Shown here: one piece after another, positions 1 to 64,000 of the stretch
How positions within the stretch are numbered: position 1 is the stretch's first letter
How the letters are laid out: each line of letters starts with the position of its first letter
Origin: a virus
Taxonomy: Duplodnaviria; Heunggongvirae; Uroviricota; Caudoviricetes
DNA length: 64,000 nt
Reading direction: 5' to 3' (one strand)
IMG/VR virus record: IMGVR_UViG_2595698888_000001
Coordinates: 64,001 to 128,000 of that record
Translations under genes and position numbers: made by a program
Notes under the pieces: generated by a model
Databases searched by the model: none
What the model was told of the DNA's origin: nothing
What the model saw: only the letters and a program-made list of their open reading frames with translations

Positions 1-1
1 A

Positions 2-655
2 GTTTGTAACATTGCAACCTTCCATATCAATTACAACAAAATACATAACTTTTATAACAAAATGCGTACTGGATTGGTGAACTATGAACCTAACGCGGGT
101 CATCATTTTATTGCTGAAATGCAGAAAAAATATGGCGATGAGCGGGTAATGCATATTACTGCGAATGTTGATGATCTAATTGAACGTGCTGGTGGTTCAG
201 CTATGCATGTTCATGGATTCCTTACTGAAGTCATTGAACCATACAGTACTAATTCGTCTGATTATGAAGTAAAAGATATTGGATATACTGAATTTACACC
301 AACACCTGGGGTACTTTCTAAACCAAATATTGTTATGTTCGGCGAAACCTTCTGGTTCACTGATGGTAAACGTAAACAGATTTACGATGACCTTTATAAA
401 GTACTAGATAGTGTTACTGCACGTGATACTTTTATTATCGTTGGTTCATCTGATACAGTTATTCCGTGGTCTGTATATGCTGGAGTTGCAACAGCCGCAC
501 CGGTTGTTAACATTAATCCAGAAGTTCATAAAAATGATGACCTATTTACATACAATCTGTATCGGCCTTTTACAGAAACACTCGACACTGTAGAAGAATT
601 TATCAGTCAACGTATGGATTATAAAGATTTGAGCAGTGAGACTAAGGATTTGTAA
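2..655 (+). CDS. Sir2/sirtuin-family NAD-dependent deacylase, 5'-truncated by the window edge
   Basis: Frame is open from position 2 (..FYNKMRTGLVNYEPNAGH). Sirtuin motifs PNAGH, HITANVDDLIERAG (TQNVD-like), HVHG, KPNIVMFGE, IVGSS. No Zn-binding CxxC pairs. Confidence 0.85.
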   Translation, partial: VCNIATFHINYNKIHNFYNKMRTGLVNYEPNAGHHFIAEMQKKYGDERVMHITANVDDLIERAGGSAMHVHGFLTEVIEPYSTNSSDYEVKDIGYTEFTPTPGVLSKPNIVMFGETFWFTDGKRKQIYDDLYKVLDSVTARDTFIIVGSSDTVIPWSVYAGVATAAPVVNINPEVHKNDDLFTYNLYRPFTETLDTVEEFISQRMDYKDLSSETKDL

Positions 656-1560
656 TGACTATGTACGAAGAAATTCCATTCGGAACACGTTCTGAACGAT
701 ATGATTGTGTGTTCGTGTGGATATATGCAAAAAACTGTACTCCATACGCAAACTATCCTTACAATGATATTCCAAATGTAAGTTTAGTACTGTCAGAATT
801 ACGTTTTGACGGATTAATGGGTGCAGTCGGTGGGATGGTAGAACATAATGATCCATGTTTAGAAATTGCCGTTCATCGGGAAGCAAAAGAAGAAATTGAT
901 TATGATTTACCAATTCAACGTTTAGAGCCGTTGGTAAGTTATAAAAATTGTGTATCTGGTTCACACAACCATGCATTTTCGTTGGAAGTATCTTACGAAG
1001 AACTTTTGGAGATTCGTAATAATGCTCATAACGGTGCACATTTTAGTGCTGAAAATGCTGGGGTGAACTTACTACATATCTGCCGTTACCTTAAAGGTAA
1101 CAAAGTAGAATGTGGTTGGAACACACTACTTGAACAACGTTTTATTGGTACGGCCAAAATGGAACTAACGAAACTTGTTCGTACTAAAAATCTGTTAATT
1201 GACTATGTTGATGACGGAAAGACTGATACTTCATACAAAATGTTTTTGGATGATTTACGTGATGTTAATCAGTACTATCCTAATGAAGAATTTGTTGTGT
1301 GCCGTACTTATCAGGAAGCTGTTGAGTATGTTAAACAACATGGAATTCCGGCATTTGTATCATTTGACCATGATTTAGGTGACACTGAAAATGAAAATGA
1401 AGAAACTGGATATACGTTCGCTAAGTTTTTAGTTGATTATATGATGGATAATCAGATTGCTACTGAATTTGAGTATCACGTTCATAGTGCAAATCCAGTT
1501 GGTGCAATGAACATCATTGCTTATTTGGATAACGCATTTAAATTTATTCGGAGTTTATAA
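655..1560 (+). CDS. NUDT16-like Nudix hydrolase fused to a cyclic-phosphate-processing receiver (cREC)-like domain
   Basis: N-terminal LRFDGLMGAVGGMVE...REAKEEI resembles NUDT16/X29. C-terminal FLDDLR..SFDHDLG..GY..HVHSANPVG matches the cREC receiver-like pattern. Confidence 0.7.
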   Translation: MTMYEEIPFGTRSERYDCVFVWIYAKNCTPYANYPYNDIPNVSLVLSELRFDGLMGAVGGMVEHNDPCLEIAVHREAKEEIDYDLPIQRLEPLVSYKNCVSGSHNHAFSLEVSYEELLEIRNNAHNGAHFSAENAGVNLLHICRYLKGNKVECGWNTLLEQRFIGTAKMELTKLVRTKNLLIDYVDDGKTDTSYKMFLDDLRDVNQYYPNEEFVVCRTYQEAVEYVKQHGIPAFVSFDHDLGDTENENEETGYTFAKFLVDYMMDNQIATEFEYHVHSANPVGAMNIIAYLDNAFKFIRSL

Positions 1561-1862
1561 TGAAAAGTTTTGTAATCTCAATTATTTTAGCATCAGCAGT
1601 AACTTTCGGAGTTAGTAAAATTATCGATGCTGCTAAAAGGACTGAGCATCAAAATGTTCATTATAATGTCGGACGAGTAGTGTCGTTAGGCCAATGCAAA
1701 GATGGAAGTTGTTCATATGGTTATACTGATATGAACAATGAATTGAAATATGCAAGTACTAGTAAACCAGTTAGTTTAGGCCAACTGGTTTACCAGGAAT
1801 GCTGGTATGAAGAAGCACAGGGAAATCAGTGCTACGTTGATTATACTCCCAGCAATAACTAA
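1560..1862 (+). CDS. hypothetical exported or membrane-anchored protein
   Basis: 100-aa ORF overlapping the upstream stop, hydrophobic N-terminus, four Cys. Confidence 0.7.
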   Translation: MKSFVISIILASAVTFGVSKIIDAAKRTEHQNVHYNVGRVVSLGQCKDGSCSYGYTDMNNELKYASTSKPVSLGQLVYQECWYEEAQGNQCYVDYTPSNN

Positions 1863-1926
1863 CAGTATTTCGGAACATTAAATACTGTTAGGAAAACAAA
1901 CGTGTTATACACACAGACAAAAAAGG

Positions 1927-3375
1927 ATGTTTATGAAAAAATATGTTCTTGACACAAACGTGATTCTTAGTGATCCTCATGCAGTCCTAGCATTTGAAGG
2001 AGCACATGTAATTCTTCCGTTTAAAGTACTAGAAGAATTAGATTCCATTAAGAGTCGCAAGGTTGACATTAGTAGAGATGCACGTGTTGCAATTCGCAAT
2101 ATCAGTACTATTCTCGAAGGTGCTACCCACGAAGAAATTTCCACCACTGGTGTTCAAATTTCGAAAACCCATCCACACATTAACGCTGAGACTCGTCTTT
2201 TTGTTCTAACAATTGAAGAACTAACTGCGATACATCATTTAGCAAATCCAGAACTTGGTGATGTTGAATCATTTGATCCTAAGCTAGTTACTCTAATGAA
2301 AAGTACTGTACCTGATGATGAGATTATTCTAGTTGCAAAACTATCTCAATCAGTACTAGTTACTCGTGATATTAATATGCGTATTAAAGCACTAGCATAT
2401 GGTGTTGAAGTACAAGATTATCGTCATGATGTGACCATTCAAGACTCTGATTTGATTCATACCGGAAACCATTCAATTGAGGGTGATTTTTGGGAACATG
2501 CAGGGGATACTGTATATTCGAATCAGGAAGGTCAAAAACTTATTCAAATGATTCCAGAAGAAGTCATTAAACCATTCTTACCAGAAAATCTATGCATCGG
2601 TGATTATATCTATGATGAAGCAGATGGTCTGTTTGTATTTGAAGGTTATGCTTCCGTTCTAGATTCAGATGATGATCGTGATTTCTTAGCATTCAGTGAT
2701 GTTGGACAAACCAAAGCACTATCACGCAAAGTATGGGATATTAAAGCCAAGAACATTCAACAAGCAATGGCAATTAACAGTATTATGGACAAAGATGTAC
2801 ATCTAACGATTCTTCTAGGTCCAGCAGGTACTGGTAAAACGCTAATTACCGTTGCATCTGCACTTGAATTAGTACTAGAGAAAAAGAAATATGATCGTAT
2901 TATTTTCTCTAAAACACAAGATTCTCAGTTCGAAGAAATCGGGTTCCTACCAGGTTCAGAACTAGAAAAAGTAATGCCATTCTGTGGTGCTGCTGTCGAT
3001 GCTCTAGAGTATCTACACAAAGATGATGCTAATCCACAAGGTTCTATTGAAGAAATTATGAAACGTAATGTCTTCCAGTTTAAAGCTTTGAACTTTGTTC
3101 GTGGTCGTAGCTTCATTAACACCATTTTGATTGTCGATGAGTTCCAGAACATTACTCCTGCACAAGCTAAAACAATTCTAACTCGTGCTGGCGAAAACTG
3201 TAAAGTAATCATTATGGGTAACTTATCTCAGATTGATAACAAGTTCATCAGTCCAACTAACAGTGGTTTGACTTATGTAACTGAGAAATTCAAAGATTGG
3301 GAAGGTTGCCGTATCATTGAACTAGAAGGTGTTCAACGCTCAGTACTTGCTGAATTCGCAGAACAAAATCTATAA
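1927..3375 (+). CDS. phoH: PIN-PhoH (PhoH2/YlaK-like) RNase-ATPase
   Basis: N-terminal PIN motif YVLDTNVILSDP, Walker A GPAGTGKT, RGRSF, IVDEFQN, GNLSQID. Confidence 0.92.
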   Translation: MFMKKYVLDTNVILSDPHAVLAFEGAHVILPFKVLEELDSIKSRKVDISRDARVAIRNISTILEGATHEEISTTGVQISKTHPHINAETRLFVLTIEELTAIHHLANPELGDVESFDPKLVTLMKSTVPDDEIILVAKLSQSVLVTRDINMRIKALAYGVEVQDYRHDVTIQDSDLIHTGNHSIEGDFWEHAGDTVYSNQEGQKLIQMIPEEVIKPFLPENLCIGDYIYDEADGLFVFEGYASVLDSDDDRDFLAFSDVGQTKALSRKVWDIKAKNIQQAMAINSIMDKDVHLTILLGPAGTGKTLITVASALELVLEKKKYDRIIFSKTQDSQFEEIGFLPGSELEKVMPFCGAAVDALEYLHKDDANPQGSIEEIMKRNVFQFKALNFVRGRSFINTILIVDEFQNITPAQAKTILTRAGENCKVIIMGNLSQIDNKFISPTNSGLTYVTEKFKDWEGCRIIELEGVQRSVLAEFAEQNL

Positions 3376-3385
3376 CAAACTTTTG

Positions 3386-3409
3386 GGGATACTTCGGTAT
3401 CCCTTTTTT
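3386..3409 (+). terminator. intrinsic terminator after PIN-PhoH
   Basis: GGGATAC-TTCG-GTATCCC with cUUCGg loop, followed by a T6 run. Confidence 0.9.
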
Positions 3410-3422
3410 AATTGGAAGAACT

Positions 3423-3605
3423 ATGAAATTATCTTTTTATGCTGAAGCTGACCCACAAGTAGGTGACGGTGACATTGTTTTTTATAAAGTGATTCAGGTA
3501 AGGAAGTACTGGTTTTTAACGTTCAAGACGCAAATCGATTATGGTACAGAAAATGAAATGAAGACCCTTGCTAATAATCTTAATTTAAATCTTGGAACAA
3601 AATAA
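3423..3605 (+). CDS. small hypothetical protein
   Basis: 60-aa ORF with GGAAG RBS upstream. Confidence 0.65.
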   Translation: MKLSFYAEADPQVGDGDIVFYKVIQVRKYWFLTFKTQIDYGTENEMKTLANNLNLNLGTK

Positions 3606-3621
3606 TTTTTTATGGTATAAT
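3592..3621 (+). promoter_or_regulatory. sigma70-type extended -10 promoter
   Basis: TTGGAAC-N13-ATGGTATAAT, the same layout as at 34711, 41814 and 48515. Confidence 0.65.
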
Positions 3622-3663
3622 ATACGTAATTAATCGACAAATTAGCCTCCATTTCCGGCCTTA

Positions 3664-3677
3664 TTGATTATAATCAA
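3664..3677. promoter_or_regulatory. perfect FNR consensus box
   Basis: TTGAT-TATA-ATCAA in an intergenic region. Matches the E. coli FNR consensus TTGAT-N4-ATCAA. Confidence 0.55.
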
Positions 3678-3737
3678 CATAAATAGTTACATAATAATAA
3701 AAATATTTTTGACTCCATGTTGTTTATTACATTCTTT

Positions 3738-3762
3738 AAGGCCACGCAATGTGGCCTTTTTT
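3738..3762 (+). terminator. intrinsic terminator
   Basis: AAGGCCAC-GCAAT-GTGGCCTT followed by a T run. Confidence 0.85.
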
Positions 3763-3775
3763 ATTGGAAAAATAA

Positions 3776-4474
3776 ATGACCGACAAAACTGCAAAAATAG
3801 AAGTGGTCAATAAAATTTTTGAATACTTTCAAGAATTAGGATTTCAAAACATAGTATTCTATGGCTCATACATAGAGCAAATGAACGGTTTTGACGTTGT
3901 TCCAAATGATATTGATGTATGTATCGTTATGGACGAAGAACCACCAGAGAAGCGTCATAAGACGTTCTATTTGGGGTTCACTGATTTGCCTATCAATGTT
4001 GAATTCATGCACCGCAAGTCGTTTGAAGCAGAATTAAAATCAATGCAACCAAAGTACTTCATGTATATAAGCAACCCTGCATTACACAAAGATATTGATT
4101 CTGCATTTCAAAGTAAAGAACTTCATGAAGTACGTTCATGTATAAGTTCAGTATCTTCAAAAGCCTTTGATAAAGGTAAGAAGAAACTTACGGTAGAGAA
4201 TGACTATGATGAAGTCCTTGGTCTGAAAAATATCTATCATGCATTTAAGTTTCTATATTATGCGAAATGGTATTACTACCCTGAAATGAATCCTCCAAAA
4301 GAAGCTGAACTTCAGTTCTTGAATGAAATTCATAAAAACATTTATGAAATATATCAAAATAGTACCGGAACACTTGATGAACGATGTAAAGTACTGTTAA
4401 ATTATGTAAAAGGTTTGTATAATACCCAAATGACAGGATTTCGAATTCTATTTCCAAAACAGGTGAACACATGA
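3776..4474 (+). CDS. Pol-beta superfamily nucleotidyltransferase
   Basis: FYGS...NDIDV (GS + DxD) signature at the N-terminus, helical C-terminal part. Confidence 0.65.
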   Translation: MTDKTAKIEVVNKIFEYFQELGFQNIVFYGSYIEQMNGFDVVPNDIDVCIVMDEEPPEKRHKTFYLGFTDLPINVEFMHRKSFEAELKSMQPKYFMYISNPALHKDIDSAFQSKELHEVRSCISSVSSKAFDKGKKKLTVENDYDEVLGLKNIYHAFKFLYYAKWYYYPEMNPPKEAELQFLNEIHKNIYEIYQNSTGTLDERCKVLLNYVKGLYNTQMTGFRILFPKQVNT

Positions 4475-4677
4475 CATTTTTTACAATATTAGGAATGGGT
4501 ATAGTGTTCCTGATTGGTCTTATCCTAATATGCTTTAGTTTGTTTGGATTATTTTTTACGAGTGCATTCTCAGGTAAAATAAGCTTGAGTGAATTTATAG
4601 TAGCATGTATTATCTTCTGTATTGGCGGATATGCATGGTACTTCGTGTTTTCACATGTTTCTATTGGATTAGGATAA
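4471..4677 (+). CDS. small membrane protein
   Basis: 68 aa, two hydrophobic segments, ATGA overlap with the upstream gene. Confidence 0.7.
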   Translation: MTFFTILGMGIVFLIGLILICFSLFGLFFTSAFSGKISLSEFIVACIIFCIGGYAWYFVFSHVSIGLG

Positions 4678-4683
4678 TAACTA

Positions 4684-4833
4684 ATGGAAGTACTATTCGA
4701 ATTACTGTTTGCACTAATTGAATGTCTTGTTGAAATGATGTGCATGGGTGCTAAAGGTCGCTGGATACTTTTTATTCTGTTGACTATTATTGCAGTTATT
4801 GGTTTTGGTGTATGGACTCTTTCTTATAAGTAA
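4684..4833 (+). CDS. small membrane protein (49 aa, not in the ORF track)
   Basis: Read by hand as MEVLFELLFALIECLVEMMCMGAKGRWILFILLTIIAVIGFGVWTLSYK*, AGGA upstream. Confidence 0.65.
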   Translation: MEVLFELLFALIECLVEMMCMGAKGRWILFILLTIIAVIGFGVWTLSYK

Positions 4834-4907
4834 GGATTGTAAATGAAAAAATTAACTAAAGGGCGTATGACTTTCTATTAAGGTACTTTAATTAATAGGA
4901 GGAACAT

Positions 4908-5450
4908 ATGTTCTTTGATCAAACTTTTAAAATCTTCTTCGATAACGGAACTGTTGTTGAAACCAATGACCTTCTTTCTTGGATTAAAACAAACTTTCCA
5001 GGTACGGTAGAAATTTTCTACTACCGTATGAAATGGGTTTGTAAGTACGAGAAAGACCCATTTTGGCAATACGGTTACTACAACAAAGTGGATACTAACT
5101 TTTGCGAAAATTTTTATTTGTATACTGGCAACAATGTAATGGTTTCACCTGAGTTGTTTAAAAACGAATACAAATCAAAAAATAATCGCGACTTTTGGGA
5201 TTACGTAGAAAAACGCAACCGCAAATGGTTATACCGTGCTTGGCGTAAAAGTCACACAGAAACTTACGACCGTAAAATGGAAACCATTGCTGAACGCCGT
5301 GCTGTTGCGGGTGTTGTAAAAGAAGAAGGTGAACCAGAATTTCGCGGGAAACGCCGTAACATTCCTAATCCGTGGGATGATATTATGGCACGTCGCAGTC
5401 TTTCATGGAAAGATTGCACAAAACGCAAACGTCAACACAAAGGGAGCTAA
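4908..5450 (+). CDS. conserved phage hypothetical protein with basic C-terminus
   Basis: Strong AGGAGG RBS. C-terminus RRNIPNPWDDI..SWKD..KRKRQ. Confidence 0.8.
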   Translation: MFFDQTFKIFFDNGTVVETNDLLSWIKTNFPGTVEIFYYRMKWVCKYEKDPFWQYGYYNKVDTNFCENFYLYTGNNVMVSPELFKNEYKSKNNRDFWDYVEKRNRKWLYRAWRKSHTETYDRKMETIAERRAVAGVVKEEGEPEFRGKRRNIPNPWDDIMARRSLSWKDCTKRKRQHKGS

Positions 5451-5461
5451 GCTCCCTTTTT
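5441..5461 (+). terminator. intrinsic terminator
   Basis: AGGGAGC-TAA-GCTCCCT followed by a T run. Confidence 0.8.
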
Positions 5462-5475
5462 AATTAGGTAATGTA

Positions 5476-6288
5476 ATGACAGATCATAATAATCTTGATT
5501 CAGATGAATTGCAATTAGCAAGAGAGCTATTATTTTTAATGAGCGAGATTGCTCCAACAATTACTGCATATGTTTTTAGCGATAAATGTATGTTCGGTTT
5601 TGGGAAATATTCAGAACGTGTAATTAACTGGCTTGCTACTTACAATTTCATTGTTTGTAATAACAGAACTCCGATAAATGATTCTGGTAATGCGTTCATT
5701 AACTATTACGTATTAACCGATATGGGAAAAGCATTTAACAAGATTGGAGTACTAAGTACAATCGATGTTGAAGAAAATAAAGAAAAGTTTTTCGAGCTTG
5801 GTAATGAAATTTATTCCATTTTGGAAGCTTATTACGCTGAAGAAACGAATATGTTAGCTCGTCTACTTACAGTAGAAGAACAAGACTCGTATTCTAATTA
5901 CTATCGGTTGATGACATACGAATCTATTAAGAACCGAGGCAAAAACAGTACTGATACCATTCGTGAAAACGGCTTAAAAAATATGTTTTCTCTATCAGTA
6001 CTACTAGGTGAGAAAGATGATAATGATCGCCGTACATATGATTATGTACTTAAAAAATGCGTAGAAGAACTTGGCGAACTGTCATTAGAAATTCAAATTG
6101 ATTCGGGTCTTTCATATAAAGAACCTGGTGCAGATGGCATTGAGGGTGAAGCAGTTGATCTTGCAATTTGTGCGATGGATATGTTTGCATTACAATATCC
6201 AGGATTATCACCTGAGCAAATCGAAGCTGAATTCTATAAAAAGATGAATGAAAAATTAGAGAAGTGGAAACGCACTATAGGGATGTAA
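5476..6288 (+). CDS. protein with C-terminal MazG-like NTP pyrophosphohydrolase domain
   Basis: KCVEELGELS...EGEAVDLAICAMD matches the MazG EExxE...ExxD pattern. Confidence 0.65.
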   Translation: MTDHNNLDSDELQLARELLFLMSEIAPTITAYVFSDKCMFGFGKYSERVINWLATYNFIVCNNRTPINDSGNAFINYYVLTDMGKAFNKIGVLSTIDVEENKEKFFELGNEIYSILEAYYAEETNMLARLLTVEEQDSYSNYYRLMTYESIKNRGKNSTDTIRENGLKNMFSLSVLLGEKDDNDRRTYDYVLKKCVEELGELSLEIQIDSGLSYKEPGADGIEGEAVDLAICAMDMFALQYPGLSPEQIEAEFYKKMNEKLEKWKRTIGM

Positions 6289-6305
6289 AATCGGGGTTTT
6301 TGGGG

Positions 6306-6311
6306 TAAATA
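6306..6311 (+). promoter_or_regulatory. T4-like late promoter core TAAATA
   Basis: TAAATA just upstream of the tailspike gene. The same hexamer recurs before other structural or late genes (16860, 35734, 51592, 53464, 56231, 57003). Confidence 0.65.
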
Positions 6312-6350
6312 TTTGTCTAGAACAAAATTTACTCTTAAAAAGGAATCCTT

Positions 6351-8372
6351 ATGAGTGATCTTTCAGTAGTCGCGGAACGCTATTTAATTTCCGAAAGTTC
6401 AGTATGTCATGCATCTGATGGTCAATTACTTGATGATATTAAAATAGTAGTTCACTCTGATGATAGTGAGTGGTATGTTCCAACTTTACCAAAGGGAACA
6501 TTATTAAAATCATTATCACTATCATCTAATGTTGATGGAACGTGTACTTGTAAATTGGTACATACGAATGGAAGTACTGATTTGGTTAGTGCTACGCACA
6601 TATCAAGTAATATCTCAGGTAATACTGCAATACGTCAACTACCAGCTAATGATTCAAGGCTAATACGGTTTTTAAGCTTTGAACAATATGGTGCTATTTC
6701 TGGTGGTACAGTTGAATGTTCTGCCGCAATAAATGCATGTTTAAATGATGCACGAAAATATAATCTCCCAATATGGAGTACTGGAAAATACTATATTAAT
6801 AATATAGTCGATTTTTCAAACGTCACTGCAAGTGGATTCACATTAGTTGGTGGGGCAAGTTCACCAAATTCATATTGTGTACTTGTAAATGGTTCTGCCA
6901 ATATTGATAATGTAAACTTTGAAAAAGTTTATCTTCAGCATACGAATGGTGATTTGAAGTTAACCAATTTTACATTTAAAAAAGTTGGAGCTACCGCAGC
7001 AGTACTTTCATTGAATTTAACAAGTGAAGGTTCCGTAACACTCCAATATGGAACATTTAGACAATGTAACTACGGTTATTTACGTCAAGGTGATCCATTG
7101 TGGGGAAGTGCATTACGATTCCAACACTTGAAAAATCTACAGTTCTTTGATATGAACGGAGATTGTATTGAATTAAATTTGGGCATTAAAGATAGAAATA
7201 CCGAAGTTTCTGATATCCTTGTTGACAACGTTAACCATACTGGTAAAAACCTTTTTTGGGGAATTGCACTAGGATTCGCAGGTAAAACTCCTTACGGTCT
7301 TGATGCTGACGATAGTTCATATATGTCAGATGTAAGTATTAAACGTGTCAAGGTGTATGGTGCTCGCCAATGTCTTCACTTCGAAAAATGTAGAAATATA
7401 TACCTAGAAGATATTGAAATGTATCCAGACAGTACTAAGAGTGTTAACTCTGGTATTGATCCTGCTGGAATTATTCTTTACGGTTCAAAAGATATATCAA
7501 TAAAGGACGTGAAAGGTAAACCTGATCAAGCTTCAATCAAAATGATTCACACGTCATGGGGCGTTACTGATGATGCATATATTTGTGCTGAACGTAATAT
7601 TCTTGTCCGAGACGTTGATGTTGATGGAAACATTGAGTTGAATATGAGCACTAATGATGTATATAACTCATATCTAAGAGTTTACAATGTTAGTTGTAAT
7701 GTATTTGCAATAACTGGACAAGCGTCAGAATTTCATGTTGAGAATGTAAGATGTTCTAATATACTTTTGGACTTCCAACCAGTAACTAATACCAGTAAAG
7801 ACCAACTCAGAAGACACAACCGTATTACTGCAACATTCAAAGATATTGTCAGTAAAGATGAAAATCAAGATTGTGTATGTAGCATTAAAAATATTGCGAT
7901 TGATGAATTAACAGTTCAGAACTGTAATTTTCCATTCTTTAAGCAAAGTACTTCTACCATTACACGTGGAACACCAATAACAAAACTCGACGGTATATAT
8001 CACTATGATAGTGAAGGATTCCCAAATGGATACCAGTTCAAGGTTGGTGACAGAATTATAGATAGTACTGGAAAAATGTATGTTGTCAAACAATCTGGTG
8101 CTGTTTTCAGTTCATATGAGAAGGTTCGTTCTGCTGTATGTGGTCAGAATTATCTAGTTTCATATAATATGAACTGGTTGTCAGCATATAAAACTGCTGG
8201 CACTCGTATTCGCATTCCTGGTGCTGGAGAGAATGGAACAGACTTAGTGTGTACTGTAGTAAGAAGTTCACATGTCAATAATGGGATGTATAGAATTATA
8301 TTATCCGACACAATTAAAACAGATATTCCAGATGGAACTCAAATACTTCCAGAGAATATATGTAAGTACTAA
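6351..8372 (+). CDS. WcaM-like beta-helix tailspike (probable colanic-acid depolymerase)
   Basis: GDCIELN..IKDRN...WGIALGFAG...RQCLHFE...GID.A.I..YG parallels the WcaM motif series GDAIEWN..WGIGIGLAG..RQLVHVE..GIDNA. Late promoter upstream. Confidence 0.78.
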   Translation: MSDLSVVAERYLISESSVCHASDGQLLDDIKIVVHSDDSEWYVPTLPKGTLLKSLSLSSNVDGTCTCKLVHTNGSTDLVSATHISSNISGNTAIRQLPANDSRLIRFLSFEQYGAISGGTVECSAAINACLNDARKYNLPIWSTGKYYINNIVDFSNVTASGFTLVGGASSPNSYCVLVNGSANIDNVNFEKVYLQHTNGDLKLTNFTFKKVGATAAVLSLNLTSEGSVTLQYGTFRQCNYGYLRQGDPLWGSALRFQHLKNLQFFDMNGDCIELNLGIKDRNTEVSDILVDNVNHTGKNLFWGIALGFAGKTPYGLDADDSSYMSDVSIKRVKVYGARQCLHFEKCRNIYLEDIEMYPDSTKSVNSGIDPAGIILYGSKDISIKDVKGKPDQASIKMIHTSWGVTDDAYICAERNILVRDVDVDGNIELNMSTNDVYNSYLRVYNVSCNVFAITGQASEFHVENVRCSNILLDFQPVTNTSKDQLRRHNRITATFKDIVSKDENQDCVCSIKNIAIDELTVQNCNFPFFKQSTSTITRGTPITKLDGIYHYDSEGFPNGYQFKVGDRIIDSTGKMYVVKQSGAVFSSYEKVRSAVCGQNYLVSYNMNWLSAYKTAGTRIRIPGAGENGTDLVCTVVRSSHVNNGMYRIILSDTIKTDIPDGTQILPENICKY

Positions 8373-8378
8373 CCAAAT

Positions 8379-8406
8379 AGGGAAAGATGAATGTCTTTCC
8401 CTTTTA
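8379..8406 (+). terminator. intrinsic terminator after tailspike
   Basis: AGGGAAAGA-TGAATG-TCTTTCCCT followed by TTT. Confidence 0.8.
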
Positions 8407-8426
8407 TTTTATAATAAGGTAATACG

Positions 8427-9041
8427 ATGACAGATCATGCAAAAACAAAAGCGTTAATGGACGTTCTTGCAGAAATGAATAAACAGGATTCGAAGTGGGG
8501 AGCAGACCGCGATCAGCATCCATTTTTGTGGCAGGTTATTTTAGGTGAGGAATTCGGCGAGGTTTGTCAAGCGATTCTTCATGATGAGTTCGGCGGCTCT
8601 CACGCTGGCACAGCACGAGAAGAATTAGTACAAGTTGCTGCTGTAGCCTTGCAATTCATTGAGCAGTATGATAGACTTAGTGGAATTCAGAAAAGCGAAA
8701 CAAAAAACAAATTAGTAATTTTAGAATCTCCATTTGCAGCTACCAATGGTTATACAGTACAAGAGAATATTGATTATGCACGTAAATGTGTACGCCATTC
8801 TCTTTCATTAGGCGAAGCACCTATTGCAAGTCACTTATTGTATACGCAGGATGGAATTCTTGATGACAATATCCCCGAAGAACGTCAATGGGGTATTGAT
8901 GCTGGTCTAGCATGGAAAGAAGTTGCACACGGTTCTGTTGTTTATACTGATCGAGGAATTAGTAAAGGAATGGAATACGGTATTGCGGCTGCAATTGCTG
9001 CTGGCCTTACTGTTGAATATAGAAGTATTGAGGAAAAATAA
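8427..9041 (+). CDS. MazG-like domain fused to a nucleoside-deoxyribosyltransferase-like (DUF4406/DUF7768-type) domain
   Basis: N-terminal LGEEFGEVCQA...REELVQVAAVA. C-terminal VILESPF...GEAPIASHLLY...GISKGMEYGI. Confidence 0.65.
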   Translation: MTDHAKTKALMDVLAEMNKQDSKWGADRDQHPFLWQVILGEEFGEVCQAILHDEFGGSHAGTAREELVQVAAVALQFIEQYDRLSGIQKSETKNKLVILESPFAATNGYTVQENIDYARKCVRHSLSLGEAPIASHLLYTQDGILDDNIPEERQWGIDAGLAWKEVAHGSVVYTDRGISKGMEYGIAAAIAAGLTVEYRSIEEK

Positions 9042-9322
9042 TGAAAATTCGTCCAGTATATAATCACATAATTGCTAAAAAACATGTGTATGAAGCAAAA
9101 AGTGCAGGTGGTATTATTTTAACTGCCACTGGTGAAGATGAATCAACACATGCTGAAGTACTAGCGATTGGTCCCGCATTTAAATCCGATGTTAAAGTTG
9201 GTGACATTATCACTTATGAAGAAGGTGATAAACGTGTTCATTCTGAAAAAATTGACAACGAAGATATTCTGATTATGCCAGAAGATTGTGTTATTGGCGT
9301 CGTCGAGCAAAAAACTGAATAA
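9041..9322 (+). CDS. groES: co-chaperonin GroES
   Basis: MKIRPVYNHII..KSAGGIILT..AEVLAIGP..VKVGD. Confidence 0.9.
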   Translation: MKIRPVYNHIIAKKHVYEAKSAGGIILTATGEDESTHAEVLAIGPAFKSDVKVGDIITYEEGDKRVHSEKIDNEDILIMPEDCVIGVVEQKTE

Positions 9323-9331
9323 GGTGAAAAT

Positions 9332-10594
9332 ATGCATTCGGCATTAGTAGAATTACAAGAACGTGGATTAATCAAACAAAGTACTGATATTGAAGTACTG
9401 TCTAAACTACTTGACGAAGGTTCAGCAGTGTATTGTGGTTTTGATCCTACTGCCGATTCTCTGCATATTGGTAGTTTACTCCCACTGACTATCATGAATG
9501 TTTTTAAAAAACATGGAGTGAAAGTTATTGCGTTACTTGGCGGAGCAACTGGATCAATTGGTGATCCAAGCTTTAAATCTGAAGAACGTAAAATGTTATC
9601 ATGGGATGATATTGACCGCAATGTTGCTGGTATTCGTGCAGTTATTAAGAGTATTTTGGGCGATGTAGAAATTGTAAACAATTATTCTTGGACTAAAGAT
9701 ATTAATATGCTTGAGTTTTTGCGTGATTACGGTAAATGCTTCACTGTGAATAATATGATGAACAAAGAATCTGTACGTTCACGTATTGAACGCGATGAAC
9801 AAGGTATTTCTTTCACTGAATTTTCGTATCAAATTCTTCAAGCAATGGACTTTGAATATTTGTACGAAATGAATAACTGCAAAATCCAAATTGGTGGTTC
9901 TGACCAATGGGGTAATATGATTGCTGGAATTGATTTGATTCATAAAATCCACGGCAATGATGCAGACTGCGGTGTTATCACTATACCACTAGTTACTAAA
10001 TCTGATGGTACTAAATTTGGTAAATCAGAATCTGGTACTATCTGGTTAACTGAACAACGCACTACGCCATATCACTTCTTCCAGTTCTGGCGTAATCTAG
10101 ATGATGCAGAGATTCCAAAATTATATCAGTACTTTAAACCTTTTAGTTTCAGTGTTGATGATATTGTAAGTGAAATGACTAATGGTGACCCAAATATTGT
10201 AAAACTTCAGTTTGCAATTGCTATGACTGAGATGGTTCATGGGGAACATAAAGCTTCTTTGGCACGTGATATTACTGATTTCTTACATGGTAAAAAAGAA
10301 ATTACCGAAGAAGCAGTAGAAATGATGATTAAAAGTGGATTTGATGTTGATGAAAGTACTGACAACTTAGAATTAGTTTCTTTGGTGGTTAGTACTGGAT
10401 TAGCTGATTCCCGTAAAATGGCACGTGAGTTTATTAATAATGGTGCTGTAAAAATTAATGGTCGTAAAGTAAATGAATTTTACGATACTGCAAATTGTGA
10501 ATTTACAGAAGATGTAGATTTTGTAGATGCAAAACATTTTGTATTGCAGCGTGGTAAAAACACATATGTCGTTGTAAAAAATACAAGGCGTTAA
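9332..10594 (+). CDS. tyrS: tyrosyl-tRNA synthetase
   Basis: YCGFDPTADSLHIGS (HIGH), QIGGSDQWGN, KFGKS (KMSKS) and a C-terminal S4-like domain. Confidence 0.97.
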   Translation: MHSALVELQERGLIKQSTDIEVLSKLLDEGSAVYCGFDPTADSLHIGSLLPLTIMNVFKKHGVKVIALLGGATGSIGDPSFKSEERKMLSWDDIDRNVAGIRAVIKSILGDVEIVNNYSWTKDINMLEFLRDYGKCFTVNNMMNKESVRSRIERDEQGISFTEFSYQILQAMDFEYLYEMNNCKIQIGGSDQWGNMIAGIDLIHKIHGNDADCGVITIPLVTKSDGTKFGKSESGTIWLTEQRTTPYHFFQFWRNLDDAEIPKLYQYFKPFSFSVDDIVSEMTNGDPNIVKLQFAIAMTEMVHGEHKASLARDITDFLHGKKEITEEAVEMMIKSGFDVDESTDNLELVSLVVSTGLADSRKMAREFINNGAVKINGRKVNEFYDTANCEFTEDVDFVDAKHFVLQRGKNTYVVVKNTRR

Positions 10595-10595
10595 T

Positions 10596-10802
10596 ATGAA
10601 GATTGTATACGCAATATTAATTGCATTACTTTTAACGTCATGTCGTACCGAAGACAAAGTTCAAAACATTGTACTGTACGGTAATAAAACACTTTACCCT
10701 GAAGTACTAAATGCTACTTTAAAATTAGATAACAAAGAGTATTCTTGTACTAGTTTTGACGGAAAGCATGATCAACTTGTTTTCGTGTGTCGTAAGAAAT
10801 AA
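10596..10802 (+). CDS. small putative lipoprotein
   Basis: Signal peptide with lipobox-like LLTSC. Confidence 0.65.
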   Translation: MKIVYAILIALLLTSCRTEDKVQNIVLYGNKTLYPEVLNATLKLDNKEYSCTSFDGKHDQLVFVCRKK

Positions 10803-10808
10803 GACTTG

Positions 10809-10931
10809 AGAAATACAAAGCCGTGCATTCTGGCAAAAACCAGATATAAGACCGTTTACGCTTCAATGCTAGTACTTGAAAACTCCCTACTCGTTAGAAC
10901 TACCAATTTCCAGGGCGTTGTATTTCTTTTT
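10809..10931 (+). ncRNA. candidate ~120-nt structured RNA or cis-element
   Basis: Ends pair: AGAAATACAA-A-GCC (10809-10822) with GGC-G-TTGTATTTCT (10914-10927). Internal hairpin TCTGG/CCAGA. Followed by a T run in an otherwise ORF-free gap. Confidence 0.45.
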
Positions 10932-10949
10932 AATTTAGAGAGGAATAAT

Positions 10950-11591
10950 ATGAATATCGTAGAAAAGTACTACTGGATCATAGAGCACCCAAAATATGTT
11001 CCATTCGGTGATACCGCAGTCATCGAAATCACACCACACATGGTTTGTCCAGAAACAAATTGCGTTGAAAAATTAGAATTGTTGAATACTAAACTACAAT
11101 TTTGGGTTGAGTTGTTGATTCCATTCTTCGATGAACAACACAAACAACACTGTCATTCACATGATTGGGAATTGGATTGTGGTGGTGACACATGGGAAGA
11201 AGCCGTTGAAAATTTGTACAAATTGGTTCTCGAAAAGTACGGTGATTATACCCAAGAAGATTTGGATAAGCAACGTGAAGAAGCAATGAAAGATTTCGAT
11301 ATGGATAAATGGGTAAAAACCGTAGATTCAATGATGGCTGATAATAAAGAATCGAGTGAAGTCGTAATGTTACCAGATTATGAAATCGAACATATGAAGT
11401 TTGAAATCGGGCATTTAGAAGTTCTACAAGAAGTGCTTCAAAATAAATTGCGTGAACCAACAATAACAATGCAAGAATACGATGATGTTCAATTGGAACT
11501 AATCTGCGTAGATCACGACTTATATGTAATGCGTGAAAGCGTTAAATGTGGTTATGATGTAGAAAAATATGGTCTAAGGAATGAAGATTGA
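10950..11591 (+). CDS. hypothetical acidic protein (start revised to ATG 10950)
   Basis: GAGAGGA RBS precedes ATG 10950, in frame with the 10806 ORF. Confidence 0.75.
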   Translation: MNIVEKYYWIIEHPKYVPFGDTAVIEITPHMVCPETNCVEKLELLNTKLQFWVELLIPFFDEQHKQHCHSHDWELDCGGDTWEEAVENLYKLVLEKYGDYTQEDLDKQREEAMKDFDMDKWVKTVDSMMADNKESSEVVMLPDYEIEHMKFEIGHLEVLQEVLQNKLREPTITMQEYDDVQLELICVDHDLYVMRESVKCGYDVEKYGLRNED

Positions 11592-11946
11592 AAAACTGAT
11601 TCGCATCTTGCAGAAGATGCCTCAGCATAAACAAATCAAGTGCACTCGAAAGAAATATAAAATTATTGCTTGTGCACTTGATAGAAAGGGTAAAGTACTG
11701 GCGATGAGGACGAACGATTATGATTGTTCTCATCCATTACAAAAACATTTTGCAGTACTTGTTGGAAAGCCTGAAGCAATTTTTCTACATGCTGAAATCG
11801 CCACGTTAATTGCCGCACGAAAAGAAGTTCATAAATTACTTATTGCCAGGGTTGATAAGAATGGAAATCCACTTTCAGCAAAACCTTGTCCAATATGTGA
11901 AAAAGCAATTGAAGCCTTTGGAGTAAAAGAGATTGAATACACTTAA
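11581..11946 (+). CDS. cytidine/dCMP deaminase-fold zinc protein
   Basis: HAE...KPCPIC zinc-deaminase signature. Confidence 0.8.
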   Translation: MKIEKLIRILQKMPQHKQIKCTRKKYKIIACALDRKGKVLAMRTNDYDCSHPLQKHFAVLVGKPEAIFLHAEIATLIAARKEVHKLLIARVDKNGNPLSAKPCPICEKAIEAFGVKEIEYT

Positions 11947-12193
11947 TGCATCATTGGTCGCGATAATCGATATTTTCAAAAAAGGAAATGAATCTGACAT
12001 GTACATTAGTACTGTCACATTCCTTTTCAAAACTATATCAGAAGAAAAAGAATCTGGTACATATGATATGGAAAAGTATTTCTCAAATGCTATTTCCATT
12101 CATAATCGTCTGCGAGAAAAATATAATGCAGATTTTAACGGGCCACTATTATCGTGGTACAGAAGGTTTATAGGATTGCATGGAGGTTTATAA
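11933..12193 (+). CDS. hypothetical protein (start uncertain)
   Basis: Fills the gap between the deaminase and the kinase. TTG start. Confidence 0.5.
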   Translation: MNTLNASLVAIIDIFKKGNESDMYISTVTFLFKTISEEKESGTYDMEKYFSNAISIHNRLREKYNADFNGPLLSWYRRFIGLHGGL

Positions 12194-12744
12194 TGGAAAC
12201 AATTGTAATTAATTTAGTTGGGGGTCCCTGTTCAGGAAAATCTACAACAGCGGCAGGGTTATTTGCTAAAATGAAACTACACACTAAACAACGTGTAGAA
12301 ATCGTAACTGAAGTAATCAAAGATTACGTGTACGATGAAAACAAAATGGCAATGCAAGATCAAGTACTGATCACTGCAAACCAGAACCACCGCCTATTCC
12401 GTTTAAATGGAAAGGTGGATTTTGTCGTATCTGATGCATCTCTACTAAATGGTATTGTCTATAATGAATTCTACGATGATGTAGAAAATATTAGTTCTAC
12501 TATTGCGTGGCAACTTTATCAGCAATACAACAATATTGTATTTCTACTTCCACGTAAGCCTGAATATGATCAGTACGGTAGAACTCAATCATTAGAAGAA
12601 GCTAAAGAGCTGGATCGTTTGTTTGTGGAAAATCTTACACATTTCAATATTCCATTTATTGATATGCGTGAATATACTCATGAAGAAATGCCTGACCGTA
12701 TTCTTGAAGTACTTTCTGCAAAATATGGTTTTGATACACATTAA
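12193..12744 (+). CDS. P-loop NadR/AAA_28-like nucleotide kinase or ATPase
   Basis: VINLVGGPCSGKST Walker A, VVSDASLL, GRTQ. GGAGG RBS before ATG 12193. Confidence 0.75.
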   Translation: METIVINLVGGPCSGKSTTAAGLFAKMKLHTKQRVEIVTEVIKDYVYDENKMAMQDQVLITANQNHRLFRLNGKVDFVVSDASLLNGIVYNEFYDDVENISSTIAWQLYQQYNNIVFLLPRKPEYDQYGRTQSLEEAKELDRLFVENLTHFNIPFIDMREYTHEEMPDRILEVLSAKYGFDTH

Positions 12745-12753
12745 GGATTTATA

Positions 12754-13044
12754 GTGAAACAATTAGCACAATTAGTAGAAAATCAAGAAAATGCAGGTCA
12801 AATTTATTATGCTTGTAATGTGCGTAATGTAATTCAGCCAGTAAGGGTACGACTAGTATCCGTTACTGAAATTTATAAAAATGTTGACCATAAAGATTTT
12901 CCATTAATGGCAGTAATAGTTTATGAAAGTGATGAAATTCCAGTACCTTCAAAATTTAATACGATTCCAATAAGTTGTACTGTATTGTTTGATACATACG
13001 AAGAAGCATCATTCGAGTTCTCTAAGTACTGGAAAATTCATTGA
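12754..13044 (+). CDS. hypothetical protein
   Basis: 96-aa ORF with AAGGA RBS and GTG start. Confidence 0.65.
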   Translation: MKQLAQLVENQENAGQIYYACNVRNVIQPVRVRLVSVTEIYKNVDHKDFPLMAVIVYESDEIPVPSKFNTIPISCTVLFDTYEEASFEFSKYWKIH

Positions 13045-13071
13045 ACAAACGTTAATCAAAGTTCTGAAATC

Positions 13072-13085
13072 TTGATCTAGATCAA
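13072..13085. promoter_or_regulatory. perfect FNR box upstream of nrdD
   Basis: TTGAT-CTAG-ATCAA, centred about 42 bp upstream of a plausible start defined by -10 TATTTT at 13109-13114. Confidence 0.75.
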
Positions 13086-13088
13086 TAG

Positions 13089-13114
13089 AAATACCCCGTT
13101 ATATGGGGTATTTT
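13089..13114 (+). terminator. terminator hairpin overlapping the putative FNR-dependent -10
   Basis: AAATACCCC-GTTATAT-GGGGTATTT followed by T. Confidence 0.7.
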
Positions 13115-13153
13115 AATTTTTAAGTGCGTAAATAAATTCACCTAAAATTAGAC

Positions 13154-14968
13154 ATGGAGAGTCGTATGAATAACGATAGATTGTACAGTGATATTAACGA
13201 GTTTTTGAACCAAAGCAATAAAGATTTACTGAATGAAAATGCAAACAAGGATGCAAAGATTGTTAATACGCATCGCGATTTACTTGCTGGTATTCTGTCT
13301 AAACATTTTGCAGAAGATATTATTTCAGAAGATTTAATGCAATGGCATAAAAATGGTTATGGTCACATACACGATCTCGATTATTTTATAAGCCCACTAA
13401 CGAACTGTTGCTTAGTAAATTACAGAGATATGTTAGAAAATGGATTTAAGATTGGGAATGCACAAGTTGGCACTCCTAAAAGTATTGGTGTTGCAAGCAC
13501 AGTACTTACACAAATTGTATTAGCTGTTTCCGCGAGTCAATATGGCGGTCAAACACTAGCACACATTGATTTTGGACTCGAACCATACGTTCAGAAGTCC
13601 TACGATAAGCTCTTAGAGCAGCAGAAGGAATTCAACCTACCAGATGAGTTCGTTGAAAAAACCCTTCAGAAAGAGGTTTATGACGCTATGCAAGCGTTGT
13701 TATACCAGGTGAATACAATCACATCAAGTAATGGTCAAACACCTTTTGTCACTATTACTATGGGATTAAACACATCAAAATTTGGTAAAATGATTACTGA
13801 TTCGTACTTAAAAGTTCACGAAAAAGGATTGGGTGTTGATGGCACAACTCCGGTATTCCCTAAAGTAGTATTCTTCCTAGAAGATGGAGTGAATATGAAG
13901 GAAGAAGATCCCAACTACGATCTTAAAGTACAGGCAATGAAAACTTCAGCTAAACGAATCTATCCTGATTTTGTTTCAGTACCATTGAATAAGAAAGTAA
14001 CTGGCAGTACTAGTATTGCGGTTTCACCAATGGGATGCAGATCATTTCTAGGAAAATGGGATGATGGCAGTACTGAAAAATATGATGGTCGTTTTAACCT
14101 TGGAGTAGTGTCAATTAATTTACCATTACTTGCACTCGAATCAAATTCTGATGGTGAATTCTTTGGCAAGATTGACTATCACATGAATATGGCATATCGT
14201 GCACAAATGAATCGTGTCGAACGATTGAAGAATACAAAAGCACGGCAAAACCCTACTATGTTTATGGAAGGTGCAATTTCCCGTCTTGATGCAGATGACA
14301 CAATTGAAAAACTCTTCTATGACGGATACGCAAGTATTAGTATTGGTTATGTAGGCTTAGCAGAATGTTCTGAAATTATGAAAGGACAGATTGTAAAAGA
14401 TTATTGCAAATCTATTCTTCATTATATGAAATATAAATGCGAGCAATTCAAAGAAGAAAGTAATATCGCTTTTAGTTTATATGGAACTCCAGCCGAAAGC
14501 TTATGCTATAAATTTGCAAGAGCAATTGAAGAAAAGCATCCTAATATTCTAAAACGTAACTTTATTACAAACTCATTCCACCAGCCAGTGTGGATTAACT
14601 CTGGACAATTTAGCAAGTTTGATTACGAAGAAGGATTTGCATATCTAAGTAATGGTGGAAATATTAGCTATGTTGAAACCCCAAATCTTTCAAATAACAT
14701 GACTGCACTAGAAACATTAATCAATTATGCATATGAAAGAATTCCGTACTTCGGTATAAATCAGCCAGTAGATAAATGCTATAAGTGCGAGTTTGAAGGT
14801 GAATTTGAAGTTGATAAAATTGGATTCCACTGTCCACAGTGTGATAATAGAGAAGAAGGAACTATGTCAGTGATTCGCAGGGTTTCTGGATATTTGAGTG
14901 CACCTAATAGTAGACCTTTCAACACTGGCAAACAGCAAGAAGTTATACAACGAATTAAACACCAATAA
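13154..14968 (+). CDS. nrdD: anaerobic ribonucleoside-triphosphate reductase (class III), no ATP cone
   Basis: HIHDLDY, TNCCL, PMGCRSFL, NLGVVSINLP, YGTPAESLC, C-terminal CxxC..CxxC and glycyl-radical loop RRVSGYL. Confidence 0.97.
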   Translation: MESRMNNDRLYSDINEFLNQSNKDLLNENANKDAKIVNTHRDLLAGILSKHFAEDIISEDLMQWHKNGYGHIHDLDYFISPLTNCCLVNYRDMLENGFKIGNAQVGTPKSIGVASTVLTQIVLAVSASQYGGQTLAHIDFGLEPYVQKSYDKLLEQQKEFNLPDEFVEKTLQKEVYDAMQALLYQVNTITSSNGQTPFVTITMGLNTSKFGKMITDSYLKVHEKGLGVDGTTPVFPKVVFFLEDGVNMKEEDPNYDLKVQAMKTSAKRIYPDFVSVPLNKKVTGSTSIAVSPMGCRSFLGKWDDGSTEKYDGRFNLGVVSINLPLLALESNSDGEFFGKIDYHMNMAYRAQMNRVERLKNTKARQNPTMFMEGAISRLDADDTIEKLFYDGYASISIGYVGLAECSEIMKGQIVKDYCKSILHYMKYKCEQFKEESNIAFSLYGTPAESLCYKFARAIEEKHPNILKRNFITNSFHQPVWINSGQFSKFDYEEGFAYLSNGGNISYVETPNLSNNMTALETLINYAYERIPYFGINQPVDKCYKCEFEGEFEVDKIGFHCPQCDNREEGTMSVIRRVSGYLSAPNSRPFNTGKQQEVIQRIKHQ

Positions 14969-14977
14969 GGAATTATC

Positions 14978-15421
14978 ATGATACATGATAACATAGAAGT
15001 AAACTGCAATCATTTACTGAACAGAACTTTACTAGGATTTTTGCCAGTATTTGATGTAGAGTACAATTCAATATCTTACTATTCAGTTGAAAATATTCAC
15101 CCGAATCGTGAATATGAAAGGGTTGTTCCATGTTATCATTTAGAAGTATCTGATGATTGGGTGTGTGAGCAAGAACATTTCTTTATGCAGGAATGTTTAC
15201 CACCAAAATCTCGCGAGAATTTAGTACTTCTCCACGAGATTTATCGTGACGAATATATAGATAATTTCACTAATAAGAAATATATCGTTATATTCGTTGG
15301 GTGTGATGATGGTGATAAAATTATGCGTTTCAAAGATCATAACGATGCTGTGAAGTTCTTAAACGGAATTTCATACTATGATGAAATCTTTGATAAAAAT
15401 GAAATGTTAATGCTATATTAA
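14978..15421 (+). CDS. hypothetical protein
   Basis: 147-aa ORF with AAGGA RBS. Confidence 0.7.
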   Translation: MIHDNIEVNCNHLLNRTLLGFLPVFDVEYNSISYYSVENIHPNREYERVVPCYHLEVSDDWVCEQEHFFMQECLPPKSRENLVLLHEIYRDEYIDNFTNKKYIVIFVGCDDGDKIMRFKDHNDAVKFLNGISYYDEIFDKNEMLMLY

Positions 15422-15439
15422 CATATTCAAGGATGAATA

Positions 15440-16183
15440 ATGGCAAAATTGACAAAGCAAGAAATTGCAAATCACAATAAAATTCTGGATTTAATAAACT
15501 CAGATAAAGTACTGACATTCGATGAAAAATGGTTTATTCTTGAGAACTATCACGAAGGTGCAACCAATATTAACTCCGCTGCTGGAGCATTTTTTACCCC
15601 AATATACTATTCAAGAGATTTTTGTTTAGAAGTTTGGGGTGATACTGTAATTGATATGTGTGCCGGAATTGGATCTTTATCATTTATGGTAGCAAATAAG
15701 TATGATCCAAATGATATTCCTAGTCAGATTGTATGTGTTGAATTAAATCCAGAATATGCAGAAATTGGTAAACGAATAGTACCGGAAGCTGACTGGATTA
15801 TTGCAGATGTTCTATCGTATGAATCGCCAATTATGTTTGATCAAAGCATAAGTAACCCACCATTCGGTCGTATTAAAACATCTGATGTTAAAGATTTATC
15901 ATATAAAGGTGCAGAGTTCGAATTTAAAGTTATCTCAAAAGCATCCACATTGTCAAAATACGGTACTTTCATATTACCTCAAGGAAGTTCAGGATTTAAA
16001 TACTCTAATAACAGATACTATGAAAGATGTGAGACTGATAAGTACAAAAAGTTTAAAGAACAAACTCAAATAGAATTACATCCTGGTATTGGAATTGATT
16101 CATCCGTTTTTAAAGATGACTGGAAGGGTGTGAACATTATTACTGAAGTATGTGTTGCGGATTTCTCAGGAGAATTTCTATGA
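15440..16183 (+). CDS. orphan DNA adenine methyltransferase (motif I before motif IV)
   Basis: IDMCAGIGSL (motif I) then ISNPPF (motif IV). No cognate endonuclease nearby. Confidence 0.8.
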   Translation: MAKLTKQEIANHNKILDLINSDKVLTFDEKWFILENYHEGATNINSAAGAFFTPIYYSRDFCLEVWGDTVIDMCAGIGSLSFMVANKYDPNDIPSQIVCVELNPEYAEIGKRIVPEADWIIADVLSYESPIMFDQSISNPPFGRIKTSDVKDLSYKGAEFEFKVISKASTLSKYGTFILPQGSSGFKYSNNRYYERCETDKYKKFKEQTQIELHPGIGIDSSVFKDDWKGVNIITEVCVADFSGEFL

Positions 16184-16653
16184 ATTTCCAAACAATAGTA
16201 AAAGATGATTTAATCAATGGTACTGGTGTTAGAGTAAGTTTGTATGTTTCTGGATGTAGTCATGGATGCAAAGGATGTTTTAATGAATCTGCATGGGATT
16301 ATCGTTCAGGTGAACCATTTGGCGAAGAACAAATTAACATTATCAGACGCGAATTATCCAAACCATATGTAGAAGGTCTAACACTACTTGGTGGAGATGC
16401 ATTGATGCCTAAAAATATCAGTACTGTTATAGAACTTTGCAAAATAGTAAAATCGGAATATCCGAACAAAAATATTTGGTGTTGGACAGGTTATACTTTA
16501 GAAGAAGTAAAAGAAAACCACGCTTCTGAAATTTTAAAATACGTTGACGTTCTTGTGGATGGGGAGTTCGTTGAAGAACTAAAAAATCTAAAACTCCCAT
16601 TCCGTGGCTCAGAAAACCAACGAGTACTAATAAAAGGAAAAGATTATGACTGA
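16180..16653 (+). CDS. nrdG: anaerobic RNR activating radical-SAM enzyme
   Basis: NGTGVRVSLYVSGCSHGCKGCFN (CxxxCxxC), GLTLLGGD, FRGSENQR. Confidence 0.96.
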   Translation: MNFQTIVKDDLINGTGVRVSLYVSGCSHGCKGCFNESAWDYRSGEPFGEEQINIIRRELSKPYVEGLTLLGGDALMPKNISTVIELCKIVKSEYPNKNIWCWTGYTLEEVKENHASEILKYVDVLVDGEFVEELKNLKLPFRGSENQRVLIKGKDYD

Positions 16654-16822
16654 TAAGATTATCTATCAAAAAAAATTTGATGGGAATATGATTGAAGAAC
16701 TAGACCCGTATGATATTTTGAACAGTGATGATATTGAAACTGATGCTTTTGGTGATGCTCATGGAACATTTACTGTTACTGTGACTTACACACCACCAGA
16801 TTATGATCCGAATGAAGAATAA
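16646..16822 (+). CDS. small acidic hypothetical protein (58 aa, not in the ORF track)
   Basis: Read by hand as MTDKIIYQKKFDGNMIEELDPYD...PPDYDPNEE*, overlapping the nrdG stop. Confidence 0.6.
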   Translation: MTDKIIYQKKFDGNMIEELDPYDILNSDDIETDAFGDAHGTFTVTVTYTPPDYDPNEE

Positions 16823-16847
16823 GCACCCGCATGGGTGCTTTTTTTGT
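16821..16847 (+). terminator. intrinsic terminator
   Basis: AAGCACCC-GCAT-GGGTGCTT followed by a T run. Confidence 0.88.
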
Positions 16848-16899
16848 TTATAACCCCAATAAATACAACAATGATTATCTAATTTTATAGGGATATATT

Positions 16900-19608
16900 A
16901 TGGCTAAACAAGTAAAAGGTACTGTTGATGTAGCTAGATATGCCACGTCTCAAGGAAGAAACATTGCACGTTCAGTGAGTGGTTTAGATTTTGATGACAA
17001 TGGCAATCTTTCTATTGATGCATACACCACTGAAGAATTTAACAAAATTATCAGTGTAATACCAATATCGCACTATGGATCATTTAACTACCTACCGGCT
17101 GGCGTATACGGTTCATATGAAGGTGCTAGTGATGTTCCCGCATACCGTTATCGCAAGATATTTGTAGAAGATAATGGTTCTTTAATTATACTACGTTCTG
17201 GTACGAATGGTGCTAAACGTGGCTTATATTATTCTTTCATGGATAATATTCTTACAACATCAAATTTAAATAGTTCTATAAACACAAACCGAGAATATAA
17301 ACCAGGTTATTTTGGAAGCACATATACAGCAAAGATGGCATTTGCAAGTGATGCTCGTGTTTGTGCTGGTCTAGCGTTTAATTCATCAAATGACCAATTT
17401 ATTTTTATATCATGGATGAATAACACACTAAACGATACACAGCATGTCGGGTCTATTGTACCAGCGGCAACATTATTACCGAACAATGGTTCAGTAAGAT
17501 TTGTAATGACTGGTAATACAGAAATATACTTCTTCGTAGAAGTGAGTGATGGGAATAATCTTATTTTAGAACTACGTTCTGTTCCTATTTCACAAATTCG
17601 TACATCAGCGACCACATTAACTGTAACAGAATATGCCAACTGGACAACAAATGGATTTTATGGTAAATCGATTTCTAACAGAAATATAGTACTTAACGAA
17701 ACTAAAGTTAGTAAAAATGCATCTGAGCAACCTTACATGTTAATTCCACAAGATGCAATTGGATATGAACCATATATGACAGGAGTTGATATATACGCTG
17801 CACAGAATTCTGCTGGACAAATTCGTCTTCGCGTTGTTGGTGATGCATGGTGCACCACAAGTTTCAGAAGTATACGCCCTAAACATAATTACAGCTTTTT
17901 GTTGAACCCTAGTACTAAAGTTGCAACCTTAGAAGCAGGAAATAATGCACCATTAACTATCACTGATCCCGGTTCTGGCACGTCATTAAACGTTGCTGGT
18001 CAAACTTATACAACTGATCCAGTACTTACTTTTAACGGTCAACGTTCAAACCAAATAATGGGTTATTTCTATTTTGACGATGGTGATATTATTGCAATTG
18101 CTACTGAAAACATCGGAAGTGCAGCTACTAAAATTATACGTGCACACTATCCTAACGCAACATCAGTGTTTAACACACTACAGGTTCGAAATTATATAAG
18201 TACTAATTTTGCGTATGGTGCAATGAATACTGCATTTGGTGCACCAGTTGGTTCTGAAGTTCTTAGCTTTGAATGGCTACCAAATAACCGTTATAAAGTT
18301 GGGTCTACGATTGCAGCAAGTACCTACCGACAATCGGTAAACCAATATAAACCAAATCCAACATATACATTTGGTTCTGTTTCATTAGGTACGATCAATG
18401 GATTTGAACCAACAGCAAACAGATATATTACAAATTCTACACTAGATTATAAACTTTTCATTAATACAATTAATGGAACTACTGTTACTACTAATGGTGG
18501 AATTTTCGTCGAAAATGAAAAATTATCATCAGCATTATCGTATAATGAAGATATGGTTGGTTCAGGTAATATGAGCATTAATAATACCTTGTTGACTAAT
18601 TTAAAAAATCAACAATTAGCAAATGCAACACTATCAGTAGATACAACTAATACATCGTGTATAACATTATTCGTTCCACAACAAACTAACTGTCCAGCGT
18701 TTGCACTAATAAGTGCTGTTACACCATCTAGACAGAATTATCTTAAAATTATCGAAGTTAATGTGAATACAAGAACTGGTGTTATAAGTACATTAACTTT
18801 TAAAAGATTAGTATATGAAGACTCTGGAAACTTTGGTTCAATTTCATATCCAGGCACATATGGAATTTCTTCTGCTGCGGTAGGGATAACAATATATGAT
18901 GCTGGAACTTTTTATGTTATTGGTGGGGTTGACCCATATATGTACAGAACTGTTGGCGATACAAATAGTATCACATGGAGAGCTAAAGTAACTAAAAGTA
19001 CTGGTCAAATGGATGATTTTGTTGTCGCGAGTACATATCAGGCACATACACCAAATGATGGTCAATTACCAACTGCTGTTCCCGGCGTAGGTTTTGGTTA
19101 TATTGATTTTTTCCGAAATAGAGAAGATGACCGTGTTCGTATTATTTTTCAGCCTGTAGGTACAACATTAGCTCAATATAATTCATGGACTCCTAATGGG
19201 AACCCTATTTTATTAGCTTCACAAGATGTTGCACAAGGTTTTATTATATACTTCACTGAAAACACATCAGTACTACTATCTGGAAAGTCATTTACGATGC
19301 CAATTCAAAATATTGATTTGCGAACAGTAAAAGCTAATCCTGCAAATAGTACATTCCACATTTACGTTACAATGGAAGAAGGGTTGGCTAAGTATATGGC
19401 AACAGAAACTGTAATTGCTGAAACTGGAACGACTGCATATAATACATTCTGGATAGGTACGGTTACTACTAATGCTAACCAAATTTCGTCAATAAACGTT
19501 CTTAAACGTAGTCGTTTAGATGTATTCGGTGCATCATTAGAAGCAGCAGGTTCTTCATTCCCTGTGAGTTATGGATTACCGTCAGGATCTGGAATTATAA
19601 ACTGGTAA
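16900..19608 (+). CDS. large virion or tail-fibre-like protein, paralog 1 of 3
   Basis: 902 aa, S/T/N/G-rich, late promoter TAAATA at 16860. Shares LRxGTNG and QDVxQGF..PANxTF..GSxxP motifs with the next two ORFs. Confidence 0.65.
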   Translation: MAKQVKGTVDVARYATSQGRNIARSVSGLDFDDNGNLSIDAYTTEEFNKIISVIPISHYGSFNYLPAGVYGSYEGASDVPAYRYRKIFVEDNGSLIILRSGTNGAKRGLYYSFMDNILTTSNLNSSINTNREYKPGYFGSTYTAKMAFASDARVCAGLAFNSSNDQFIFISWMNNTLNDTQHVGSIVPAATLLPNNGSVRFVMTGNTEIYFFVEVSDGNNLILELRSVPISQIRTSATTLTVTEYANWTTNGFYGKSISNRNIVLNETKVSKNASEQPYMLIPQDAIGYEPYMTGVDIYAAQNSAGQIRLRVVGDAWCTTSFRSIRPKHNYSFLLNPSTKVATLEAGNNAPLTITDPGSGTSLNVAGQTYTTDPVLTFNGQRSNQIMGYFYFDDGDIIAIATENIGSAATKIIRAHYPNATSVFNTLQVRNYISTNFAYGAMNTAFGAPVGSEVLSFEWLPNNRYKVGSTIAASTYRQSVNQYKPNPTYTFGSVSLGTINGFEPTANRYITNSTLDYKLFINTINGTTVTTNGGIFVENEKLSSALSYNEDMVGSGNMSINNTLLTNLKNQQLANATLSVDTTNTSCITLFVPQQTNCPAFALISAVTPSRQNYLKIIEVNVNTRTGVISTLTFKRLVYEDSGNFGSISYPGTYGISSAAVGITIYDAGTFYVIGGVDPYMYRTVGDTNSITWRAKVTKSTGQMDDFVVASTYQAHTPNDGQLPTAVPGVGFGYIDFFRNREDDRVRIIFQPVGTTLAQYNSWTPNGNPILLASQDVAQGFIIYFTENTSVLLSGKSFTMPIQNIDLRTVKANPANSTFHIYVTMEEGLAKYMATETVIAETGTTAYNTFWIGTVTTNANQISSINVLKRSRLDVFGASLEAAGSSFPVSYGLPSGSGIINW

Positions 19609-19617
19609 GGAAACCAA

Positions 19618-22356
19618 ATGGCTTATACAATTAAAGGCGATTTAAACGCCACACACATTAAAGTACAAGGTAAAACAGTTGGTGGTGCAATAAGCACCAC
19701 TGACAACGATACCGTATATACTGCAAATGAATCAGGTCATGTTGCGTTGCCAATTCCAACATCATCTGAAATTGATTATATTTTGAACCAGTTCCCACTA
19801 TCACAATACGGTTCAATTAATAATAACGCAGTTGGGGTTGCTGGAACATTCGATGGTGGTAGTACACCTGCATATTATTCAGCAATGCCAGTACTATTAG
19901 AAGAAGATGGGTCATTAGTATATCTAAGACCTGGAACAAATGGCAGTACTATAAACTATTACTATACTTATATTAATAATCCAGTAGTTTCTATGCAGCC
20001 ATATACCACCATAAATCATTATTATAGTGGTTCGTGGAAAAATATTTTATTCACTGCATCTGACACTAAGACTGCACTTCTATATGAAGAAGTTGGTAAT
20101 AATGCGATTCATGTAGTACTAACCAATGGAACGCTAAGGAAATCTGCACACAAAGAAGCAGTTATTGTGAGAACACTTATTCCACATTACATGGTATATG
20201 CATTAGTAATTGGAACATATTACTACATTGTAACCATTGATTCATCAACCTTTATTTTGAATAACCCTACTACACTAAACATTAGTATTAACGACCCACT
20301 TCAATTTGGATTATACCGAATTCCAGTTGCGGAAATTAATGCAGGTTCAGTAGTAACGGTTGAACGAGTTAGTGGTATTTCAGGTAAAACTATGTACGGT
20401 GATGATATTACTTCACAGAATTTTATCAGAATTGCAGATAAATGGGCGAGTGCAGATAACACTTCGGATAAATCTTTTATAAAATATCCATCGGTGATAA
20501 CGAATGTAGTACCAGTAACGTACTCAATTTATGGTAGCGTTCGTGCAATATATGACGGAACTAATTTGCGTATAGGTTTCAGTGAGAACTGTTTTATTTC
20601 AAATAACGTTCTACGTTCAGATACACGGTATGATTTTACTGTAACATTCAATATGAATACTGGTGTTTATACATCCAACTTAACACCAACGCCTGTAATT
20701 AGTACTGGAACAGCCACAAGTCTAATAACTTGGTCAAATCCATATTATGCGAATTCATCCAATTTATGGGGCAGTAATGATAATGAGTATTCTGATGGAA
20801 TGGCAGGAACAATATATATTACAAAAAATGGTATTCAGTACTTTATTCGTGAAAAATATGTACTCAGTGATGTATATCAAGTTTATCGTTCTAAGATCGA
20901 AAACTTTACATCCGTTGCTGATGCATATTCGTATCGTGGACGTACTGTAACATTACAAGAACGATTTGTTGTGAATCAGGATTTCGCATCTCGTGTAGGT
21001 GACCAACTTCTTTCATGTACACCAATTAGTTCAAGCCGAGTTATCTTTAGTGGTACAGGTACATATAATGGCGTATATTATGGCAAGTATGATAAAGGTG
21101 TTGCTGATATTGGAACTACCAGAACTTATACATACAATTCATATACACGTGGAACAATAACTGGATATGCACCACAATCATTCAGAGTTCCGTTAACAGT
21201 GCAAAGTCAAGTATATTCTGGAGTTTCATTATGTGACACATCTGGAAATGTGCAATTTTATGGAACTGCCTTTACTGAAGGTAAAAACCTAACAGTAGGA
21301 TATAAGCTAGATGCTAACACATTAACATTTGATAAAACATTTAGCATACCAAGCTCAGTACTAGTTGGATTGAAGAATTCAATTTTAACAAGTTTAGGTT
21401 TAAGTCCACAGGATTCTAAAATTGGTTTATACTACTGTCCAGACTCAAGTTATTCTAAAAGCGTTGCGACTATAGTAACACACAATGGTGGAAATAATGG
21501 CGGAAACAAGATTATTGCTACAGTTGATACAACTGTCAATACATCACAAATTCTTACTGCTACTGTTAACACGGTAATATATAATACATTTGATGCCGCA
21601 ATTCAAAGTGTTTCTCCATTCGAAATTGATGAAATGAACAGACATGCTGGGTTGTCATGTGTAAAATATAGTGATTTTACATATATTGCATTTTCTAATT
21701 TAGTTGGTTTTACGGTTCCTGGTGACACGAGAGAAGAATCTTATTGTGGTATTGTATCAGGAAGTACTATATCTTCTCTTATTGCTTCAAGATCGTATCA
21801 TGCATCAATAGATCCTGTTGCACGGGAGTACGGGTATATTCCTAATTTTGGATTCGGCTATTTTACATTTTATAATTCGGATAATGGTACTAAGCTTATT
21901 TTCAAACAATGTGGTAATACATTAGCACAGTTTAATGCGAATATGGCGGCTGGTACTGGAACAGATACTGTAATTTTGGCACAAGATGTTCCTCAAGGAT
22001 TTTACTTGTACTTCACTGAAGTAACTCCATTATTCATGGCTGGGCAGTACTTCGATGTTCCAATTTCAGTGATTAAACTAGATGATGTGGTTACCAATCC
22101 AAGTAACAAAACGTTCTACATTTACATTCAGTTAGTATTAGGTTCACCACAATATGTGGCAAGTTTATCTGAAATTCCAGAAAGCAATACCACTATGTTC
22201 TTGGGAACTATTACAACTGATGGTACTAAGGTTGCAACATTAAATATTAAGAAGGTTTCACGTTTCGACGTATACAGACCAAGCTTAACTCAGATTGGTT
22301 CGGCATTCCCTGTCAGTTCAGGAAATCCGGCACAGTCTGGTTCAATCGGATGGTAA
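19618..22356 (+). CDS. large virion or tail-fibre-like protein, paralog 2 of 3
   Basis: 912 aa, same conserved N- and C-terminal blocks, ends in W. Confidence 0.65.
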   Translation: MAYTIKGDLNATHIKVQGKTVGGAISTTDNDTVYTANESGHVALPIPTSSEIDYILNQFPLSQYGSINNNAVGVAGTFDGGSTPAYYSAMPVLLEEDGSLVYLRPGTNGSTINYYYTYINNPVVSMQPYTTINHYYSGSWKNILFTASDTKTALLYEEVGNNAIHVVLTNGTLRKSAHKEAVIVRTLIPHYMVYALVIGTYYYIVTIDSSTFILNNPTTLNISINDPLQFGLYRIPVAEINAGSVVTVERVSGISGKTMYGDDITSQNFIRIADKWASADNTSDKSFIKYPSVITNVVPVTYSIYGSVRAIYDGTNLRIGFSENCFISNNVLRSDTRYDFTVTFNMNTGVYTSNLTPTPVISTGTATSLITWSNPYYANSSNLWGSNDNEYSDGMAGTIYITKNGIQYFIREKYVLSDVYQVYRSKIENFTSVADAYSYRGRTVTLQERFVVNQDFASRVGDQLLSCTPISSSRVIFSGTGTYNGVYYGKYDKGVADIGTTRTYTYNSYTRGTITGYAPQSFRVPLTVQSQVYSGVSLCDTSGNVQFYGTAFTEGKNLTVGYKLDANTLTFDKTFSIPSSVLVGLKNSILTSLGLSPQDSKIGLYYCPDSSYSKSVATIVTHNGGNNGGNKIIATVDTTVNTSQILTATVNTVIYNTFDAAIQSVSPFEIDEMNRHAGLSCVKYSDFTYIAFSNLVGFTVPGDTREESYCGIVSGSTISSLIASRSYHASIDPVAREYGYIPNFGFGYFTFYNSDNGTKLIFKQCGNTLAQFNANMAAGTGTDTVILAQDVPQGFYLYFTEVTPLFMAGQYFDVPISVIKLDDVVTNPSNKTFYIYIQLVLGSPQYVASLSEIPESNTTMFLGTITTDGTKVATLNIKKVSRFDVYRPSLTQIGSAFPVSSGNPAQSGSIGW

Positions 22357-22367
22357 AAGGAATTTAA

Positions 22368-25118
22368 ATGTCTAAAAAAATTATTGGTGATATGAGCGTT
22401 CAGCGTAACGCTCAGTCAAATGGTAGAAACACAATCCGTGATATTAACAATATTACTGCTGATGTGAATGGTAATGTTAATCTACCATATTATGACAAAG
22501 AATATATCAATAAGATAACATCAGTTTTGCCAATTTCACGTATTGGTACTATGGATTATCTACCAATGAGTATTAATGGCTCCTTTGAAGGAGCCACTAC
22601 TTATTATACTGAAAGGCTTATTCTACCTGTTATGGTAGAAAATAATGGTACTTTAGTGTACCTTAGACCTGGAACAAATGGAAGTACTGATGGTTATTAT
22701 TATTGTTATGTAAATGATATTAGAAATGCAGTTGACTTAACTCCCGTTTTATCAAACGAAAAGTATATTCCAACTACATTTACTGCTAATCATAAATTAC
22801 ATGAATTTATTGGTTCTAAAGCAAATGAAGTATTGTTTATGAAAACAAATAACGGAACTACCGATACTTATACAATTGGTCTTACAAATGGAACTCTTAA
22901 TAGTGTTTCACATCAATATGTTGAGTTTCCTCGTTCTAATATGGGAAGTACTGATCCTCAATATGCACATATTGTGGGAAATTTTGTATATATATGGTGT
23001 ATTGATTCTTACGATTCAACCGCTGCTTTTGATATTTCACTATATACAATAAGTGTTGCTAATATTCGTTCTGGTGCAAGCAACTCACTAACAAAAGTGA
23101 CTGGAATTTCTGGTAAGACCATTTATGATGATGCAGTTGCAGGTTCTATCAGAATTGCACAAAAATATGTAAGTACTGCAACCTCCGATAAACCATTTGT
23201 TATTCAGGATGCAGGAGCAAACACTGCTGTGTATCAGTTGAATAATCATGGTGTTATACAGGCAGCAGCAAATAATACTAATACAGGAATTCGAGTAGCG
23301 TTATTTCATCCATTTGCAGTGAATACTTCTTTTTCAAACTCACAGCAATATATGTGGGGTTTAAGTTTCACCTACAATATCAGTGCTAAATCATATATTT
23401 TTGATAAACCTAATGCGGGTGCTATACAAGTATCTACCGCTGGTAACACGATTGTAGTGAATAATCCTTATAATGTTAGAATGGAAGATATTAATGGGTT
23501 TTCTAGTGATGCACAAGGTAACGTTCCAACGATTTATCAAACTGCTGACGGTAAGTTATTCAGTACTGTGGCACGTTATATATCATCACCACAACACAAA
23601 ATAACTCGTGCATCAATTGATAATTTCTCTGATCAGTATACTACATTGAATTTGACTACACGTTCTCTTTCTGGTATAACAATAAAATATGTTGATGCAG
23701 TTTATGGTTCTGCTGTTGGTGAAAACTTAATCAATCCAACTGTATTATCTAAAACACGAGTACTTCTGAACTGTAGCGGTACTGAAAATGGTTTACCACT
23801 ATCGTTCGATACGAAGATTTATACTGATATTGGAACATCCACGACATATCCTTATAAGTCGGTTATTACTGGCAACACGATAAATGGTTATGCACCGAAT
23901 GTAAATAGACACAAAATAGATAATACTGATTTTAGATATTGTGGGTTAATCACATTAGTTGATACTGATGGCTCCATTAAAACTTATGGTTCTACATTCT
24001 TGGAAGGTCTTTCTAAACCAGCCAATGGATTAATGAATCCAAATGATTTTACGTTCAATGGAGTATATACCTTAGAAAATCAATCACTATTAACTGATTT
24101 GAAAAATAGTATATTAAGTTCAGTAACGCATCCAGGAAATATTACTGAAAGCCTTATTGTTTTGTACTATATTCCTAGTACTGAAAATGCTGCATTTGGT
24201 AAAAGTATTGCGGTCACATCAATAAAAACTGATGCACCCGATGTGTCAGGATATAATGGATTTGTAATTGTTAGTCAAGTGACAAGTACTGCAACAGGTT
24301 TTACCATCAACAGTTTATCGGCAAGTAATAGTGTTATACATCCAGCGTCATGGAATGTGTTAAAATTAGATTACACATATATTTCAAGAATGACCGGATT
24401 AGTAATTGCGAAATATTCAGAATTTTCATATATTGGTATTCCTGCTTTAGTTAACATGAGCACTCCAGCAAATGCATCATTCAGATCTATAATTGGTAAA
24501 CTAGATTCAACAAATAATATAGTTTCAAGTAGTGTCTTTACATCACAATATGTTAGTGCTGCTCAGAATACATTTGAAGTTGGTGTATTACCTGATGTTG
24601 GTTTTGGTGTATTCGAAAATGGAAACATTACCGATTATCAAACAAAACTAGTGTTCAAAAATCACGGAACATCTGAAGCTAACTTAGACGCATTGATTGC
24701 AGACGTAACGGCTGCTCCAGTAAGTAGGATTGTAGTTACATCACAGGATGTTGCTCAAGGATTTATCGTTTATTTTGCACAAGTTATACCTATTTTCATG
24801 AATGGTCGTTATTTTGAAATGCAGCCAACATCAATAGACTTAACTACAATTGACCCGTCTCCAGCTAATAAAACATTCTATGTTTATATAACGATTGTAG
24901 AAGGTGAGGCAGAATATCAAATAAGCAGTACGTTACTCAGTGAAGAATTGTACCGGGTATATATAGGAACGATTGAGACTGGAAATTTGGCGATCACTTC
25001 GATAAGTACTGAGAAAGTTACTAGATTCTTAACTTACAGAACAAGTACAACTAAACGTGGTTCAGCAATCCCTTCGAGTACTGGCGTACCGTCTGGAACT
25101 GGCACACGGTGGAACTAA
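22368..25118 (+). CDS. large virion or tail-fibre-like protein, paralog 3 of 3
   Basis: 916 aa, same conserved blocks, followed by a terminator. Confidence 0.65.
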   Translation: MSKKIIGDMSVQRNAQSNGRNTIRDINNITADVNGNVNLPYYDKEYINKITSVLPISRIGTMDYLPMSINGSFEGATTYYTERLILPVMVENNGTLVYLRPGTNGSTDGYYYCYVNDIRNAVDLTPVLSNEKYIPTTFTANHKLHEFIGSKANEVLFMKTNNGTTDTYTIGLTNGTLNSVSHQYVEFPRSNMGSTDPQYAHIVGNFVYIWCIDSYDSTAAFDISLYTISVANIRSGASNSLTKVTGISGKTIYDDAVAGSIRIAQKYVSTATSDKPFVIQDAGANTAVYQLNNHGVIQAAANNTNTGIRVALFHPFAVNTSFSNSQQYMWGLSFTYNISAKSYIFDKPNAGAIQVSTAGNTIVVNNPYNVRMEDINGFSSDAQGNVPTIYQTADGKLFSTVARYISSPQHKITRASIDNFSDQYTTLNLTTRSLSGITIKYVDAVYGSAVGENLINPTVLSKTRVLLNCSGTENGLPLSFDTKIYTDIGTSTTYPYKSVITGNTINGYAPNVNRHKIDNTDFRYCGLITLVDTDGSIKTYGSTFLEGLSKPANGLMNPNDFTFNGVYTLENQSLLTDLKNSILSSVTHPGNITESLIVLYYIPSTENAAFGKSIAVTSIKTDAPDVSGYNGFVIVSQVTSTATGFTINSLSASNSVIHPASWNVLKLDYTYISRMTGLVIAKYSEFSYIGIPALVNMSTPANASFRSIIGKLDSTNNIVSSSVFTSQYVSAAQNTFEVGVLPDVGFGVFENGNITDYQTKLVFKNHGTSEANLDALIADVTAAPVSRIVVTSQDVAQGFIVYFAQVIPIFMNGRYFEMQPTSIDLTTIDPSPANKTFYVYITIVEGEAEYQISSTLLSEELYRVYIGTIETGNLAITSISTEKVTRFLTYRTSTTKRGSAIPSSTGVPSGTGTRWN

Positions 25119-25121
25119 TTT

Positions 25122-25148
25122 AAAGCGGTCACTTGACCGCTTTTTTTA
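25122..25148 (+). terminator. intrinsic terminator ending the three-paralog operon
   Basis: AAAGCGGTC-ACTT-GACCGCTTT followed by a T run. Confidence 0.9.
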
Positions 25149-25202
25149 TTCTTGCTATAATCATGAGGAAGAAAAAAATAAAAAATTAAATTTAAAAATC
25201 CC

Positions 25203-25231
25203 TTGACACGAGGGCTGTTTGCGTGTACTAT
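25203..25231 (+). promoter_or_regulatory. sigma70 promoter
   Basis: TTGACA-17 bp-TACTAT with a TG extension. Confidence 0.85.
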
Positions 25232-25247
25232 AATTAGGAATTAAATT

Positions 25248-25820
25248 ATGGGCTTTCAACCAAAACCAAATAAGAACGATAAAAACACCGTCAATATGCT
25301 TTATGTTAGTGATGCTGCTGAAGAACAAGCGAGAGAAATCGGCTGTCATAAACACATTCTTCTTTTAAGAAAGAGTGCTGGTAAACTTCGTCAATACGTC
25401 GATTGCTTTGTAAACACAAAGTTTCCAACCCAACGACTCATTGAAATCAAATACGAATTCAGTAAATGCCGTCCAGAAGTTCTAGCTATGATGGAATCAA
25501 TGGCTAAAGACCCACGCCGTTTTAATTTTGAAAGTTTAGATACTCATAGAAAAGTCTTTGTTGATACCTTACATGGCACACGGTTTCAGTACTATGATTT
25601 TAGCTCGAACCCAAATATCGTTATTCCTACACTTTATATTAATGGTAGAGAATTTCTATCCAAAATTGAATTACAATGCATCTCATCAGTGATTAACTCA
25701 TTGTCTGTTATGCATGAAAATGAATATAAACTACAAGAAGAATTAAAGGCATTAGAAGAACAAGAAAATGTCTTTAAAATTTATCATAATGAAAAACATT
25801 CTACTAACGAAGGAAATTAA
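25248..25820 (+). CDS. hypothetical protein, LRK-family paralog A
   Basis: LLLRKS...LIEIKYEFSKCRP...MAKDPRRF. Confidence 0.75.
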   Translation: MGFQPKPNKNDKNTVNMLYVSDAAEEQAREIGCHKHILLLRKSAGKLRQYVDCFVNTKFPTQRLIEIKYEFSKCRPEVLAMMESMAKDPRRFNFESLDTHRKVFVDTLHGTRFQYYDFSSNPNIVIPTLYINGREFLSKIELQCISSVINSLSVMHENEYKLQEELKALEEQENVFKIYHNEKHSTNEGN

Positions 25821-26600
25821 ATGAAACTTGGAGATCGCATTAAAGTATATGAGAAAATTGAAACAGCAGAACGCTTCATGCCAATGCTACCTATCTATGC
25901 TCGTATTGATGGTCGTTCATTTAGTAAATTTACAAAAGGTATGGTTAAGCCATATGATAGCACATTAAGTCGTATCATGATGGAAGTGACAAAATATCTT
26001 GTTGAAGAAACTGGTGCATCTATTGGCTATACTCAAAGTGATGAAATTAGTCTTGTGTACTTTCAGAAATCAATGGAAAGCGATGTTTTCTTTAGTGGTA
26101 AAAAACAAAAGATGGTTTCAGTACTTGCAGGTTTAGCAACTGCTAAATTTGTAGAACTTGCACTGAAGTTATACCCTGATGAATGTGCCAAACGTCTTCC
26201 TGTATTTGATTGCCGAGTTTTCCAGGTTCCGTCTAAAGTTGAAGCAGTAAACTGTTTTGTATGGCGTTCACAAGATGCAATTCGTAATAGTATTCAGATG
26301 GCTGGACGTGCAGTATTCTCACATTCTGAATTAGATCGTAAAAATCAGAATCAAATTCTTGATATGCTTATCAACGAGAAAGGCATTAACTGGAATGAAT
26401 ATCCTAAGTTCTTTAAAGAGGGTACATTCTGGCAGAGGCAGAATTATGAAAAAATGGTTGATGGTGTACCAGTAATTCGCTCTAAGGTTGATGAAGTACT
26501 CGTTGGTACGAAGTTTGATGATTTAAGTACTGAAGACAAAGTTAAACTTATTTTTGGGGATGATGATGTTATTCAAAAAGAAAAAAGCGAAACGTCATGA
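25821..26600 (+). CDS. thg1: tRNA(His) guanylyltransferase Thg1-like 3'-5' polymerase
   Basis: RIDGRSFSKFT, YTQSDEISL, FDCRVF, WRSQDAIRNS. Confidence 0.92.
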   Translation: MKLGDRIKVYEKIETAERFMPMLPIYARIDGRSFSKFTKGMVKPYDSTLSRIMMEVTKYLVEETGASIGYTQSDEISLVYFQKSMESDVFFSGKKQKMVSVLAGLATAKFVELALKLYPDECAKRLPVFDCRVFQVPSKVEAVNCFVWRSQDAIRNSIQMAGRAVFSHSELDRKNQNQILDMLINEKGINWNEYPKFFKEGTFWQRQNYEKMVDGVPVIRSKVDEVLVGTKFDDLSTEDKVKLIFGDDDVIQKEKSETS

Positions 26601-27075
26601 CGATGAATCATTTTTGATTGCACATATTCTTCGTGGTTCAGGGAGTGTTAGCTCCCTTTTGCGTTATATTAAAACACATCCAGAATCAGCAGATGCTGCA
26701 CGTAGCGATATTATAAAAATAAAGTACTGGTATTCTAAATGTTCACCAGTCGTTCAAAATATTGTTCATAAGATGGTGACTAAGTTTGAGTTGTTTGATG
26801 TTGAAAATGAAGATTGGCGTGGTCTTTATACTGATGAGTTAACGCAGTACTTTAAAGTTACTGATAAAGAAACACGTTTACATTTCAAGGTGAATAGTGG
26901 CAAGGAAGCAATTGAAATAAAAGGCAACCAAACATTATCAACTAATAATATTGATTGGATTATATTTTTATATGCAACTCGTTCAGTAATCTACATTAAG
27001 AACAACATAGAAGAAATGATTAAGTCACAAGCAAACGAACGAACTAAAAATAATTACATTGAATTATACAAATAA
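26554..27075 (+). CDS. hypothetical protein, LRK-family paralog B (exact start uncertain)
   Basis: HILRGS...IIKIKYWYSKCSP...MVTKFELF. Confidence 0.7.
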   Translation: MGMMMLFKKKKAKRHDDESFLIAHILRGSGSVSSLLRYIKTHPESADAARSDIIKIKYWYSKCSPVVQNIVHKMVTKFELFDVENEDWRGLYTDELTQYFKVTDKETRLHFKVNSGKEAIEIKGNQTLSTNNIDWIIFLYATRSVIYIKNNIEEMIKSQANERTKNNYIELYK

Positions 27076-27377
27076 TGGAATACATTACACCAGTACTGAT
27101 AAATCGCCACAAAGGTGAGTTTGATGTTTACATTGGTCGTGGAACTATATGGGGAAACCCTCATCCAATTGATCCAGGCCAAGGAATTTCAAGACAAATT
27201 TCGATAGAAATGTACAGAGAACACTTGTATAAGTGTTTGGAAGATGGTACTATAACCGTCAAAGACGTATTGAGTCTATCAGGAAAAAGAATCGGTTGTT
27301 CATGTTCACCGTTACCGTGTCATGGCGATGTAATTATAGAGGTGTTTAATTGCATAGTCGAAATGCTTGAGGAATGA
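27075..27377 (+). CDS. DUF4326-family protein
   Basis: DVYIGRGTIWGNP...LSGKRIGCSCSPLPCHGDV. Confidence 0.8.
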   Translation: MEYITPVLINRHKGEFDVYIGRGTIWGNPHPIDPGQGISRQISIEMYREHLYKCLEDGTITVKDVLSLSGKRIGCSCSPLPCHGDVIIEVFNCIVEMLEE

Positions 27378-27383
27378 ATTATA

Positions 27384-27863
27384 ATGAAAAAATCGGATAT
27401 GTTATTTGCACTTCTTCGTAAAAGTAAGGTGCTTAAAGATATTGTAAAAACAACGAATGATCGTAAGTTCTTAATTGAATTGAAGTATCAGTACTGTAAA
27501 TTATCTCCATCACTGCGTAATATGATTCGAGTTATGGCAACCGATATTGATCGTTTTAACTTTACTGGTGATGAAAACTCGGTCGCACAAGTGATGAACA
27601 ATTATTATCCAATTACTGGAAATGAGCGTACTGAAACAGGCAACGGTCATCCAGAACTGATAGACACCATTACTGGCAATCGTTTTAAAATTTTTCGCAA
27701 TACTATTAAATCAAAAGATGTTATTGTTTTCAAAGAAGCAGAACACGAAGCTTTTATTGTTGCATGTGGTTGCTTGATAAGAGCAAAACAACGTGAAGAT
27801 GAAATCATTAAAAAGAATGCAGAAGAACAAAAAAGATTGAATATCTTATCGGAGTTTTTATGA
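27384..27863 (+). CDS. hypothetical protein, LRK-family paralog C
   Basis: ALLRKS...LIELKYQYCKLSP...MATDIDRF. Confidence 0.75.
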   Translation: MKKSDMLFALLRKSKVLKDIVKTTNDRKFLIELKYQYCKLSPSLRNMIRVMATDIDRFNFTGDENSVAQVMNNYYPITGNERTETGNGHPELIDTITGNRFKIFRNTIKSKDVIVFKEAEHEAFIVACGCLIRAKQREDEIIKKNAEEQKRLNILSEFL

Positions 27864-28480
27864 ATAGGATTACTTTAACGTTTTTGCTTCTCCGTAAAAA
27901 TGTTAAGCAAATTCGTGAATTTTTATTATCTACATCTGAATCAAGAGTTCGTTCATCCCGTCGAAAATATATTATTGGGATAAAAGAAGAATTAGCTAAA
28001 CTTTCATTATCAAAATATAATTTAATTAAAGCAATAGCAACCAATTTTAGTCGTTTTGAAATTAAAAAACTTAAAACTAATTATGTGCCTAATAGGATTC
28101 ACGAAGAATTTCATACAATTATCAACGTAATAGATGGTACAGATATTGAAGTTTCTAGGAGTGTGAGTTCTTTTTATAGTTCTTTTATGACAAATGAAAA
28201 TGATCTTAAAATAAGCAAACGTGGAATACCCCCATCTAAAGATCCGTGGGTTATATATGATAATGAATTGGATCTTTATTTTCTGATTTATGATGATAAA
28301 ACTATTGTTGATGATGTGGAATTGTTTACAGATTCTGACCATGAATGGTTCATTTCGATATACCGAGAGCTTCAAAAAGCTAAAGAAGCCGAAGATGAAA
28401 TCATGAAACAGCAACAAGAGATGCTAGAGAAACAACGTATAGAACGTAAAAAAGAAGGAATACTTTCAAAATATTCGTAA
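27860..28480 (+). CDS. hypothetical protein, LRK-family paralog D
   Basis: LLLRKN...IIGIKEELAKLSL...IATNFSRF. Confidence 0.72.
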   Translation: MNRITLTFLLLRKNVKQIREFLLSTSESRVRSSRRKYIIGIKEELAKLSLSKYNLIKAIATNFSRFEIKKLKTNYVPNRIHEEFHTIINVIDGTDIEVSRSVSSFYSSFMTNENDLKISKRGIPPSKDPWVIYDNELDLYFLIYDDKTIVDDVELFTDSDHEWFISIYRELQKAKEAEDEIMKQQQEMLEKQRIERKKEGILSKYS

Positions 28481-28488
28481 GGATTATA

Positions 28489-29349
28489 ATGGATTACAAC
28501 GGCAATTATCCGCACGAAAAGTTGGAGTTTGATACTGGTACAATCATTGTTATTAATGGTGATTGTTCTGAAGTACTGAAAGAATTACTTGAGTTGGGTT
28601 ATAAGTTTAATGCTGCAATTACTTCCCCACCATACGCAGAACAACGAAAAGATGTATACGATAGTATATCTCCTGAAGATTTTCCCGAATGGTACACAAG
28701 TATTAGTACTGATATAATGAATGTCATTCATGATGACGGTTCATACTTCTTTAATATTAAAGAACATGTAGATAAAGGTAAGAGAGATACTTACGTTTAT
28801 CGAACAATTATTGATATGTCAGAGAAGTTTAACTGGAGTGATGAATTCATTTGGAACAAAACAAATCCATTTCCAACTGGTGCAAAAACAAGATTGAAAG
28901 ATGGTTTCGAACGAATATATCAATTCAATCATAGTACAAAATATAAATTCTTTCCTGATGAAGTTAAAGTACCAAGTACTTCAAAATATTTGGAAAGTGA
29001 GAAGAAACGTAAAAATAAAGGCGAGCATAAAGTTACAAATGGTTCTTCAATGAACATGGCTAAAAGAATAGCTGAAGATATGGTTCGACCAAGTAATGTT
29101 ATCACTTGCAGTACGAGTAATTTAAATATTGGTCATCCTGCGGTTTATCCCATTGACATTCCAAATTTCTTTATTAAACTTAGTACTGAAGAAAATGATT
29201 GGGTTCTAGATCCATTTGGTGGCTCTGGAACTACTGCATTAAGTGCTATTCAGAATAATCGAAATTGTGTAATCATAGAAAAATCTGAACAGTACTATGA
29301 ATTAATAATTGAACGTCTATTACAATATGGTCGGGAGAATTATATATGA
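28489..29349 (+). CDS. orphan beta-class amino-methyltransferase, probably N4-cytosine
   Basis: Motif IV ITSPPY precedes HPAVYP and motif I VLDPFGGSGTT. SPPY is typical of m4C enzymes. Confidence 0.85.
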   Translation: MDYNGNYPHEKLEFDTGTIIVINGDCSEVLKELLELGYKFNAAITSPPYAEQRKDVYDSISPEDFPEWYTSISTDIMNVIHDDGSYFFNIKEHVDKGKRDTYVYRTIIDMSEKFNWSDEFIWNKTNPFPTGAKTRLKDGFERIYQFNHSTKYKFFPDEVKVPSTSKYLESEKKRKNKGEHKVTNGSSMNMAKRIAEDMVRPSNVITCSTSNLNIGHPAVYPIDIPNFFIKLSTEENDWVLDPFGGSGTTALSAIQNNRNCVIIEKSEQYYELIIERLLQYGRENYI

Positions 29350-29627
29350 AATCTAAGCCAACACGTGAAGATGTATTGAGTTCTGTGCGTCAAGAATCTG
29401 ATCGTATAAATGAAGAAGCAAAAGGTATGGAAGTTTTCGATTTGACTACACCAAAAGAGCTAGAGCCAGTACTTGCTAAAATTCATACATATAGTGAATT
29501 AGGCAAGTCTGGATGGTATGAAGTAGTTTATCACAATGGCACTGAATGGTGTTGTTATGCAGGTTCCAATACATTTAATGACGGTGAAAAAGTTCTAAGT
29601 TGGAAGTACTGCAAAGACGTGTTATAA
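29346..29627 (+). CDS. hypothetical protein
   Basis: 93-aa ORF with ATGA overlap. Confidence 0.7.
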   Translation: MKSKPTREDVLSSVRQESDRINEEAKGMEVFDLTTPKELEPVLAKIHTYSELGKSGWYEVVYHNGTEWCCYAGSNTFNDGEKVLSWKYCKDVL

Positions 29628-29635
29628 GGAAAAAA

Positions 29636-30877
29636 ATGAGCGATAATCATCTAGACAATTTAATAGTAAGACACCTAGCAGGATCACAAGCATACGGTAC
29701 AAGTACGCCATCATCAGATACCGATTTCCGTGGTATCTTTTTGGCAGATAAAGAATTTATTCTAACGCCTTTTTTCACGGTGAATGAAGTTTCAGATCCA
29801 AGTGAAGAAGATACAAAGTACTACGAGCTTAATAACTACATGAAGCTTTATCTTGATGCAAACCCAAATATTCTTGAATCACTTTGGGTAGATGAAGAAG
29901 ATATTGTATTCCGTAATGAAATTTACGACCATCTTCGTAACTCAAGGTCAGAACTTCTTTCATCCAAAATCGCTTTTACATATACTGGATATGCACATAA
30001 CCAGGCAAAGCGTATGAAAAATCATCACGGTTGGATGGACAAAGAACGCACTGGCGTTCGTATTTTACAGGAATACTTTGATCAAACACCATGTGAACAA
30101 ATGATCCAGTGGATTGGTGACACATTCCCTGATTATATCATGAATTTGGTTGATGTTGAAAAAGGTCGCGGGAAATACATAAAAGGTTTCATTGACTTTG
30201 AAAAATTCATGCGTAATGCATCATTACAGATGATCAGCACTCAACCGCTAAAACAGTATCATTTTGTTAAACTTGTTCATAACTACTTTGACCATCAAGT
30301 ACTTGACCGTGATTTTAACATTCTGAATTACAAACATGATTATCAACTAGTTCCATATGGTGATAACATTTTTGGTCTAGTTCCGAAAGAAGGGGCTAAA
30401 ACTATAAATGATGATGGTAGTATTCATCGAATTGATACGAGCAATCTCTCACTTCAAGAAGTGAAAGAGCTTCCGAAGCTTATTGTCAAATTCAATAAAG
30501 ATGAATATGAAAAGAGTTCTGATAATCGGACTAACTATCATCACTGGAAAGCAAATCGTAATGAAGCACGTTCTGAATTAGAACAACTTAATGGTTATGA
30601 TACAAAACATGCAATGCATGTTGTACGGCTTCTTCGTACTGCTGAAGAAGCATTGAGCACAGGCGAAGTTCTTGTTAAACGACCTGATGCTGAAGAACTT
30701 CTTGCAATTCGTAATGGTGCTTGGAGTTTTGATGAAATGATGGAGTACTGGACAGAACGTGACCAGTATATCCGTGAAGTACTTTATAAACAATCAGTGT
30801 TGCCTAAAACTCCGAATATTCAAAAAGCAGGAAAACTACTAATTGAACTTCGTGAAATGCAATGGTACGGGAAATAA
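29636..30877 (+). CDS. RlaP/YcgL-like Pol-beta nucleotidyltransferase
   Basis: LAGSQAYGTSTPSSDTDFRGIF, NPNILESLW, GYDTKHAMHVVRLL, LLAIRNG. Confidence 0.82.
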   Translation: MSDNHLDNLIVRHLAGSQAYGTSTPSSDTDFRGIFLADKEFILTPFFTVNEVSDPSEEDTKYYELNNYMKLYLDANPNILESLWVDEEDIVFRNEIYDHLRNSRSELLSSKIAFTYTGYAHNQAKRMKNHHGWMDKERTGVRILQEYFDQTPCEQMIQWIGDTFPDYIMNLVDVEKGRGKYIKGFIDFEKFMRNASLQMISTQPLKQYHFVKLVHNYFDHQVLDRDFNILNYKHDYQLVPYGDNIFGLVPKEGAKTINDDGSIHRIDTSNLSLQEVKELPKLIVKFNKDEYEKSSDNRTNYHHWKANRNEARSELEQLNGYDTKHAMHVVRLLRTAEEALSTGEVLVKRPDAEELLAIRNGAWSFDEMMEYWTERDQYIREVLYKQSVLPKTPNIQKAGKLLIELREMQWYGK

Positions 30878-30878
30878 T

Positions 30879-31292
30879 ATGACTCTTTTAGAACAATTTA
30901 AAACTGCACGTGAAGTATATCTTTCTTTAATCAACGAACATAGCGATGATATTATTCGTGAAATCGTCAAAGAACTTGGAATTAAATATCCAGGGCTAAC
31001 AACTGGTATGATTATCGGTTACACCCCTGAATGGAATGATGGCGAAGCATGTGAGCATAGTTCTGATATTCAAATCCAATATATCGATGATTCTATTGAA
31101 GAATTTATGGATCTTGCTGAAGACCACGAATTTAATAATTTATCACGTGAAGATGCACGTGAAATTAGTAAAGAGCTTGACCTTGTTGATATTATTCTTC
31201 ATGAAATTTATGGAACTAATTATCAATTCGCTTTTACCATCATTGATGGTACTGTTACAATTAAACGTGAATATTATGAGTGTGGTTATTAA
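30879..31292 (+). CDS. hypothetical protein, TPxxNDGxxCxH paralog 1
   Basis: GYTPEWNDGEACEHS, ends YYECGY*. Confidence 0.78.
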   Translation: MTLLEQFKTAREVYLSLINEHSDDIIREIVKELGIKYPGLTTGMIIGYTPEWNDGEACEHSSDIQIQYIDDSIEEFMDLAEDHEFNNLSREDAREISKELDLVDIILHEIYGTNYQFAFTIIDGTVTIKREYYECGY

Positions 31293-31295
31293 TAA

Positions 31296-31802
31296 ATGAG
31301 TCTTTTTGAAAAATTCAGCGAACTAACACGCAATTACAATAAAGCTAAGTATGATCTTGCGGCGTTCATTAATGATAACCAAAAACAAATTCTGATTGAC
31401 GTTTCTAAAGAATTGAAAAAAATCAACGGAATGAATAAAGTTGTTATAAAAGGTTATACTCCATGCTTCAACGATGGTGATGCATGTACTCACAGTAGCT
31501 CAGCATATTTCAACCAACGTTATGATTTTGGGGAATTAGCTGAAGATGACACCATTAGCGGATTAGCCGAATTTTTAGGTGCACCAGACGAATTTATCTA
31601 TGGTGAAGATGACCTATATAATTGGGAAGATCTCAGTTCTGTTAATACTTATAGCACTGAAGACCAAGACAAGATAAACAGCTTAGTTTCAATGCTAGAC
31701 GACTTGATTGAACGAATTTATGATACTAATTATATTGTTTTCATCGATTTGACTACTGATGAACCAACGATTAGTTATCAATCTTACGATTGTGGATATT
31801 AA
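31296..31802 (+). CDS. hypothetical protein, TPxxNDGxxCxH paralog 2
   Basis: GYTPCFNDGDACTHS, ends SYDCGY*. Confidence 0.78.
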   Translation: MSLFEKFSELTRNYNKAKYDLAAFINDNQKQILIDVSKELKKINGMNKVVIKGYTPCFNDGDACTHSSSAYFNQRYDFGELAEDDTISGLAEFLGAPDEFIYGEDDLYNWEDLSSVNTYSTEDQDKINSLVSMLDDLIERIYDTNYIVFIDLTTDEPTISYQSYDCGY

Positions 31803-31803
31803 T

Positions 31804-32280
31804 ATGTTTGAACGTACTGACAAAGCTGTATCAGAATACAAAAAAGAACTTGCCAAAATGCAAGCTGAACTTCGTGAAAAGTTCATTGAAGACCTAAAAC
31901 TAGACGCCGCCGAACTAAAGGCTGCTTTTCCAAATCTAGATAAGATTTTCATTATTGGTAGTACTCCAGAATGGAATGATGGTGAGGAATGTGTTCATGA
32001 ATCGGAAGTCCTAATCGAAAACCGTAATGGTGACGGATGGTACGATATGCGTACATACGTTGACCGTATGTATTGGGATGCAGAAGTAGTTCCAGATGAA
32101 TTCCTACACATTAATATGAATTTGAGTCCTGAAGATCTAAGTAAAATCCGTCTCATTCTACTTAATGCTGGTCTTGAAGATGACTTGGAAGCAGTTTTTG
32201 AAACAAACTACCATATCATTATTGATATGACTGGTGAAGATGTTGAGGTAATTGTCGAAGATTATGACCGTGGATACTAA
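31804..32280 (+). CDS. hypothetical protein, TPxxNDGxxCxH paralog 3
   Basis: GSTPEWNDGEECVHE, ends DYDRGY*. Confidence 0.78.
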   Translation: MFERTDKAVSEYKKELAKMQAELREKFIEDLKLDAAELKAAFPNLDKIFIIGSTPEWNDGEECVHESEVLIENRNGDGWYDMRTYVDRMYWDAEVVPDEFLHINMNLSPEDLSKIRLILLNAGLEDDLEAVFETNYHIIIDMTGEDVEVIVEDYDRGY

Positions 32281-32839
32281 TACGTTAAATCCAGTGGGGA
32301 GCATTGAATTAAATCTTTTTTCATGGGAGGTTCCTGCGAACCTTCCAGTACAAGAATTTAAATACGCTTCACCAGAGATTGTACTTGACAACATTCCACC
32401 AGAAATGGCAGAATTAGTACAGCGAATGATTGATGAAATTAAAAAATATGATTCACGTTCAATCGTTGTAGATTATCGAGTGCGTAATCTTGATACAGGC
32501 GATAGTGGTTCTCACATTTATGGTTATCATCTTGATTGTACAAACAATATCCATGATGACTTTGAACCTGAAACACACATTATCTTTGGTACAGTTCAGG
32601 GAACTAGCTTTATAATGAATCCAATTAATGCTATTGGATATAACACTGTAGATGATATTTTAAAAAATGAAGTACTTGTTGAATATGTTGCTCCTACAAA
32701 CACAGCACACAAATATACGAGTAAAGTACTTCATAATTGTCCACTAATCGAAAATCCATGCCAGCGATTGCTAATTCGTGTTACCGCTGGATTCAAAGAG
32801 AGAATTAAACATGCCAAATCTATCCAGCATCAAGCGTGA
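32264..32839 (+). CDS. putative 2OG-Fe(II) dioxygenase-fold protein
   Basis: GYHLD (HxD), distal LHNCP and RLLIRV fit the HxD...H...R pattern. Confidence 0.5.
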
Positions 32840-33227
32840 TATTGAACGTAAGTATTTCAGTACTAATGATACTGCTGAACGTTACAATATTTTAAAAGAA
32901 CTCACTGACCATCTTAATGAACTACGTCAAAAGACTGTTTCTCAAATTGGAAGTGGTTTTGAGAATTGCAACATGGCAGACGCTTTACGTAGAATATGTA
33001 TTTTATTAGCAGACCAAAGTGGTTGGGCTGTTAGTACTGTTTCAGATTACGTAAAAGAAAGTTCAACTATCGAAGATGTAACTGACAATTTAAGTCTAGA
33101 TTCACTAGATTTGGTTGAATTTATTATGGCAGTTGAAGAAGAATTTGATGCTGAAATCTCTGATGAAGATGCAGAAAAATTTGAAACAATTGGTGACATT
33201 ATTGCTAATGTTCTAATCCGTAATTAA
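32811..33227 (+). CDS. acyl carrier protein with ~65-aa N-terminal extension
   Basis: [36 protein letters not shown] closely matches AcpP including the phosphopantetheine Ser. Confidence 0.88.
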
Positions 33228-33233
33228 TCATTG

Positions 33234-33258
33234 AAACCCGCTGTTACTGGCGGGTTTT
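33234..33258 (+). terminator. intrinsic terminator
   Basis: AAACCCGC...GCGGGTTT followed by T. Confidence 0.75.
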
Positions 33259-33302
33259 CTATTAAATATGGTATATACCTGAAAATTCATGAGGGGTTTA
33301 CC

Positions 33303-33680
33303 ATGTGGAATTTTATTAAGTTAAACAAATTACCAATAAGTATTGTTGCATTTGTGTTATACACAGTACTGATGGTTTTTGGTGGTTGGAAAGTTCATAC
33401 CTACTATGTTGGCTATCAACAAAATCTTGAAGCTAAAGTAGAGCAAGTTGTTAAAGATGGTATCAGTACTTATCAACGCAACCAGGCTCAAGGGTTAGAA
33501 GATACAAAAAATCTCCTAAAAGATGCCAAAACTAACACAATCATTAAAGAAAGTACTATTGTTAATAGACCTATCTATATGCAACAATGTATAGATCAAG
33601 CTGGTGTTGATTTACTAAAACAGTACCGTGAGGATTCTAAAAACATAATCAACGGGACTAAGAAAAATGAAAAAAATTAA
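33303..33680 (+). CDS. inner-membrane spanin (Rz-like)
   Basis: N-terminal transmembrane helix, helical periplasmic part, C-terminal Cys, overlapping a downstream lipoprotein. Confidence 0.7.
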   Translation: MWNFIKLNKLPISIVAFVLYTVLMVFGGWKVHTYYVGYQQNLEAKVEQVVKDGISTYQRNQAQGLEDTKNLLKDAKTNTIIKESTIVNRPIYMQQCIDQAGVDLLKQYREDSKNIINGTKKNEKN

Positions 33681-33978
33681 AATGTTTTTCGCCGCCATCA
33701 TTATAGCAGTGACATTTGCTATAAGTGGATGTGGTAATCAAGTACATAATCAGCCGATTATAGAACAACAATCTATGCTACAGCTTTGCGGTACTGATAC
33801 ACCGATTCCAACTAACTATGTTATTAACGATAAAGGTGAGCAAGTTTATAACGGTAAAGAAGTGTTTACTGTTTTGCGTGACTGGCAAGCGTACTACAAT
33901 GAATGTGCAGCGATGCATAATCAACTTGTGCGTACTATTCTTGAACTTCAAAATATGAAAGAAGTTCCTAAAAAATAG
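33667..33978 (+). CDS. outer-membrane spanin lipoprotein (Rz1-like)
   Basis: Lipobox ISGC, YNECAAMHNQLV, 14-bp overlap with the i-spanin. Confidence 0.7.
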   Translation: MKKIKMFFAAIIIAVTFAISGCGNQVHNQPIIEQQSMLQLCGTDTPIPTNYVINDKGEQVYNGKEVFTVLRDWQAYYNECAAMHNQLVRTILELQNMKEVPKK

Positions 33979-33979
33979 G

Positions 33980-34037
33980 TTGATTAACAGCTAAGATGTT
34001 GATATAATAAAGGAAATCGTGAGATTTCCTTTTTTTC
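33980..34037 (+). promoter_or_regulatory. sigma70 promoter overlapping a terminator hairpin
   Basis: TTGATT-17-TATAAT (34003-34008), then AAGGAAATC-GTGA-GATTTCCTT plus T run (34010-34037). Confidence 0.7.
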
Positions 34038-34052
34038 GTTTGGAGCTTAGAA

Positions 34053-34442
34053 ATGCTTAAAGATTTAGAATTCACCCACCTGGAAGTAGTTAGTGCAACT
34101 AAAAATATTAATGATTTATATGACAAAAAAGATTTTAATATTACTATAACTATGGTGCGTGAAGAAGATTCTTTTACACATTTAGAAGGAATCGAAAGGC
34201 TACTACATGAAACTCGGCTACATAATGAAAATAAATTTATTAAGTTAAGTTGTACTTATACTGAAACTGAAGATGGAAAAGTTATCCTTCCTATCAAAGT
34301 TGCGTATAATGGAAGTACCGTAAAGTACCGTAAACGTGCTTACTATGAGCACGAACTTACTCCTGATATTTTTGAAGATATTAACTTCGTAGAGAACTTT
34401 TTCGAACGTTCTCCTAACGACCTAAAACGTGTTTATATGTGA
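34053..34442 (+). CDS. hypothetical protein
   Basis: 129-aa ORF with GGAG RBS. Confidence 0.7.
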   Translation: MLKDLEFTHLEVVSATKNINDLYDKKDFNITITMVREEDSFTHLEGIERLLHETRLHNENKFIKLSCTYTETEDGKVILPIKVAYNGSTVKYRKRAYYEHELTPDIFEDINFVENFFERSPNDLKRVYM

Positions 34443-34452
34443 GGATTAAATA

Positions 34453-34710
34453 ATGGATGATGATGTTTATTATCGTATAATTCGCACCCGCGAAGATGAT
34501 AACATACTTACTGTTGTGTGTATGCAATGGTTTGATGAAGATGCCTACGATGTTAATCGTTTTTTATGTGCCAAAGGCACTGATGATCGTTTGATATTCA
34601 GTACTGTAGAAAAGGCAGTTAAGTTCCTGAATGATAACATCAAACAAGAATTTATTGATCCTGAGTATCGCTGTATGACTCAGGAAAACAATGATTCATT
34701 CTACAAATAA
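34453..34710 (+). CDS. hypothetical protein
   Basis: 85-aa ORF with GAGGA RBS. Confidence 0.7.
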   Translation: MDDDVYYRIIRTREDDNILTVVCMQWFDEDAYDVNRFLCAKGTDDRLIFSTVEKAVKFLNDNIKQEFIDPEYRCMTQENNDSFYK

Positions 34711-34740
34711 ATGAAACACAATTAAAAATTGTGGTATAAT
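34711..34740 (+). promoter_or_regulatory. extended -10 promoter driving the ORF-free structured region
   Basis: ATGAAAC-N13-GTGGTATAAT. Confidence 0.72.
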
Positions 34741-34741
34741 G

Positions 34742-35213
34742 TAGGGGAAGACCTGAAAAGGTTTTCCTCTAAAAACTCTGATTGATCCATAATATGGAAT
34801 AGTTTAAACCTGATCTCGTTGAAAATGTAAACAGCAGATGAGTAGTTCAATCAGTACGAGTGCAATATATTTTACCCGTTAGGAATCGGCATAGTTTGTA
34901 CCGACCACGGCAATGCGGCACTTTAAATGCGTCCTTGACATGAACGCACTAGATAGGCATTAGAGGCATACTCACCTGTTAAAAGGGAGATATTCTACGG
35001 AATATCAATAGTACTTGTTGCTGAATTAGCGAGTACTATATGCGAAGGAATGTGAAATCTTCGACCGTTGTATGCGACTGTAGTAACTGGAAACCGGACA
35101 ACCCGCCAGTGTTTGCTACAAATTTTAGATAATATAGATCCGTCCAAAATTTGAGTAAAATCTACAAATTCAGAGGTAAGACTACCACCGTCAGATATAT
35201 TCTGACTTTTTTT
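34742..35213 (+). ncRNA. candidate large structured non-coding RNA (may extend to ~35361)
   Basis: No ORF of 60 aa or more in 34711-35364, and the stretch looks more GC-rich than its flanks. At least eight helices, including GAAA- and cUACGg-capped hairpins. Terminator-like GTCAGA-TATAT-TCTGAC-T7 at 35190-35213. Confidence 0.6.
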
Positions 35214-35364
35214 CGTTCCCCTTTCGTGGGGGGATGCAAATGGATCAACAAACCCCGTCAGTATAAAAGTATTGAACGTACTTAAATAATAGAACTGAAT
35301 GTTTAATTATTCGAGTTCGACAGAACGAGAAGAATGAAACATTCTTGGCTAACGGAGTTAGACA

Positions 35365-35736
35365 ATGAACATTGGAGAAAACGAGTACTTTGATAACATA
35401 CTAATAAAGTACTTCCTTATTTTAATTGAGATTAATCTGTATACTTACAGATTTAATAGTTTTAGATTGAATATTGAATCTAAAAAGGATAAATCACCTG
35501 GCATTTACGAAGCAATGCAGGAGATGGCTTATCTAGGTGAAAAGATAGTATGTGTTAATTTTGATCGTAGCTATCCCGTCAAACATACTGATAATATACA
35601 CTACTTTATCGGGAAAAATGCGTATTACTTACCACCAGTACCTTGTGACTTTTTATTCATATGTAATAATATAACAAGAGAAGAATTGGATAAAATAGCA
35701 AATTTTTATAATCCAAAGTTTATTTTTCACTGCTAA
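35365..35736 (+). CDS. hypothetical protein (true start may be internal)
   Basis: ORF in the track. Weak RBS at the first ATG. Confidence 0.45.
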   Translation: MNIGENEYFDNILIKYFLILIEINLYTYRFNSFRLNIESKKDKSPGIYEAMQEMAYLGEKIVCVNFDRSYPVKHTDNIHYFIGKNAYYLPPVPCDFLFICNNITREELDKIANFYNPKFIFHC

Positions 35737-35760
35737 ATACAGTATCTATAAACTACAAGG

Positions 35761-36210
35761 ATGATTATTATGAGCGAACATTTTGATCCTAATGACATAC
35801 GAAGTATGATTGATTATGTAGAAACTACTGACGATACCCACGAAGATATATTAATTAAATTCGTAGAGAATAGTCTATTTCTAGAATCGCAAGCACACCA
35901 CTGGCATCTACAATGCATGTACTATTCAAAACATATGGAACTGGATGAATTTTATAAAGGTTTACCAGAATATGTTGATGAATTCATTGAAGGTTTGATG
36001 GCAGAACGTGGACCAATATTCAGTACTGGAAGTTCTTATGTATTCCAGCCATTAGAAGAAGCAATCCCTCTACTTGAGCAATATGTACAGCACTGCCACA
36101 AAATACATGAAATATTGGACAGTCTTGATGAATATGGTTCAGTTAACAAACTAGAAGATATTATTAGTTTTGTTGACAGCATTTTATACAAACTTAAAGT
36201 ACTACAATAA
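35761..36210 (+). CDS. Dps/ferritin-like four-helix protein
   Basis: QAHHWHLQ..YSKHMELDEFY..VDEFIEG ferroxidase-like pattern. TAAATA upstream. Confidence 0.72.
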   Translation: MIIMSEHFDPNDIRSMIDYVETTDDTHEDILIKFVENSLFLESQAHHWHLQCMYYSKHMELDEFYKGLPEYVDEFIEGLMAERGPIFSTGSSYVFQPLEEAIPLLEQYVQHCHKIHEILDSLDEYGSVNKLEDIISFVDSILYKLKVLQ

Positions 36211-36215
36211 TCAAT

Positions 36216-36243
36216 AAGGACACATAATGTGTCCTTTCTTTTT
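36216..36243 (+). terminator. intrinsic terminator
   Basis: AAGGACACA-TAA-TGTGTCCTT followed by a T-rich tail. Confidence 0.82.
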
Positions 36244-36254
36244 GGGAGAAGAAA

Positions 36255-36785
36255 ATGAAAGTTCTAATTAATACTCATCATCATGATTGGGATTGTGAAA
36301 CTTGTGGTGGTTCATCGTCAACAACTATTTCATTTGACAATAGTGAGCTTGGATATTTTGAAGATGGAGAACCAGCTACTTGCTTCACTGGTAAGGATGG
36401 TGATCTATACACGGTGTTGAAAGAGTTGAATTCAAGACTCAAGGAACGTGGAATATCCATAGATTTAAAAGAATTTGATGATACTTTATCAGAAAAGTAC
36501 TATGAAATTATGGAATCATTGGATTGGGATTTTGAAGCAGCAAGTACTGAACAAAATGAAATTATATCATCATATGACAAATCGTATGAAGAATATATCT
36601 TGTTTTATGCAGAAGATTCATTGATTGAACACTATTCAAAACATGGCATTTTTCTAGAATTTGAAGAAACGTGTGATGAAATTGAATATGATGATTATGA
36701 TGCCGATGAGCATGATCAATATTATTCAGACTTGTTTGATAATGGTTACACAACTGATGACTCTTATACAAGAGACGATGAATAA
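36255..36785 (+). CDS. acidic hypothetical protein with CxxC
   Basis: HHHDWDCETCGG and a very acidic C-terminus. Confidence 0.72.
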   Translation: MKVLINTHHHDWDCETCGGSSSTTISFDNSELGYFEDGEPATCFTGKDGDLYTVLKELNSRLKERGISIDLKEFDDTLSEKYYEIMESLDWDFEAASTEQNEIISSYDKSYEEYILFYAEDSLIEHYSKHGIFLEFEETCDEIEYDDYDADEHDQYYSDLFDNGYTTDDSYTRDDE

Positions 36786-36810
36786 AGGAGGCTTTTGCCT
36801 CCTTTTCTTT
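36784..36810 (+). terminator. intrinsic terminator
   Basis: AAAGGAGGC-TTTT-GCCTCCTTT followed by TCTTT. Confidence 0.8.
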
Positions 36811-36822
36811 TATGGAGAAAAT

Positions 36823-37257
36823 ATGTACAAATTATATAGATTTGAAATGGATTATGGAAGAAATGGTTCATTAGACGGACTATTCATCAGTACTGATGAA
36901 GAATTAAATTTGATTAATAATGCTACCATTTATTTTGGTGAAGCGTTTGGTAAACACTCTGAAGTATGGATTGATGATTTTGAGTGGGAAAAATGCTGTA
37001 CTGTTATTAGCGATGAACAAGAAAAGATTGAATGGCTAATTGATCTTATGGGATACACACTTACTGGCTACAATCCACTAGATTACTTTGAGTACACCGA
37101 AAGTAGTGAATATCAAGAAGGGTATGATGCAGACCTAGAGGATATGGATTGCGAATACGAAATGCCAGGTGAAATTGCTCGTTGGTTCAAGGGAAAAGAA
37201 GATCGTCGAGTTTATGAGTTTGAGTGCAAGGATACTGACGATGACCAAGATGATTAA
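36823..37257 (+). CDS. acidic hypothetical protein (start revised to ATG 36823)
   Basis: GGAG RBS before ATG 36823, downstream of the terminator. Confidence 0.75.
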   Translation: MYKLYRFEMDYGRNGSLDGLFISTDEELNLINNATIYFGEAFGKHSEVWIDDFEWEKCCTVISDEQEKIEWLIDLMGYTLTGYNPLDYFEYTESSEYQEGYDADLEDMDCEYEMPGEIARWFKGKEDRRVYEFECKDTDDDQDD

Positions 37258-37528
37258 AATCAGTAAGGTGATAGTTGTAGACGAAGAAGTTGAATTGAAT
37301 AAATTCCTAGAAAGTAAAGCTGCACATTTTGAATTTATTGATGAGAATTTAGATACTTCCTACATGAAATCTTATGGTTATCCAGATGAAAGCTTTATTC
37401 TAGTATTACAAGAATATGATTGTGGTGACATTTGTTATAGTGAAATTGGTTATGTAATTTGTCCAGACGAACCAAAAAACATGCGTAAACATGTTTTGGA
37501 TAATATGGATTCATTTGTGGAGTTGTAA
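37241..37528 (+). CDS. hypothetical protein
   Basis: In-frame ATGs at 37241 and 37250, overlapping the upstream stop. Confidence 0.65.
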   Translation: MTKMIKISKVIVVDEEVELNKFLESKAAHFEFIDENLDTSYMKSYGYPDESFILVLQEYDCGDICYSEIGYVICPDEPKNMRKHVLDNMDSFVEL

Positions 37529-37533
37529 AATAA

Positions 37534-37833
37534 ATGGCATTGAGAGCATATATCAGTACTCCACATGATTTACTTCGTGACGAAAATAATAATCCAACCG
37601 AATTATTAAAAAAGTACTGGAGTATTCGTAAAATGGATTATGGTAAAGAGCGTAGGGCTTTAATCCTAGAAGTGCTTAATGCTGGTTTTAGTTTTGCTGT
37701 AAACAGAAAATACTGCTTACAAACAAAAACTGATCCAGATTTAAAGCGTCTTATCAAAAAAGGTAAGATTAAAATTGTTAACTGTCCAGATTCATACGGT
37801 TCAGTTAAGACTACGCATATTCAGCTAAAGTAA
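37534..37833 (+). CDS. hypothetical basic protein
   Basis: 99-aa ORF. Confidence 0.7.
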   Translation: MALRAYISTPHDLLRDENNNPTELLKKYWSIRKMDYGKERRALILEVLNAGFSFAVNRKYCLQTKTDPDLKRLIKKGKIKIVNCPDSYGSVKTTHIQLK

Positions 37834-37846
37834 AAAGGATTTTTTA

Positions 37847-38416
37847 ATGGCTAAATTGTACTATAAATTTAGTTCCATGAATGCAGGTAAAAGTACTAAC
37901 CTACTTCAGATTGCATTTAACTACAAGGAACGTGGTTATAACACATTAATTTTCACATCTGCTCTAGATGACCGTTACGGTACTGGTAAGGTAACTTCCA
38001 GGATTGGTATTGATGCAGATGCTATTATTATACCAAAAGACGATCTGACAGTACTAAATGATGCCAAAGACGCATTAATTTCAAATCAGATTGCAGCAAT
38101 TTTTGTAGATGAATGTCAATTTTTATCTAAAGAGCAAGTTGATATCTTAGGTGAGATTGTCGATGAATTTGAAATACCAGTTTTCTGCTATGGTATAAGA
38201 ACTGATTTTGAATCTAAGCTTTTTAGTGGTTCACAAAGACTATTTGAAATTGCAGACAGTATTGAAGAATTGCGTAATATTTGTCAGTGCGGAAAGAAAG
38301 CAATTTTTAATGCCAGATTAGTTGACAGTACTGAACAAGTGTTGATTGGTGGTAATGATGTTTATCAGAGTATGTGCAGACGTTGTTATCGTAAGTTTAT
38401 TCAACAAAAACCTTGA
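37847..38416 (+). CDS. tk: thymidine kinase
   Basis: SSMNAGKST, SRIG, VDECQF, YGIRTDF, C-terminal CQCG...CRRC. Confidence 0.96.
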   Translation: MAKLYYKFSSMNAGKSTNLLQIAFNYKERGYNTLIFTSALDDRYGTGKVTSRIGIDADAIIIPKDDLTVLNDAKDALISNQIAAIFVDECQFLSKEQVDILGEIVDEFEIPVFCYGIRTDFESKLFSGSQRLFEIADSIEELRNICQCGKKAIFNARLVDSTEQVLIGGNDVYQSMCRRCYRKFIQQKP

Positions 38417-38449
38417 CATAGTAGCAATGAGCCGGTATAATCGGCTCAT
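38413..38449 (+). promoter_or_regulatory. consensus sigma70 promoter with its -10 in the loop of an inverted repeat
   Basis: TTGACA-17-TATAAT. ATGAGCCG-GTATAAT-CGGCTCAT. Confidence 0.88.
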
Positions 38450-38472
38450 ATGTTTTTAATGAAGGAAAGATT

Positions 38473-38979
38473 ATGGTTGCCGATATTATAATGTTGGTTA
38501 TGTCTTCTATATGGTTTATTGCTAGTATTATTAATTCTGGATATGTGGGTATTAACTTCCAGCGTAGAATTAAGTTCCTACTTAAACAAACAGATAAAGA
38601 AAGTTCTGCGTTAATAATTCGTATTATTGAAAGATATAAGAACGGTGAATTTACTGTACAGAAAAGTAAGTACAACGATAACTTACTATTCACAAAAGTA
38701 ATTGAGAATGGTGGAATGAGTTATGATACTCAACGAATGTATGTTCAGGTTGATGAACCATTGCATAAGTCGTTTGGGTGGGTAGCTGATGAGCCAGTGC
38801 ATGTTGCACATTATAAAGATAACTTTCGTGATGTATGTAAAAACCGTGGGGCAATTTCATTTGAAGCATGGTCAATGCTTATGGAATTGCGTTCTAAATT
38901 AAATGAAGATGCTGAAAAGCCTGTTCGACATGGATTCTTCAAACGTAAACATAAAAACGAGGAAGTACATTTATCATGA
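38473..38979 (+). CDS. hypothetical membrane-anchored protein
   Basis: N-terminal hydrophobic helix, AAGGA RBS. Confidence 0.75.
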   Translation: MVADIIMLVMSSIWFIASIINSGYVGINFQRRIKFLLKQTDKESSALIIRIIERYKNGEFTVQKSKYNDNLLFTKVIENGGMSYDTQRMYVQVDEPLHKSFGWVADEPVHVAHYKDNFRDVCKNRGAISFEAWSMLMELRSKLNEDAEKPVRHGFFKRKHKNEEVHLS

Positions 38980-39557
38980 TTATTGAGATTATTGCAGTAC
39001 TTGCATCACAGCTTGGAATTACTGGATTATCTCTGTTAGGTTATCATCGTTGGGTAAGTCCTAAAAAAGAAAAACGCCCCGCTAAAGAGCTTTCATACCA
39101 ACCTGGTGAATTGACAGCATCACAAAATCTCGGTTTAGTGGTTCAAGATTTAGATGAAACTGTAGAAGTAATAACGGCTGACGAACATCTTAAACGGCTA
39201 ATTAAAATGTATCCAGATGCTGCAAAAGATTATCATAAGCATCATGCAGAAAAACGTCTTCTTAATCGGGCAGACCGTTATATTTTACGAATGCTTCTTG
39301 CGGTGGAAGCAGGTGAAATGACCGTTAAGAAAACTTCGCATCATATAGAATTTAGTAATGGCGATACCATTTGGACAAGTAATGCATATTACAGCTATGG
39401 CAATCTTGATCATTCACCGGATAATCCGCACTGTCGATTTTCTTGCAGTGATGGGCGTTTAAGTCTTTATACATTTATGCGTATTGTTCATTTAGAAGAA
39501 ACTGAATTTGAACCATTACTACGATTAAAAAACAAAACTATTAGGGTAACAGCATGA
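38976..39557 (+). CDS. hypothetical membrane-anchored protein
   Basis: N-terminal hydrophobic helix, ATGA overlap. Confidence 0.75.
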   Translation: MIIEIIAVLASQLGITGLSLLGYHRWVSPKKEKRPAKELSYQPGELTASQNLGLVVQDLDETVEVITADEHLKRLIKMYPDAAKDYHKHHAEKRLLNRADRYILRMLLAVEAGEMTVKKTSHHIEFSNGDTIWTSNAYYSYGNLDHSPDNPHCRFSCSDGRLSLYTFMRIVHLEETEFEPLLRLKNKTIRVTA

Positions 39558-39913
39558 CACGAGAACATTCATTTTATAAAGAAATAGCACGTTGTAAAAC
39601 TTCTTATGTAACCATTCATATGGCTGGTGATTATGATACTGCGGTAACGTGTGCACGTAATTTCACCTTTGAAGAAGGTGCTTGTTATCAACTTAGTAAA
39701 TGTGATTATGTTTACACTGGTGGTAAAGAATCAGGCATTATGGCTCGTGTTATTTGCTATCCACGTTTTCCTAAAACTGACGAGCAGTTGATGGATGAAG
39801 CAACACGTTTTGCTTATATGTTAGCCGAAAGTTTATGTCAAAAAAGCTTTTCTATTGAAAGCTCTAATGAAACAATCTATTTTCAAAGCAATAAACCACT
39901 ACATGGGAAATAA
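39554..39913 (+). CDS. conserved phage hypothetical protein
   Basis: YVYTGGKESG..CYPRFP motif. Confidence 0.75.
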   Translation: MTREHSFYKEIARCKTSYVTIHMAGDYDTAVTCARNFTFEEGACYQLSKCDYVYTGGKESGIMARVICYPRFPKTDEQLMDEATRFAYMLAESLCQKSFSIESSNETIYFQSNKPLHGK

Positions 39914-39915
39914 AA

Positions 39916-40491
39916 ATGAACTCGTTCATTGAACATGCATATAAAGAAGTAATCAATCAATATATGCTATCCTTTCAGCACCGTGCAACAGATGAGTATG
40001 AACGAAGCTGGTTTCCATCTGAATTTCCTCATTTAGTGCGAGATAGTAATATATTTCCAGTACTATATGACATGAATGTTAATTCATACAATGCACCTTG
40101 GTATACTGGTATTTGTTTACCTGTTGCACTATTTGTCAAACATTATATGAAAGATGTACATAATACTGATGTAGAAATGGTTGGATTATGGGAAGACCGA
40201 AATAGCCCATATACTCAATCAGTAGATATTCCTCCAATTTTCTGCCATTGTGTTATTAAGTATAACAATAAGTTTCATGATGCTTTTTGGCCTGAAGGAA
40301 CTCAAGATGAAAGTAAAATCTTGTTCGCTGGGGATTGCTTCTATGCAGGTGTTGATAGCGTTATCGATATGTACCTGAATCATCAGGGGTCTGCGTTTTT
40401 AAATGAAAATTTATTTGACAAAGTAAAAACTGCGTTGTACAATAGCCGGAATTTAGCAGAAAACAACTTTTTAAATTTAGAACAAGTATAA
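39916..40491 (+). CDS. hypothetical protein, possible papain/transglutaminase-like Cys-His-Asp fold
   Basis: GICLPVALF...HCVIKY...HDAFWPEG. Confidence 0.55.
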   Translation: MNSFIEHAYKEVINQYMLSFQHRATDEYERSWFPSEFPHLVRDSNIFPVLYDMNVNSYNAPWYTGICLPVALFVKHYMKDVHNTDVEMVGLWEDRNSPYTQSVDIPPIFCHCVIKYNNKFHDAFWPEGTQDESKILFAGDCFYAGVDSVIDMYLNHQGSAFLNENLFDKVKTALYNSRNLAENNFLNLEQV

Positions 40492-40502
40492 GAGAGATTA
40501 AA

Positions 40503-41768
40503 ATGTCTGAGTTTGTAACTGAAGGTCGCCGCCTGGTAACGATCCGTAAAATTAACGAAATTAACCCGATTCCAAATGCAGATGCTATTGAAGTCGCAAC
40601 CATAGATGGTTGGAATGTTGTCACCAAAAAAGGTGAATTCAGCGTTGGTGATTACTGTGTATTTTTTGAAATCGATTCATTTCTTCCAGCGAATGATCCA
40701 CGATTTTCATTCCTTGCAAAAAATGGAACTAAAACTGATGAAGCTGGTGCAGAACGTATTCGTCTTCGTTCAGTTAAACTTCGTGGTCAGCTTTCCCAGG
40801 GTTTAGCTCTACCAGTAAGTGCATTTTCTGATTTCTTTTTCCGTATCAATGATCGTGTGATGTATTGTCTGGCTCCCGATGCAGAAACCATTATGGGTCA
40901 TGCACTACAAGATCTGAAAGAACTCGAAGAATCTCGCGTAGGTATTGAAAAGTTTCTTAATGTAACTAAGTACGAACGCCCTGATGAACGAAATGGTGGT
41001 ACTGGAGCAGGTAAAGCAAAAACTGCTGGCAATTTCCCAATTATGATTCCTAAAACGGATGAAGACCGTGTACAGAATGTATTTGGTAAATTCAAACAAA
41101 CTATGCAGGGTGTTCCGTTCCGTAAATCACTTAAACTTGATGGTTCAAGTCAGACGATTGCGTATTTCAATAATCCTGATTTCTTTGTTGATAAAGTGGA
41201 TGATGAAGTTGTTGCATGGGATGAAGAATCTCAAGAGTTAAAAGTACTGGAAGTGAAACCATATCCTTTCCAGTGGGAAAGTTCTCAGGTAGTAGTTTGT
41301 TCACGTAACCTTGCATTGAAATTTGATGAAAGTACTGCATTCTGGAAAGCAGCATTGAAAGATGATATTCCAGCACGTCTTAAAAAGTACTGTGAAGACC
41401 ATGACCGCCAGCTTGCACTTCAGGGTGAATGTATGGGGCCAGGTATCCAAGGTAACCGCGAACAATTGGAAGAACATGAATTCTATTGCTTCCGTATTTG
41501 GGATATTGACAATCAGAACTTCCTTGATGATGCAGATTTCATTGAAGTAACTCGTATCCTTGGAATTAATATTGTACCACAAGGTGAGATTGTTTACTTC
41601 TTTGATGAATATGAAACTATCAAAGATGCCCTTGCAAGTGCAGACCATGCAAGTATTGTTCATCCTATTGCAGAAGGTGATGTTTATAAAAGTACTGTTA
41701 AAGTTAATGGTCAAACTATTCACTTTAAAGTTATTAATGATAAATTCCTTCTGAAGTGTGAAGATTAA
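40503..41768 (+). CDS. ATP-dependent RNA ligase (DRB0094/Rnl-type)
   Basis: N-terminal OB-like domain, KLDGSS (motif I), LQGECMGPGIQGN, EGDVYK, FKVIN. Confidence 0.9.
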   Translation: MSEFVTEGRRLVTIRKINEINPIPNADAIEVATIDGWNVVTKKGEFSVGDYCVFFEIDSFLPANDPRFSFLAKNGTKTDEAGAERIRLRSVKLRGQLSQGLALPVSAFSDFFFRINDRVMYCLAPDAETIMGHALQDLKELEESRVGIEKFLNVTKYERPDERNGGTGAGKAKTAGNFPIMIPKTDEDRVQNVFGKFKQTMQGVPFRKSLKLDGSSQTIAYFNNPDFFVDKVDDEVVAWDEESQELKVLEVKPYPFQWESSQVVVCSRNLALKFDESTAFWKAALKDDIPARLKKYCEDHDRQLALQGECMGPGIQGNREQLEEHEFYCFRIWDIDNQNFLDDADFIEVTRILGINIVPQGEIVYFFDEYETIKDALASADHASIVHPIAEGDVYKSTVKVNGQTIHFKVINDKFLLKCED

Positions 41769-41775
41769 GTTTTAT

Positions 41776-41802
41776 TAGCAGCTTAATTAAGCTGCTATTT
41801 TT
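41776..41802 (+). terminator. 22-bp perfect palindrome acting as terminator
   Basis: TAGCAGCTTAATTAAGCTGCTA followed by a T run. Confidence 0.75.
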
Positions 41803-41813
41803 AAGTAAGAAAA

Positions 41814-41843
41814 ATGAAACGCCTCTGAAAAATGTGGTATAAT
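41814..41843 (+). promoter_or_regulatory. extended -10 promoter of the TROVE/vWA gene
   Basis: ATGAAAC-N13-GTGGTATAAT. Confidence 0.75.
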
Positions 41844-41936
41844 CATAGCATTAAAGGACGTGCTGGGGAGCACACCTTAAATGATATAAGAAGTGAGTCA
41901 ACAAAAAATTAATCCATTTCTGAAAAGGAAACAAAA

Positions 41937-43451
41937 ATGTCAGCATTTAAAAACGCAGTAAACAATGTAAACACAACCGCAGCAAATAACCGTTCTACAA
42001 CCGCTAATGGTGGTGCGTCTCTAAAGAGTACCCTAAATCCATTGGTTGATCTGTTCTTCATGATCGGTTCTCTACGTAACAAAGATCTTGGTGCGTACAA
42101 AGCACAATTTGATGCAGCATATGCAGCTAACCCAACGTTAGCATTGCAGATGATTCTTTGGGCACGTGATGTTCGTGGTGGTGCTGGCGAACGTAATACC
42201 CCACGTGAACTTTTGAAGTATTTGGAAGTGAAACATCCTGAAGATGTATTGCGTGTAATTCCAGTACTTGCAGAATTCGGTCGTTGGGATGATCTGTTGA
42301 TCTTCAAAACCGCTGCTGCGAAGTCCGTTGCGTATTCTGCAATTGCAGAAGCACTACAAAGTGGTAATGGTCTTTGTGCAAAATGGATGCCACGCATCTA
42401 TAAATTCAAAAAGAATGCACAAGGTGTTGTTGATATGAATAGTACGGCGAACAAAAACCGTGCACATAACAACAAAATTGCACGTGAAATCATGGCTACC
42501 ATGAATATCAACGAACGTACTTATCGTAAGCTACTTGCATCTTTGAGCAACACCGTTGAACAAAAGATGTGTGCGAACGAATGGGATGAAATTGATTACG
42601 GCAAGCTACCATCAGTTGCAAGTTCTCGTTATCTACCAGCATTCATGAAACGTGATGAAAATCGCTATCGTGAATACCTAGCTTCTCTTGAAAAAGGTGA
42701 AGGTAAAGTTAACGCTGGTGCATTGTTCCCATACGATGTAACTCGTAAGTTAAACACTAATTCTCAGGCAACTACTCTTGCAGTAGCACAATGGGAACAG
42801 TTGAAAAACTTTATGGGTGAAAACACCGCAGTACCAATGGTTGATACTTCCGGCTCCATGACTTGTCGTGCAGGTGAAAGTGGTATGTCTTGTATGGACA
42901 TTGCAATCTCTCTTGGTCTGTATATTGCAGACAAACAAGAAGGTGCGTTCAAAGACTTGTTCTTGAACTTTAGTTCCCGTCCACGTTTGTTTGAACTTAA
43001 AGGTAACAATATTGCAGAGAAACATCGCGATATTCTACGTTATCAGGCAGGTCAATATTGGGGTGGTAGCACCAACGTTGAAGCAGCTTTCCAGGAAGTT
43101 CTTCGTGTTGCAGTAGCTCAGCAAGTTCCTGCTGATCAAATGCCAAAGAACTTAATTGTTCTTAGCGATATGGAATTTAACGCATCAACTTCTGGTGGTT
43201 GGAACGCAACTGCTTACAATAAAGCGAAAGCTGATTTTGCACGTGCAGGTTATGAACTACCAACAGTTGTATTCTGGAATCTAAATGCACGTGCTGGTAA
43301 CAATCCAGTTCGTTTCGACCAGAACAATGTAGCACTTGTAAGTGGTTTCAGCCCTTCAGTACTAGAAGCAATTCTAAGTGGTGAAGATGTTGATCCAGTA
43401 AAAGTAATGCTACGTGCAATCGATACTCCACGGTATCGTGTACTAGGTTAA
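41937..43451 (+). CDS. TROVE/Ro60-like helical plus vWA protein (DUF2828-type)
   Basis: ARDVRGGAGER, GRWDDL, CAKWMPR, MIDAS VDTSGSM, VLSDMEF, FWNL, SGFSP. Confidence 0.85.
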   Translation: MSAFKNAVNNVNTTAANNRSTTANGGASLKSTLNPLVDLFFMIGSLRNKDLGAYKAQFDAAYAANPTLALQMILWARDVRGGAGERNTPRELLKYLEVKHPEDVLRVIPVLAEFGRWDDLLIFKTAAAKSVAYSAIAEALQSGNGLCAKWMPRIYKFKKNAQGVVDMNSTANKNRAHNNKIAREIMATMNINERTYRKLLASLSNTVEQKMCANEWDEIDYGKLPSVASSRYLPAFMKRDENRYREYLASLEKGEGKVNAGALFPYDVTRKLNTNSQATTLAVAQWEQLKNFMGENTAVPMVDTSGSMTCRAGESGMSCMDIAISLGLYIADKQEGAFKDLFLNFSSRPRLFELKGNNIAEKHRDILRYQAGQYWGGSTNVEAAFQEVLRVAVAQQVPADQMPKNLIVLSDMEFNASTSGGWNATAYNKAKADFARAGYELPTVVFWNLNARAGNNPVRFDQNNVALVSGFSPSVLEAILSGEDVDPVKVMLRAIDTPRYRVLG

Positions 43452-43457
43452 TAACCT

Positions 43458-43484
43458 AAAGCCTCACTTCGGTGGGGCTTTTTC
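43458..43484 (+). terminator. intrinsic terminator
   Basis: AAAGCCTCAC-TTCG-GTGGGGCTTT followed by TT. Confidence 0.9.
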
Positions 43485-43501
43485 ATTTAAAAGGAAGTTA
43501 T

Positions 43502-43642
43502 ATGAAAACTTTAAGAAATCACTTATTTGGTTTTGTTATGATGTATAAAACATCATTTGCAATTAATCCAGTTATCACAACCGTTGGTACAATTGTAGCA
43601 GCAGTATTTGTAGCATCATTAGCAAAAATCTTTGGTCTGTAA
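43502..43642 (+). CDS. small membrane protein (46 aa, not in the ORF track)
   Basis: AAGGAAG RBS. Read by hand as MKTLRNHLFGFVMMYKTSFAINPVITTVGTIVAAVFVASLAKIFGL*. Confidence 0.6.
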   Translation: MKTLRNHLFGFVMMYKTSFAINPVITTVGTIVAAVFVASLAKIFGL

Positions 43643-43695
43643 TTATTATTGCAGTACTGATGTGCTAATATAAATTAAAATAATAGAGGTGCATC

Positions 43696-44118
43696 GTGAC
43701 CCAATATATTGAACTGGTCGGGTATATCGAATATGACCCTGACCGGAAAGATATGAAGCGACGTACTGAGTATTGGTGTGTATTGCAGTTACCAAATGAT
43801 TTGGTTCGTTATTATCAGTACTTTGTACGCAAAGAGAAACATATTGAACTTGAAATGCCAGCATGGGGTGCACACTCCAGTATTATTCGTGGCGAAAAAC
43901 CAGATGATGAACATATTCACTTATGGAAAAAGTATCATCGTAAAAAAGTAAAGATTCGCTTTAAACCTGATATTATTGAGGTTAAAGACCGTAAGAAGGA
44001 CGGTAGTTTTTATATTATCAACTTTGAATCACCAGAATTATGTGAACTACGGCGTGAATTGGGTTTACCAGTTTATCCTGAATTTCACATAACAATTGGC
44101 AGAACTTATTATGACTGA
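43696..44118 (+). CDS. 2H-phosphoesterase superfamily protein
   Basis: Two HxS/T motifs, AHSSII and FHITIG, about 70 aa apart. Confidence 0.65.
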   Translation: MTQYIELVGYIEYDPDRKDMKRRTEYWCVLQLPNDLVRYYQYFVRKEKHIELEMPAWGAHSSIIRGEKPDDEHIHLWKKYHRKKVKIRFKPDIIEVKDRKKDGSFYIINFESPELCELRRELGLPVYPEFHITIGRTYYD

Positions 44119-44686
44119 AATACGATATAAAATATTGGATAGTGTAAACGGTAGATACGTTGAACTTATATCAATAAGTGCAATTCCAATATACAGTCCT
44201 TTTGGTAAAACATTTTTTACATATGGTGATGCACTTGGTTATCTGGTGAAAACTCAAAGAGATTGTATGGCAGTTCGAAGATATTTAAATTTAAGCCGCT
44301 TCAAAATACAAGAACTTCATCTGATTCCATATAATACATCTGAGGTATATGATGGTATTGAAGATTCTATTATGAATGACCCTGATTCTGATGATAAACA
44401 TGAGTGGTTAAAAGCTATACTATCTCAGGCAGTACTTGATGGTTTTGGCATCATAAAACCAGCGTTATTAAATTTTGTCTTGACATATGATAAATATCAG
44501 CCTATGCTATCAGAATTAGTACCTCCTCATATGATACAGTGTATTGATGAGTTTAAAACGGTAGGAATTCAAGGCTGTGATTTAGACCTTTTGGGGTCTA
44601 TCTCATTGACAGCAAGCGAAAAACAGCTTAATATGTACGACATAGACGGCTTGTTCAAGCGAAGAAAAGAAAACGCTTCGAAGTAG
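44111..44686 (+). CDS. hypothetical protein
   Basis: ATG 44111 in frame with the 44096 ORF, overlapping the upstream stop. Confidence 0.7.
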   Translation: MTEIRYKILDSVNGRYVELISISAIPIYSPFGKTFFTYGDALGYLVKTQRDCMAVRRYLNLSRFKIQELHLIPYNTSEVYDGIEDSIMNDPDSDDKHEWLKAILSQAVLDGFGIIKPALLNFVLTYDKYQPMLSELVPPHMIQCIDEFKTVGIQGCDLDLLGSISLTASEKQLNMYDIDGLFKRRKENASK

Positions 44687-44800
44687 TATTCGTACTATTG
44701 TAGAAAGTCCAAAAAGCGGCTTTGTGCAAATAAGGTCGCAACTTTATACCGTCCTTATTATGCAGAAGTCGTGGAACAAAATGTAAAATAAGGAGGAATT

Positions 44801-45733
44801 TTGTATAAAGCGATACAAGAACTCAAGACTCGTGCTGGATTGAAACATATCTTAGTAGGTTTTCTGTTGCTTGCCGCTGCATTTGGATTAGGTTTTATCT
44901 CACATGATCGTACTACATCATTAGTTTCACAAGAGGCAGTAGTACAACAAGAACCACAAATTACAATTCAAAAGCAACCGCCAGTTATTATTCAGATTGA
45001 ACCTGAAGAAGCAACTGTCAATAGAAAGCAATACAAAGTACTGAGTGGTGATAGCCTATGGACTATCGCTAACCGAATTAAGCCACACAACGTTGAAGTT
45101 GACGAGTATGTAAAAGTACTAAAGGTGGTTAACAGTGATGTTGAGATGCATCCAGGTACGATGTTTGAAATTCCGAGTGCAGACGATTTGAAAGAAGTTA
45201 CTTTACCAGACGTATTAGTTCATTTTGATATTACGGATGAGACAGTAATTAATCATATCAAGAAAGCTGAAGGAACAAGTGAATCCCAAGCTGTATTAAA
45301 ACGGCGTTTACTTGGCGGTAAAGTTGGCCCATCTTTCAAAAATGGGAAGTTCTATCCGTACCGTGACAGTACTGGTCATTTCACAATTGGCTATGGTCAC
45401 TACCTTGGAAAGAGTGAAAAAGACGCTGCGAAATATCGCAATGGAATAAGCAAACGGCAAGCACATGATTTATTGCTCACTGATATGCAACGCACCATGA
45501 ACGATTTCGTTCTGTTGCTACAGCGTAAGCGAGCAGTCGATTTAACCGTTGACCAGCAGCGTATCCTTTATGAAATGGCGTTTACGTTAGGTGTAGATAA
45601 GCTTTCGCGTTTCAATAAAATGTGGAAAAGTGTAGAGAATAATAATCAACATAAATTTAAAACGGAAATTGCAAATTCCTTATGGTATAAACAAATGGGA
45701 AATCGTGCAGTTATGTTGGTTAACAATTTATAA
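44801..45733 (+). CDS. membrane-anchored LysM plus GH24 (T4-type) lysozyme
   Basis: N-terminal hydrophobic helix, LysM YKVLSGDSLWTIA, YRDSTGHFTIGYGH, C-terminal SLWYKQMGNRA. AGGAGG RBS with TTG start. Confidence 0.8.
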   Translation: MYKAIQELKTRAGLKHILVGFLLLAAAFGLGFISHDRTTSLVSQEAVVQQEPQITIQKQPPVIIQIEPEEATVNRKQYKVLSGDSLWTIANRIKPHNVEVDEYVKVLKVVNSDVEMHPGTMFEIPSADDLKEVTLPDVLVHFDITDETVINHIKKAEGTSESQAVLKRRLLGGKVGPSFKNGKFYPYRDSTGHFTIGYGHYLGKSEKDAAKYRNGISKRQAHDLLLTDMQRTMNDFVLLLQRKRAVDLTVDQQRILYEMAFTLGVDKLSRFNKMWKSVENNNQHKFKTEIANSLWYKQMGNRAVMLVNNL

Positions 45734-45750
45734 TATATTGGATATTTTTT

Positions 45751-46364
45751 ATGATATACGGATTTGGAATTTATGATGGAACTTTTGTTGGAAAAAATAA
45801 CGAAAATCTAATATATCAAATATGGGTTGGTATGATAAAACGGTGTTATTCAACAAGGCATCAGATTGCAAATCCGTCTTATATAGGAACTACTGTTAGT
45901 GATGATTGGAAATTATATTCTAATTTTGAAAAGTGGTATAATGAAAATTATATTGACGGATTTTATTTAGATAAAGATATAATCGGTGGTTCTAAAAAAA
46001 ATATTCGCCGGAAACATGTGCGTTTGTACCAAGAGAAATTAATAATTGTATTACAGAAAGTAATTCGTCAGGAAGTGAATTTTCTTTGGGTGTTTGTTAC
46101 CATAAAAAGAAAAAATCGATGATAAATGAATATAAAAAACCTTTCTATTCTCAATTAAATAACAAAAGTTTAGGCTCTTTTGAAACTAACGAAGAAGCAC
46201 ACTTAGCTTGGCAATTAGCTAAACGTGATTCATTGACGTGCCTTATTAAAAAATATAAAGACATTGTGAATCCAGATGTAATAAATGGGTTACAAAAACG
46301 AATTGATATTTTAACCAATGATATTGATAACAATTTAATCACAGCTACACTTAACAAAATTTAG
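45751..46364 (+). pseudogene. HNH/AP2-like homing-endonuclease-family gene split by a frameshift in an A8 run
   Basis: Frame 1 reads ..LDKDIIGGSKK. After the A8 at 45994-46001 the -1 frame reads YSPETCAFVPREINN..GVCYHK..LGSFETNEEAHLAW and joins the 46086-46364 ORF. Confidence 0.75.
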
Positions 46365-46381
46365 TTTTAAGGAGTACTTTT

Positions 46382-46717
46382 ATGATCCATCATACTATTG
46401 TTTATAACGATAACATCGCTGTGTCAGAAGAATTAGAATTTCATACTTTCGATTCATTTGACAAACTTGAAAAATTTATTGGAAATGATAATGTAAGTTT
46501 TCGAACTACATATTCAAAAGAAGGTAATTCATTCAAGGTTCATTCGCATGGCGTTCACAATGGTGTGCAATTCGATGCACATGTAGTTGATGATGATATG
46601 TATAAAGGTGTTGATCTCATGGTTGCTAAGTTGGAATCCCAGCTTCGCAAAGAGAAAGGTAAACGTACTAACATCAATCGTGATGTTGACGTAAGTACTG
46701 AAGATAATGAAGAATAA
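46382..46717 (+). CDS. ribosome hibernation factor HPF/RaiA (S30AE)-like protein
   Basis: C-terminal DDMYKGVDLMVAKLESQLRKEKGK matches DMYxAID..KLERQLRKxK. Confidence 0.78.
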   Translation: MIHHTIVYNDNIAVSEELEFHTFDSFDKLEKFIGNDNVSFRTTYSKEGNSFKVHSHGVHNGVQFDAHVVDDDMYKGVDLMVAKLESQLRKEKGKRTNINRDVDVSTEDNEE

Positions 46718-46721
46718 ACCC

Positions 46722-46782
46722 TTGACAGTACAATAAAAACGTGTTACATTATAGGACAGACAGAAATGTACTGTCCTTTTTT
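46722..46782 (+). promoter_or_regulatory. sigma70 promoter overlapping a terminator hairpin
   Basis: TTGACA-17-TACATT, then AGGACAG-ACA-GAAA-TGT-A-CTGTCCT plus T run. Confidence 0.75.
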
Positions 46783-46800
46783 ATTTTAAGGTATTTTTTA

Positions 46801-47196
46801 ATGGCTATTTATATTAAAGACATAACCATAGAATCTGACCCATATGGTCGTTATAGGGTTAAGTACAAAGATAAAGCTGTTATTCTTGAACGTTATGTTT
46901 TCAATCAGTTATATGATATGAATGATCACGTACAAATATATAAGTTTTTAGTTCAAAATTTTTTCCATGAGAAACCAGAAATGATGTATGATGAATATTT
47001 CGGTACTGATTCATATGAATTAGACCTCGAAACAGAACGAATTAAAAAGCTTAAAGCAGAAAAGTTTGAAAGCGGTATACTAGGTGAAAAAGGTACAAAC
47101 CAAACTCAATCACCCAAAGAATTAAGTAGAAAAAATCTTAATTCAACATTTTGGGGTTCGATGATAATACAGGATATTATTGATGCTAACAGTTGA
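46801..47196 (+). CDS. hypothetical protein (start revised to ATG 46801)
   Basis: AAGG RBS. The upstream GTG of the track ORF lies inside the promoter. Confidence 0.7.
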   Translation: MAIYIKDITIESDPYGRYRVKYKDKAVILERYVFNQLYDMNDHVQIYKFLVQNFFHEKPEMMYDEYFGTDSYELDLETERIKKLKAEKFESGILGEKGTNQTQSPKELSRKNLNSTFWGSMIIQDIIDANS

Positions 47197-47392
47197 TAAA
47201 ATGTTCGAATACGATTTTGGATTTGATTATTCGGATGGCGATAGCTCTGCAAAACAGATGGAAAAAAGATTAAGTTCTATTAGAGAAGAACTTAGCCGAG
47301 AACACCATAATAAAGTACTCATAGAAATTCATCAGAAGAATCAAAGCTTTTGGTATTCGCTCATTAAAGAAGATATTTTAACTAAGGTGTAA
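47180..47392 (+). CDS. small hypothetical protein
   Basis: About 70 aa, overlapping the upstream stop. Confidence 0.6.
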   Translation: MMLTVDKMFEYDFGFDYSDGDSSAKQMEKRLSSIREELSREHHNKVLIEIHQKNQSFWYSLIKEDILTKV

Positions 47393-47394
47393 AG

Positions 47395-48510
47395 ATGAAA
47401 AAATATATTGTAGGTGGTTTTGTACGTGACAAATTGCTTGGCCTCCAACCGAAAGACAAAGATTATGTACTGGTAGGTGCTAAACCAAAAGATATTTCAT
47501 ATCTTGAAAGCATTGGTTACAAACAAGTTGGTGCAGATTTTCCGGTATATTTGTCGCCTGAAGGTGATGAATATGCACTTGCACGTATTGAACGTAAAAC
47601 TGGTACTGGATACGATGGTTTTTCTGTTGAAACCCAGGGTGTAACTTTGGAACAAGATTTATTCCGTCGAGATTTAACTATCAATGCTATTGCTTGGGAC
47701 CCAATTACTAAAACCCATATCGACCCATATAAAGGCAAAGAAGATCTAAAAAATAAAGTACTGAAACATGTATCAGATGCATTCAAAGAAGATCCACTTC
47801 GTGTTCTGCGTCTTGCACGTTTCGCTGCTCGTTATGCTGATTTTAAAGTTCATAAAGATACAGATTCTATGGTTCGCCAAATGGTTAAAAATGGTGAAAT
47901 TAATCATCTTACAAAAGAACGTGTATACGTTGAATTTGAAAAAGCGTTTTCTGAACAAAAGCCAAGCATCTTTTTGAAATATTTGAAAGATATTGGTGCG
48001 TTAACAGTGCTGTTGCCTGGTTTTGATGCAACACAAAAAGAACTTGAACTAATTGACCATATTGTAAATACAAGCTCTGAACAGTACCGTGATGAGTTTA
48101 TTTGGTCTGTTATTCTTTCTAAATGTACTGCGAATAACGATTATGTGGTTGGTGGTATTAAATTACCAGCCCGTATGGTGAAATTCAGTAACTTCATTAA
48201 AAAGCACAGTGAAAATCTATTAAAATTCAGGAAGAAAAAGCCGGAAGAAATGGTAGAATTGTTCAGTGCAATGAATGTTAAAAATAATGGTGGAGAAGAA
48301 TTCCTTTATAAAGTAACTGAATACTTCATTATTCGCCGCGAAATGGATAATGAACTTGAAGATTTGATTGTAAAAGTTTTTGATCGTTATACTGATGCAC
48401 CTGTTGGTAACATTGAGGAAATGGTAAAAACTGGCGAACTCAAATCAAGTGATATTCGTAATTACGTTAAAGACATTCAGCTAACTGAAGTTAAGAAAAT
48501 GTTCTCGTAA
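47395..48510 (+). CDS. cca: CCA-adding tRNA nucleotidyltransferase (short form, no HD domain recognised)
   Basis: VGGFVRDKLLG..KDKDYV, DLFRRDLTINAIA, EDPLRVLRLARFAAR, ERVYVEF. Confidence 0.93.
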   Translation: MKKYIVGGFVRDKLLGLQPKDKDYVLVGAKPKDISYLESIGYKQVGADFPVYLSPEGDEYALARIERKTGTGYDGFSVETQGVTLEQDLFRRDLTINAIAWDPITKTHIDPYKGKEDLKNKVLKHVSDAFKEDPLRVLRLARFAARYADFKVHKDTDSMVRQMVKNGEINHLTKERVYVEFEKAFSEQKPSIFLKYLKDIGALTVLLPGFDATQKELELIDHIVNTSSEQYRDEFIWSVILSKCTANNDYVVGGIKLPARMVKFSNFIKKHSENLLKFRKKKPEEMVELFSAMNVKNNGGEEFLYKVTEYFIIRREMDNELEDLIVKVFDRYTDAPVGNIEEMVKTGELKSSDIRNYVKDIQLTEVKKMFS

Positions 48511-48514
48511 ATTT

Positions 48515-48544
48515 ATGAAACGAAAATAAAAAATATGGTATATT
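48515..48544 (+). promoter_or_regulatory. extended -10 promoter
   Basis: ATGAAAC-N13-ATGGTATATT. Confidence 0.6.
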
Positions 48545-48577
48545 ATAGGTATCTGATAATTTTAGTGAGAAATTCAT

Positions 48578-49006
48578 ATGCGTTATACATGTGGAATAAT
48601 TTTTTACCGCGACGGTCAGATACTTATAGGCCATACAACTGGTCAATCACATTGGGATCTTCCTAAAGGAAAAACCGAAGACGGAGAAACCTATAAAGAA
48701 GCCGCAGTTCGTGAATGCTATGAAGAAACTGGATTAGAAATCGCAGAAGATGACCTTCTCTTAATTGGGGAGGTTGCTTATCGTAAGGGAAAGCGTTTAG
48801 TTCTTTTCTTTTATACAGCATCGGACAAACCTGATGTTGAACAGTTGGAATGTCTTAGTACATATACAAACCGTTACGGTCAAGAAAAACCAGAACTAGA
48901 CAAGTTTATGTATATAGACGTAGAAGATTGTCAGTACTATCTAACGGAGCGTATGTGTAATAGTATAATTAAGGCTGTCACACAATTCATGGAAAATAAA
49001 ATTTAA
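48578..49006 (+). CDS. Nudix hydrolase
   Basis: Canonical Nudix box GKTEDGETYKEAAVRECYEETGL. Confidence 0.92.
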   Translation: MRYTCGIIFYRDGQILIGHTTGQSHWDLPKGKTEDGETYKEAAVRECYEETGLEIAEDDLLLIGEVAYRKGKRLVLFFYTASDKPDVEQLECLSTYTNRYGQEKPELDKFMYIDVEDCQYYLTERMCNSIIKAVTQFMENKI

Positions 49007-49031
49007 AATAAAAACATAATAAGGGAATATT

Positions 49032-49268
49032 ATGAACGTAAAAATGTATGGTCGTGCACAAGGATGTAAGTTTTGTGATCGTGCTAAACTCATTTGTGAA
49101 ATGAATGGGTTCAACTTAGAATTTATTGATATTGAAGCACAAGGTCTAAGTGCTGAAGATTTAGCAGAAATCATCGGTACTCCAGTTCGCACAGTACCGC
49201 AAATTTTCGTAGATGAACAGTACGTTGGAGGATGTGATAAGTTCGAAGCTTTTCTAAAAGGAGAATAA
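49032..49268 (+). CDS. glutaredoxin
   Basis: CKFC active site and TVPQIFV..YVGG. Confidence 0.93.
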   Translation: MNVKMYGRAQGCKFCDRAKLICEMNGFNLEFIDIEAQGLSAEDLAEIIGTPVRTVPQIFVDEQYVGGCDKFEAFLKGE

Positions 49269-49269
49269 T

Positions 49270-49683
49270 ATGAGTCTATTTAAGACCATTCAAGCTGAAC
49301 GTCAAAGTGCACTCGGTCAGAACCGAGTTAAATATAGTCTATTTGGTGTAATCATTGCAGAAGTACAACGCAAAACAACTTCAAGTGAAGTTGATGATTC
49401 TGTTGTAATTCAAGTTATCAAAAAACTACTAGAAAGTGTTAATGAAACTCTTGCAGTAGCAACTTCTGAACAACCTGAACTAGAACAAGAAAAAGTACTT
49501 CTAACCAATCTCCTACCTAAGCAGCTAACTAATGATGAACTACTTGCTATTATGCAAGAAGCAATTGCCGCTGATCCATCAATGGCAGAGAAAAAGAATA
49601 TGTTCCCATACCTAAAAGCTAACTTTGATGGTCAGTATAATGGTAAGGATGCAAATACTCTATTCAGTCAATTAGGTGCGTAA
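49270..49683 (+). CDS. GatB/YqeY-domain protein
   Basis: DDSVVIQVIKK...EKVLLTNLLPKQLT.DEL pattern. Confidence 0.78.
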   Translation: MSLFKTIQAERQSALGQNRVKYSLFGVIIAEVQRKTTSSEVDDSVVIQVIKKLLESVNETLAVATSEQPELEQEKVLLTNLLPKQLTNDELLAIMQEAIAADPSMAEKKNMFPYLKANFDGQYNGKDANTLFSQLGA

Positions 49684-49684
49684 T

Positions 49685-50029
49685 ATGAAAAGACAGGATT
49701 CGTCAGATATTAATGCGTATATTCTTGATGAAGATACTCATTATAAAGTTAATAAATCTCACTTTACGTTAGGTGAACGAAATATTCGCGATATGCAGCA
49801 ACGCCATCAGGATCGTTTAAAGAAAGTAAAAGAACTTGCTGAGCAATTGGGTGTTGAATATGAGCCATGCTTACCAAGTGCAGAAACTGTAATTCATAAT
49901 GCTGAACTGATACAAAAGTATCATCAAAACAAAGAGTTATATGATTCTGTACTAGGACAAGTACTATCAGTATGCACACCTGAAGAAGTTATAAAATATA
50001 TCGATGAGCAATTGAATAGCCCTAAATAA
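49685..50029 (+). CDS. hypothetical protein
   Basis: ATG immediately after the YqeY stop. Confidence 0.7.
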   Translation: MKRQDSSDINAYILDEDTHYKVNKSHFTLGERNIRDMQQRHQDRLKKVKELAEQLGVEYEPCLPSAETVIHNAELIQKYHQNKELYDSVLGQVLSVCTPEEVIKYIDEQLNSPK

Positions 50030-50076
50030 TATTGAAGGAAACAAATTCCTTCAGATTACAATTTGGGAGAGAAATT

Positions 50077-50319
50077 ATGCTTAGTTTCCGTGAAAAATTA
50101 GCCAATGGCATTTTTGAAAGTGTTAAATCGACTGTATCAATTCCTAAAAAATCAGCATTTTTGGGTACGATTACTGAAGATGGGTATTGCGACTATGACG
50201 TACCCGAAGACACATGGTACTTATCGAAAGATAATAAACGCGGCACGAGACTTCACCAAAGTAATATTGCAAGAAAACATCGTAAAGAGACAAAACGAAT
50301 CCGTTTCGGATTAGAATAA
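50077..50319 (+). CDS. hypothetical basic protein
   Basis: GGGAG RBS before ATG 50077. Confidence 0.65.
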   Translation: MLSFREKLANGIFESVKSTVSIPKKSAFLGTITEDGYCDYDVPEDTWYLSKDNKRGTRLHQSNIARKHRKETKRIRFGLE

Positions 50320-50322
50320 TTC

Positions 50323-50349
50323 AAAGGGCATCTTAGGATGCCCTTTTTT
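50323..50349 (+). terminator. intrinsic terminator
   Basis: AAAGGGCATC-TTAG-GATGCCCTTT followed by TTT. Confidence 0.88.
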
Positions 50350-50363
50350 CAATTGAGGCATAT

Positions 50364-50861
50364 ATGATTAATCATCACGTAGGTAATCTGTTTGAGTTAG
50401 TACTTAATCAACAACGATGGGAAGAAGACGTACATTTCATTATTCATGGATGTAATGCACAGGGTCGAATGGGTTCTGGATTTGCTAAAGAACTTCGTTC
50501 TCGCTTCCCAGGGGCGTATGATGAGTATGATGCAGCATATAAAGCTGGTAATAATCATCTAGATATTGGAACCGTGATTTATCATGCAGCAGAAACAGAC
50601 CTGATAATTGCTAACGCTATTACCCAAGAATTCTATGGGCGTGATGGTGCTAAATATGTCAGCTATGATGCGATTGATTCTATCTTCAAAGAACTGAATA
50701 ATACTGCATCAGTATTAAAAGAACTTTCAGGGAAGGAAGCTGTTCATTTCCATTTCCCTAAAATTGGTTCAGATTTAGGTGGTGGTAACTGGAATGTTAT
50801 TGCTGAAATTATTGACCACCGTGTAACTGAAGCAACAAAAAATCTGTATGAACTAAATTAA
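50364..50861 (+). CDS. macrodomain protein (T4 Tk.4/DarG-like ADP-ribose binding or hydrolysis)
   Basis: GNLF, IIHGCNAQGRMGSGFAK, FPKIGSDLGGGNW. Confidence 0.85.
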   Translation: MINHHVGNLFELVLNQQRWEEDVHFIIHGCNAQGRMGSGFAKELRSRFPGAYDEYDAAYKAGNNHLDIGTVIYHAAETDLIIANAITQEFYGRDGAKYVSYDAIDSIFKELNNTASVLKELSGKEAVHFHFPKIGSDLGGGNWNVIAEIIDHRVTEATKNLYELN

Positions 50862-50887
50862 TTACAAACAACACAAGGAAGTGTATT

Positions 50888-51214
50888 ATGTCTAATGACG
50901 CAAGCAATGTTAAACTACTTTTTATCAATGGTATTGGTCCAATCATCGCTACTATTCAAAACGATGTAACTGACGCAATCGTAGTTCGAAACCCATGCCA
51001 ATTTGGTCTTGATGAGCAGAATGAACTAGCGATTCGCGATTATCTTGAAGGTATTAGTAATCCAGAAAAAGATGTTATTTTCATGAAGTATAACATTGTT
51101 TCGGTAACTACACCAGTAGCTGAAATTGCAAATGCATATATCAGTGCACTAGAAGCACTACAAGATAATAGTCCAAAACTAATTGTACCAGAAAACAAAA
51201 TTATCACAAGGTAA
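50888..51214 (+). CDS. hypothetical protein (possibly Sm-like)
   Basis: 108 aa, AAGGAAG RBS, ends KLIVPE.. Confidence 0.7.
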   Translation: MSNDASNVKLLFINGIGPIIATIQNDVTDAIVVRNPCQFGLDEQNELAIRDYLEGISNPEKDVIFMKYNIVSVTTPVAEIANAYISALEALQDNSPKLIVPENKIITR

Positions 51215-51217
51215 ACC

Positions 51218-51580
51218 ATGAGTGTAAGTCAAGCTATCGTGATTGTAAAAGGTCAATCACCAATGGATTTAGTGCGTATGTCTATTCGTGCTGGTATGGA
51301 AATTATGTATCAATTTGATCCAACACGCTCTGCATATGCAGGTGCTGCTGAACATAAACAATTTGAAAAAGACTTTGCAGAATGGTCAAGTACTGGATAT
51401 GAACAAAATGTCTATGTAGCTGACGAATCTGAAATGTTGAATGAAATTGAAATGTTTTGTAATATGGAAGGTGCACCAACTAATTTTATCGACGGTGAAT
51501 CTGAAACTATGATTCTAGTTGTGGGTCCATTTGATTCTTCACGATTGAATTACTTTACACAAAACTGCATTAAGATTTAA
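51218..51580 (+). CDS. divergent Pth2 (peptidyl-tRNA hydrolase II)-like protein
   Basis: SQAIVIV at the N-terminus, internal W..G, and C-terminal ILVVGP..RLNYFT resemble the Pth2 scaffold. The catalytic GK..AQ..H motif is not evident. Confidence 0.4.
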   Translation: MSVSQAIVIVKGQSPMDLVRMSIRAGMEIMYQFDPTRSAYAGAAEHKQFEKDFAEWSSTGYEQNVYVADESEMLNEIEMFCNMEGAPTNFIDGESETMILVVGPFDSSRLNYFTQNCIKI

Positions 51581-51587
51581 AGATTAT

Positions 51588-51628
51588 CCCCTAAATATGA
51601 TATACAAACATGTTTAGGGGTATTTTTT
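51588..51628 (+). promoter_or_regulatory. late promoter TAAATA embedded in a terminator hairpin
   Basis: CCCCTAAATATG...CATGTTTAGGGG plus T run, with TAAATA at 51592-51597. Confidence 0.7.
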
Positions 51629-52414
51629 ATGTCTTATAATTACGCTGGTAATCCAGATTCTCCACAGTACGATCACCGTGAAGAAATGAAACGTGTTATT
51701 ACTGTTATGCTAGGTGCAGGTGCAGTTGAAGTTGAAATAACAGATGAACAGTTAGAAATTTGTATCGATAATGCTGTAGCAAACTATCGTGCATGGGCTG
51801 CTGCTTCGAAAGAAGAAGCATTCTTACATATGAAATTCTATGAATCTGATTCAGTTTATGAACTTCCAACTGAAGTTGAAATTGTTAAAAGAATTTATCG
51901 TCGTGGTAATGGCGTAGTTTCAGGTTCAGGTGCGACTGTAGATCCATTCTCATTAGCATATAGTAATACATATCTATTAAGTGCAGTTCGTGGTTCAACT
52001 GGTGGTGGACTATTAACATATGATTTATATCATCAGTTTGATGAAACTGTTGGTCGTATGTTTGGTCGTGAAATCATGTTTCTTTGGAACTCAGTAACTA
52101 AGAAGTTGACTCTAGAACGTGATATTCGTGGTGAAGAAGAAGTACTTCTACACGTATTCCATAATAAACCAGAACCAATTTTATTCAAAACTCAAAGTAC
52201 TTATCCGTGGTTACGTGATTGGGCTTTATCAGAAGCGATGATGATTCTTGGTCGTAACCGTTCTAAATTCGCAACTCTACCAGGGCCACAAGGTTCCTTC
52301 TCAATGGATGGTGCAGATTTACTACAAAATGCCATTCGTATGCAACAAGAACTTCGCGACCGTTTACGTAAGTATGAAGATGGTAGCACACCATTAGGCT
52401 TCATTATTGGTTAA
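51629..52414 (+). CDS. neck/head-tail connector protein (T4 gp13-like)
   Basis: LGAGAVEVEITDEQLEICIDNA..Y, WLRDWAL..LGRNRSKF.TLPGPQG..DG..L. Late promoter and position ahead of the tail genes. Confidence 0.78.
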   Translation: MSYNYAGNPDSPQYDHREEMKRVITVMLGAGAVEVEITDEQLEICIDNAVANYRAWAAASKEEAFLHMKFYESDSVYELPTEVEIVKRIYRRGNGVVSGSGATVDPFSLAYSNTYLLSAVRGSTGGGLLTYDLYHQFDETVGRMFGREIMFLWNSVTKKLTLERDIRGEEEVLLHVFHNKPEPILFKTQSTYPWLRDWALSEAMMILGRNRSKFATLPGPQGSFSMDGADLLQNAIRMQQELRDRLRKYEDGSTPLGFIIG

Positions 52415-52452
52415 TATAAATACACCATGATTGAAAATGTTATGGTGATATT

Positions 52453-52704
52453 ATGCGTTACGAAGCTTTTATGGGAACAGATGAATTTTTATATAGTGGT
52501 GAAAGCGGTGAGATTTCAACAAAAATGTTGAAGTTCATGGAAGCTATTACAGATGAAAACGAAGCTGGTACATTTGAAATAAAAGAAGAAGTAGTTGGTG
52601 GCATACCACTATATTATGCTTCAGTTTGCTTTCCTGATTGGGCTGAAGCACTATTTTTAATTCAATTTTATGAATACAGTTGGGAACTTTTGGAAGAATC
52701 TTAA
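52453..52704 (+). CDS. small acidic hypothetical protein
   Basis: 83 aa, TATAAATA upstream. Confidence 0.65.
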   Translation: MRYEAFMGTDEFLYSGESGEISTKMLKFMEAITDENEAGTFEIKEEVVGGIPLYYASVCFPDWAEALFLIQFYEYSWELLEES

Positions 52705-52742
52705 TAGGGGTTCTTCCTTTTTTCGTTTAAAGGAAAGACAAT

Positions 52743-53429
52743 ATGGAACGTAAATTAGTAGCAATTAATGGAACTATTGGATCAGGAAAAGATACCTTTT
52801 CTCAAGTTTTCATTGACAATGGTTTTTATAGAGTATCATTTGCAGAAACATTAAAAGATGCGGTTTCGGCTATTTTTGGTTGGGATCGTGAAATGTTAGA
52901 AGGTACTACAGATGAATCACGTAAAATTCGTGAACAACCAGACGAGTACTGGTCAAGTAAGCTTGGTCGTGATGTAACTCCACGCTGGGTACTTCAAAAT
53001 CTCGGTACTGATGTTCTCCGTCGGCGTTTTCATGATAATATTTGGGTCTTCGCCGCAGAAAATAAAATTAGGAATCTTCCATGTGACCGTGTAATAATTA
53101 CTGATTGTCGTTTTCCAAATGAATTAAAAATGATTCGTGAAAATAACGGAACAGTTATTGAAGTTCAGCGAGTATTACCCGATTGGTATTGGGATGCATA
53201 TGCTTATAACTTAGAAACTGAGCGAATACTAGCCGGATACCCATTAGATGATGAGTTAGATAGAATGTTTGGTATTACTACTGATGTTCCTCCATCTATG
53301 AAAAATGTTCATTCATCTGAATATGGCTGGGTTGGCATTAATCGCCCTGATTATATAGTAGAAAATAACAGTACTATCGATGCATTGCACTCTCAGGCGT
53401 ACTCCATTCTCAGTAATATCATCAAGTAA
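52743..53429 (+). CDS. deoxynucleoside monophosphate kinase (T4 gp1-like)
   Basis: GTIGSGKDT, SFAETLKD, TPRWVLQNLGTD, ITDCRFPNE, HSSE. Confidence 0.9.
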   Translation: MERKLVAINGTIGSGKDTFSQVFIDNGFYRVSFAETLKDAVSAIFGWDREMLEGTTDESRKIREQPDEYWSSKLGRDVTPRWVLQNLGTDVLRRRFHDNIWVFAAENKIRNLPCDRVIITDCRFPNELKMIRENNGTVIEVQRVLPDWYWDAYAYNLETERILAGYPLDDELDRMFGITTDVPPSMKNVHSSEYGWVGINRPDYIVENNSTIDALHSQAYSILSNIIK

Positions 53430-53515
53430 GTTTACTTTACGCACGTAAGTTTAAATCCTTCAATAAATAACATTATACGAATATTCGAATAAACCCAAAA
53501 TTTTTGGAGGATTAA

Positions 53516-56167
53516 ATGGCTGATTTACTATCACCTGGTGCAATTGTAACAGTTACCGATGAAACTATTAGTTCCACTAGTGGTGCAGGAACAGTACCTT
53601 TGTTTGTCATCGCTACGGCACAAGACAAGCTTGTTACTGGCAGTACTTCTGTAGCTACTGGTACAACTAAAGCGAATGCTGGTCAACTAAAACTAATTAC
53701 ATCACAAAGAAATGCTCTTGAAACCTACGGTTCACCAATCTTTCAACAAAGTAATGGTTCTGTAATTCAAGGCGATGAACTTAACGAATATGGTCTACAT
53801 GCATTATACAGCTACATGGGTATCGCTAACCGTGCTTATGTAGTTCGTGCTGATATTGACCTAGCACAATTGGCTCCATCAGGAGTTGAACCAACTGGTC
53901 CAGTTACCAATGGTACTCTATGGTTAGATACAAGTACAACCCAAATCGAAGCATATGTTGCTAAGATTGCAAACCCACAAAGTTTTTATGATTGGGCTGT
54001 TAAACCAGTAACAATCGTAAGTGCAGAAGATATTGCAAATGTTAATACTTCTGGTTTAAATGTAGATGACTTAGTACTTCGTCATATTCCAAGTACTGGT
54101 CAAATGCTAATGTACAAATATGAAGCAGTTGGTCTAGTTCAAGTAGAAACTTATCTATCACCAATTAACAAAGTACCTACAGGTAATACTGTAGAAAAAG
54201 GAAACGTATGGATTCGTGATGGTTTTACCAAAAACGGTTCTAACTACTTTGGTACTCGTTTCGTTGTTAAGCGTTATGCTTCTCTAACTTCTGTTTGGAA
54301 TTTAGTAAACGTTTGGACTGGTAATAGCTTCTATGATATTGAAGCAAAAGCTGGAACATTTGATAACACCTATTTCGGTGCACTATTTGATGAAGACAGT
54401 AAGAGTTTTTCTCTTTATACAAAAGCTGGTTCTATTGCGTCAATCAGTGCTGCTGCAACTCCAATCGGACAATCAGCATCTACTCAAGCAACCGCTGTTG
54501 GTAATTTGACTTTCAAATTCTTGAACAAATCAGTAACTGTAGTTGGTGTTAAAGTGAATGATATTATCAACACTGCAACTCTAATTTCAAACCTAAACCA
54601 AAACGCACAATTAATTAATGCTGGTTTTACATTTACTGGTACTAACGCTTTAGTAGTAAGCAACAAAAATGGTTATAGCTTCCAAATTTCTGCTAGTGGA
54701 CAACAAATGTTTACAGCAAATGAATTGGCTAAACTAAGTGTTGATAGCAATAACTATGCACTAGTTAACGTTAATAACTTACGTGTTTCTTCTGTCACCC
54801 CAACTGCTAAAGCTGCAAACGGTACATACTGGTACAATTTCAGTAACTCTGATTCATTAGCTGTTACTCTTTATACCGCAAACGTAAGTACTGAAACTTG
54901 GGATAAAATTGATGAAACCAATCAGTACGTTCAACTTGATGAACCTGCTGCGGATCGTGATTTTTGGGTTCAACCACTATCACAAGGTGTTGACGGTTAT
55001 ATTTTCTACCGTAACGTAAGTGGTACATGGGTTAAACTAGATGATACAGATCAAAGTACTTTAAATGGTATGGTATTTGATGACTTTACTTCTGGTAATG
55101 TTCCAAGTGCTGAATTGTACCAAAACGGTATGCTTGCAGTTGACTTAGGTACAACTGAAGGTGTTGTTAAAGTAATGAAAAATGGTGTTTGGACTGTCGC
55201 AAGCGGTGTTGCTCTAAACGGTGCTGGCCTATTTGGTCGTGCTGCACAACGTAATATCATTGTTGAAGCTCTAGCATCTGTTGTAATCAGTAACGAAGAT
55301 ATTCGTGCTGAAAGTATTAACTTTAACTTAATTTGTGTTCCTGGTTATGTTGAATTGCTAGATGAACTAGTAACCCTAAACACCGACCGTAAAGAAACTG
55401 CATTCATCGTAACTGATGTTCCTGCACGTTTAGCACCAAACGCAACTGATGTTCAGGCATGGGCTACTAATGCTAACAATGCTGCAAGCAATGGTGAAGT
55501 TGGTCGTTTGACTGCATATCCATATGCTGCACAATATATGGGATGGTGTTTGAGCACTAACGTTGACGGTACTGAGATTGCTGTACCAGGAAGTACTGTT
55601 GCAATGCGTACCTATGCTTACAGCGATAGCGTAAGTTATGTATGGTATCCACCAGCAGGTACACAACGTGGCGTTGTAACTAATGCTGCATCTGTAGGTT
55701 TCATTAATAGCGAAGGTGAATATGCTCCAGTAGTATATAACCAAGGCCAACGTGATACCATGTACGTTAACAAAATTAACCCAATTGCAATGCGTCCAAA
55801 TCGTGGATTGCTAGTGTACGGTGATAAAACTCTAGCTGCTGATGATACATCTGCACTAAGCCGTGTAAACGTTGCTCGTCTAGTAGTTTATATTCGTCGT
55901 CAATTAGAAATTCTAGCTGAACCATTCTTATTCCGTTTAAACACCGCAAGTACTCGCCAAGAGTTTACTTCAATTGTTAACAACTTCCTAGCTGAAATTG
56001 TTCAACTAAACGGTTTGTATGACTTCCTAGTAGTTTGTGATGAATCTAACAACACAACAACTCGTATTGACCGCAATGAACTATGGATGGATATTGCACT
56101 TGTACCAACTCGTTCAATTAACTTCATCTATATTCCAATTCGTTTGGAAAATAGTTTAAATAACTAA
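53516..56167 (+). CDS. contractile tail sheath protein
   Basis: LLSPGAIVTVTDE N-terminus. WYPPAGTQRG, INPI, YGDKT, SRVNVARLV, FLVVCDESNN, FIYIP C-terminus. Confidence 0.95.
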   Translation: MADLLSPGAIVTVTDETISSTSGAGTVPLFVIATAQDKLVTGSTSVATGTTKANAGQLKLITSQRNALETYGSPIFQQSNGSVIQGDELNEYGLHALYSYMGIANRAYVVRADIDLAQLAPSGVEPTGPVTNGTLWLDTSTTQIEAYVAKIANPQSFYDWAVKPVTIVSAEDIANVNTSGLNVDDLVLRHIPSTGQMLMYKYEAVGLVQVETYLSPINKVPTGNTVEKGNVWIRDGFTKNGSNYFGTRFVVKRYASLTSVWNLVNVWTGNSFYDIEAKAGTFDNTYFGALFDEDSKSFSLYTKAGSIASISAAATPIGQSASTQATAVGNLTFKFLNKSVTVVGVKVNDIINTATLISNLNQNAQLINAGFTFTGTNALVVSNKNGYSFQISASGQQMFTANELAKLSVDSNNYALVNVNNLRVSSVTPTAKAANGTYWYNFSNSDSLAVTLYTANVSTETWDKIDETNQYVQLDEPAADRDFWVQPLSQGVDGYIFYRNVSGTWVKLDDTDQSTLNGMVFDDFTSGNVPSAELYQNGMLAVDLGTTEGVVKVMKNGVWTVASGVALNGAGLFGRAAQRNIIVEALASVVISNEDIRAESINFNLICVPGYVELLDELVTLNTDRKETAFIVTDVPARLAPNATDVQAWATNANNAASNGEVGRLTAYPYAAQYMGWCLSTNVDGTEIAVPGSTVAMRTYAYSDSVSYVWYPPAGTQRGVVTNAASVGFINSEGEYAPVVYNQGQRDTMYVNKINPIAMRPNRGLLVYGDKTLAADDTSALSRVNVARLVVYIRRQLEILAEPFLFRLNTASTRQEFTSIVNNFLAEIVQLNGLYDFLVVCDESNNTTTRIDRNELWMDIALVPTRSINFIYIPIRLENSLNN

Positions 56168-56170
56168 TAT

Positions 56171-56200
56171 AAAAGGAGCCTAATGGCTCCTTTTTGTTTT
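56171..56200 (+). terminator. intrinsic terminator after sheath
   Basis: AAAAGGAGCC-TAAT-GGCTCCTTTT followed by a T-rich tail. Confidence 0.9.
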
Positions 56201-56274
56201 TTACAAAGGTCTTCCATACTTAGAAAGTTTATAAATACATTAAAGAATATTCCTTAAATTTTGGGAGATTAATA

Positions 56275-56964
56275 ATGGCAAATTTACTGGATAAATATGG
56301 TGTTGTTATTCCTGGTGCAAGCCGTGCACCAATGAAGCAGCCAAAGCCAAAGTATCGTTTCCGTGTAGTTTTCTTCGGATTCGGAAATACTGAGGATGGC
56401 AACTATATTACATTGGATACAAATACCGTTGGTACACCAAACGTGGAGCATGAAAACGTAACTGTTCACAGTTACAACAGTTCTGCACACTATAAAGGCA
56501 AATATACATGGAACACAATTGAAGTAGCATTCCGCGATTCAGTAGGTAACATGTCATTGAAAGCCCTTTGGAACCAAATGCGTAAAGAATTTAACTACTA
56601 CTCACAAGAATCTCGTACTACTGGTTCTCAATATAAATTTGAGATGTGGATTCAAGCGTTAGACGGTTCTAACAGCGAAAATACTACAAACCTATTTGAA
56701 GGTACGTTGCATACTTGGATTTGTCAAGGTTGTTTCATTACTGATTCAAACTTTGGTGATTGGGATTACTCAAGCTCAGAAGCACAAGTTATTACCATGA
56801 CTGTACAACCAGACGGATGCGTACTAGTTGGTCCAGAAGGTCAAGCTCTTGGTGATGAAGTATCCGGTAACGGTACTCCAGAGAACTCTGTTTCTATCAC
56901 ATCTAGTCCTACGGCGATTGATTCCGGTACTCTACCAGATTCAAACTTCTACGAAGGACAATAA
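56275..56964 (+). CDS. tail tube protein
   Basis: QPKPKYRFRV, GKYTWNTIEVAFRD, GCFIT..FGDWDYS. Follows the sheath, TATAAATA upstream. Confidence 0.85.
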   Translation: MANLLDKYGVVIPGASRAPMKQPKPKYRFRVVFFGFGNTEDGNYITLDTNTVGTPNVEHENVTVHSYNSSAHYKGKYTWNTIEVAFRDSVGNMSLKALWNQMRKEFNYYSQESRTTGSQYKFEMWIQALDGSNSENTTNLFEGTLHTWICQGCFITDSNFGDWDYSSSEAQVITMTVQPDGCVLVGPEGQALGDEVSGNGTPENSVSITSSPTAIDSGTLPDSNFYEGQ

Positions 56965-56971
56965 TATAAAT

Positions 56972-56997
56972 GCCCTGGACTTGTCTAGGGCTTTTTT
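56972..56997 (+). terminator. intrinsic terminator
   Basis: GCCCTGGAC-TT-GTCTAGGGC plus T6. Confidence 0.8.
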
Positions 56998-57044
56998 ATT
57001 GCTAAATATAATATACATTCCATATTAAATAGGGGAAAATATAA

Positions 57045-57821
57045 ATGGCAAATAGAATGATGGATAAGTATGGTGTTCCTCTGCCAAGTGGTCGTAATAG
57101 AACTATGAGTCAGCCTAAAGTAAAACATAAGTTTCGAGTAGTTGTATATAACTTCGGAACTGATATTGATGAGAAAGATCATGTTGCTTTAGAAGTTGAG
57201 GAAATAGACCGCCCAAGCATTTCTTTCGAAACTCACCAATTATACCAATTTGCAACCAATACATCTTATGTAGGCCGCTGGGATTGGAAACCAATTACTT
57301 TAACTATTCGTGATGCTGTAGATAACAAGGTTGCCAAATCTATTATACGTCAGCTTCAAAAACAATTAGATTTTCAGAGACGTATCTCTGCAAAATCAGA
57401 ACAATCATTTGCTGGATATAAGTTTAGAATGATGATTGAAACAACTGGTGGTGCAAACCCTGATGATTCTCTAACGAATTTAGGCCGAGACACTGCAATA
57501 GATGCTGCAACTGCTATTACAAATAATGCAGGTTTAGTAAATGCAATCGACGATTTTGTTGGTGGTAAAGGCTATAATGCCGTTAGTACTTTAGACCGTT
57601 GGGTATGCTATGGTTGTATTATTACTGATATTGAATGGGATTCATTAGATTATGGTTCTTCACAATATCTTACTATTAAGTTAACAATTAAGCCTGATAA
57701 CTGTGTTCAATATGATATGATTGAAGAAATGTATTCAGACAAAATTAGCTCACTACTACCAGATAAAGTTGACAATGCATTAGATATTGTTGATAAAATT
57801 TTTGGTGGAGCAACATTATAA
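57045..57821 (+). CDS. second tail tube-like paralog
   Basis: QPKVKHKFRV, GRWDWKPITLTIRD, GCIIT..WDSLDY, collinear with the preceding tube protein. Confidence 0.8.
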   Translation: MANRMMDKYGVPLPSGRNRTMSQPKVKHKFRVVVYNFGTDIDEKDHVALEVEEIDRPSISFETHQLYQFATNTSYVGRWDWKPITLTIRDAVDNKVAKSIIRQLQKQLDFQRRISAKSEQSFAGYKFRMMIETTGGANPDDSLTNLGRDTAIDAATAITNNAGLVNAIDDFVGGKGYNAVSTLDRWVCYGCIITDIEWDSLDYGSSQYLTIKLTIKPDNCVQYDMIEEMYSDKISSLLPDKVDNALDIVDKIFGGATL

Positions 57822-57831
57822 GGAGTACTGA

Positions 57832-59384
<1,553 letters not shown>

Positions 59385-59385
59385 T

Positions 59386-59955
59386 ATGAAAGCTAAACGT
59401 GGAGTCGAAGAAGCATTAGGCTTGCCAAATTCGGAAGAATTAAAAAAACTATTAGGCGATGAGTATAATGAAGATGATTTTTACGATGACGAGGATGAAG
59501 ATATTGAAAGTACTGATATTTCTGAACTTCAAATCGATGAAGCTCGTCGTTCTATGAAGCAGTTGAAAGAATACCGTGAACAGCTAAAAGATATTCCAGA
59601 TATTACAAATCGTAAGGCACATTTAGACCGTTTAGCAAAAATGGCTGAAGATAAGTTCGAAGATATTTTTGACCGTGCTTTTAATTGTGAAGATAGATTT
59701 GCATCTGAAATGATAAATGCTGCAAATGCTATGTTAAAAATTGCATTAGATGCACATGCTAAAGTTATTGATTCAGATATTAAACTGATTGATATGCAGA
59801 TTAAGAAAGATAAGATGGAAATTGAACTTAATCAGAAGCCAAAAAATCAGCAAGCACTGGTAGATAATTCTGATCCTAATGCTATAGAAGGTGAGAAGGT
59901 AGTAGTAGTTAAGTCTCGTAATGAGCTACTTGCTTCTATGAGTAAGAATAAATAA
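59386..59955 (+). CDS. hypothetical helical protein (terminase small subunit-like is possible but unproven)
   Basis: Coiled-coil character and C-terminal SRNELL, located in the morphogenesis region. Confidence 0.65.
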   Translation: MKAKRGVEEALGLPNSEELKKLLGDEYNEDDFYDDEDEDIESTDISELQIDEARRSMKQLKEYREQLKDIPDITNRKAHLDRLAKMAEDKFEDIFDRAFNCEDRFASEMINAANAMLKIALDAHAKVIDSDIKLIDMQIKKDKMEIELNQKPKNQQALVDNSDPNAIEGEKVVVVKSRNELLASMSKNK

Positions 59956-59982
59956 AATAAAATACTGTGACTCGGAGTTAAC

Positions 59983-60528
59983 ATGAACAAATTACAGAAA
60001 ATTTTAACAGAACTTACTCCAGAATATTCATATCGTGTAAAATTTGCGTGTGAGCCAAGCTCCGAAGAATTACATAAAGTCGTCGCTAGGCTTACAGATC
60101 GTTATGATGCTTTTGAAGTTGGTCCATTAAAGAAAACAATTTTCCAAGACCGTCCTATTGATTTTTATAATCTAGATTGTGGCGAAATTTGGATGTTCGA
60201 TTTTAAATGCCATCGTGGTGTGCAACCACAAGTACTATTGTTTGAAATCGGTAGTCTATTGAAATGGTCGGAATCATTAATTCACGTTAGAAATAATTTA
60301 GACCCATATCAGGAAGAAATTTCTGATTCTGAAGATGATATTGAATTTGATGAATACGAACCACGTCTTTTAGACCCTGAATATAAAGAAGTTCCAGAAG
60401 TTAATGCTGAGGAACTAGGTGGTCAGGGTCGTGCAGATACTGCGGTTAAAGATGCATTAGACGATTATAAAAAAGGTAAAACACCATACGCAGAATATAT
60501 GTCTGCTGGATTTGGTAAGAAGGGGTAA
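59983..60528 (+). CDS. hypothetical morphogenesis-region protein
   Basis: 181 aa, GGAG RBS, TAAATA upstream. Confidence 0.75.
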   Translation: MNKLQKILTELTPEYSYRVKFACEPSSEELHKVVARLTDRYDAFEVGPLKKTIFQDRPIDFYNLDCGEIWMFDFKCHRGVQPQVLLFEIGSLLKWSESLIHVRNNLDPYQEEISDSEDDIEFDEYEPRLLDPEYKEVPEVNAEELGGQGRADTAVKDALDDYKKGKTPYAEYMSAGFGKKG

Positions 60529-60530
60529 TC

Positions 60531-61106
60531 ATGAGTCTTTTAGAAGAAATGTTTGATGGTCAACCAGAACCATTGAATGAAAGACCTTATAGCCGTACAC
60601 AGTCAGCAATTGATTCGGCAAAAGGAAAAGTAAAAGGTTTCTTTGGTTCAGGTCAAGTTGAGCAAGGTGCTCAAGAAACTGGACAAATGGCAAACCAGTT
60701 GTGGGCTGACTTTAAACGTTATATCGGTAGAAAATATGGTTCCCATCCACAATCTGTTTCATATAGTGATGTTGCTGCGTTTTTTAAAGGTAACGATTTG
60801 GACACTTCCTTTTTAGGTAATAATGAGCGTCGTTCATTTTCTCCTAAAGATGTTGGTAATGCATTAATGCAAGCTGTTCAGAAATTGAATACCGATTATG
60901 AATATCAAAAAGAAAAACAACCAGAACAAGGTGAAGAACAACCAGAACAAGGCCAAGGCCAAGGTTCAGAACAAGGTTCAGGGGAAGGTCAGCCACAAGC
61001 TGGACAAGGCCAACCACAAGGAGCAGGTGCTGGATCATCAATTCCAGATCGTTTATCTTCATTAAGTTCTGCTGATAGAGCAAAATTACTAAGACTAATT
61101 TCTTAA
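60531..61106 (+). CDS. hypothetical protein with Q/G/E-rich low-complexity linker
   Basis: QPEQGEEQPEQGQGQGSEQGSGEGQPQ near the C-terminus. Confidence 0.75.
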   Translation: MSLLEEMFDGQPEPLNERPYSRTQSAIDSAKGKVKGFFGSGQVEQGAQETGQMANQLWADFKRYIGRKYGSHPQSVSYSDVAAFFKGNDLDTSFLGNNERRSFSPKDVGNALMQAVQKLNTDYEYQKEKQPEQGEEQPEQGQGQGSEQGSGEGQPQAGQGQPQGAGAGSSIPDRLSSLSSADRAKLLRLIS

Positions 61107-61118
61107 TAGGAGAAGAAT

Positions 61119-62540
61119 ATGTTTAAATCTTTAGATAATAACAATTCGATTCCAAATAATTATGTATACACTTCCAATAAAGGTACAGAATATATGTACC
61201 TTGATGGTTCATGGCTTAACTGTGAAACTATGAGTACTGTTCCTAGTACTCATAATTTTAAAATGAATGAGTCAGCAATTCGTCAGATTGCTGAACATAA
61301 CCGACATAACAAATTACAAATCGGTAAGAAATATGTCATCAAAGAATCTGAATATGTATATGTTGGTCGCAATAACTTCACATTAAACGATAACTTATTG
61401 ACAGAAAATGTAAATTCTCGTGTTAAAATGTTGGTTGAGGCTGATGCAAAATCTGAGTTTTCTAATGTAAAATTAGGCAGTACTGAAAATATCGAAATTC
61501 CAGATAAGTTTAAACTTGATGGTTATGTATACAACAAGGCGAAAAAAGCTTGGTGGGGTACTACTGATAACGGTAACGCTGGTTATATAAAAGACCAAGA
61601 ATTAATTGATGAACTTAACAAAGATTCAATTGAACGAATTAAAAAGTATAATGAAAAAGACCCATATCCAGTAGGAACAACTGTTGACTACAATGGTAAA
61701 ACTGCAATATGGAATGGTGAAGTTTTTGTTGTTCCAGGTGAAGGTGCTTACCCACCAGGATTTGCACAACAATTTGATGATTATTTTCAAAATGTTTATA
61801 AATCTGGTAATAACAATGACAGTACTGAACAACAGGATAAAGAAGATACCGTGAATACCTCTGACAATTCAAATACTAATGAACCACAAAATACAGGTTC
61901 AACAAGTAGTACTGAAGTTCCTAACGGATTTGTGTATCAATCTGGAAAAGGCAAAAGTTATTACAAGAAAAATGGTCGCTGGTTCTCAAGTGAAACCAAA
62001 AAGCCAATTAATATGTCTTCTGCAAAACCATTAGAACGTGCTGCACAAAATGCAATTGATAAACATAATGCATCTGCATCTGTTAAAATTGGTGATACCT
62101 TTACATCTAAAAAAGGAATTACCTATAAGTATGTAGGTGGTAATAGATTTATTTCTGCTGATGGAAAACTCCTTCCAAAAGATACTGCACAAAATGTATT
62201 AAATAATTTGCGGCAACAAGCTGATGAAAAGAAAGCACAAGAACAAGGTAGTACTGACAATCAAGAGCAAGGAACAACAGAACCTGCTCCACAACCATCA
62301 ACTGAACCAACGCCTACACAGGGTGATAATACACAAGATACTAATTCTAACACCGATAATGGTTCAGATGATCCACTATCAGGACTTGCAAAACAAATTA
62401 AGTCCAACCCAGAAGCACGTAGAATTATAGTACTTCTAAGCCGTGGTGATGAATTATCTCTATTAGCTGCCGATATTCTTCTTTCTGGACAACAAAAGGA
62501 AGTTACGCAGATTCTAAATTCATTAAATAATGAAGAATAA
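61119..62540 (+). CDS. hypothetical protein with repeated small beta modules
   Basis: Repeats such as IPNNYVYTSNKGTEYMYLDGSW, VPNGFVYQSGKGKSYYKKNGRW and IGDTFTSKKGITYKYVG. Confidence 0.75.
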   Translation: MFKSLDNNNSIPNNYVYTSNKGTEYMYLDGSWLNCETMSTVPSTHNFKMNESAIRQIAEHNRHNKLQIGKKYVIKESEYVYVGRNNFTLNDNLLTENVNSRVKMLVEADAKSEFSNVKLGSTENIEIPDKFKLDGYVYNKAKKAWWGTTDNGNAGYIKDQELIDELNKDSIERIKKYNEKDPYPVGTTVDYNGKTAIWNGEVFVVPGEGAYPPGFAQQFDDYFQNVYKSGNNNDSTEQQDKEDTVNTSDNSNTNEPQNTGSTSSTEVPNGFVYQSGKGKSYYKKNGRWFSSETKKPINMSSAKPLERAAQNAIDKHNASASVKIGDTFTSKKGITYKYVGGNRFISADGKLLPKDTAQNVLNNLRQQADEKKAQEQGSTDNQEQGTTEPAPQPSTEPTPTQGDNTQDTNSNTDNGSDDPLSGLAKQIKSNPEARRIIVLLSRGDELSLLAADILLSGQQKEVTQILNSLNNEE

Positions 62541-62551
62541 TTGAAAAGGAA

Positions 62552-63514
62552 TTGATTATGAAAAAACAAATTAATGAGGCATCAGTTCGTATCGATGTTC
62601 AAGGATTAGAATCGAATGATCTTGAAACTCTTTCACGTATGCTTGCACTAGCTGGACAAGCAGAGAATAAAGGGCCACAAATGGGTGGCATGACTTCTGT
62701 TCCTGCAATTGCACCACTAGACTTAGATAGCATTGGTGGCGAGGATGAAACTCAACCTATTATGAGTCCAGATATGGCTCCTAGTGCTGATGATATGTCA
62801 GGTGCTGGTGCTGAAGAACTTGTCTCAGCAGTGAGTGATTTAGCTGGCTCAGTTACTGATTTCGGTGCTGATTCACTTGACAGCGGCGTAGAAGATGGTG
62901 TATCATCTTTCTCAGTTGGTGACGAATCCGACCTAGACTCTGGTGACATGATGGGTCAAGAAGAAGATTCAAATTACACTGGCGACGATGATTTTGATAT
63001 GAGCCGTATGTCCTCTCTTGCTGGTATTCACGAAAGCCAAGATATTGATGAATCTGATGATGTTTCTGATGATTCAGAAGATGAAGCTGATGATGAAGAC
63101 CAAGCCGTTGCAGAAAGTCTCCTACCTGATTTATCTCTAGACGAAGATTCAGTAGCTACTGAAGCTGATGCACAAAAAGAATTTGGCCCTTTCCGCACAG
63201 AATTTGAATGTGTTCAAGATGGTCAACAAAAAACTAATGGCTTCGAAGGCGATAACTTCATTGTAGTTCCAAAAGGAAATGCTTTCTATTGGAAACGTAC
63301 AATGCAAGAAGAAGTTCAAAATGAACCTAATCCTGAATTTTATGATGACGAAGGTATTCGTAATTCTCGTCATGCTTATAAAGGAAAACAACCTGGTACT
63401 GCATTAGGTGATAATCCACTTGTTGGTGAAAGTGAAGATGATGAAGATGAATCTGTAGATTCTATTTTCGAATCAATCAACAAGCAATATAAAAAATTCA
63501 TGGAGGGTTTATAA
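62552..63514 (+). CDS. highly acidic hypothetical protein (scaffold or inner-head-like)
   Basis: D/E/S-rich, located in the morphogenesis region. Confidence 0.72.
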   Translation: MIMKKQINEASVRIDVQGLESNDLETLSRMLALAGQAENKGPQMGGMTSVPAIAPLDLDSIGGEDETQPIMSPDMAPSADDMSGAGAEELVSAVSDLAGSVTDFGADSLDSGVEDGVSSFSVGDESDLDSGDMMGQEEDSNYTGDDDFDMSRMSSLAGIHESQDIDESDDVSDDSEDEADDEDQAVAESLLPDLSLDEDSVATEADAQKEFGPFRTEFECVQDGQQKTNGFEGDNFIVVPKGNAFYWKRTMQEEVQNEPNPEFYDDEGIRNSRHAYKGKQPGTALGDNPLVGESEDDEDESVDSIFESINKQYKKFMEGL

Positions 63515-63918
63515 TGAGTAACCTACGAAAATTAATGGAATCTATTGACGACATTTATGAAGCAGATGATGAGTCAATGGAACAAGAAACTGAACAATCT
63601 GCACCTGAACTATTAAAAGAAATCATCGGTTCACTAAAAGAACTTTCTGGCATGATTGCTGATGGCTCAGTTGAAGATTTAACTACAATAACTTCTGATT
63701 TAAAAAATATCTCTGCATCCCTTAAAGAACTTGTTGGTTCTGATGGTGATGACTTCGAATTCAACACTGATGAAGAATCCGATGAACCAGAAGAAGAATT
63801 AGAAGAAGAATATGGTGCAGAAGGTATGGGTCCATCTTTTGATGCTAATGGCACTCAAAATTACGAAAATCCACAAGGCTCATCATATCCTGAACAAAAA
63901 GGTTTTGTGGGAATTTAA
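63514..63918 (+). CDS. highly acidic hypothetical protein
   Basis: GGAGG RBS, TAATG overlap. Confidence 0.72.
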   Translation: MSNLRKLMESIDDIYEADDESMEQETEQSAPELLKEIIGSLKELSGMIADGSVEDLTTITSDLKNISASLKELVGSDGDDFEFNTDEESDEPEEELEEEYGAEGMGPSFDANGTQNYENPQGSSYPEQKGFVGI

Positions 63919-63921
63919 TAA

Positions 63922-64000
63922 ATGATACCAAAAACCAACAGTACTGAATATCATTATCAGGTATTAAAATCAATCAAGGAAGTTCACGAATTTAATTCTG
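63922..64000 (+). CDS. start of a gene running off the window
   Basis: ATG 63922 stays open to the end (MIPKTNSTEYHYQVLKSIKEVHEFNS). Confidence 0.5.
   Translation, partial: MIPKTNSTEYHYQVLKSIKEVHEFNS

Follow-up and report, generated by a model that had tools for sequence, protein, structure and literature searches.

We found that AGTACT, a perfect palindrome identical to its own reverse complement, is enriched about 10-fold in the genome of a Rak2-like jumbo phage, probably GAP32 (358,663 bp), and that the excess runs through the entire phage clade, whose hosts belong to many genera. The data give good support to a genome mark at the level of DNA, as opposed to an artefact of codons or peptides. 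No account of the motif was found in the literature searched, the original GAP32 paper lying outside that search.

AGTACT is the most frequent hexamer of the genome

The window, i.e. the whole stretch of 64,000 nucleotides in which the motif was originally noticed, contains exactly 163 copies of AGTACT (2.5 per kb), whereas 21.5 are expected from the base composition and 16.1 ± 4.1 were obtained in 100 dinucleotide shuffles (maximum 31). The hand tally of the original prediction, about 40 copies in 13 kb and about 100 by 36.5 kb, agreed well with the cumulative counts of 39 and 105. The contribution of codon usage was evaluated by synonymous-codon shuffling, in which every protein and the codon usage of each gene were held constant; genes were called with a crude ORF caller written for this analysis. 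In 300 shuffles the window genes carried 36.8 ± 5.1 copies (maximum 52), as compared with 153 seen (z=22.7). Neither of the two outcomes named beforehand as speaking against the motif, a background-like z-score or a count of about 20 to 30 per 64 kb, was thus observed.

The proposed comparison with Markov and codon-shuffle models was extended to the full genome. There, AGTACT occurs 1011 times, against 122, 93, 192 and 420 expected under models of order 0, 1, 2 and 3, respectively; it is the commonest of all hexamers (10.8 times the order-1 expectation). Palindromes make up 64 of the 4096 hexamers, and AGTACT is the sole one enriched, while 28 others have zero copies. The excess in genes again withstood synonymous shuffling (893 seen versus 225 ± 14, z=47).

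All codon phases and non-coding DNA carry the motif

As originally claimed, AGTACT occurs in all three codon phases, with 67/25/61 sites in the window genes and 424/157/307 genome-wide; another 123 are intergenic or at gene edges. The examples cited had been read correctly: on the plus strand, the site at 9380–9385 is in phase 0 (AGT-ACT, Ser-Thr) within a tyrosyl-tRNA synthetase-like gene (9332–10594), the site at 9394–9399 starts at the third codon position (GAA-GTA-CTG, Glu-Val-Leu), and the site at 1271–1276 starts at the second (CAG-TAC-TAT). Likewise, the motif is present in ribosome-binding site spacers (AGGAGTACT upstream of the ATGs at 46382 and 57832), where plus-strand sites at 46373–46378 (taaggAGTACTtttATG) and 57824–57829 (taaggAGTACTgaATG) overlap the ribosome-binding sites.

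The effect extends to the proteins. Ser-Thr dipeptides are spelled AGT-ACT in 59% of cases; the expectation is 15%, and the outgroup has 10%. Furthermore, Ser-Thr is over-represented 1.5 times, as compared with 1.0 for the reverse Thr-Ser, and Val-Leu stands at 1.3 versus 0.95 for Leu-Val. The pressure for AGTACT is strong enough to shape phage proteins, and the preferred spelling together with the extra Ser-Thr and Val-Leu dipeptides indicates a strong DNA-level requirement in a large jumbo-phage group.

The excess concerns the exact word. Under synonymous shuffling its observed/expected ratio is 3.96, while the one-off variants range from 0.59 to 1.46, so that the original impression of these variants being common as well holds only marginally. 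No single near-cognate is depleted, and the deamination or T:G-mismatch neighbours AATACT and AGTATT stand at 0.94 each. In the proposed comparison among relatives, the gain of AGTACT from conserved near-cognates was 0.017, not above control palindromes.

The excess follows the phage clade

The close relatives tested (CBB, BF, fHe-Yen9-04, 121Q, RaK2 and metagenomic records) have 900–1235 copies each. Observed and expected numbers in six genomes were 1011/93, 1235/109, 1072/98, 903/100, 937/79 and 1014/121, as against 104/103 in the outgroup; further whole-record counts concur, and the more distant relatives tested showed no excess. The avoided palindromes vary between clade members, whereas the AGTACT excess is constant. 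Hosts include Escherichia, Klebsiella, Salmonella, Cronobacter, Erwinia, Serratia and Yersinia, and almost all are Enterobacterales; two relatives are recorded on Xanthomonas. The excess tracks the phage clade, not the host. In E. coli K-12, which some members of the clade infect (121Q, for instance), HAGTACTD occurs 280 times, i.e. 0.06 per kb versus about 2.4 per kb in the phage, or some 40 times more sparsely.

Sites are evenly spread and preferentially retained

Every 2-kb bin of the window has 2–8 sites. The coefficient of variation (CV) of the spacing is 0.82 in the window, with variance/mean ratios of 0.59 in 1-kb and 0.46 in 2-kb bins. Genome-wide, the CV is 0.85, where a Poisson process gives 0.997 ± 0.036, and the variance/mean ratio in 2-kb bins (0.67) is the lowest among 355 abundant hexamer classes. 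Under-dispersion was likewise found in BF, RaK2, G003 and CBB, and was not seen in 121Q over the stretch analyzed.

Of 132 window sites alignable to phage CBB, 95 are conserved. Aligned AGTACT sites are retained more often than any hexamer in CBB (72% versus 42%), BF (52% versus 27%) and RaK2 (24% versus 15.5%). The lineage loss rate is 0.18, as compared with 0.30–0.42 for eight of ten control palindromes, the other two being kept about as well or better (ACATGT, 0.12; CATATG, 0.24). Judged from aligned sequences, retention and spacing point to maintenance by selection rather than drift. This selection would be weak per site and rests mainly on these two measures, because gain from near-cognates did not exceed the controls.

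Paired sites adjoin the early promoter boxes in the terminal-repeat region

The direct terminal repeat of CBB was verified (22,456 bp, head and tail 100% identical), and the AGTACT-hyperdense zones are its homologues. Density is 2–4 times higher in this region, whose non-coding DNA carries 10.7 sites per kb; non-coding DNA elsewhere carries 2.5. Each strong sigma70-type early promoter of the region carries two AGTACT sites 20–22 bp apart, one adjoining the −35 box and the other the −10 box, in the pattern AGTAC-TTGACA/TTGCAA, spacer, AGTACT(N)TATAAT. Sites peak at fixed offsets of −7 and −28/−29 from TATAAT. The pattern is found 8 times in the genome, 13 times per repeat copy in CBB, 12 times in BF, 13 in RaK2, 4 in 121Q, 4 in G003 and never in the outgroup. 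No positional link was seen with the late TATAAATA boxes. The same layout recurs in the window on the plus strand at 35010–35037 (AGTACTTGTTGC...GCGAGTACTATATGC): a hairpin with AGTACT in both arms had been proposed at 35008–35039, and the motif is indeed there, but the structure amounts to two palindromic sites 22 bp apart.

A proposed DNA-level tag and its possible readers

Short palindromes tend to disappear from phage genomes, which thereby evade restriction. This clade sheds 28 of them, yet one palindrome is its most frequent hexamer. AGTACT resembles a tag ("this is phage DNA") because it is abundant in the phage and its relatives and kept evenly spread by selection; with about 900–1200 evenly spread copies per genome, every part of the phage DNA has a site nearby. 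We consider it plausible, if short of probable, that selection maintains AGTACT in the Rak2-like clade as a DNA-level tag, read by a putative phage-encoded, sequence-specific protein. Such a reader, a binder or a modifying enzyme, would act as a symmetric dimer on double-stranded DNA, recognize the exact hexamer and so distinguish phage from host DNA. It may also occupy the early promoters in the manner of an operator-bound regulator, and the terminal repeat, at the ends of virion DNA, might be the place where the tag is most needed. A bolder version is possible but doubtful: the approximately 1000 even sites, at 40 times the host density, would form a self-identity barcode through which a putative phage protein coats, protects or organizes phage DNA and also silences the terminal repeat's early promoters, under a pressure that rewrites the proteome. 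The search for a reader yielded no TetR-type or clade-wide HTH_3 protein, and among 20 clade-specific conserved proteins scanned, 16 had no Pfam family and none had a DNA-binding family.

A different emphasis would make AGTACT above all the methylation site (AGTm6ACT) of a clade-wide Dam-family N6-adenine methyltransferase, and let the methylation state of the word do the work, on the pattern of GATC with Dam, SeqA and MutH. Virion DNA, being fully methylated, would then be told from newly replicated DNA, early promoters would be timed and the 1000 sites shielded from ScaI-type restriction. The 180-aa candidate writer, predicted from its sequence, belongs to PF05869 (E=6.7e-27), has an NPPY (N6-adenine) motif and no adjoining partner nuclease, and is encoded in all eight AGTACT-rich records and none of three AGTACT-poor relatives, a match that counts as one evolutionary event since it is based on a single clade. 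A genome purging 28 palindromes ought to protect the single one that it multiplies, the promoter site pairs resemble Dam-controlled promoters, and RaK2 DNA was reported to be resistant to methylation-sensitive enzymes (PMC3622015). We nevertheless regard this explanation as unlikely. Methylation by itself accounts for the tolerance of sites and not for their ten-fold enrichment. Characterized Dam-family members act on GATC or on any adenine. The clade's own enzymes are mutually just 41–47% identical, and unrelated phages with homologues of 41–45% identity have 1 and 0 AGTACT in 17–20 kb, with no excess; a MutH-like reader (PF02976) had no match in the genome, whereas the E. coli control matched. 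A second enzyme, a predicted orphan beta-class methyltransferase encoded in the window (28489–29349, plus strand), might write the mark as an M.ScaI-like N4-cytosine enzyme. It has TSPPY and DPFGGSGTT motifs in beta-class order, its best solved relative is the N4-cytosine enzyme M.PvuII (E=7e-20), and no neighbouring nuclease was seen. However, it is present in four of the eight AGTACT-rich genomes and missing from RaK2, 121Q, G003 and G004, which have the same excess. Because half of the clade lacks it, it cannot cause the clade-wide excess, which makes its role as the writer highly improbable; at most it adds protection in its own sub-clade. A C5 methyltransferase is likewise encoded in four of the eight. 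The RE_ScaI endonuclease family had no match in the genome and matched none of the control genomes either.

The excess might also have arisen neutrally, from biased mutation or repair such as a very-short-patch-like correction toward AGTACT, or from biased gene conversion concentrated in recombining terminal repeats, the sites having no function; this idea has long been debated for HIP1 (PMC5861425). Sites do turn over, just 24–30% of the aligned ones being shared with RaK2 and 121Q while totals stay constant, and density peaks in a region that must recombine or anneal. A mutational process does not predict, however, the most even spacing of 355 hexamers. In promoters, site positions are fixed across the clade; outside the repeat region non-coding density is no higher than coding density, and near-cognates are neither singly depleted nor elevated sources of gain. 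We judge this account quite improbable. Very-short-patch repair bias in particular is not supported, as a Vsr-type endonuclease (PF03852) had no match in the genome, whereas controls matched, and AATACT and AGTATT are undepleted. The original proposal of a genome mark stands in so far as the excess is shuffle-proof, clade-wide, present in non-coding DNA and confined to an exact palindrome, while its option of a methylation-directed repair bias is unsupported. That a conserved host protein reads AGTACT was considered as well, for instance the nucleoid-occlusion factor SlmA, with phage DNA blocking or escaping cell division, or another enterobacterial DNA-binding protein. Nearly all hosts are Enterobacterales, and the 12-bp SlmA site GTGAGTACTCAC is centred on AGTACT, its central six bases (PMC3020112). 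In each half-site, GTRAGY, SlmA requires G at position 1 and T at position 2 (PMC3020112), and the phage sites lack these outer GT/AC bases: six of seven genomes have no full or relaxed GTRAGTACTYAC, RaK2 has one copy, and only 1–2% of half-sites fit, as many as in the outgroup. Next to the core, a preceding G and a following C are disfavoured (GAGTACTC is found at 2 of the 1011 sites). SlmA binding is not supported, and since the trait tracks the phage clade, with the two Xanthomonas records, any host reader has very little probability. Finally, the motif could work as RNA (AGUACU), in translation or by codon-pair effects, DNA not being involved. Since 88% of genes lie on a single strand, most sites are indeed transcribed in one sense. 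Perfect palindromy, enrichment in three phases and in non-coding DNA, promoter sites upstream of transcription starts and an excess that outlasts a shuffle preserving proteins and codon usage all speak against it; this explanation is not supported and already so very unlikely that it retains next to no probability.

Under the reading that we favour, a sequence tag with a putative phage-encoded reader, that protein, once found, could reveal a new way for a virus to tell host DNA from its own. In practice, the motif bears on the ScaI, RsaI and TatI digestion of such phage DNAs, and recoding or synthesis of these genomes, some of which belong to phages under development for therapy or biocontrol, would by default lose the AGTACT sites.

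Comparison with known systems

The closest parallel is HIP1 (GCGATCGC) of cyanobacteria. Both are exact hyper-abundant palindromes, many-fold above composition and Markov expectations, which occur in all reading frames and intergenic DNA beyond codon usage. Both are conserved between genomes above background, which for AGTACT, too, argues that the sites are held by selection. For HIP1, a role in chromosome structure has been put forward and a 10–90 kb periodicity reported (PMC5861425). HIP1 is, however, an 8-mer of cells enriched 15- to 300-fold, whereas AGTACT is a 6-mer of a virus, under-dispersed at the kilobase scale, with a terminal-repeat peak, and built into early promoters. AGTACT is an analogue of HIP1 and not a member, since the words differ and AGTACT belongs to an enterobacterial phage. 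With a small genome, laboratory strains as hosts and sites in defined promoters, the phage system makes a tractable model for the long-standing HIP1 problem, the purpose of hyper-abundant palindromes.

T-even phages mark their own DNA by hydroxymethylcytosine and its glucosylation, which likewise lets phage-encoded proteins treat phage and host DNA differently. AGTACT may achieve by sequence what base hypermodification does there; the T-even mark is a replaced base, whereas here it would be the sequence itself, possibly with methylation. Hydroxymethylase and glucosyltransferase genes were not found in RaK2 (PMC3622015) or CBB by their respective papers.

With enterobacterial Dam-GATC (SeqA, MutH) and the Dam sites of phage P1, AGTACT shares a short genome-wide palindrome, a conserved orphan adenine methyltransferase and sites inside particular promoters; a need for a site within reach everywhere would explain the even spacing. 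GATC is, however, only mildly enriched in E. coli and is under-represented in the AGTACT-rich phage genome, and the phage has no detected counterpart of MutH. In phage SPO1, the phage protein TF1 binds early promoters that lie together in the terminal redundancy. The arrangement is alike in that strong early promoters cluster in a long terminal repeat; in SPO1, TF1, which prefers phage DNA, sits on these promoters. TF1 recognizes hydroxymethyluracil-containing DNA and not a hexamer, and no HU-like reader was identified for AGTACT.

Chi, DNA uptake sequences and other over-represented functional words are short, dispersed, read by a protein machine and selected for density, as AGTACT would be. 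Chi and uptake sequences are asymmetric and orientation-biased, whereas AGTACT, as its own reverse complement, can have no orientation. Separately, the E. coli Chi octamer is itself about 8-fold enriched in the 358,663-bp genome.

Abundance of AGTACT in the window and the genome

The original prediction of a window-wide excess of AGTACT was based on a hand tally, which exact counting bore out: the palindrome occurs 39 times in the first 13 kb, 105 times by 36.5 kb and 163 times in the whole window. Dinucleotide shuffles of the window gave 16.1 ± 4.1 copies, and no shuffle exceeded 31. The excess also survived a codon-preserving null, the synonymous shuffle, in which each protein sequence and the codon usage of each gene were held constant; the window genes carry 153 sites versus 36.8 ± 5.1 expected (z=22.7). 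The window corresponds to bases 64,001-128,000 of a virus record of 358,663 bp, which contains 1011 copies genome-wide, while Markov models predicted 122 (order 0), 93 (order 1), 192 (order 2) and 420 (order 3). Within the genes of the genome, 893 sites were counted versus 225 ± 14 by synonymous shuffle (z=47), and permutation of whole codons lowered the expectation to 129. AGTACT ranks first among all hexamers of the genome, above the A/T-rich words, and is the only 6-bp palindrome enriched.

The sites occur in all three codon phases, as had been claimed (424, 157 and 307 genome-wide, with another 123 intergenic or at gene edges), and the coordinates and codon readings cited for individual sites were correct. 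The proposed hairpin, however, is merely two palindromic AGTACT sites 22 bp apart. The metagene profile at start codons was flat except for a few overlaps of AGTACT with ribosome-binding sites. Five genes of 1-2 kb between genome positions 50 and 340 kb lack AGTACT altogether, compared with 2.1 expected; they may be recent acquisitions that have yet to gain sites.

Genes were called with our own simple longest-ORF caller and lie almost all on one strand. Those of the window include a T4-type tail sheath, NrdD, PhoH, RNA ligases and a tyrosyl-tRNA synthetase-like gene. The closest GenBank relative is Pectobacterium phage vB_PcaM_CBB (CBB), about 77% identical in DNA across the part searched and 92% in the sheath protein. 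The annotation of CBB in turn lists proteins of Cronobacter phage GAP32 as the closest homologues. By these similarities the record probably belongs to the Rak2-like jumbo phages. A literature search, whose scope did not include the original GAP32 paper, found no description of an AGTACT motif in these phages.

The excess is a trait of a phage clade

We surveyed the loci at the sheath gene in 50 related viral contigs. In all relatives whose sheath identity was 66% or more, AGTACT ranked as the top hexamer, and at 50% or below it never did, with the sole exception of a short IMG/VR contig (L031; 20,412 bp, 40% sheath identity), where it was found 18 times in 13 kb versus 3.5 expected. At 44-50% sheath identity, unlike in this contig, AGTACT was not the top hexamer; either the trait extends past the core of the clade or it has two separate origins. 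Whole-record counts ranged from 903 to 1235 in CBB, BF, fHe-Yen9-04, 121Q, RaK2 and two metagenomic genomes (G003 and G004), and from 57 to 112 in three distant relatives. The total is nearly constant among clade members over a G+C range of 32-38%, and their hosts comprise Cronobacter, Pectobacterium, Erwinia, Serratia, Yersinia, Escherichia, Klebsiella and Salmonella. The excess of AGTACT is thus a trait of the phage clade and not of the host. Because the palindromes that are purged vary from member to member while the AGTACT count stays near-constant, whatever reads the word is most likely phage-encoded. In E. coli K-12, HAGTACTD occurs 280 times (0.06 per kb), about 40 times more sparsely than in the phage, so that an AGTACT-specific protein would bind almost only phage DNA.

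Recognition of an exact word and its effect on proteins

The enrichment is confined to the exact hexamer. Under the synonymous shuffle, the observed/expected ratio is 0.59-1.46 for the 18 one-off variants versus 3.96 for AGTACT. At flank position -1, A or C is favoured and G disfavoured, with the mirror image at +1 (in RaK2 and 121Q the preference leans towards CAGTACTG); outside ±1 the flank composition is that of the background. The exactness of the word together with its background flanks rules out a dispersed repeat or mobile element as the origin, and points to a highly specific recognition of double-stranded DNA with two-fold symmetry. The sites could also have been a by-product of the purging of GGTACC and CGTACG, but the expected counts of these two words, around 30-85, fall far short of the 900 extra sites.

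The pressure extends to the protein sequences. Ser-Thr dipeptides are spelled AGT-ACT in 59% of cases, versus 15% predicted by codon usage and 10% for the AGTACT-poor outgroup, a distant relative, and Val-Leu pairs are spelled A|GTA|CT in 40% of cases versus 5% in the outgroup. Moreover, the dipeptides themselves are in excess in the clade: Ser-Thr stands at 1.44-1.74 times expectation and the reversed Thr-Ser at about 1.0; Val-Leu stands at 1.28-1.55 times and Leu-Val at about 0.93. The corresponding outgroup ratios for Ser-Thr and Val-Leu are 1.14 and 0.85.

Conservation, turnover and spacing of the sites

Whole genomes were aligned by blastn; the alignments span 25-85% of the genome and are biased to conserved genes. 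In each comparison AGTACT was conserved more often than hexamers in general: 72% versus 42% in CBB, 52% versus 27% in BF, 39% versus 17.5% in G003, 30% versus 17% in 121Q and 24% versus 15.5% in RaK2. Gains and losses were then polarised by parsimony on the lineages of the present genome (GAP32-like) and CBB, with BF as the outgroup. The loss rate of AGTACT was 0.18, versus 0.30-0.42 in eight of ten control palindromes. Its gain from conserved one-off neighbours was 0.017, inside the range of the control palindromes, and there is thus no sign of a strong ongoing conversion of near-cognates to AGTACT. Retention is about twice that of the controls, yet the sites turn over at a constant total; weak per-site selection on overall density would give such a pattern.

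The spacing of the sites is more regular than random. Between 50 and 340 kb of the genome, which excludes the dense end region, the coefficient of variation is 0.85 versus 0.997 ± 0.036 for a Poisson process, and none of 2000 simulations was that low. Few sites lie very close together and few gaps are long, each 2-kb bin of the window holds two to eight sites, and the variance/mean ratio of the counts falls from 0.84 in 0.5-kb bins to 0.77, 0.67 and 0.63 in 1-, 2- and 5-kb bins. Among the 355 hexamer classes represented by 250 copies or more (median dispersion 1.09), AGTACT ranks lowest in dispersion. Under-dispersion was also found in BF, RaK2, G003 and CBB, and was not seen in 121Q over the stretch chosen. 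Over-dispersion would be expected if constraint were heterogeneous or a mutational process were at work; the under-dispersion of the sites argues for selection on coverage. An exact palindrome is thus kept at high and even density by selection across the phage clade. The closest parallel is the cyanobacterial word HIP1, which is likewise conserved by selection and whose function is unknown (PMC5861425).

AGTACT in the terminal repeat and the early promoters

Each genome has one zone of 20-30 kb with six to seven AGTACT per kb. In CBB this zone is the direct terminal repeat of 22,456 bp, and we verified that its copies at the head and the tail are 100% identical. The homologous segment of the present record is its first 25 kb, and fragments of the CBB repeat map onto the zones of high density in 121Q, RaK2 and G003. 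The density of non-coding sites rises from 2.5 per kb elsewhere to 10.7 per kb in the repeat zone, where Ser-Thr occupancy reaches 0.68 and the Ser-Thr excess 2.0. The denser non-coding sites and the higher Ser-Thr occupancy indicate that the peak is more than relaxed constraint. The left boundary of the CBB repeat falls within one of its densest 1-kb AGTACT clusters. A non-coding block of the present record outside the window (genome 2,480-3,420) holds about 16 AGTACT in less than 1 kb and has its homologous cluster at CBB 355,800-356,530, inside which the left boundary of the CBB repeat is predicted.

Many intergenic sites of the repeat region are paired at a distance of 20-22 bp, in the layout AGTAC-TTGCAA (or AGTAC-TTGACA), a variable spacer, and AGTACT placed zero to two bases ahead of TATAAT. 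The counts of this promoter pattern are 8 here, 13 per CBB repeat copy, 12 in BF, 13 in RaK2, 4 each in 121Q and G003 and zero in the outgroup, and its spacer sequences vary from genome to genome. The offsets of AGTACT from TATAAT peak at -7 and -28/-29. AGTACT reaches its highest density in the terminal repeat and holds two fixed positions in the early promoters; the late TATAAATA promoter boxes had no AGTACT association. Were a protein to occupy both sites, it would overlie the -35 box and, at its upstream edge, the -10 box. This type of promoter also precedes a GC-rich, H-NS-like first gene outside the window (genome 4,583-5,257), where AGTACT lies directly against the -35 box (AAAAAGTACTTGACT).

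We infer that a phage-encoded, symmetric DNA-recognising protein would target AGTACT, that the word would serve as a self-tag of phage DNA and that its reader would double as a regulator of the early promoters. Protection, compaction, transcription control or recombination are possible roles of such a tag, which may be methylated, possibly by a Dam-family enzyme.

Candidate writers and readers

The genome encodes three DNA methyltransferases. The Dam-family enzyme (genome 36,342-36,884; 180 aa, PF05869, NPPY motif) was found in 8/8 AGTACT-rich and 0/3 AGTACT-poor records. Judged from gene content, it is the only candidate methyltransferase common to the whole clade, but its match with the AGTACT excess counts as a single evolutionary event; the copies within the clade share only 41-47% identity. 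Two unrelated phages outside the clade (L177 and L178), with Dam-like homologues 41-45% identical, contain 1 and 0 AGTACT in 17-20 kb, and thus lend no independent support to a link between enzyme and motif. The gene lies within five consecutive clade-specific conserved genes outside the window (genome 35,805-38,330), one of them cytidylyltransferase-like and the others without family. GATC stands in the window at about half its expectation (123 versus 224, maximal-order model) despite the Dam-family enzyme of the phage.

The second enzyme, an SPPY methyltransferase of 286 aa in the window (28489-29349, plus strand), has the motifs TSPPY and DPFGGSGTT and M.PvuII as its best solved relative. 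It is confined among the relatives to the sub-clade of CBB, BF and fHe-Yen9-04 and was rejected as a universal writer, being absent from RaK2, 121Q, G003 and G004. The third, a C5 methyltransferase of 288 aa (genome 286,477-287,343), was rejected as too patchy: it is present only here and in CBB, 121Q and RaK2, and missing from BF, fHe-Yen9-04, G003 and G004. Searches for a D12-class Dam (PF02086), MutH and Vsr gave no matches; a search for a ScaI-like endonuclease gave none either, nor did its controls.

For the reader, a phyletic filter by tblastn (genes in all five ingroup genomes and missing from the outgroup) retained 114 clade-specific core genes, too many to pinpoint it. Twenty conserved, clade-specific proteins encoded in the first 60 kb were scanned against Pfam: 16 had no family and the rest matched an RNA ligase, a phosphoesterase, a dCMP deaminase or an Ig-like protein, none of them a DNA-binding family. 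Searches for a reader of TetR type or for a clade-wide HTH_3 protein were also negative. At the sensitivity of tblastn, the H-NS-like first gene was discarded as a clade-wide reader, with matches in CBB, BF and, weakly, G003, and none in 121Q or RaK2. SlmA recognises a site (GTGAGTACTCAC) with an AGTACT core and required G and T at the outer positions (PMC3020112); it was rejected because these outer flanks are lacking here and the inner G/C flank is avoided.

Other word biases

Palindromes are widely purged: 28 of the 64 six-base palindromes are at zero copies in the whole genome and several more at one to eight, and GCGC is missing from the window. The non-palindromic words CTCTTC/GAAGAG, GACATC/GATGTC and ACTGGG/CCCAGT are nearly absent. 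The purged set varies among relatives (GATATC, 8 here versus 117-162 in 121Q, RaK2 and G003; CTTAAG, GGTACC and AAGCTT also differ), which suggests host-specific restriction histories. Counting both strands, the genome carries 22 copies of the E. coli Chi octamer GCTGGTGG versus 2.7 expected (order 1), and the window three versus 0.5 (188-195, 14578-14585 and 55649-55656); the numbers of this octamer are similar in relatives and lower in the outgroup. Finally, TAAATA/TATTTA is three-fold under-represented genome-wide (101 versus about 280). A T4-like late promoter core, ATAAATA, has been reported for CBB and GAP32 (PMC5259590), and the shortage fits an avoidance of stray cores of this type.

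Follow-up and report, generated by a model that had tools for sequence, protein, structure and literature searches.

It is likely that the anaerobic ribonucleotide reductase operon nrdD-nrdG of this virus is served by a promoter that depends on the host regulator FNR and then by a phage late-type promoter. An earlier note on this DNA had suggested that the phage ties its anaerobic dNTP supply to the host oxygen sensor, and that suggestion gains support from the conservation of an FNR-type box in related phages and from its class II spacing to a candidate -10 hexamer.

The region lies in a stretch of 64,000 nucleotides (the window), bases 64,001-128,000 of the 358,663-bp virus record IMGVR_UViG_2595698888_000001, whose closest public relatives are the Rak2-like jumbo phages, foremost Pectobacterium phage CBB. 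The recorded hosts of these relatives are Enterobacterales, save for that of XbC2 (Xanthomonas), and enterobacterial hosts possess FNR. We compared nrdD upstream regions from annotated phage records and IMG/VR contigs, aligned on the box. The 19 distinct Rak2-like sequences are those of the window, CBB, XbC2, Kaldavass, Yen9-03, pEa12/BF, 7t3, Kae01, Hallingskeid, EJP2, PBECO4, 121Q, KP13-7 and six metagenomic UViGs. The set spans Mimasvirus, Eneladusvirus, Asteriusvirus, Alcyoneusvirus, the 7t3/Kae01 group and Hallingskeid as well as the UViGs (five named genera plus unclassified records). Column conservation was computed on 13 representatives of the 19. The features of the window are collected in Table 1.

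Table 1. Features of the nrdD-nrdG unit and its upstream region, in window coordinates
Feature	Position	Strand	Remarks
Conserved upstream element, AACAAACGTTAAYCAAAGT-like	13044-13062	+	10-28 nt before the box
FNR-consensus box TTGATCTAGATCAA	13072-13085	.	perfect 14-bp palindrome; 10/10 specified positions of TTGAT-N4-ATCAA
Terminator-like hairpin, 12 bp, loop UAU	13088-13114	+	stem GAAAUACCCCGU/AUGGGGUAUUUU; from terminator scan
Candidate sigma70 -10 TATTTT (P1)	13109-13114	+	23 nt past the box
TAAATA late-type phage promoter core (P2)	13129-13134	+	exactly 43 nt past the box
Shine-Dalgarno GGAGAG	13156-13161	+	GGAG kept in relatives
nrdD, class III (anaerobic) ribonucleotide reductase, 600 aa	13166-14968	+	Pfam NRDD E 1.6e-160, Gly_radical E 7.6e-21
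ORF of 147 aa (orf147)	14978-15421	+	no family match
ORF of 247 aa (orf247)	15440-16183	+	weak methyltransferase-like matches, all under curated cut-offs
nrdG, radical-SAM activase of NrdD	16150-16653	+	Pfam Fer4_12 E 2e-51; Radical_SAM E 7.4e-06 (under curated cut-off)
Intrinsic terminator closing the nrdD-nrdG unit	about 16821-16850	+	8-bp stem with 5 GC pairs, then TTTTTGTTTA

An FNR-consensus box and its conservation upstream of nrdD

The exact place of the box directly before nrdD and its full match to the FNR consensus, both given in the earlier note, were verified. The box starts 27 nt past the stop codon of a 96-aa ORF (12754-13044), is centred at 13078.5 and includes two GATC sequences. 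The 14-mer is identical to the idealised symmetric site of synthetic FNR promoters. The number of such boxes was compared with chance expectation. The window contains two perfect boxes against 0.49 expected, a count reached by 9 of 100 shuffles, and the whole genome contains four against three for a reversed control pattern, two of the four being intergenic. Box number alone is thus at chance level and not significant. At a rate of four per 358,663 bp, about 0.0013 boxes are expected in the 121-bp gap before nrdD; that the box found there is not a chance occurrence follows from its conservation across relatives. No other box in the genome has class II geometry: the remaining perfect boxes are coding or, at window position 3664, lack a -10 hexamer at 22-23 nt, as do the single-mismatch intergenic boxes.

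The box at 3664-3677 (TTGATTATAATCAA) is the genome's only other intergenic perfect FNR-type box and lies inside a small non-coding unit at 3612-3765. An extended -10 (TGGTATAAT, 3613-3621) is followed there by about 140 nt without an ORF, and the unit closes with a strong terminator, GGCCACGCAATGTGGCC followed by a T tract, which is listed as Torf124 in CBB. No Rfam match was obtained for the unit, whose make-up suggests a small RNA or a leader more than an FNR promoter.

The box before nrdD, for which lack of conservation had been named in the earlier note as a refuting condition, was found at this place in 19 of the 19 distinct Rak2-like sequences, and the alignment of these is ungapped from the box through 57 nt beyond it. 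In the 13 representatives, the majority base accounts on average for a fraction of 0.98 at the ten half-site columns and of 0.85 at those of N4, compared with 0.58 for the 45 nt upstream, 0.64 for the spacer between box and -10, and 0.56 for the stretch past the -10. TTGA, which marks FNR-type sites as GTGA marks CRP-type sites, is invariant in all 19, and so is TCAA. Within the half-sites a single position varies, with G in place of A (GTCAA in 121Q, PBECO4, EJP2 and one UViG); nearly all other variation in the box falls in N4. 121Q, PBECO4, EJP2 and KP13-7 have lost GATC but retain TTGA and TCAA; Dam sites are therefore not the conserved feature.

A comparable arrangement was found upstream of nrdD in Phapecoctavirus, with TTGACTAAGATCAA-N22-TAAAAT in PD06 (locus L085:595-700) and TTGATTTTCCTCAA-N22-TAGAAT in AV125 (locus L110:370-445). 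The NrdD of these two phages is about 63% identical. The recurrence of motif and spacing in a separate group is better explained by a factor common to enterobacterial hosts than by a phage-specific protein. Two further observations concern these loci. PD06 has a terminator-like hairpin (AGCCAGC-TTAAT-GCTGGCT plus a T tract) between the -10 and the nrdD start codon that could act as an attenuator, and in AV125 the T tract of the upstream terminator extends into the box. The site before nrdD was not found in T-even phages and Vequintavirinae. T4-like nrdD loci have no FNR-like box (at most one mismatch) at the Rak2-like position, and in T2, ime and EspYZU08 nrdD adjoins the preceding gene without a promoter gap.

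Phage XbC2, recorded on Xanthomonas vesicatoria, bears the identical box and module and is near-identical in this region to Erwinia phage Kaldavass. This could mean that Enterobacterales are among the natural hosts of XbC2; failing that, the site would be without function in Xanthomonas or be recognised there by a different member of the Crp/FNR family.

Ahead of the box, the upstream element of Table 1 recurs in CBB, XbC2, Kaldavass and two UViGs, and Yen9 and BF preserve it in part. In CBB it lies in non-coding DNA, and the clades with an upstream terminator (see below) lack it. Readings of this element as a second FNR site, in the manner of the host layout, or as an ArcA-like site were set aside, the matches being poor by eye. 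Several lineages (L005, L006, L016, L095) also carry AGTACT, or a one-off variant of it, about 6-18 nt upstream of the box; the window has AGTTCT.

Candidate promoters and terminators in front of the operon

The P1 hexamer predicts a transcription start at about 13120-13121, which would place the box centre at -41.5 to -42.5. The earlier note had read a start some 42 bp from the box centre out of the same TATTTT. Its position and spacing stand; it had missed that TATTTT doubles as the 3' arm of the hairpin at 13088-13114. The TATTTT of the window matches four of the six consensus positions, with A2 and T6 present. Among the 19 sequences, the hexamer at the P1 position is TATAAT (6/6) in ten, TATTAT in two (CBB and BF) and TATTTT in five (the window and four others), and several relatives have TGn immediately upstream of it, forming an extended -10. 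The distance from the box is 22 nt in Hallingskeid, EJP2, PBECO4, 121Q and KP13-7 and otherwise 23 nt. Yen9-03/04 (TTGAAT) and the UViG L036 (TTTTTT) have perfect half-sites and TAAATA, yet no credible -10 at 22-23 nt. Since they keep the box nonetheless, class II action at P1 cannot be the sole reason for its retention.

P1 has no -35 hexamer, and a simple sigma70 consensus scan made no call there. The silence of the scan is explained by the missing -35, as expected where an activator fills that place in a class II promoter. The TTGAT-N4-ATCAA consensus and the class II centre near -41.5, on which the earlier note had relied, agree with Myers et al. 2013, who give the same FNR consensus and find 19 of 23 directly FNR-activated E. 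coli promoters with sites centred at -41.5 +/- 4 (PMC3688515).

The hairpin between box and predicted start is followed by a T-rich tail (AATTTTTAAG) reaching to about 13124. Its centroid fold has -15 kcal/mol and a z of -2.6, and 3 of 200 shuffles fold as well. At the sequence level it has the GC-containing stem and the T tract of an intrinsic terminator, and no known RNA family was matched at the hairpin or in positions 1-20000 at E <= 1. We refer to the window, CBB, XbC2, Kaldavass, BF, Yen9 and three UViGs as the hairpin clade (nine sequences). The ACCCC/GGGGT core of the stem is invariant in 9/9 of these, and in Yen9 the next stem pair is changed on both sides, from T-A to A-T, which amounts to one compensatory change. 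The other clades have no spacer hairpin; theirs is a strong terminator ahead of the box (GCACCC-N4-GGGTGC-T6 or similar).

The hairpin probably stops transcripts arriving from upstream: lying ahead of the predicted start, it would halt incoming transcripts and would not enter the nrdD mRNA. The hairpin clade thus appears to have packed a terminator into the promoter spacer, with its 3' arm serving also as the -10. In every lineage a terminator lies ahead of the predicted P1 start, so that nrdD would be insulated from upstream transcription and dependent on its own promoters.

The late TAAATA core that had been noticed after the box is present at 13129; its motif family is the one most enriched in upstream regions of the genome, and the core matches the late-type motif of CBB. 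ATAAATA is the most enriched 7-mer within 100 nt upstream of ORFs in this genome (43 occurrences versus 4.8 expected), TAAATAC, TAAATAA and CTAAATA are likewise enriched there, and TAAATA cores peak 35-45 nt before start codons genome-wide. In CBB, an ATAAATA/CTAAATA motif before structural genes has been likened to the T4 late promoter and a gp55-like sigma has been noted, with no gp33 or gp45 homologues detected (PMC5259590). The same paper lists neither a promoter nor a terminator before nrdD (PMC5259590).

Upstream of nrdD, both the TAAATA sequence and its 43-nt distance from the box are invariant (19/19), and this distance is held more tightly than that between box and -10. The distance from TAAATA to the start codon is 31-46 nt among the 19. 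The window core, 37 nt before its start codon, is comparable to T4-type late promoters (TATAAATA, gp55) and the ATAAATA motif of CBB and GAP32. It differs from them in several respects: the first two T4 late-type bases are CG in place of TA, the core is preceded by G and not by A or C, and it fronts a nucleotide-metabolism gene and is locked to an FNR box. A second, phage-type promoter for nrdD at TAAATA is very probable.

The transcription unit has the order nrdD-orf147-orf247-nrdG-orf58, the last being a 58-aa ORF, and orf247 overlaps the start of nrdG by 34 nt. The nrdD start codon is most likely the ATG at 13166, after GGAGAG. The ATG at 13154 called by the ORF finder would include the ribosome-binding site in the coding sequence and is the weaker candidate, since nrdD is annotated in CBB from the counterpart of the second ATG. 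The nrdD promoter is separated from an AAA_28 kinase-like gene by the 96-aa ORF, which has no family match; no ORF is present at this place in CBB, where the end of the AAA_28 gene directly adjoins the conserved non-coding element. If the FNR reading is true, orf147 and orf247 would be oxygen-regulated too.

The binding factor and comparison with known systems

HTH_Crp_2 and cNMP_binding, the domains of Crp/FNR-family proteins, found no match at E <= 1 across the 358,663-bp phage genome, and control genomes were positive. A phage-encoded Crp/FNR regulator was set aside on this basis, which points to a regulator supplied by the host rather than by the phage. The NrdR consensus consists of paired 16-bp boxes (acaCwAtATaTwGtgt). 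No such box was found in the whole window at three or fewer mismatches, a threshold that the E. coli nrdD box passes, and NrdR control of the phage nrdD promoter was rejected for want of a match in the window. The phage copy would therefore escape dNTP-feedback repression. If the absence of NrdR boxes holds, the phage may keep oxygen control and drop dNTP-feedback repression, which fits a virus needing a large dNTP supply.

The host nrdDG operon is FNR-activated and NrdR-repressed (PMC4009431, PMC2892513). Oxygen limitation induces it 4.4-, 17.8- and 24.4-fold in E. coli, Dickeya and Pectobacterium, respectively (PMC3349551), and an FNR ChIP peak has been found at E. coli nrdD (PMC3688515). 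FNR activation of the host operon, as asserted in the earlier note, is thus in agreement with the literature (PMC4009431, PMC3349551, PMC3688515). We located two FNR-like sites and the NrdR box CACTATATATAG in the E. coli nrdDG upstream region, with TTGAGCTACATCAA lying 44 nt before a TAAAAT hexamer. Boston and Atlung are said to have placed the host nrdDG FNR positions at -64.5 and -33.5 in 2003. The host nrdDG promoter of E. coli and Salmonella thus has the same gene pair under an FNR site as the phage, and the E. coli spacing of 44 nt from TTGAGCTACATCAA to TAAAAT is near that of the phage box-N43-TAAATA. The host promoter differs in having an extra, weaker FNR site and NrdR boxes, whereas the phage region has no NrdR match, and the sequences between box and -10 are unrelated. 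The phage promoter and that of E. coli nrdDG were judged not to be homologous, as the two share the FNR box and the rough distance to the -10 alone, the rest being unrelated.

The class II FNR promoters of E. coli (dmsA, narG, nirB, ydfZ and the synthetic FF(-41.5)) have the same TTGAT-N4-ATCAA overlapping the -35 region. The candidate promoter P1 is like them in its 22-23 nt to the -10, its predicted centre near -41.5 and its lack of a -35 hexamer. Unlike them, the phage site lies on the genome of a virulent jumbo phage, its spacer in the hairpin clade holds a terminator that supplies the -10, and a late-type core stands downstream of it at a constant 43 nt. T-even phages and Vequintavirinae have a homologous NrdD (about 45% identity for the T4-like loci) without the Rak2-like FNR box.

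Lytic cyanophages carry auxiliary metabolic genes under host regulation, such as PhoB-dependent pstS/phoA and genes with NtcA sites. There, likewise, a metabolic gene of a virulent phage is placed under a host environmental sensor and expressed only when useful. The phage nrdD case differs in regulator, signal (oxygen) and host group, and its site geometry, fixed to the single base, is shared by several phage genera.

Full-text searches of the literature turned up no earlier account of an FNR site in front of nrdD in a phage, and we likewise found no transcriptome for any enterobacterial member of the Rak2-like phages. Class II promoters of FNR are already well known, as is host-sensor control of auxiliary genes in lytic cyanophages; what sets the present case apart is the base-precise conservation across several phage genera and the fixed link to a late-type promoter.

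Weighing the readings and their meaning

In the reading that we favour, dimeric [4Fe-4S]-FNR, already present in an anaerobic cell at infection, would bind the box centred near -41.5 and, as a class II activator, recruit host sigma70 RNA polymerase to the -10 lying 22-23 nt downstream. The oxygen-labile reductase and its activase would thereby be made early only when they are able to work. The terminator before the start, in the spacer hairpin or upstream of the box depending on the clade, would insulate the operon and require it to have promoters of its own, and the TAAATA promoter 43 nt past the box would probably give later expression via the phage gp55-like sigma. Of this model, the sequence features with their conservation and spacing and the lack of a Crp/FNR homologue in the phage are observed, whereas FNR binding, activation, the start sites and the timing are inferred.

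A class I role of FNR at the late-type TAAATA promoter, as its main or an additional mode of action, overlaps in part with the favoured reading; we consider it unlikely, if a serious candidate. T4 late promoters have TAAATA at -11 to -6, a placement that would put the box centre at -61.5, the canonical class I position, and bring FNR into contact with the alpha C-terminal domain of polymerase bearing the gp55-like sigma. The fixed 43 nt in 19/19 sequences, whereas the position of the -10 shifts by 1 nt and TAAATA stands at varying distances from the ATG, would fit such contact. So would Yen9 and the UViG L036, which retain box and TAAATA without a P1 -10, and E. coli nrdDG, with its similar long-range layout of TTGAGCTACATCAA and TAAAAT. 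CBB does have a gp55-like sigma, though gp33/gp45 homologues are undetected (PMC5259590). Class I FNR promoters are rare, however, at 1 of 23 (PMC3688515). The 22/23-nt shift at a constant 43 nt could come from a single ancestral event, and class I action leaves unexplained why ten sequences have a consensus TATAAT at the class II distance. We also know of no case in which a host activator drives a phage-sigma holoenzyme in this way. Host FNR and the phage gp55-like sigma could also cooperate at one composite promoter, the box standing at -41.5 for the sigma70 start and at about -61.5, two helical turns on, for the TAAATA start. We hold this to be quite unlikely; if true, oxygen would gate nrdD-nrdG both early and late in infection, and Yen9 and the UViG L036, without a sigma70 -10, would rely on the class I mode alone.

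It is very improbable that the palindrome is bound by a factor other than FNR, be it a phage regulator or another host protein, or that it is a Dam-methylation or structural element whose match to FNR is coincidental. The two GATC within the box and the chance-level count of boxes genome-wide would be compatible with this, and the phage family does encode transcription regulators of its own, CBB_511 and CBB_513 (PMC5259590). The loss of GATC from four named phages with TTGA/TCAA persisting argues against it. The conserved bases are moreover of the FNR type and not the CRP type, GTGA never being seen, the same motif and spacing occur before the same gene in Phapecoctavirus, and the phage has no Crp/FNR-family protein at E <= 1. 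Scarcely credible is a chance palindrome of no regulatory role beside the terminator of the upstream gene, with nrdD transcribed from the TAAATA promoter only. Such a view could draw on TATTTT being the 3' arm of a terminator-like hairpin and on the insignificant box count in the window. Neutral DNA would not, however, hold ten specified bases in 19 sequences with unalignable flanks, and the clades with the terminator upstream of the box still have both box and consensus TATAAT. Conservation brings the no-role reading close to refutation.

If the FNR-dependent reading is true, virulent jumbo phages of E. coli, Klebsiella, Salmonella, Cronobacter, Yersinia, Serratia, Erwinia and Pectobacterium would read the host oxygen sensor, and Phapecoctavirus would likewise use it to time an oxygen-labile dNTP supply. 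It would show clearly, down to the single base, how a lytic phage brings an auxiliary metabolic gene under a global regulon of its host. Through the conserved 43-nt link one could examine in a simple manner whether polymerase with a phage sigma responds to a host activator. The finding would bear on phage replication in the anoxic gut, in plant tissue and in biofilms, and several such phages are considered for therapy.

Follow-up and report, generated by a model that had tools for sequence, protein, structure and literature searches.

Large, highly conserved and pseudoknotted RNAs are rare, and the large ornate RNAs described in the past proved to be ribozymes, RNP cores or, recently, RNA-only cages. 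ROOL and GOLLD each form a homo-oligomeric RNA-only cage or ring. Among other described systems, ColE1 RNA II is ~550 nt long, and put/EAR is a small two-hairpin or ~120-nt fold. The replication origins of phage T4 consist of a promoter and downstream sequence, the transcript of which is the primer, and plasmids bearing them replicate on infection (PMC3016281). These origins share no common sequence motif, ~100 bp suffices, and an AT-rich unwinding element lies right after the promoter (PMC3016281).

Here, we analyzed an element in a Rak2-like jumbo phage with a genome record of 358,663 bp. The window is the whole 64,000-nucleotide stretch under analysis, bases 64001-128000 of that record, and the element occupies window positions 34711-35364 on the + strand. 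We conclude that this locus, copy B, is almost certainly one member of a set of five paralogous genes, which encode an undescribed multidomain RNA with at least two pseudoknots. With the orphan RNAs ROOL, GOLLD, and OLE, often carried by phages and prophages (PMC12286853), it shares a size of ~0.5-0.8 kb, many helices, conserved junctions, pseudoknots, and carriage by phages or mobile elements. The element is ROOL/GOLLD/OLE-like in that it exceeds 400 nt, is multihelical and pseudoknotted, has conserved junctions, and is borne by phages and islands. However, neither gathering-threshold nor permissive scans match it to the covariance models of ROOL (RF03087), GOLLD (RF01998), or OLE (RF01071). 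It differs from these RNAs in being carried by Rak2-like jumbo phages of enterobacteria, with three to five diverged paralogues per genome that occupy conserved, widely separated positions, and in having a phage-class promoter ahead of each copy.

A preliminary description of the locus, made from the letters alone, had proposed a large, structured noncoding RNA of possibly new class, expressed from its own promoter in a gap without ORFs. The gap is indeed devoid of ORFs longer than 50 amino acids on both strands of 34711-35364. The predicted + strand fold is more stable than that of shuffled sequence (z score of -4.25, against -2.87 for the - strand). A cmscan of the whole window against Rfam 15 returned no hits at gathering thresholds. 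Permissive scans (E values up to 5-10) of copy B and five family members gave weak, inconsistent matches with a best E value of ~0.7-1.3, and no family recurred between members. ARAGORN detected no tRNA and no tmRNA. The ARAGORN and Rfam results thus bear out the earlier failure to match the element to tRNA, tmRNA, RNase P, or intron cores, and on the same grounds we rejected tRNA, tmRNA, RNase P RNA, group I and II introns, and self-cleaving ribozymes as its identity. The lack of an Rfam family and the strong covariation described below together support the proposed uncatalogued class. We found no paper on this RNA family in a literature search of incomplete coverage, so that publication elsewhere is possible.

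The same description had suggested the RNA as a ligand for an encoded TROVE/Ro-like protein. A six-frame search of the 358,663-bp genome with Pfam TROVE (PF05731) yielded no candidates, while the Deinococcus radiodurans control was detected, and the proposed partner therefore falls. Likewise, Y RNA and YrlA covariance models do not match the element, which is ~5 times longer than YrlA-type RNAs. Its sole likeness to the Y RNA-Ro (Rsr/TROVE) system is that of a possible phage-encoded, structured ligand for an RNA quality control protein. We also rejected homology to the ncRNAs defined by RNA-seq in the related phage PA5oct: nhmmer found no match in the 16 kb of PA5oct that hold ncRNA001 and ncRNA002, and a search of the complete PA5oct record with our covariance model found no copy.

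Among public records, those most closely related to this genome are Pectobacterium phage CBB, Serratia phage BF, the Erwinia SNUABM phages, and Yersinia phage fHe-Yen9. The genes flanking the element are annotated in CBB as homologues of GAP32_163 and GAP32_164, and a homologous ORF-free gap of 0.6-0.7 kb is present in every relative that we examined. The element is the most conserved stretch of its neighborhood, with 89-94.5% identity between genera in the RNA part (34741-35262), compared to 68-83% in the flanking protein genes. The flanking genes escape detection by blastn in Munch and EJP2, where the RNA is still 76% identical. Five copies each are present in CBB, BF, XbC2, Munch, and XaC1, four in 121Q, and three are detectable in a 345,809-bp IMG/VR record. 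The carrier phages infect E. coli, Salmonella, Cronobacter, Erwinia, and Klebsiella. Three to five positioned paralogues, defined promoters, and cultivable phages set this family apart from other orphan large RNAs, and because the promoters are defined and the phages cultivable, genetics, RNA-seq, pull-downs, and cryo-EM are directly feasible.

To evaluate the fold, we assembled 76 nonidentical members, cut out two domains, and aligned them with MAFFT without structural input. In the 3' domain (alignment A3), 92.7% of the cells at the 23 tested pairs are standard pairs, compared to 39-50% in slid controls, and 18 of the 23 pairs change on both sides. None of 500 shuffles reached the observed value for four of the five measures, while 8 of 500 did so for further pair types. 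The 5' domain (alignment A4, positions 34770-34926) gave a similar picture, with 93.0% standard pairs over 32 tested pairs (slid controls, 29-47%), both-side changes in 27 of the 32, and no shuffle among 500 reaching the observed values. Over both domains, compensatory changes are found in 45 of 55 pairs, and both pseudoknots pair in all 74 distinct sequences, with compensatory variants. The features are listed from 5' to 3' in Table 1.

Table 1. Predicted features of the element and its promoter in window coordinates
Feature	Position	Strand	Sequence or structure	Pairing and variation
Promoter	34711-34740	+	ATGAAA, 18-nt spacer, TG-extended TATAAT	10/12 matches (consensus scan)
5' terminal hairpin	34743-34770	+	AGGGGAAGACCT-GAAA-AGGTTTTCCTCT (sequence and MFE fold)	52% paired among orthologues, where MAFFT columns are misaligned
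5' domain	34778-34854	+	P1 (34778-85/34847-54) encloses P1a and bulged H2	P1, both-side changes in 8/8 pairs
P1a hairpin	34786-90/34794-98	+		Both-side changes in 5/5 pairs
H2	34810-12/34835-37, 34815-16/34833-34, 34818-20/34830-32	+	Conserved loop GAAAAUGUA	Both-side changes in 7/8 pairs
Pseudoknot 1	34842-44/34855-57	+	GUA/UAC; spans 3' strand of P1; nearly invariant GAUGAG and CGA on its flanks	100% paired (74 distinct sequences), with UA/AU/CG and AU/UA/GC types
H4	34860-63/34918-21	+	Encloses A-rich internal loop, H5', and replaceable arm; conserved strand ACGGCAAUGCGGC within 34860-34921	100% paired; double changes in 3/4 pairs
H5'	34876-79/34907-10	+	CCGU/ACGG	100% paired; double changes in 2 pairs; variants CCGA/UCGG, CCGC/GCGG
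Replaceable arm	34882-34906	+		Deleted or substituted in some members
Middle domain	34928-35039	+	H5, conserved strands GAUAG...CAU and AAAGGGAG, hairpins 34989-35006 and 35008-35039	Helices 92-97% paired in 11 orthologues; double changes in 19/22 pairs
H5 hairpin (middle domain)	34928-32/34944-48	+		Up to 5 pair types
H6	35043-47/35059-63	+	Part of 3' core (35043-35166)	
Pseudoknot 2	35067-71/35098-102	+	GUUGU/ACAAC (H9 loop)	100% paired; both-side changes in 5/5 pairs; variants GUUGC/GCAAC, GUUAC/GUAAC, GUCAU/AUGAC, CUCUG/CAGAG
H8	35079-83/35162-66	+		99.5% paired; double changes in 5/5 pairs
H9	35086-90/35106-10	+		100% paired; double changes in 4/5 pairs
H10	35112-16/35154-58	+	Bears arm with conserved loop AAUAUAGAUCCG	87.7% paired; double changes in 4/5 pairs
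H11	35180-82/35190-92	+	GAC/GUC, loop UACCACC	Variants from alignments GACGA/UCGUC vs GAUGC/GCGUC
Terminator-like hairpin	35190-35206, U7 35207-13	+	GUCAGA/UCUGAC; overlaps H11	Helix 95% paired in 11 orthologues; changes G-C to G-U, A-U to G-C
Conserved tail	35218-35262	+	C4/G6 hairpin (35218-21/35228-31), then GGGGGGAUG.AAAUG...CAACAAACCCCGUCAGUA	
AT-rich spacer and distal hairpins (35330-35361)	35263-35364	+	Ends at next gene's start codon (35365)	71-87% identity between genera, lower than upstream

Most helices drawn in the preliminary description are recovered by this analysis. The long-range helix CTGATTGA/TCAATCAG covaries, as do TCCAT/ATGGA, CGAAG/CTTCG, GATATTC/GAATATC, ATAGTACTTG/CGAGTACTAT, ACTGG/CCAGT, the terminator stem, and the C4/G4 hairpin. 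The hairpin at 34810-34837 is also real and covarying, though in a slightly different register than first drawn. Two proposals did not hold: GTAG at 35080-83 had been paired with 35116-19, but its true partner is CTAC at 35162-65, within H8, and the inner CGG/CCG helix is only 65% paired, its ACAAC loop pairing instead with GTTGT in pseudoknot 2. Pseudoknot 1 had been missed. The 5' terminal hairpin is more variable, with a different hairpin sequence at the same place in orthologues and no such hairpin in copies C and E. Long invariant single-stranded blocks occupy the junctions (GAUGAG, AACCCGU, ACGGCAAUGCGGC, GAUAG, CGACCGUUG, and GAAAC.G..CAACCCGC), a pattern typical of RNAs with a tertiary core. 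The AAUAUAGAUCCG-loop submotif is found on the H10 arm of paralogues B and D, but A, C, and E have it in their middle domain, indicating that peripheral modules have moved around a fixed core.

A consensus scan located one strong + strand promoter in the region, with the TG present, in agreement with the proposal of a dedicated promoter. It is predicted to be of the sigma70 extended -10 type, with transcription starting near 34746-34747. The ATGAAAC...TGGTATAAT promoter block lies upstream of all five copies in this genome. Genome-wide, the + strand has 33 promoters of this type and the - strand none, and they therefore represent a general phage promoter class.

The 3' end of the transcript is less uniform than its start. 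The GTCAGA/TCTGAC stem with its T7 run at 35190-35213, originally noted as terminator-like, was found by our scan as the one such site in the region, compared to 0.5 expected. A canonical terminator follows H11 at this fixed position in copies B, C, and D; several distant groups have it too, but copies A and E do not. The 3' strand of H11 doubles as the 5' strand of the terminator stem in copy B, an overlap that is absent from copies C and D. Conservation runs beyond the terminator, to at least 35262, and all five paralogues and the island copies described below have a common tail of a C-run/G-run hairpin followed by GGGGGGAUG.AAAUG...CAACAAA.C.CGUCAG. The C-run of this hairpin varies only from C to U, yielding G-U pairs, which argues for RNA-level constraint on the + strand. 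The comparison suggests that the terminator is a variable insert before the conserved tail. The predicted RNA is about 467-470 nt long if terminated and about 516-520 nt long if the tail is included. A length of up to about 610 nt is possible, since GAAAATTCTT and the subsequent hairpin recur further downstream of paralogues B, C, and D and in XaC1; whether the distal hairpins belong to the RNA is uncertain. A metagenome scan added 85 more stretches, with no transcript-sized contig among them that would hint at the RNA ends.

We searched the genome for further copies by motif search, by nhmmer, and then with a covariance model of the 3' core (R1), which identifies exactly five copies, all on the + strand, a multiplicity that the preliminary description had missed. 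They are located at ~35.1, 98.7 (copy B), 177.4, 261.4, and 340.6 kb, with gaps of 63.6, 78.8, 84.0, and 79.2 kb between them and 53.1 kb around the ends. For points placed randomly on a circle, a minimum gap equal to or above that observed has a probability of 0.0045 in this genome, 0.003 in Munch, 0.07 in XaC1, and 0.05 in 121Q, values that are not independent since the genomes are syntenic. Over-dispersion is thus a suggestive signal, with recombination that collapses nearby repeats as an alternative cause. In a phylogenetic tree, orthologues are far closer to one another than paralogues are, indicating that the five copies are old and that each has been kept at its own place.

The neighborhoods of the five copies differ. 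A search for a partner encoded by a shared neighboring gene found flanking proteins of unrelated families, mostly of unknown function, and we rejected this possibility. The genes on both sides of copy C are on the opposite strand, a convergent baseplate-hub gene being downstream, and the element is thus more than a leader for the gene that follows. The copies are co-oriented with most genes: the + strand carries 458 of the 515 long ORFs. The ~450-510 nt after the promoter have a GC content of 39-41%, compared to 35.6% for the genome, while the DNA beyond the tail is 29-32% GC in four of the five copies and 37% after copy E. Complementary 8-mers between paralogues, a weak proxy for oligomer formation, number ~62 by a hand count of the matches listed, against 56 +/- 7 in shuffled sequences; at this chance level, we rejected a hetero-oligomeric ring of the five paralogues joined through complementary loops. 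By-eye checks of orthologues likewise removed two long intramolecular complementarities that are not kept, one of 9 nt in copy B (34782-90/35240-48) and one of 11 nt between the 5' end and a distal hairpin in copy D.

The element is also present in integrative islands of bacteria, although rarely. Copies were found in 3 of 401 genomes of Enterobacteriaceae species and in 2 of 5,426 complete E. coli genomes, and in none of 72,556 plasmids. A pattern scan of genome contigs produced mostly chance matches in GC-rich genomes, with 2 of 120 stretches being real. Intact copies, tail included, reside in integrative islands of three unrelated types. One type is shared by a Buttiauxella MAG and an Enterobacteriaceae MAG and contains, in order, a tyrosine integrase, the RNA, a convergent cI-like S24 repressor, an HTH_35 protein, an unknown protein, LprI, a resolvase, and an nSTAND3 NTPase; the Buttiauxella copy additionally has AbiGi beside it. 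Between these two islands, the RNAs are 77% identical, with the fold fully preserved in both. In a third genome, the RNA neighbors two ParB-like genes and a large serine recombinase, next to rof and tilS. An island at ffs in E. coli LR-29-1 holds the RNA along with DUF4326, DUF488, and dual-OB genes. None of the island proteins has a homologue in the phage, and we accordingly rejected them as partners of the RNA. The RNA thus appears, from these gene contents, to have moved alone, with its promoter and without phage protein genes. The retention of intact copies by unrelated islands, some of which carry known defense genes, suggests an axis of phage-host or phage-satellite conflict.

Among the functions that we considered, we rank first, and hold tentatively, that of a stable, folded RNA or RNP acting in trans. 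Host RNA polymerase would transcribe the RNA rightward from the phage-wide + strand promoter class, and the RNA is assumed to accumulate during infection. The invariant junctions and the two pseudoknots may form a binding or catalytic core for a putative phage or host factor, and by analogy with other ornate large RNAs, the molecule could act as an RNP or as an RNA-only particle. Five paralogues would then supply dosage and variant peripheral arms, and an island copy could be a decoy that titrates the putative partner factor of the phage or a user of the same partner. Several results point this way. The structure is under selection, with both pseudoknots completely paired, and its invariant junctions, pseudoknots, and swappable arms form the architecture of RNAs with a tertiary core. 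The RNA outlasts its flanking genes in conservation, and no Rfam family, tRNA, or tmRNA accounts for it. It looks like a free-standing gene, equipped with a promoter, a 5' hairpin, and an intrinsic terminator of its own; copy C lies between opposite-strand genes, and no protein family is shared by the neighborhoods of the copies. It also travels alone and presumably works in foreign contexts without an adjacent phage protein gene. However, the terminator ahead of the conserved tail in copies B, C, and D sits oddly with a single stable RNA, and a purely trans-acting RNA predicts neither the over-dispersed spacing (P of 0.0045) nor the placement of all copies on one strand. The fixation of each paralogue at its own position across genera also fits a local role in cis.

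Such a role could be the control of transcription from within the nascent transcript, which we rank second and consider unlikely. The element would here act as an antiterminator that modifies the polymerase transcribing it, like HK022 put or EAR, or as a very large attenuator at which polymerase either stops at the terminator (35190-35213) or continues into the tail and on to the downstream genes. Like put/EAR, the structured RNA is promoter proximal, beginning at a constant distance from its promoter in all copies, and in copies B, C, and D it is followed by a terminator; it occurs in several copies that face the same way as the long gene arrays, one every 53-84 kb. The fixed-position terminator in copies B, C, and D and the distant groups has conserved sequence behind it, and in copy B it shares a strand with H11, although copies C and D lack this overlap and copies A and E lack a terminator there altogether. 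In two islands, the RNA reads towards and into the 3' end of the cI-like repressor gene. However, the known elements are 65-120 nt long, and ours is 4-8 times larger (~470-610 nt, ~500 nt here). Copy C faces a convergent baseplate-hub gene, 28 other promoters of the same class have no such RNA, and Rfam, including its antiterminator RNA families, gave no gathering-score match.

Third, and less probable still, the five copies could be replication origins, an alternative already raised in the preliminary description as an origin primer RNA, the structured transcript being a pre-primer with a persistent 3' RNA-DNA hybrid as in ColE1 RNA II and T4 oriF/oriG. Islands would then have captured a copy for replication by the phage replisome and perhaps for packaging. 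The element resembles these systems as a promoter-driven noncoding transcript close to the ~550 nt of ColE1 RNA II in size. It resembles the T4 origins in having several loci per genome, a phage promoter immediately upstream, and a portable unit of promoter and downstream sequence, which the islands took without any phage protein. T4 fires at least five origins early (PMC3016281), and here five evenly spread loci (P of ~0.005), each fixed at its own position, end in a C-run/G-run tail followed by AT-rich DNA in all but copy E. Yet the T4 origins are motif free and ~100 bp long, with the unwinding element directly after the promoter, whereas the element has AT-rich DNA only beyond its tail. In its place are ~500 nt of GC-rich RNA body that is homologous between loci and constrained as a pseudoknotted RNA. 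No copy resides on any of the 72,556 plasmids, and the spacing values are subject to the nonindependence and the recombination alternative noted above. Cumulative GC skew rises monotonically, without an inflection at the copies, which is uninformative as an origin signal and weak evidence against this explanation. Taken more broadly, we also consider it improbable that the copies are cis-acting landmarks, either RNA-primed origins with a ColE1-like pre-primer or polymerase-reprogramming antiterminators, that islands captured for phage-triggered switch-on, replication, or packaging.

It is highly improbable that the element is not an RNA gene at all but a set of small translated ORFs or a DNA site (a protein-binding array, or a site for recombination or packaging): although CDSs of 33-64 amino acids are annotated in the homologous gap of some records (g162 and g163 of fHe-Yen9-03, Kaldavass, and Hallingskeid), their frame, strand, and position vary between records, the longest + strand ORFs of the 76 family members are short (median, 41 amino acids) and nonconserved, indels between paralogues break the frame of the only candidate tail peptide (MQMDQQTPSV), and the double substitutions that restore pairing, the G-U-compatible changes, and the crossing of helices mark an RNA rather than DNA or a protein. 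Several of the small CDSs annotated in the homologous gaps of public records are thus probably wrong.

One hairpin of the RNA, a module whose conserved loop reads AAUAUAGAUCCG, occupies different positions among the five paralogues. Paralogues B and D have it within the H10 arm, whereas A, C, and E have it in the middle domain, so that a peripheral element has been relocated within the RNA fold. We also identified a C.CGUCAG motif at two sites in the RNA: one copy is the 3' strand of H11 (window 35183-35195), and the other terminates the tail (window 35250-35262). Munch-type members have UGUCA instead of CGUCA at both sites, and this parallel change hints at a common partner or an alternative pairing.

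The RNA gene lies behind a predicted promoter of the type TG(A/G)AAC-N16-18-TATAAT, in which a conserved ATGAAAC box replaces the -35 element. The whole phage genome contains 33 such promoters on the plus strand and none on the minus strand, and an RNA gene lies directly behind only 5 of the 33. This type appears to represent a promoter class of the phage itself, either early or middle.

In three related phages, fHe-Yen9-03, Kaldavass, and Hallingskeid, small CDSs of 33 to 64 amino acids are annotated inside the homologous gap. Neither their frame nor their strand is conserved, and they are probably mis-annotations that cover the RNA gene.

Coordinates of features associated with the RNA
Feature	Location	Strand
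Hairpin module with conserved loop, copy B	window 35120-35152	
Hairpin module with conserved loop, copy A	L281 ~3390-3440	
TG(A/G)AAC-N16-18-TATAAT promoter	window 34711-34740	+
Small CDSs in gap, fHe-Yen9-03	L001:3347-3451 and 3533-3649	
Small CDSs in gap, Kaldavass	L005:1794-2119	
Small CDSs in gap, Hallingskeid	L007:1464-1860	
Integrative island common to two MAGs	L278:5897-15658; L279:7375-15093	
E. coli LR-29-1 island at ffs, adjoining SRP RNA gene	L285:6967-15303	

The RNA is also found in bacterial islands. The integrative island common to the Buttiauxella and Enterobacteriaceae MAGs encodes an integrase, the RNA, a cI-like S24 repressor, HTH_35, an uncharacterised protein, LprI, a resolvase, and an nSTAND3 NTPase, with AbiGi additionally present in one of the two. 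In both islands, the RNA is convergent with the cI-like S24 repressor gene and reads into it. The E. coli LR-29-1 island harbors a diverged RNA copy inside a 1.4-kb unannotated gap, together with DUF4326, DUF488, and dual-OB-domain genes and a recombinase.

Among the phages, a free-standing HNH endonuclease gene immediately precedes the RNA gene in XaC1 (L010:491-1126), and in Munch (L006:1-607) one occupies the second position upstream. Such neighbors are what one would expect were homing endonucleases to target the very conserved sequence of the RNA. The second gene 3' of the RNA gene (window 35761-36210) encodes a Dps/ferritin-like "starvation-inducible DNA-binding protein" according to the annotation of relatives, and its nucleotide identity of 83-89% represents unusually high conservation for its neighborhood.
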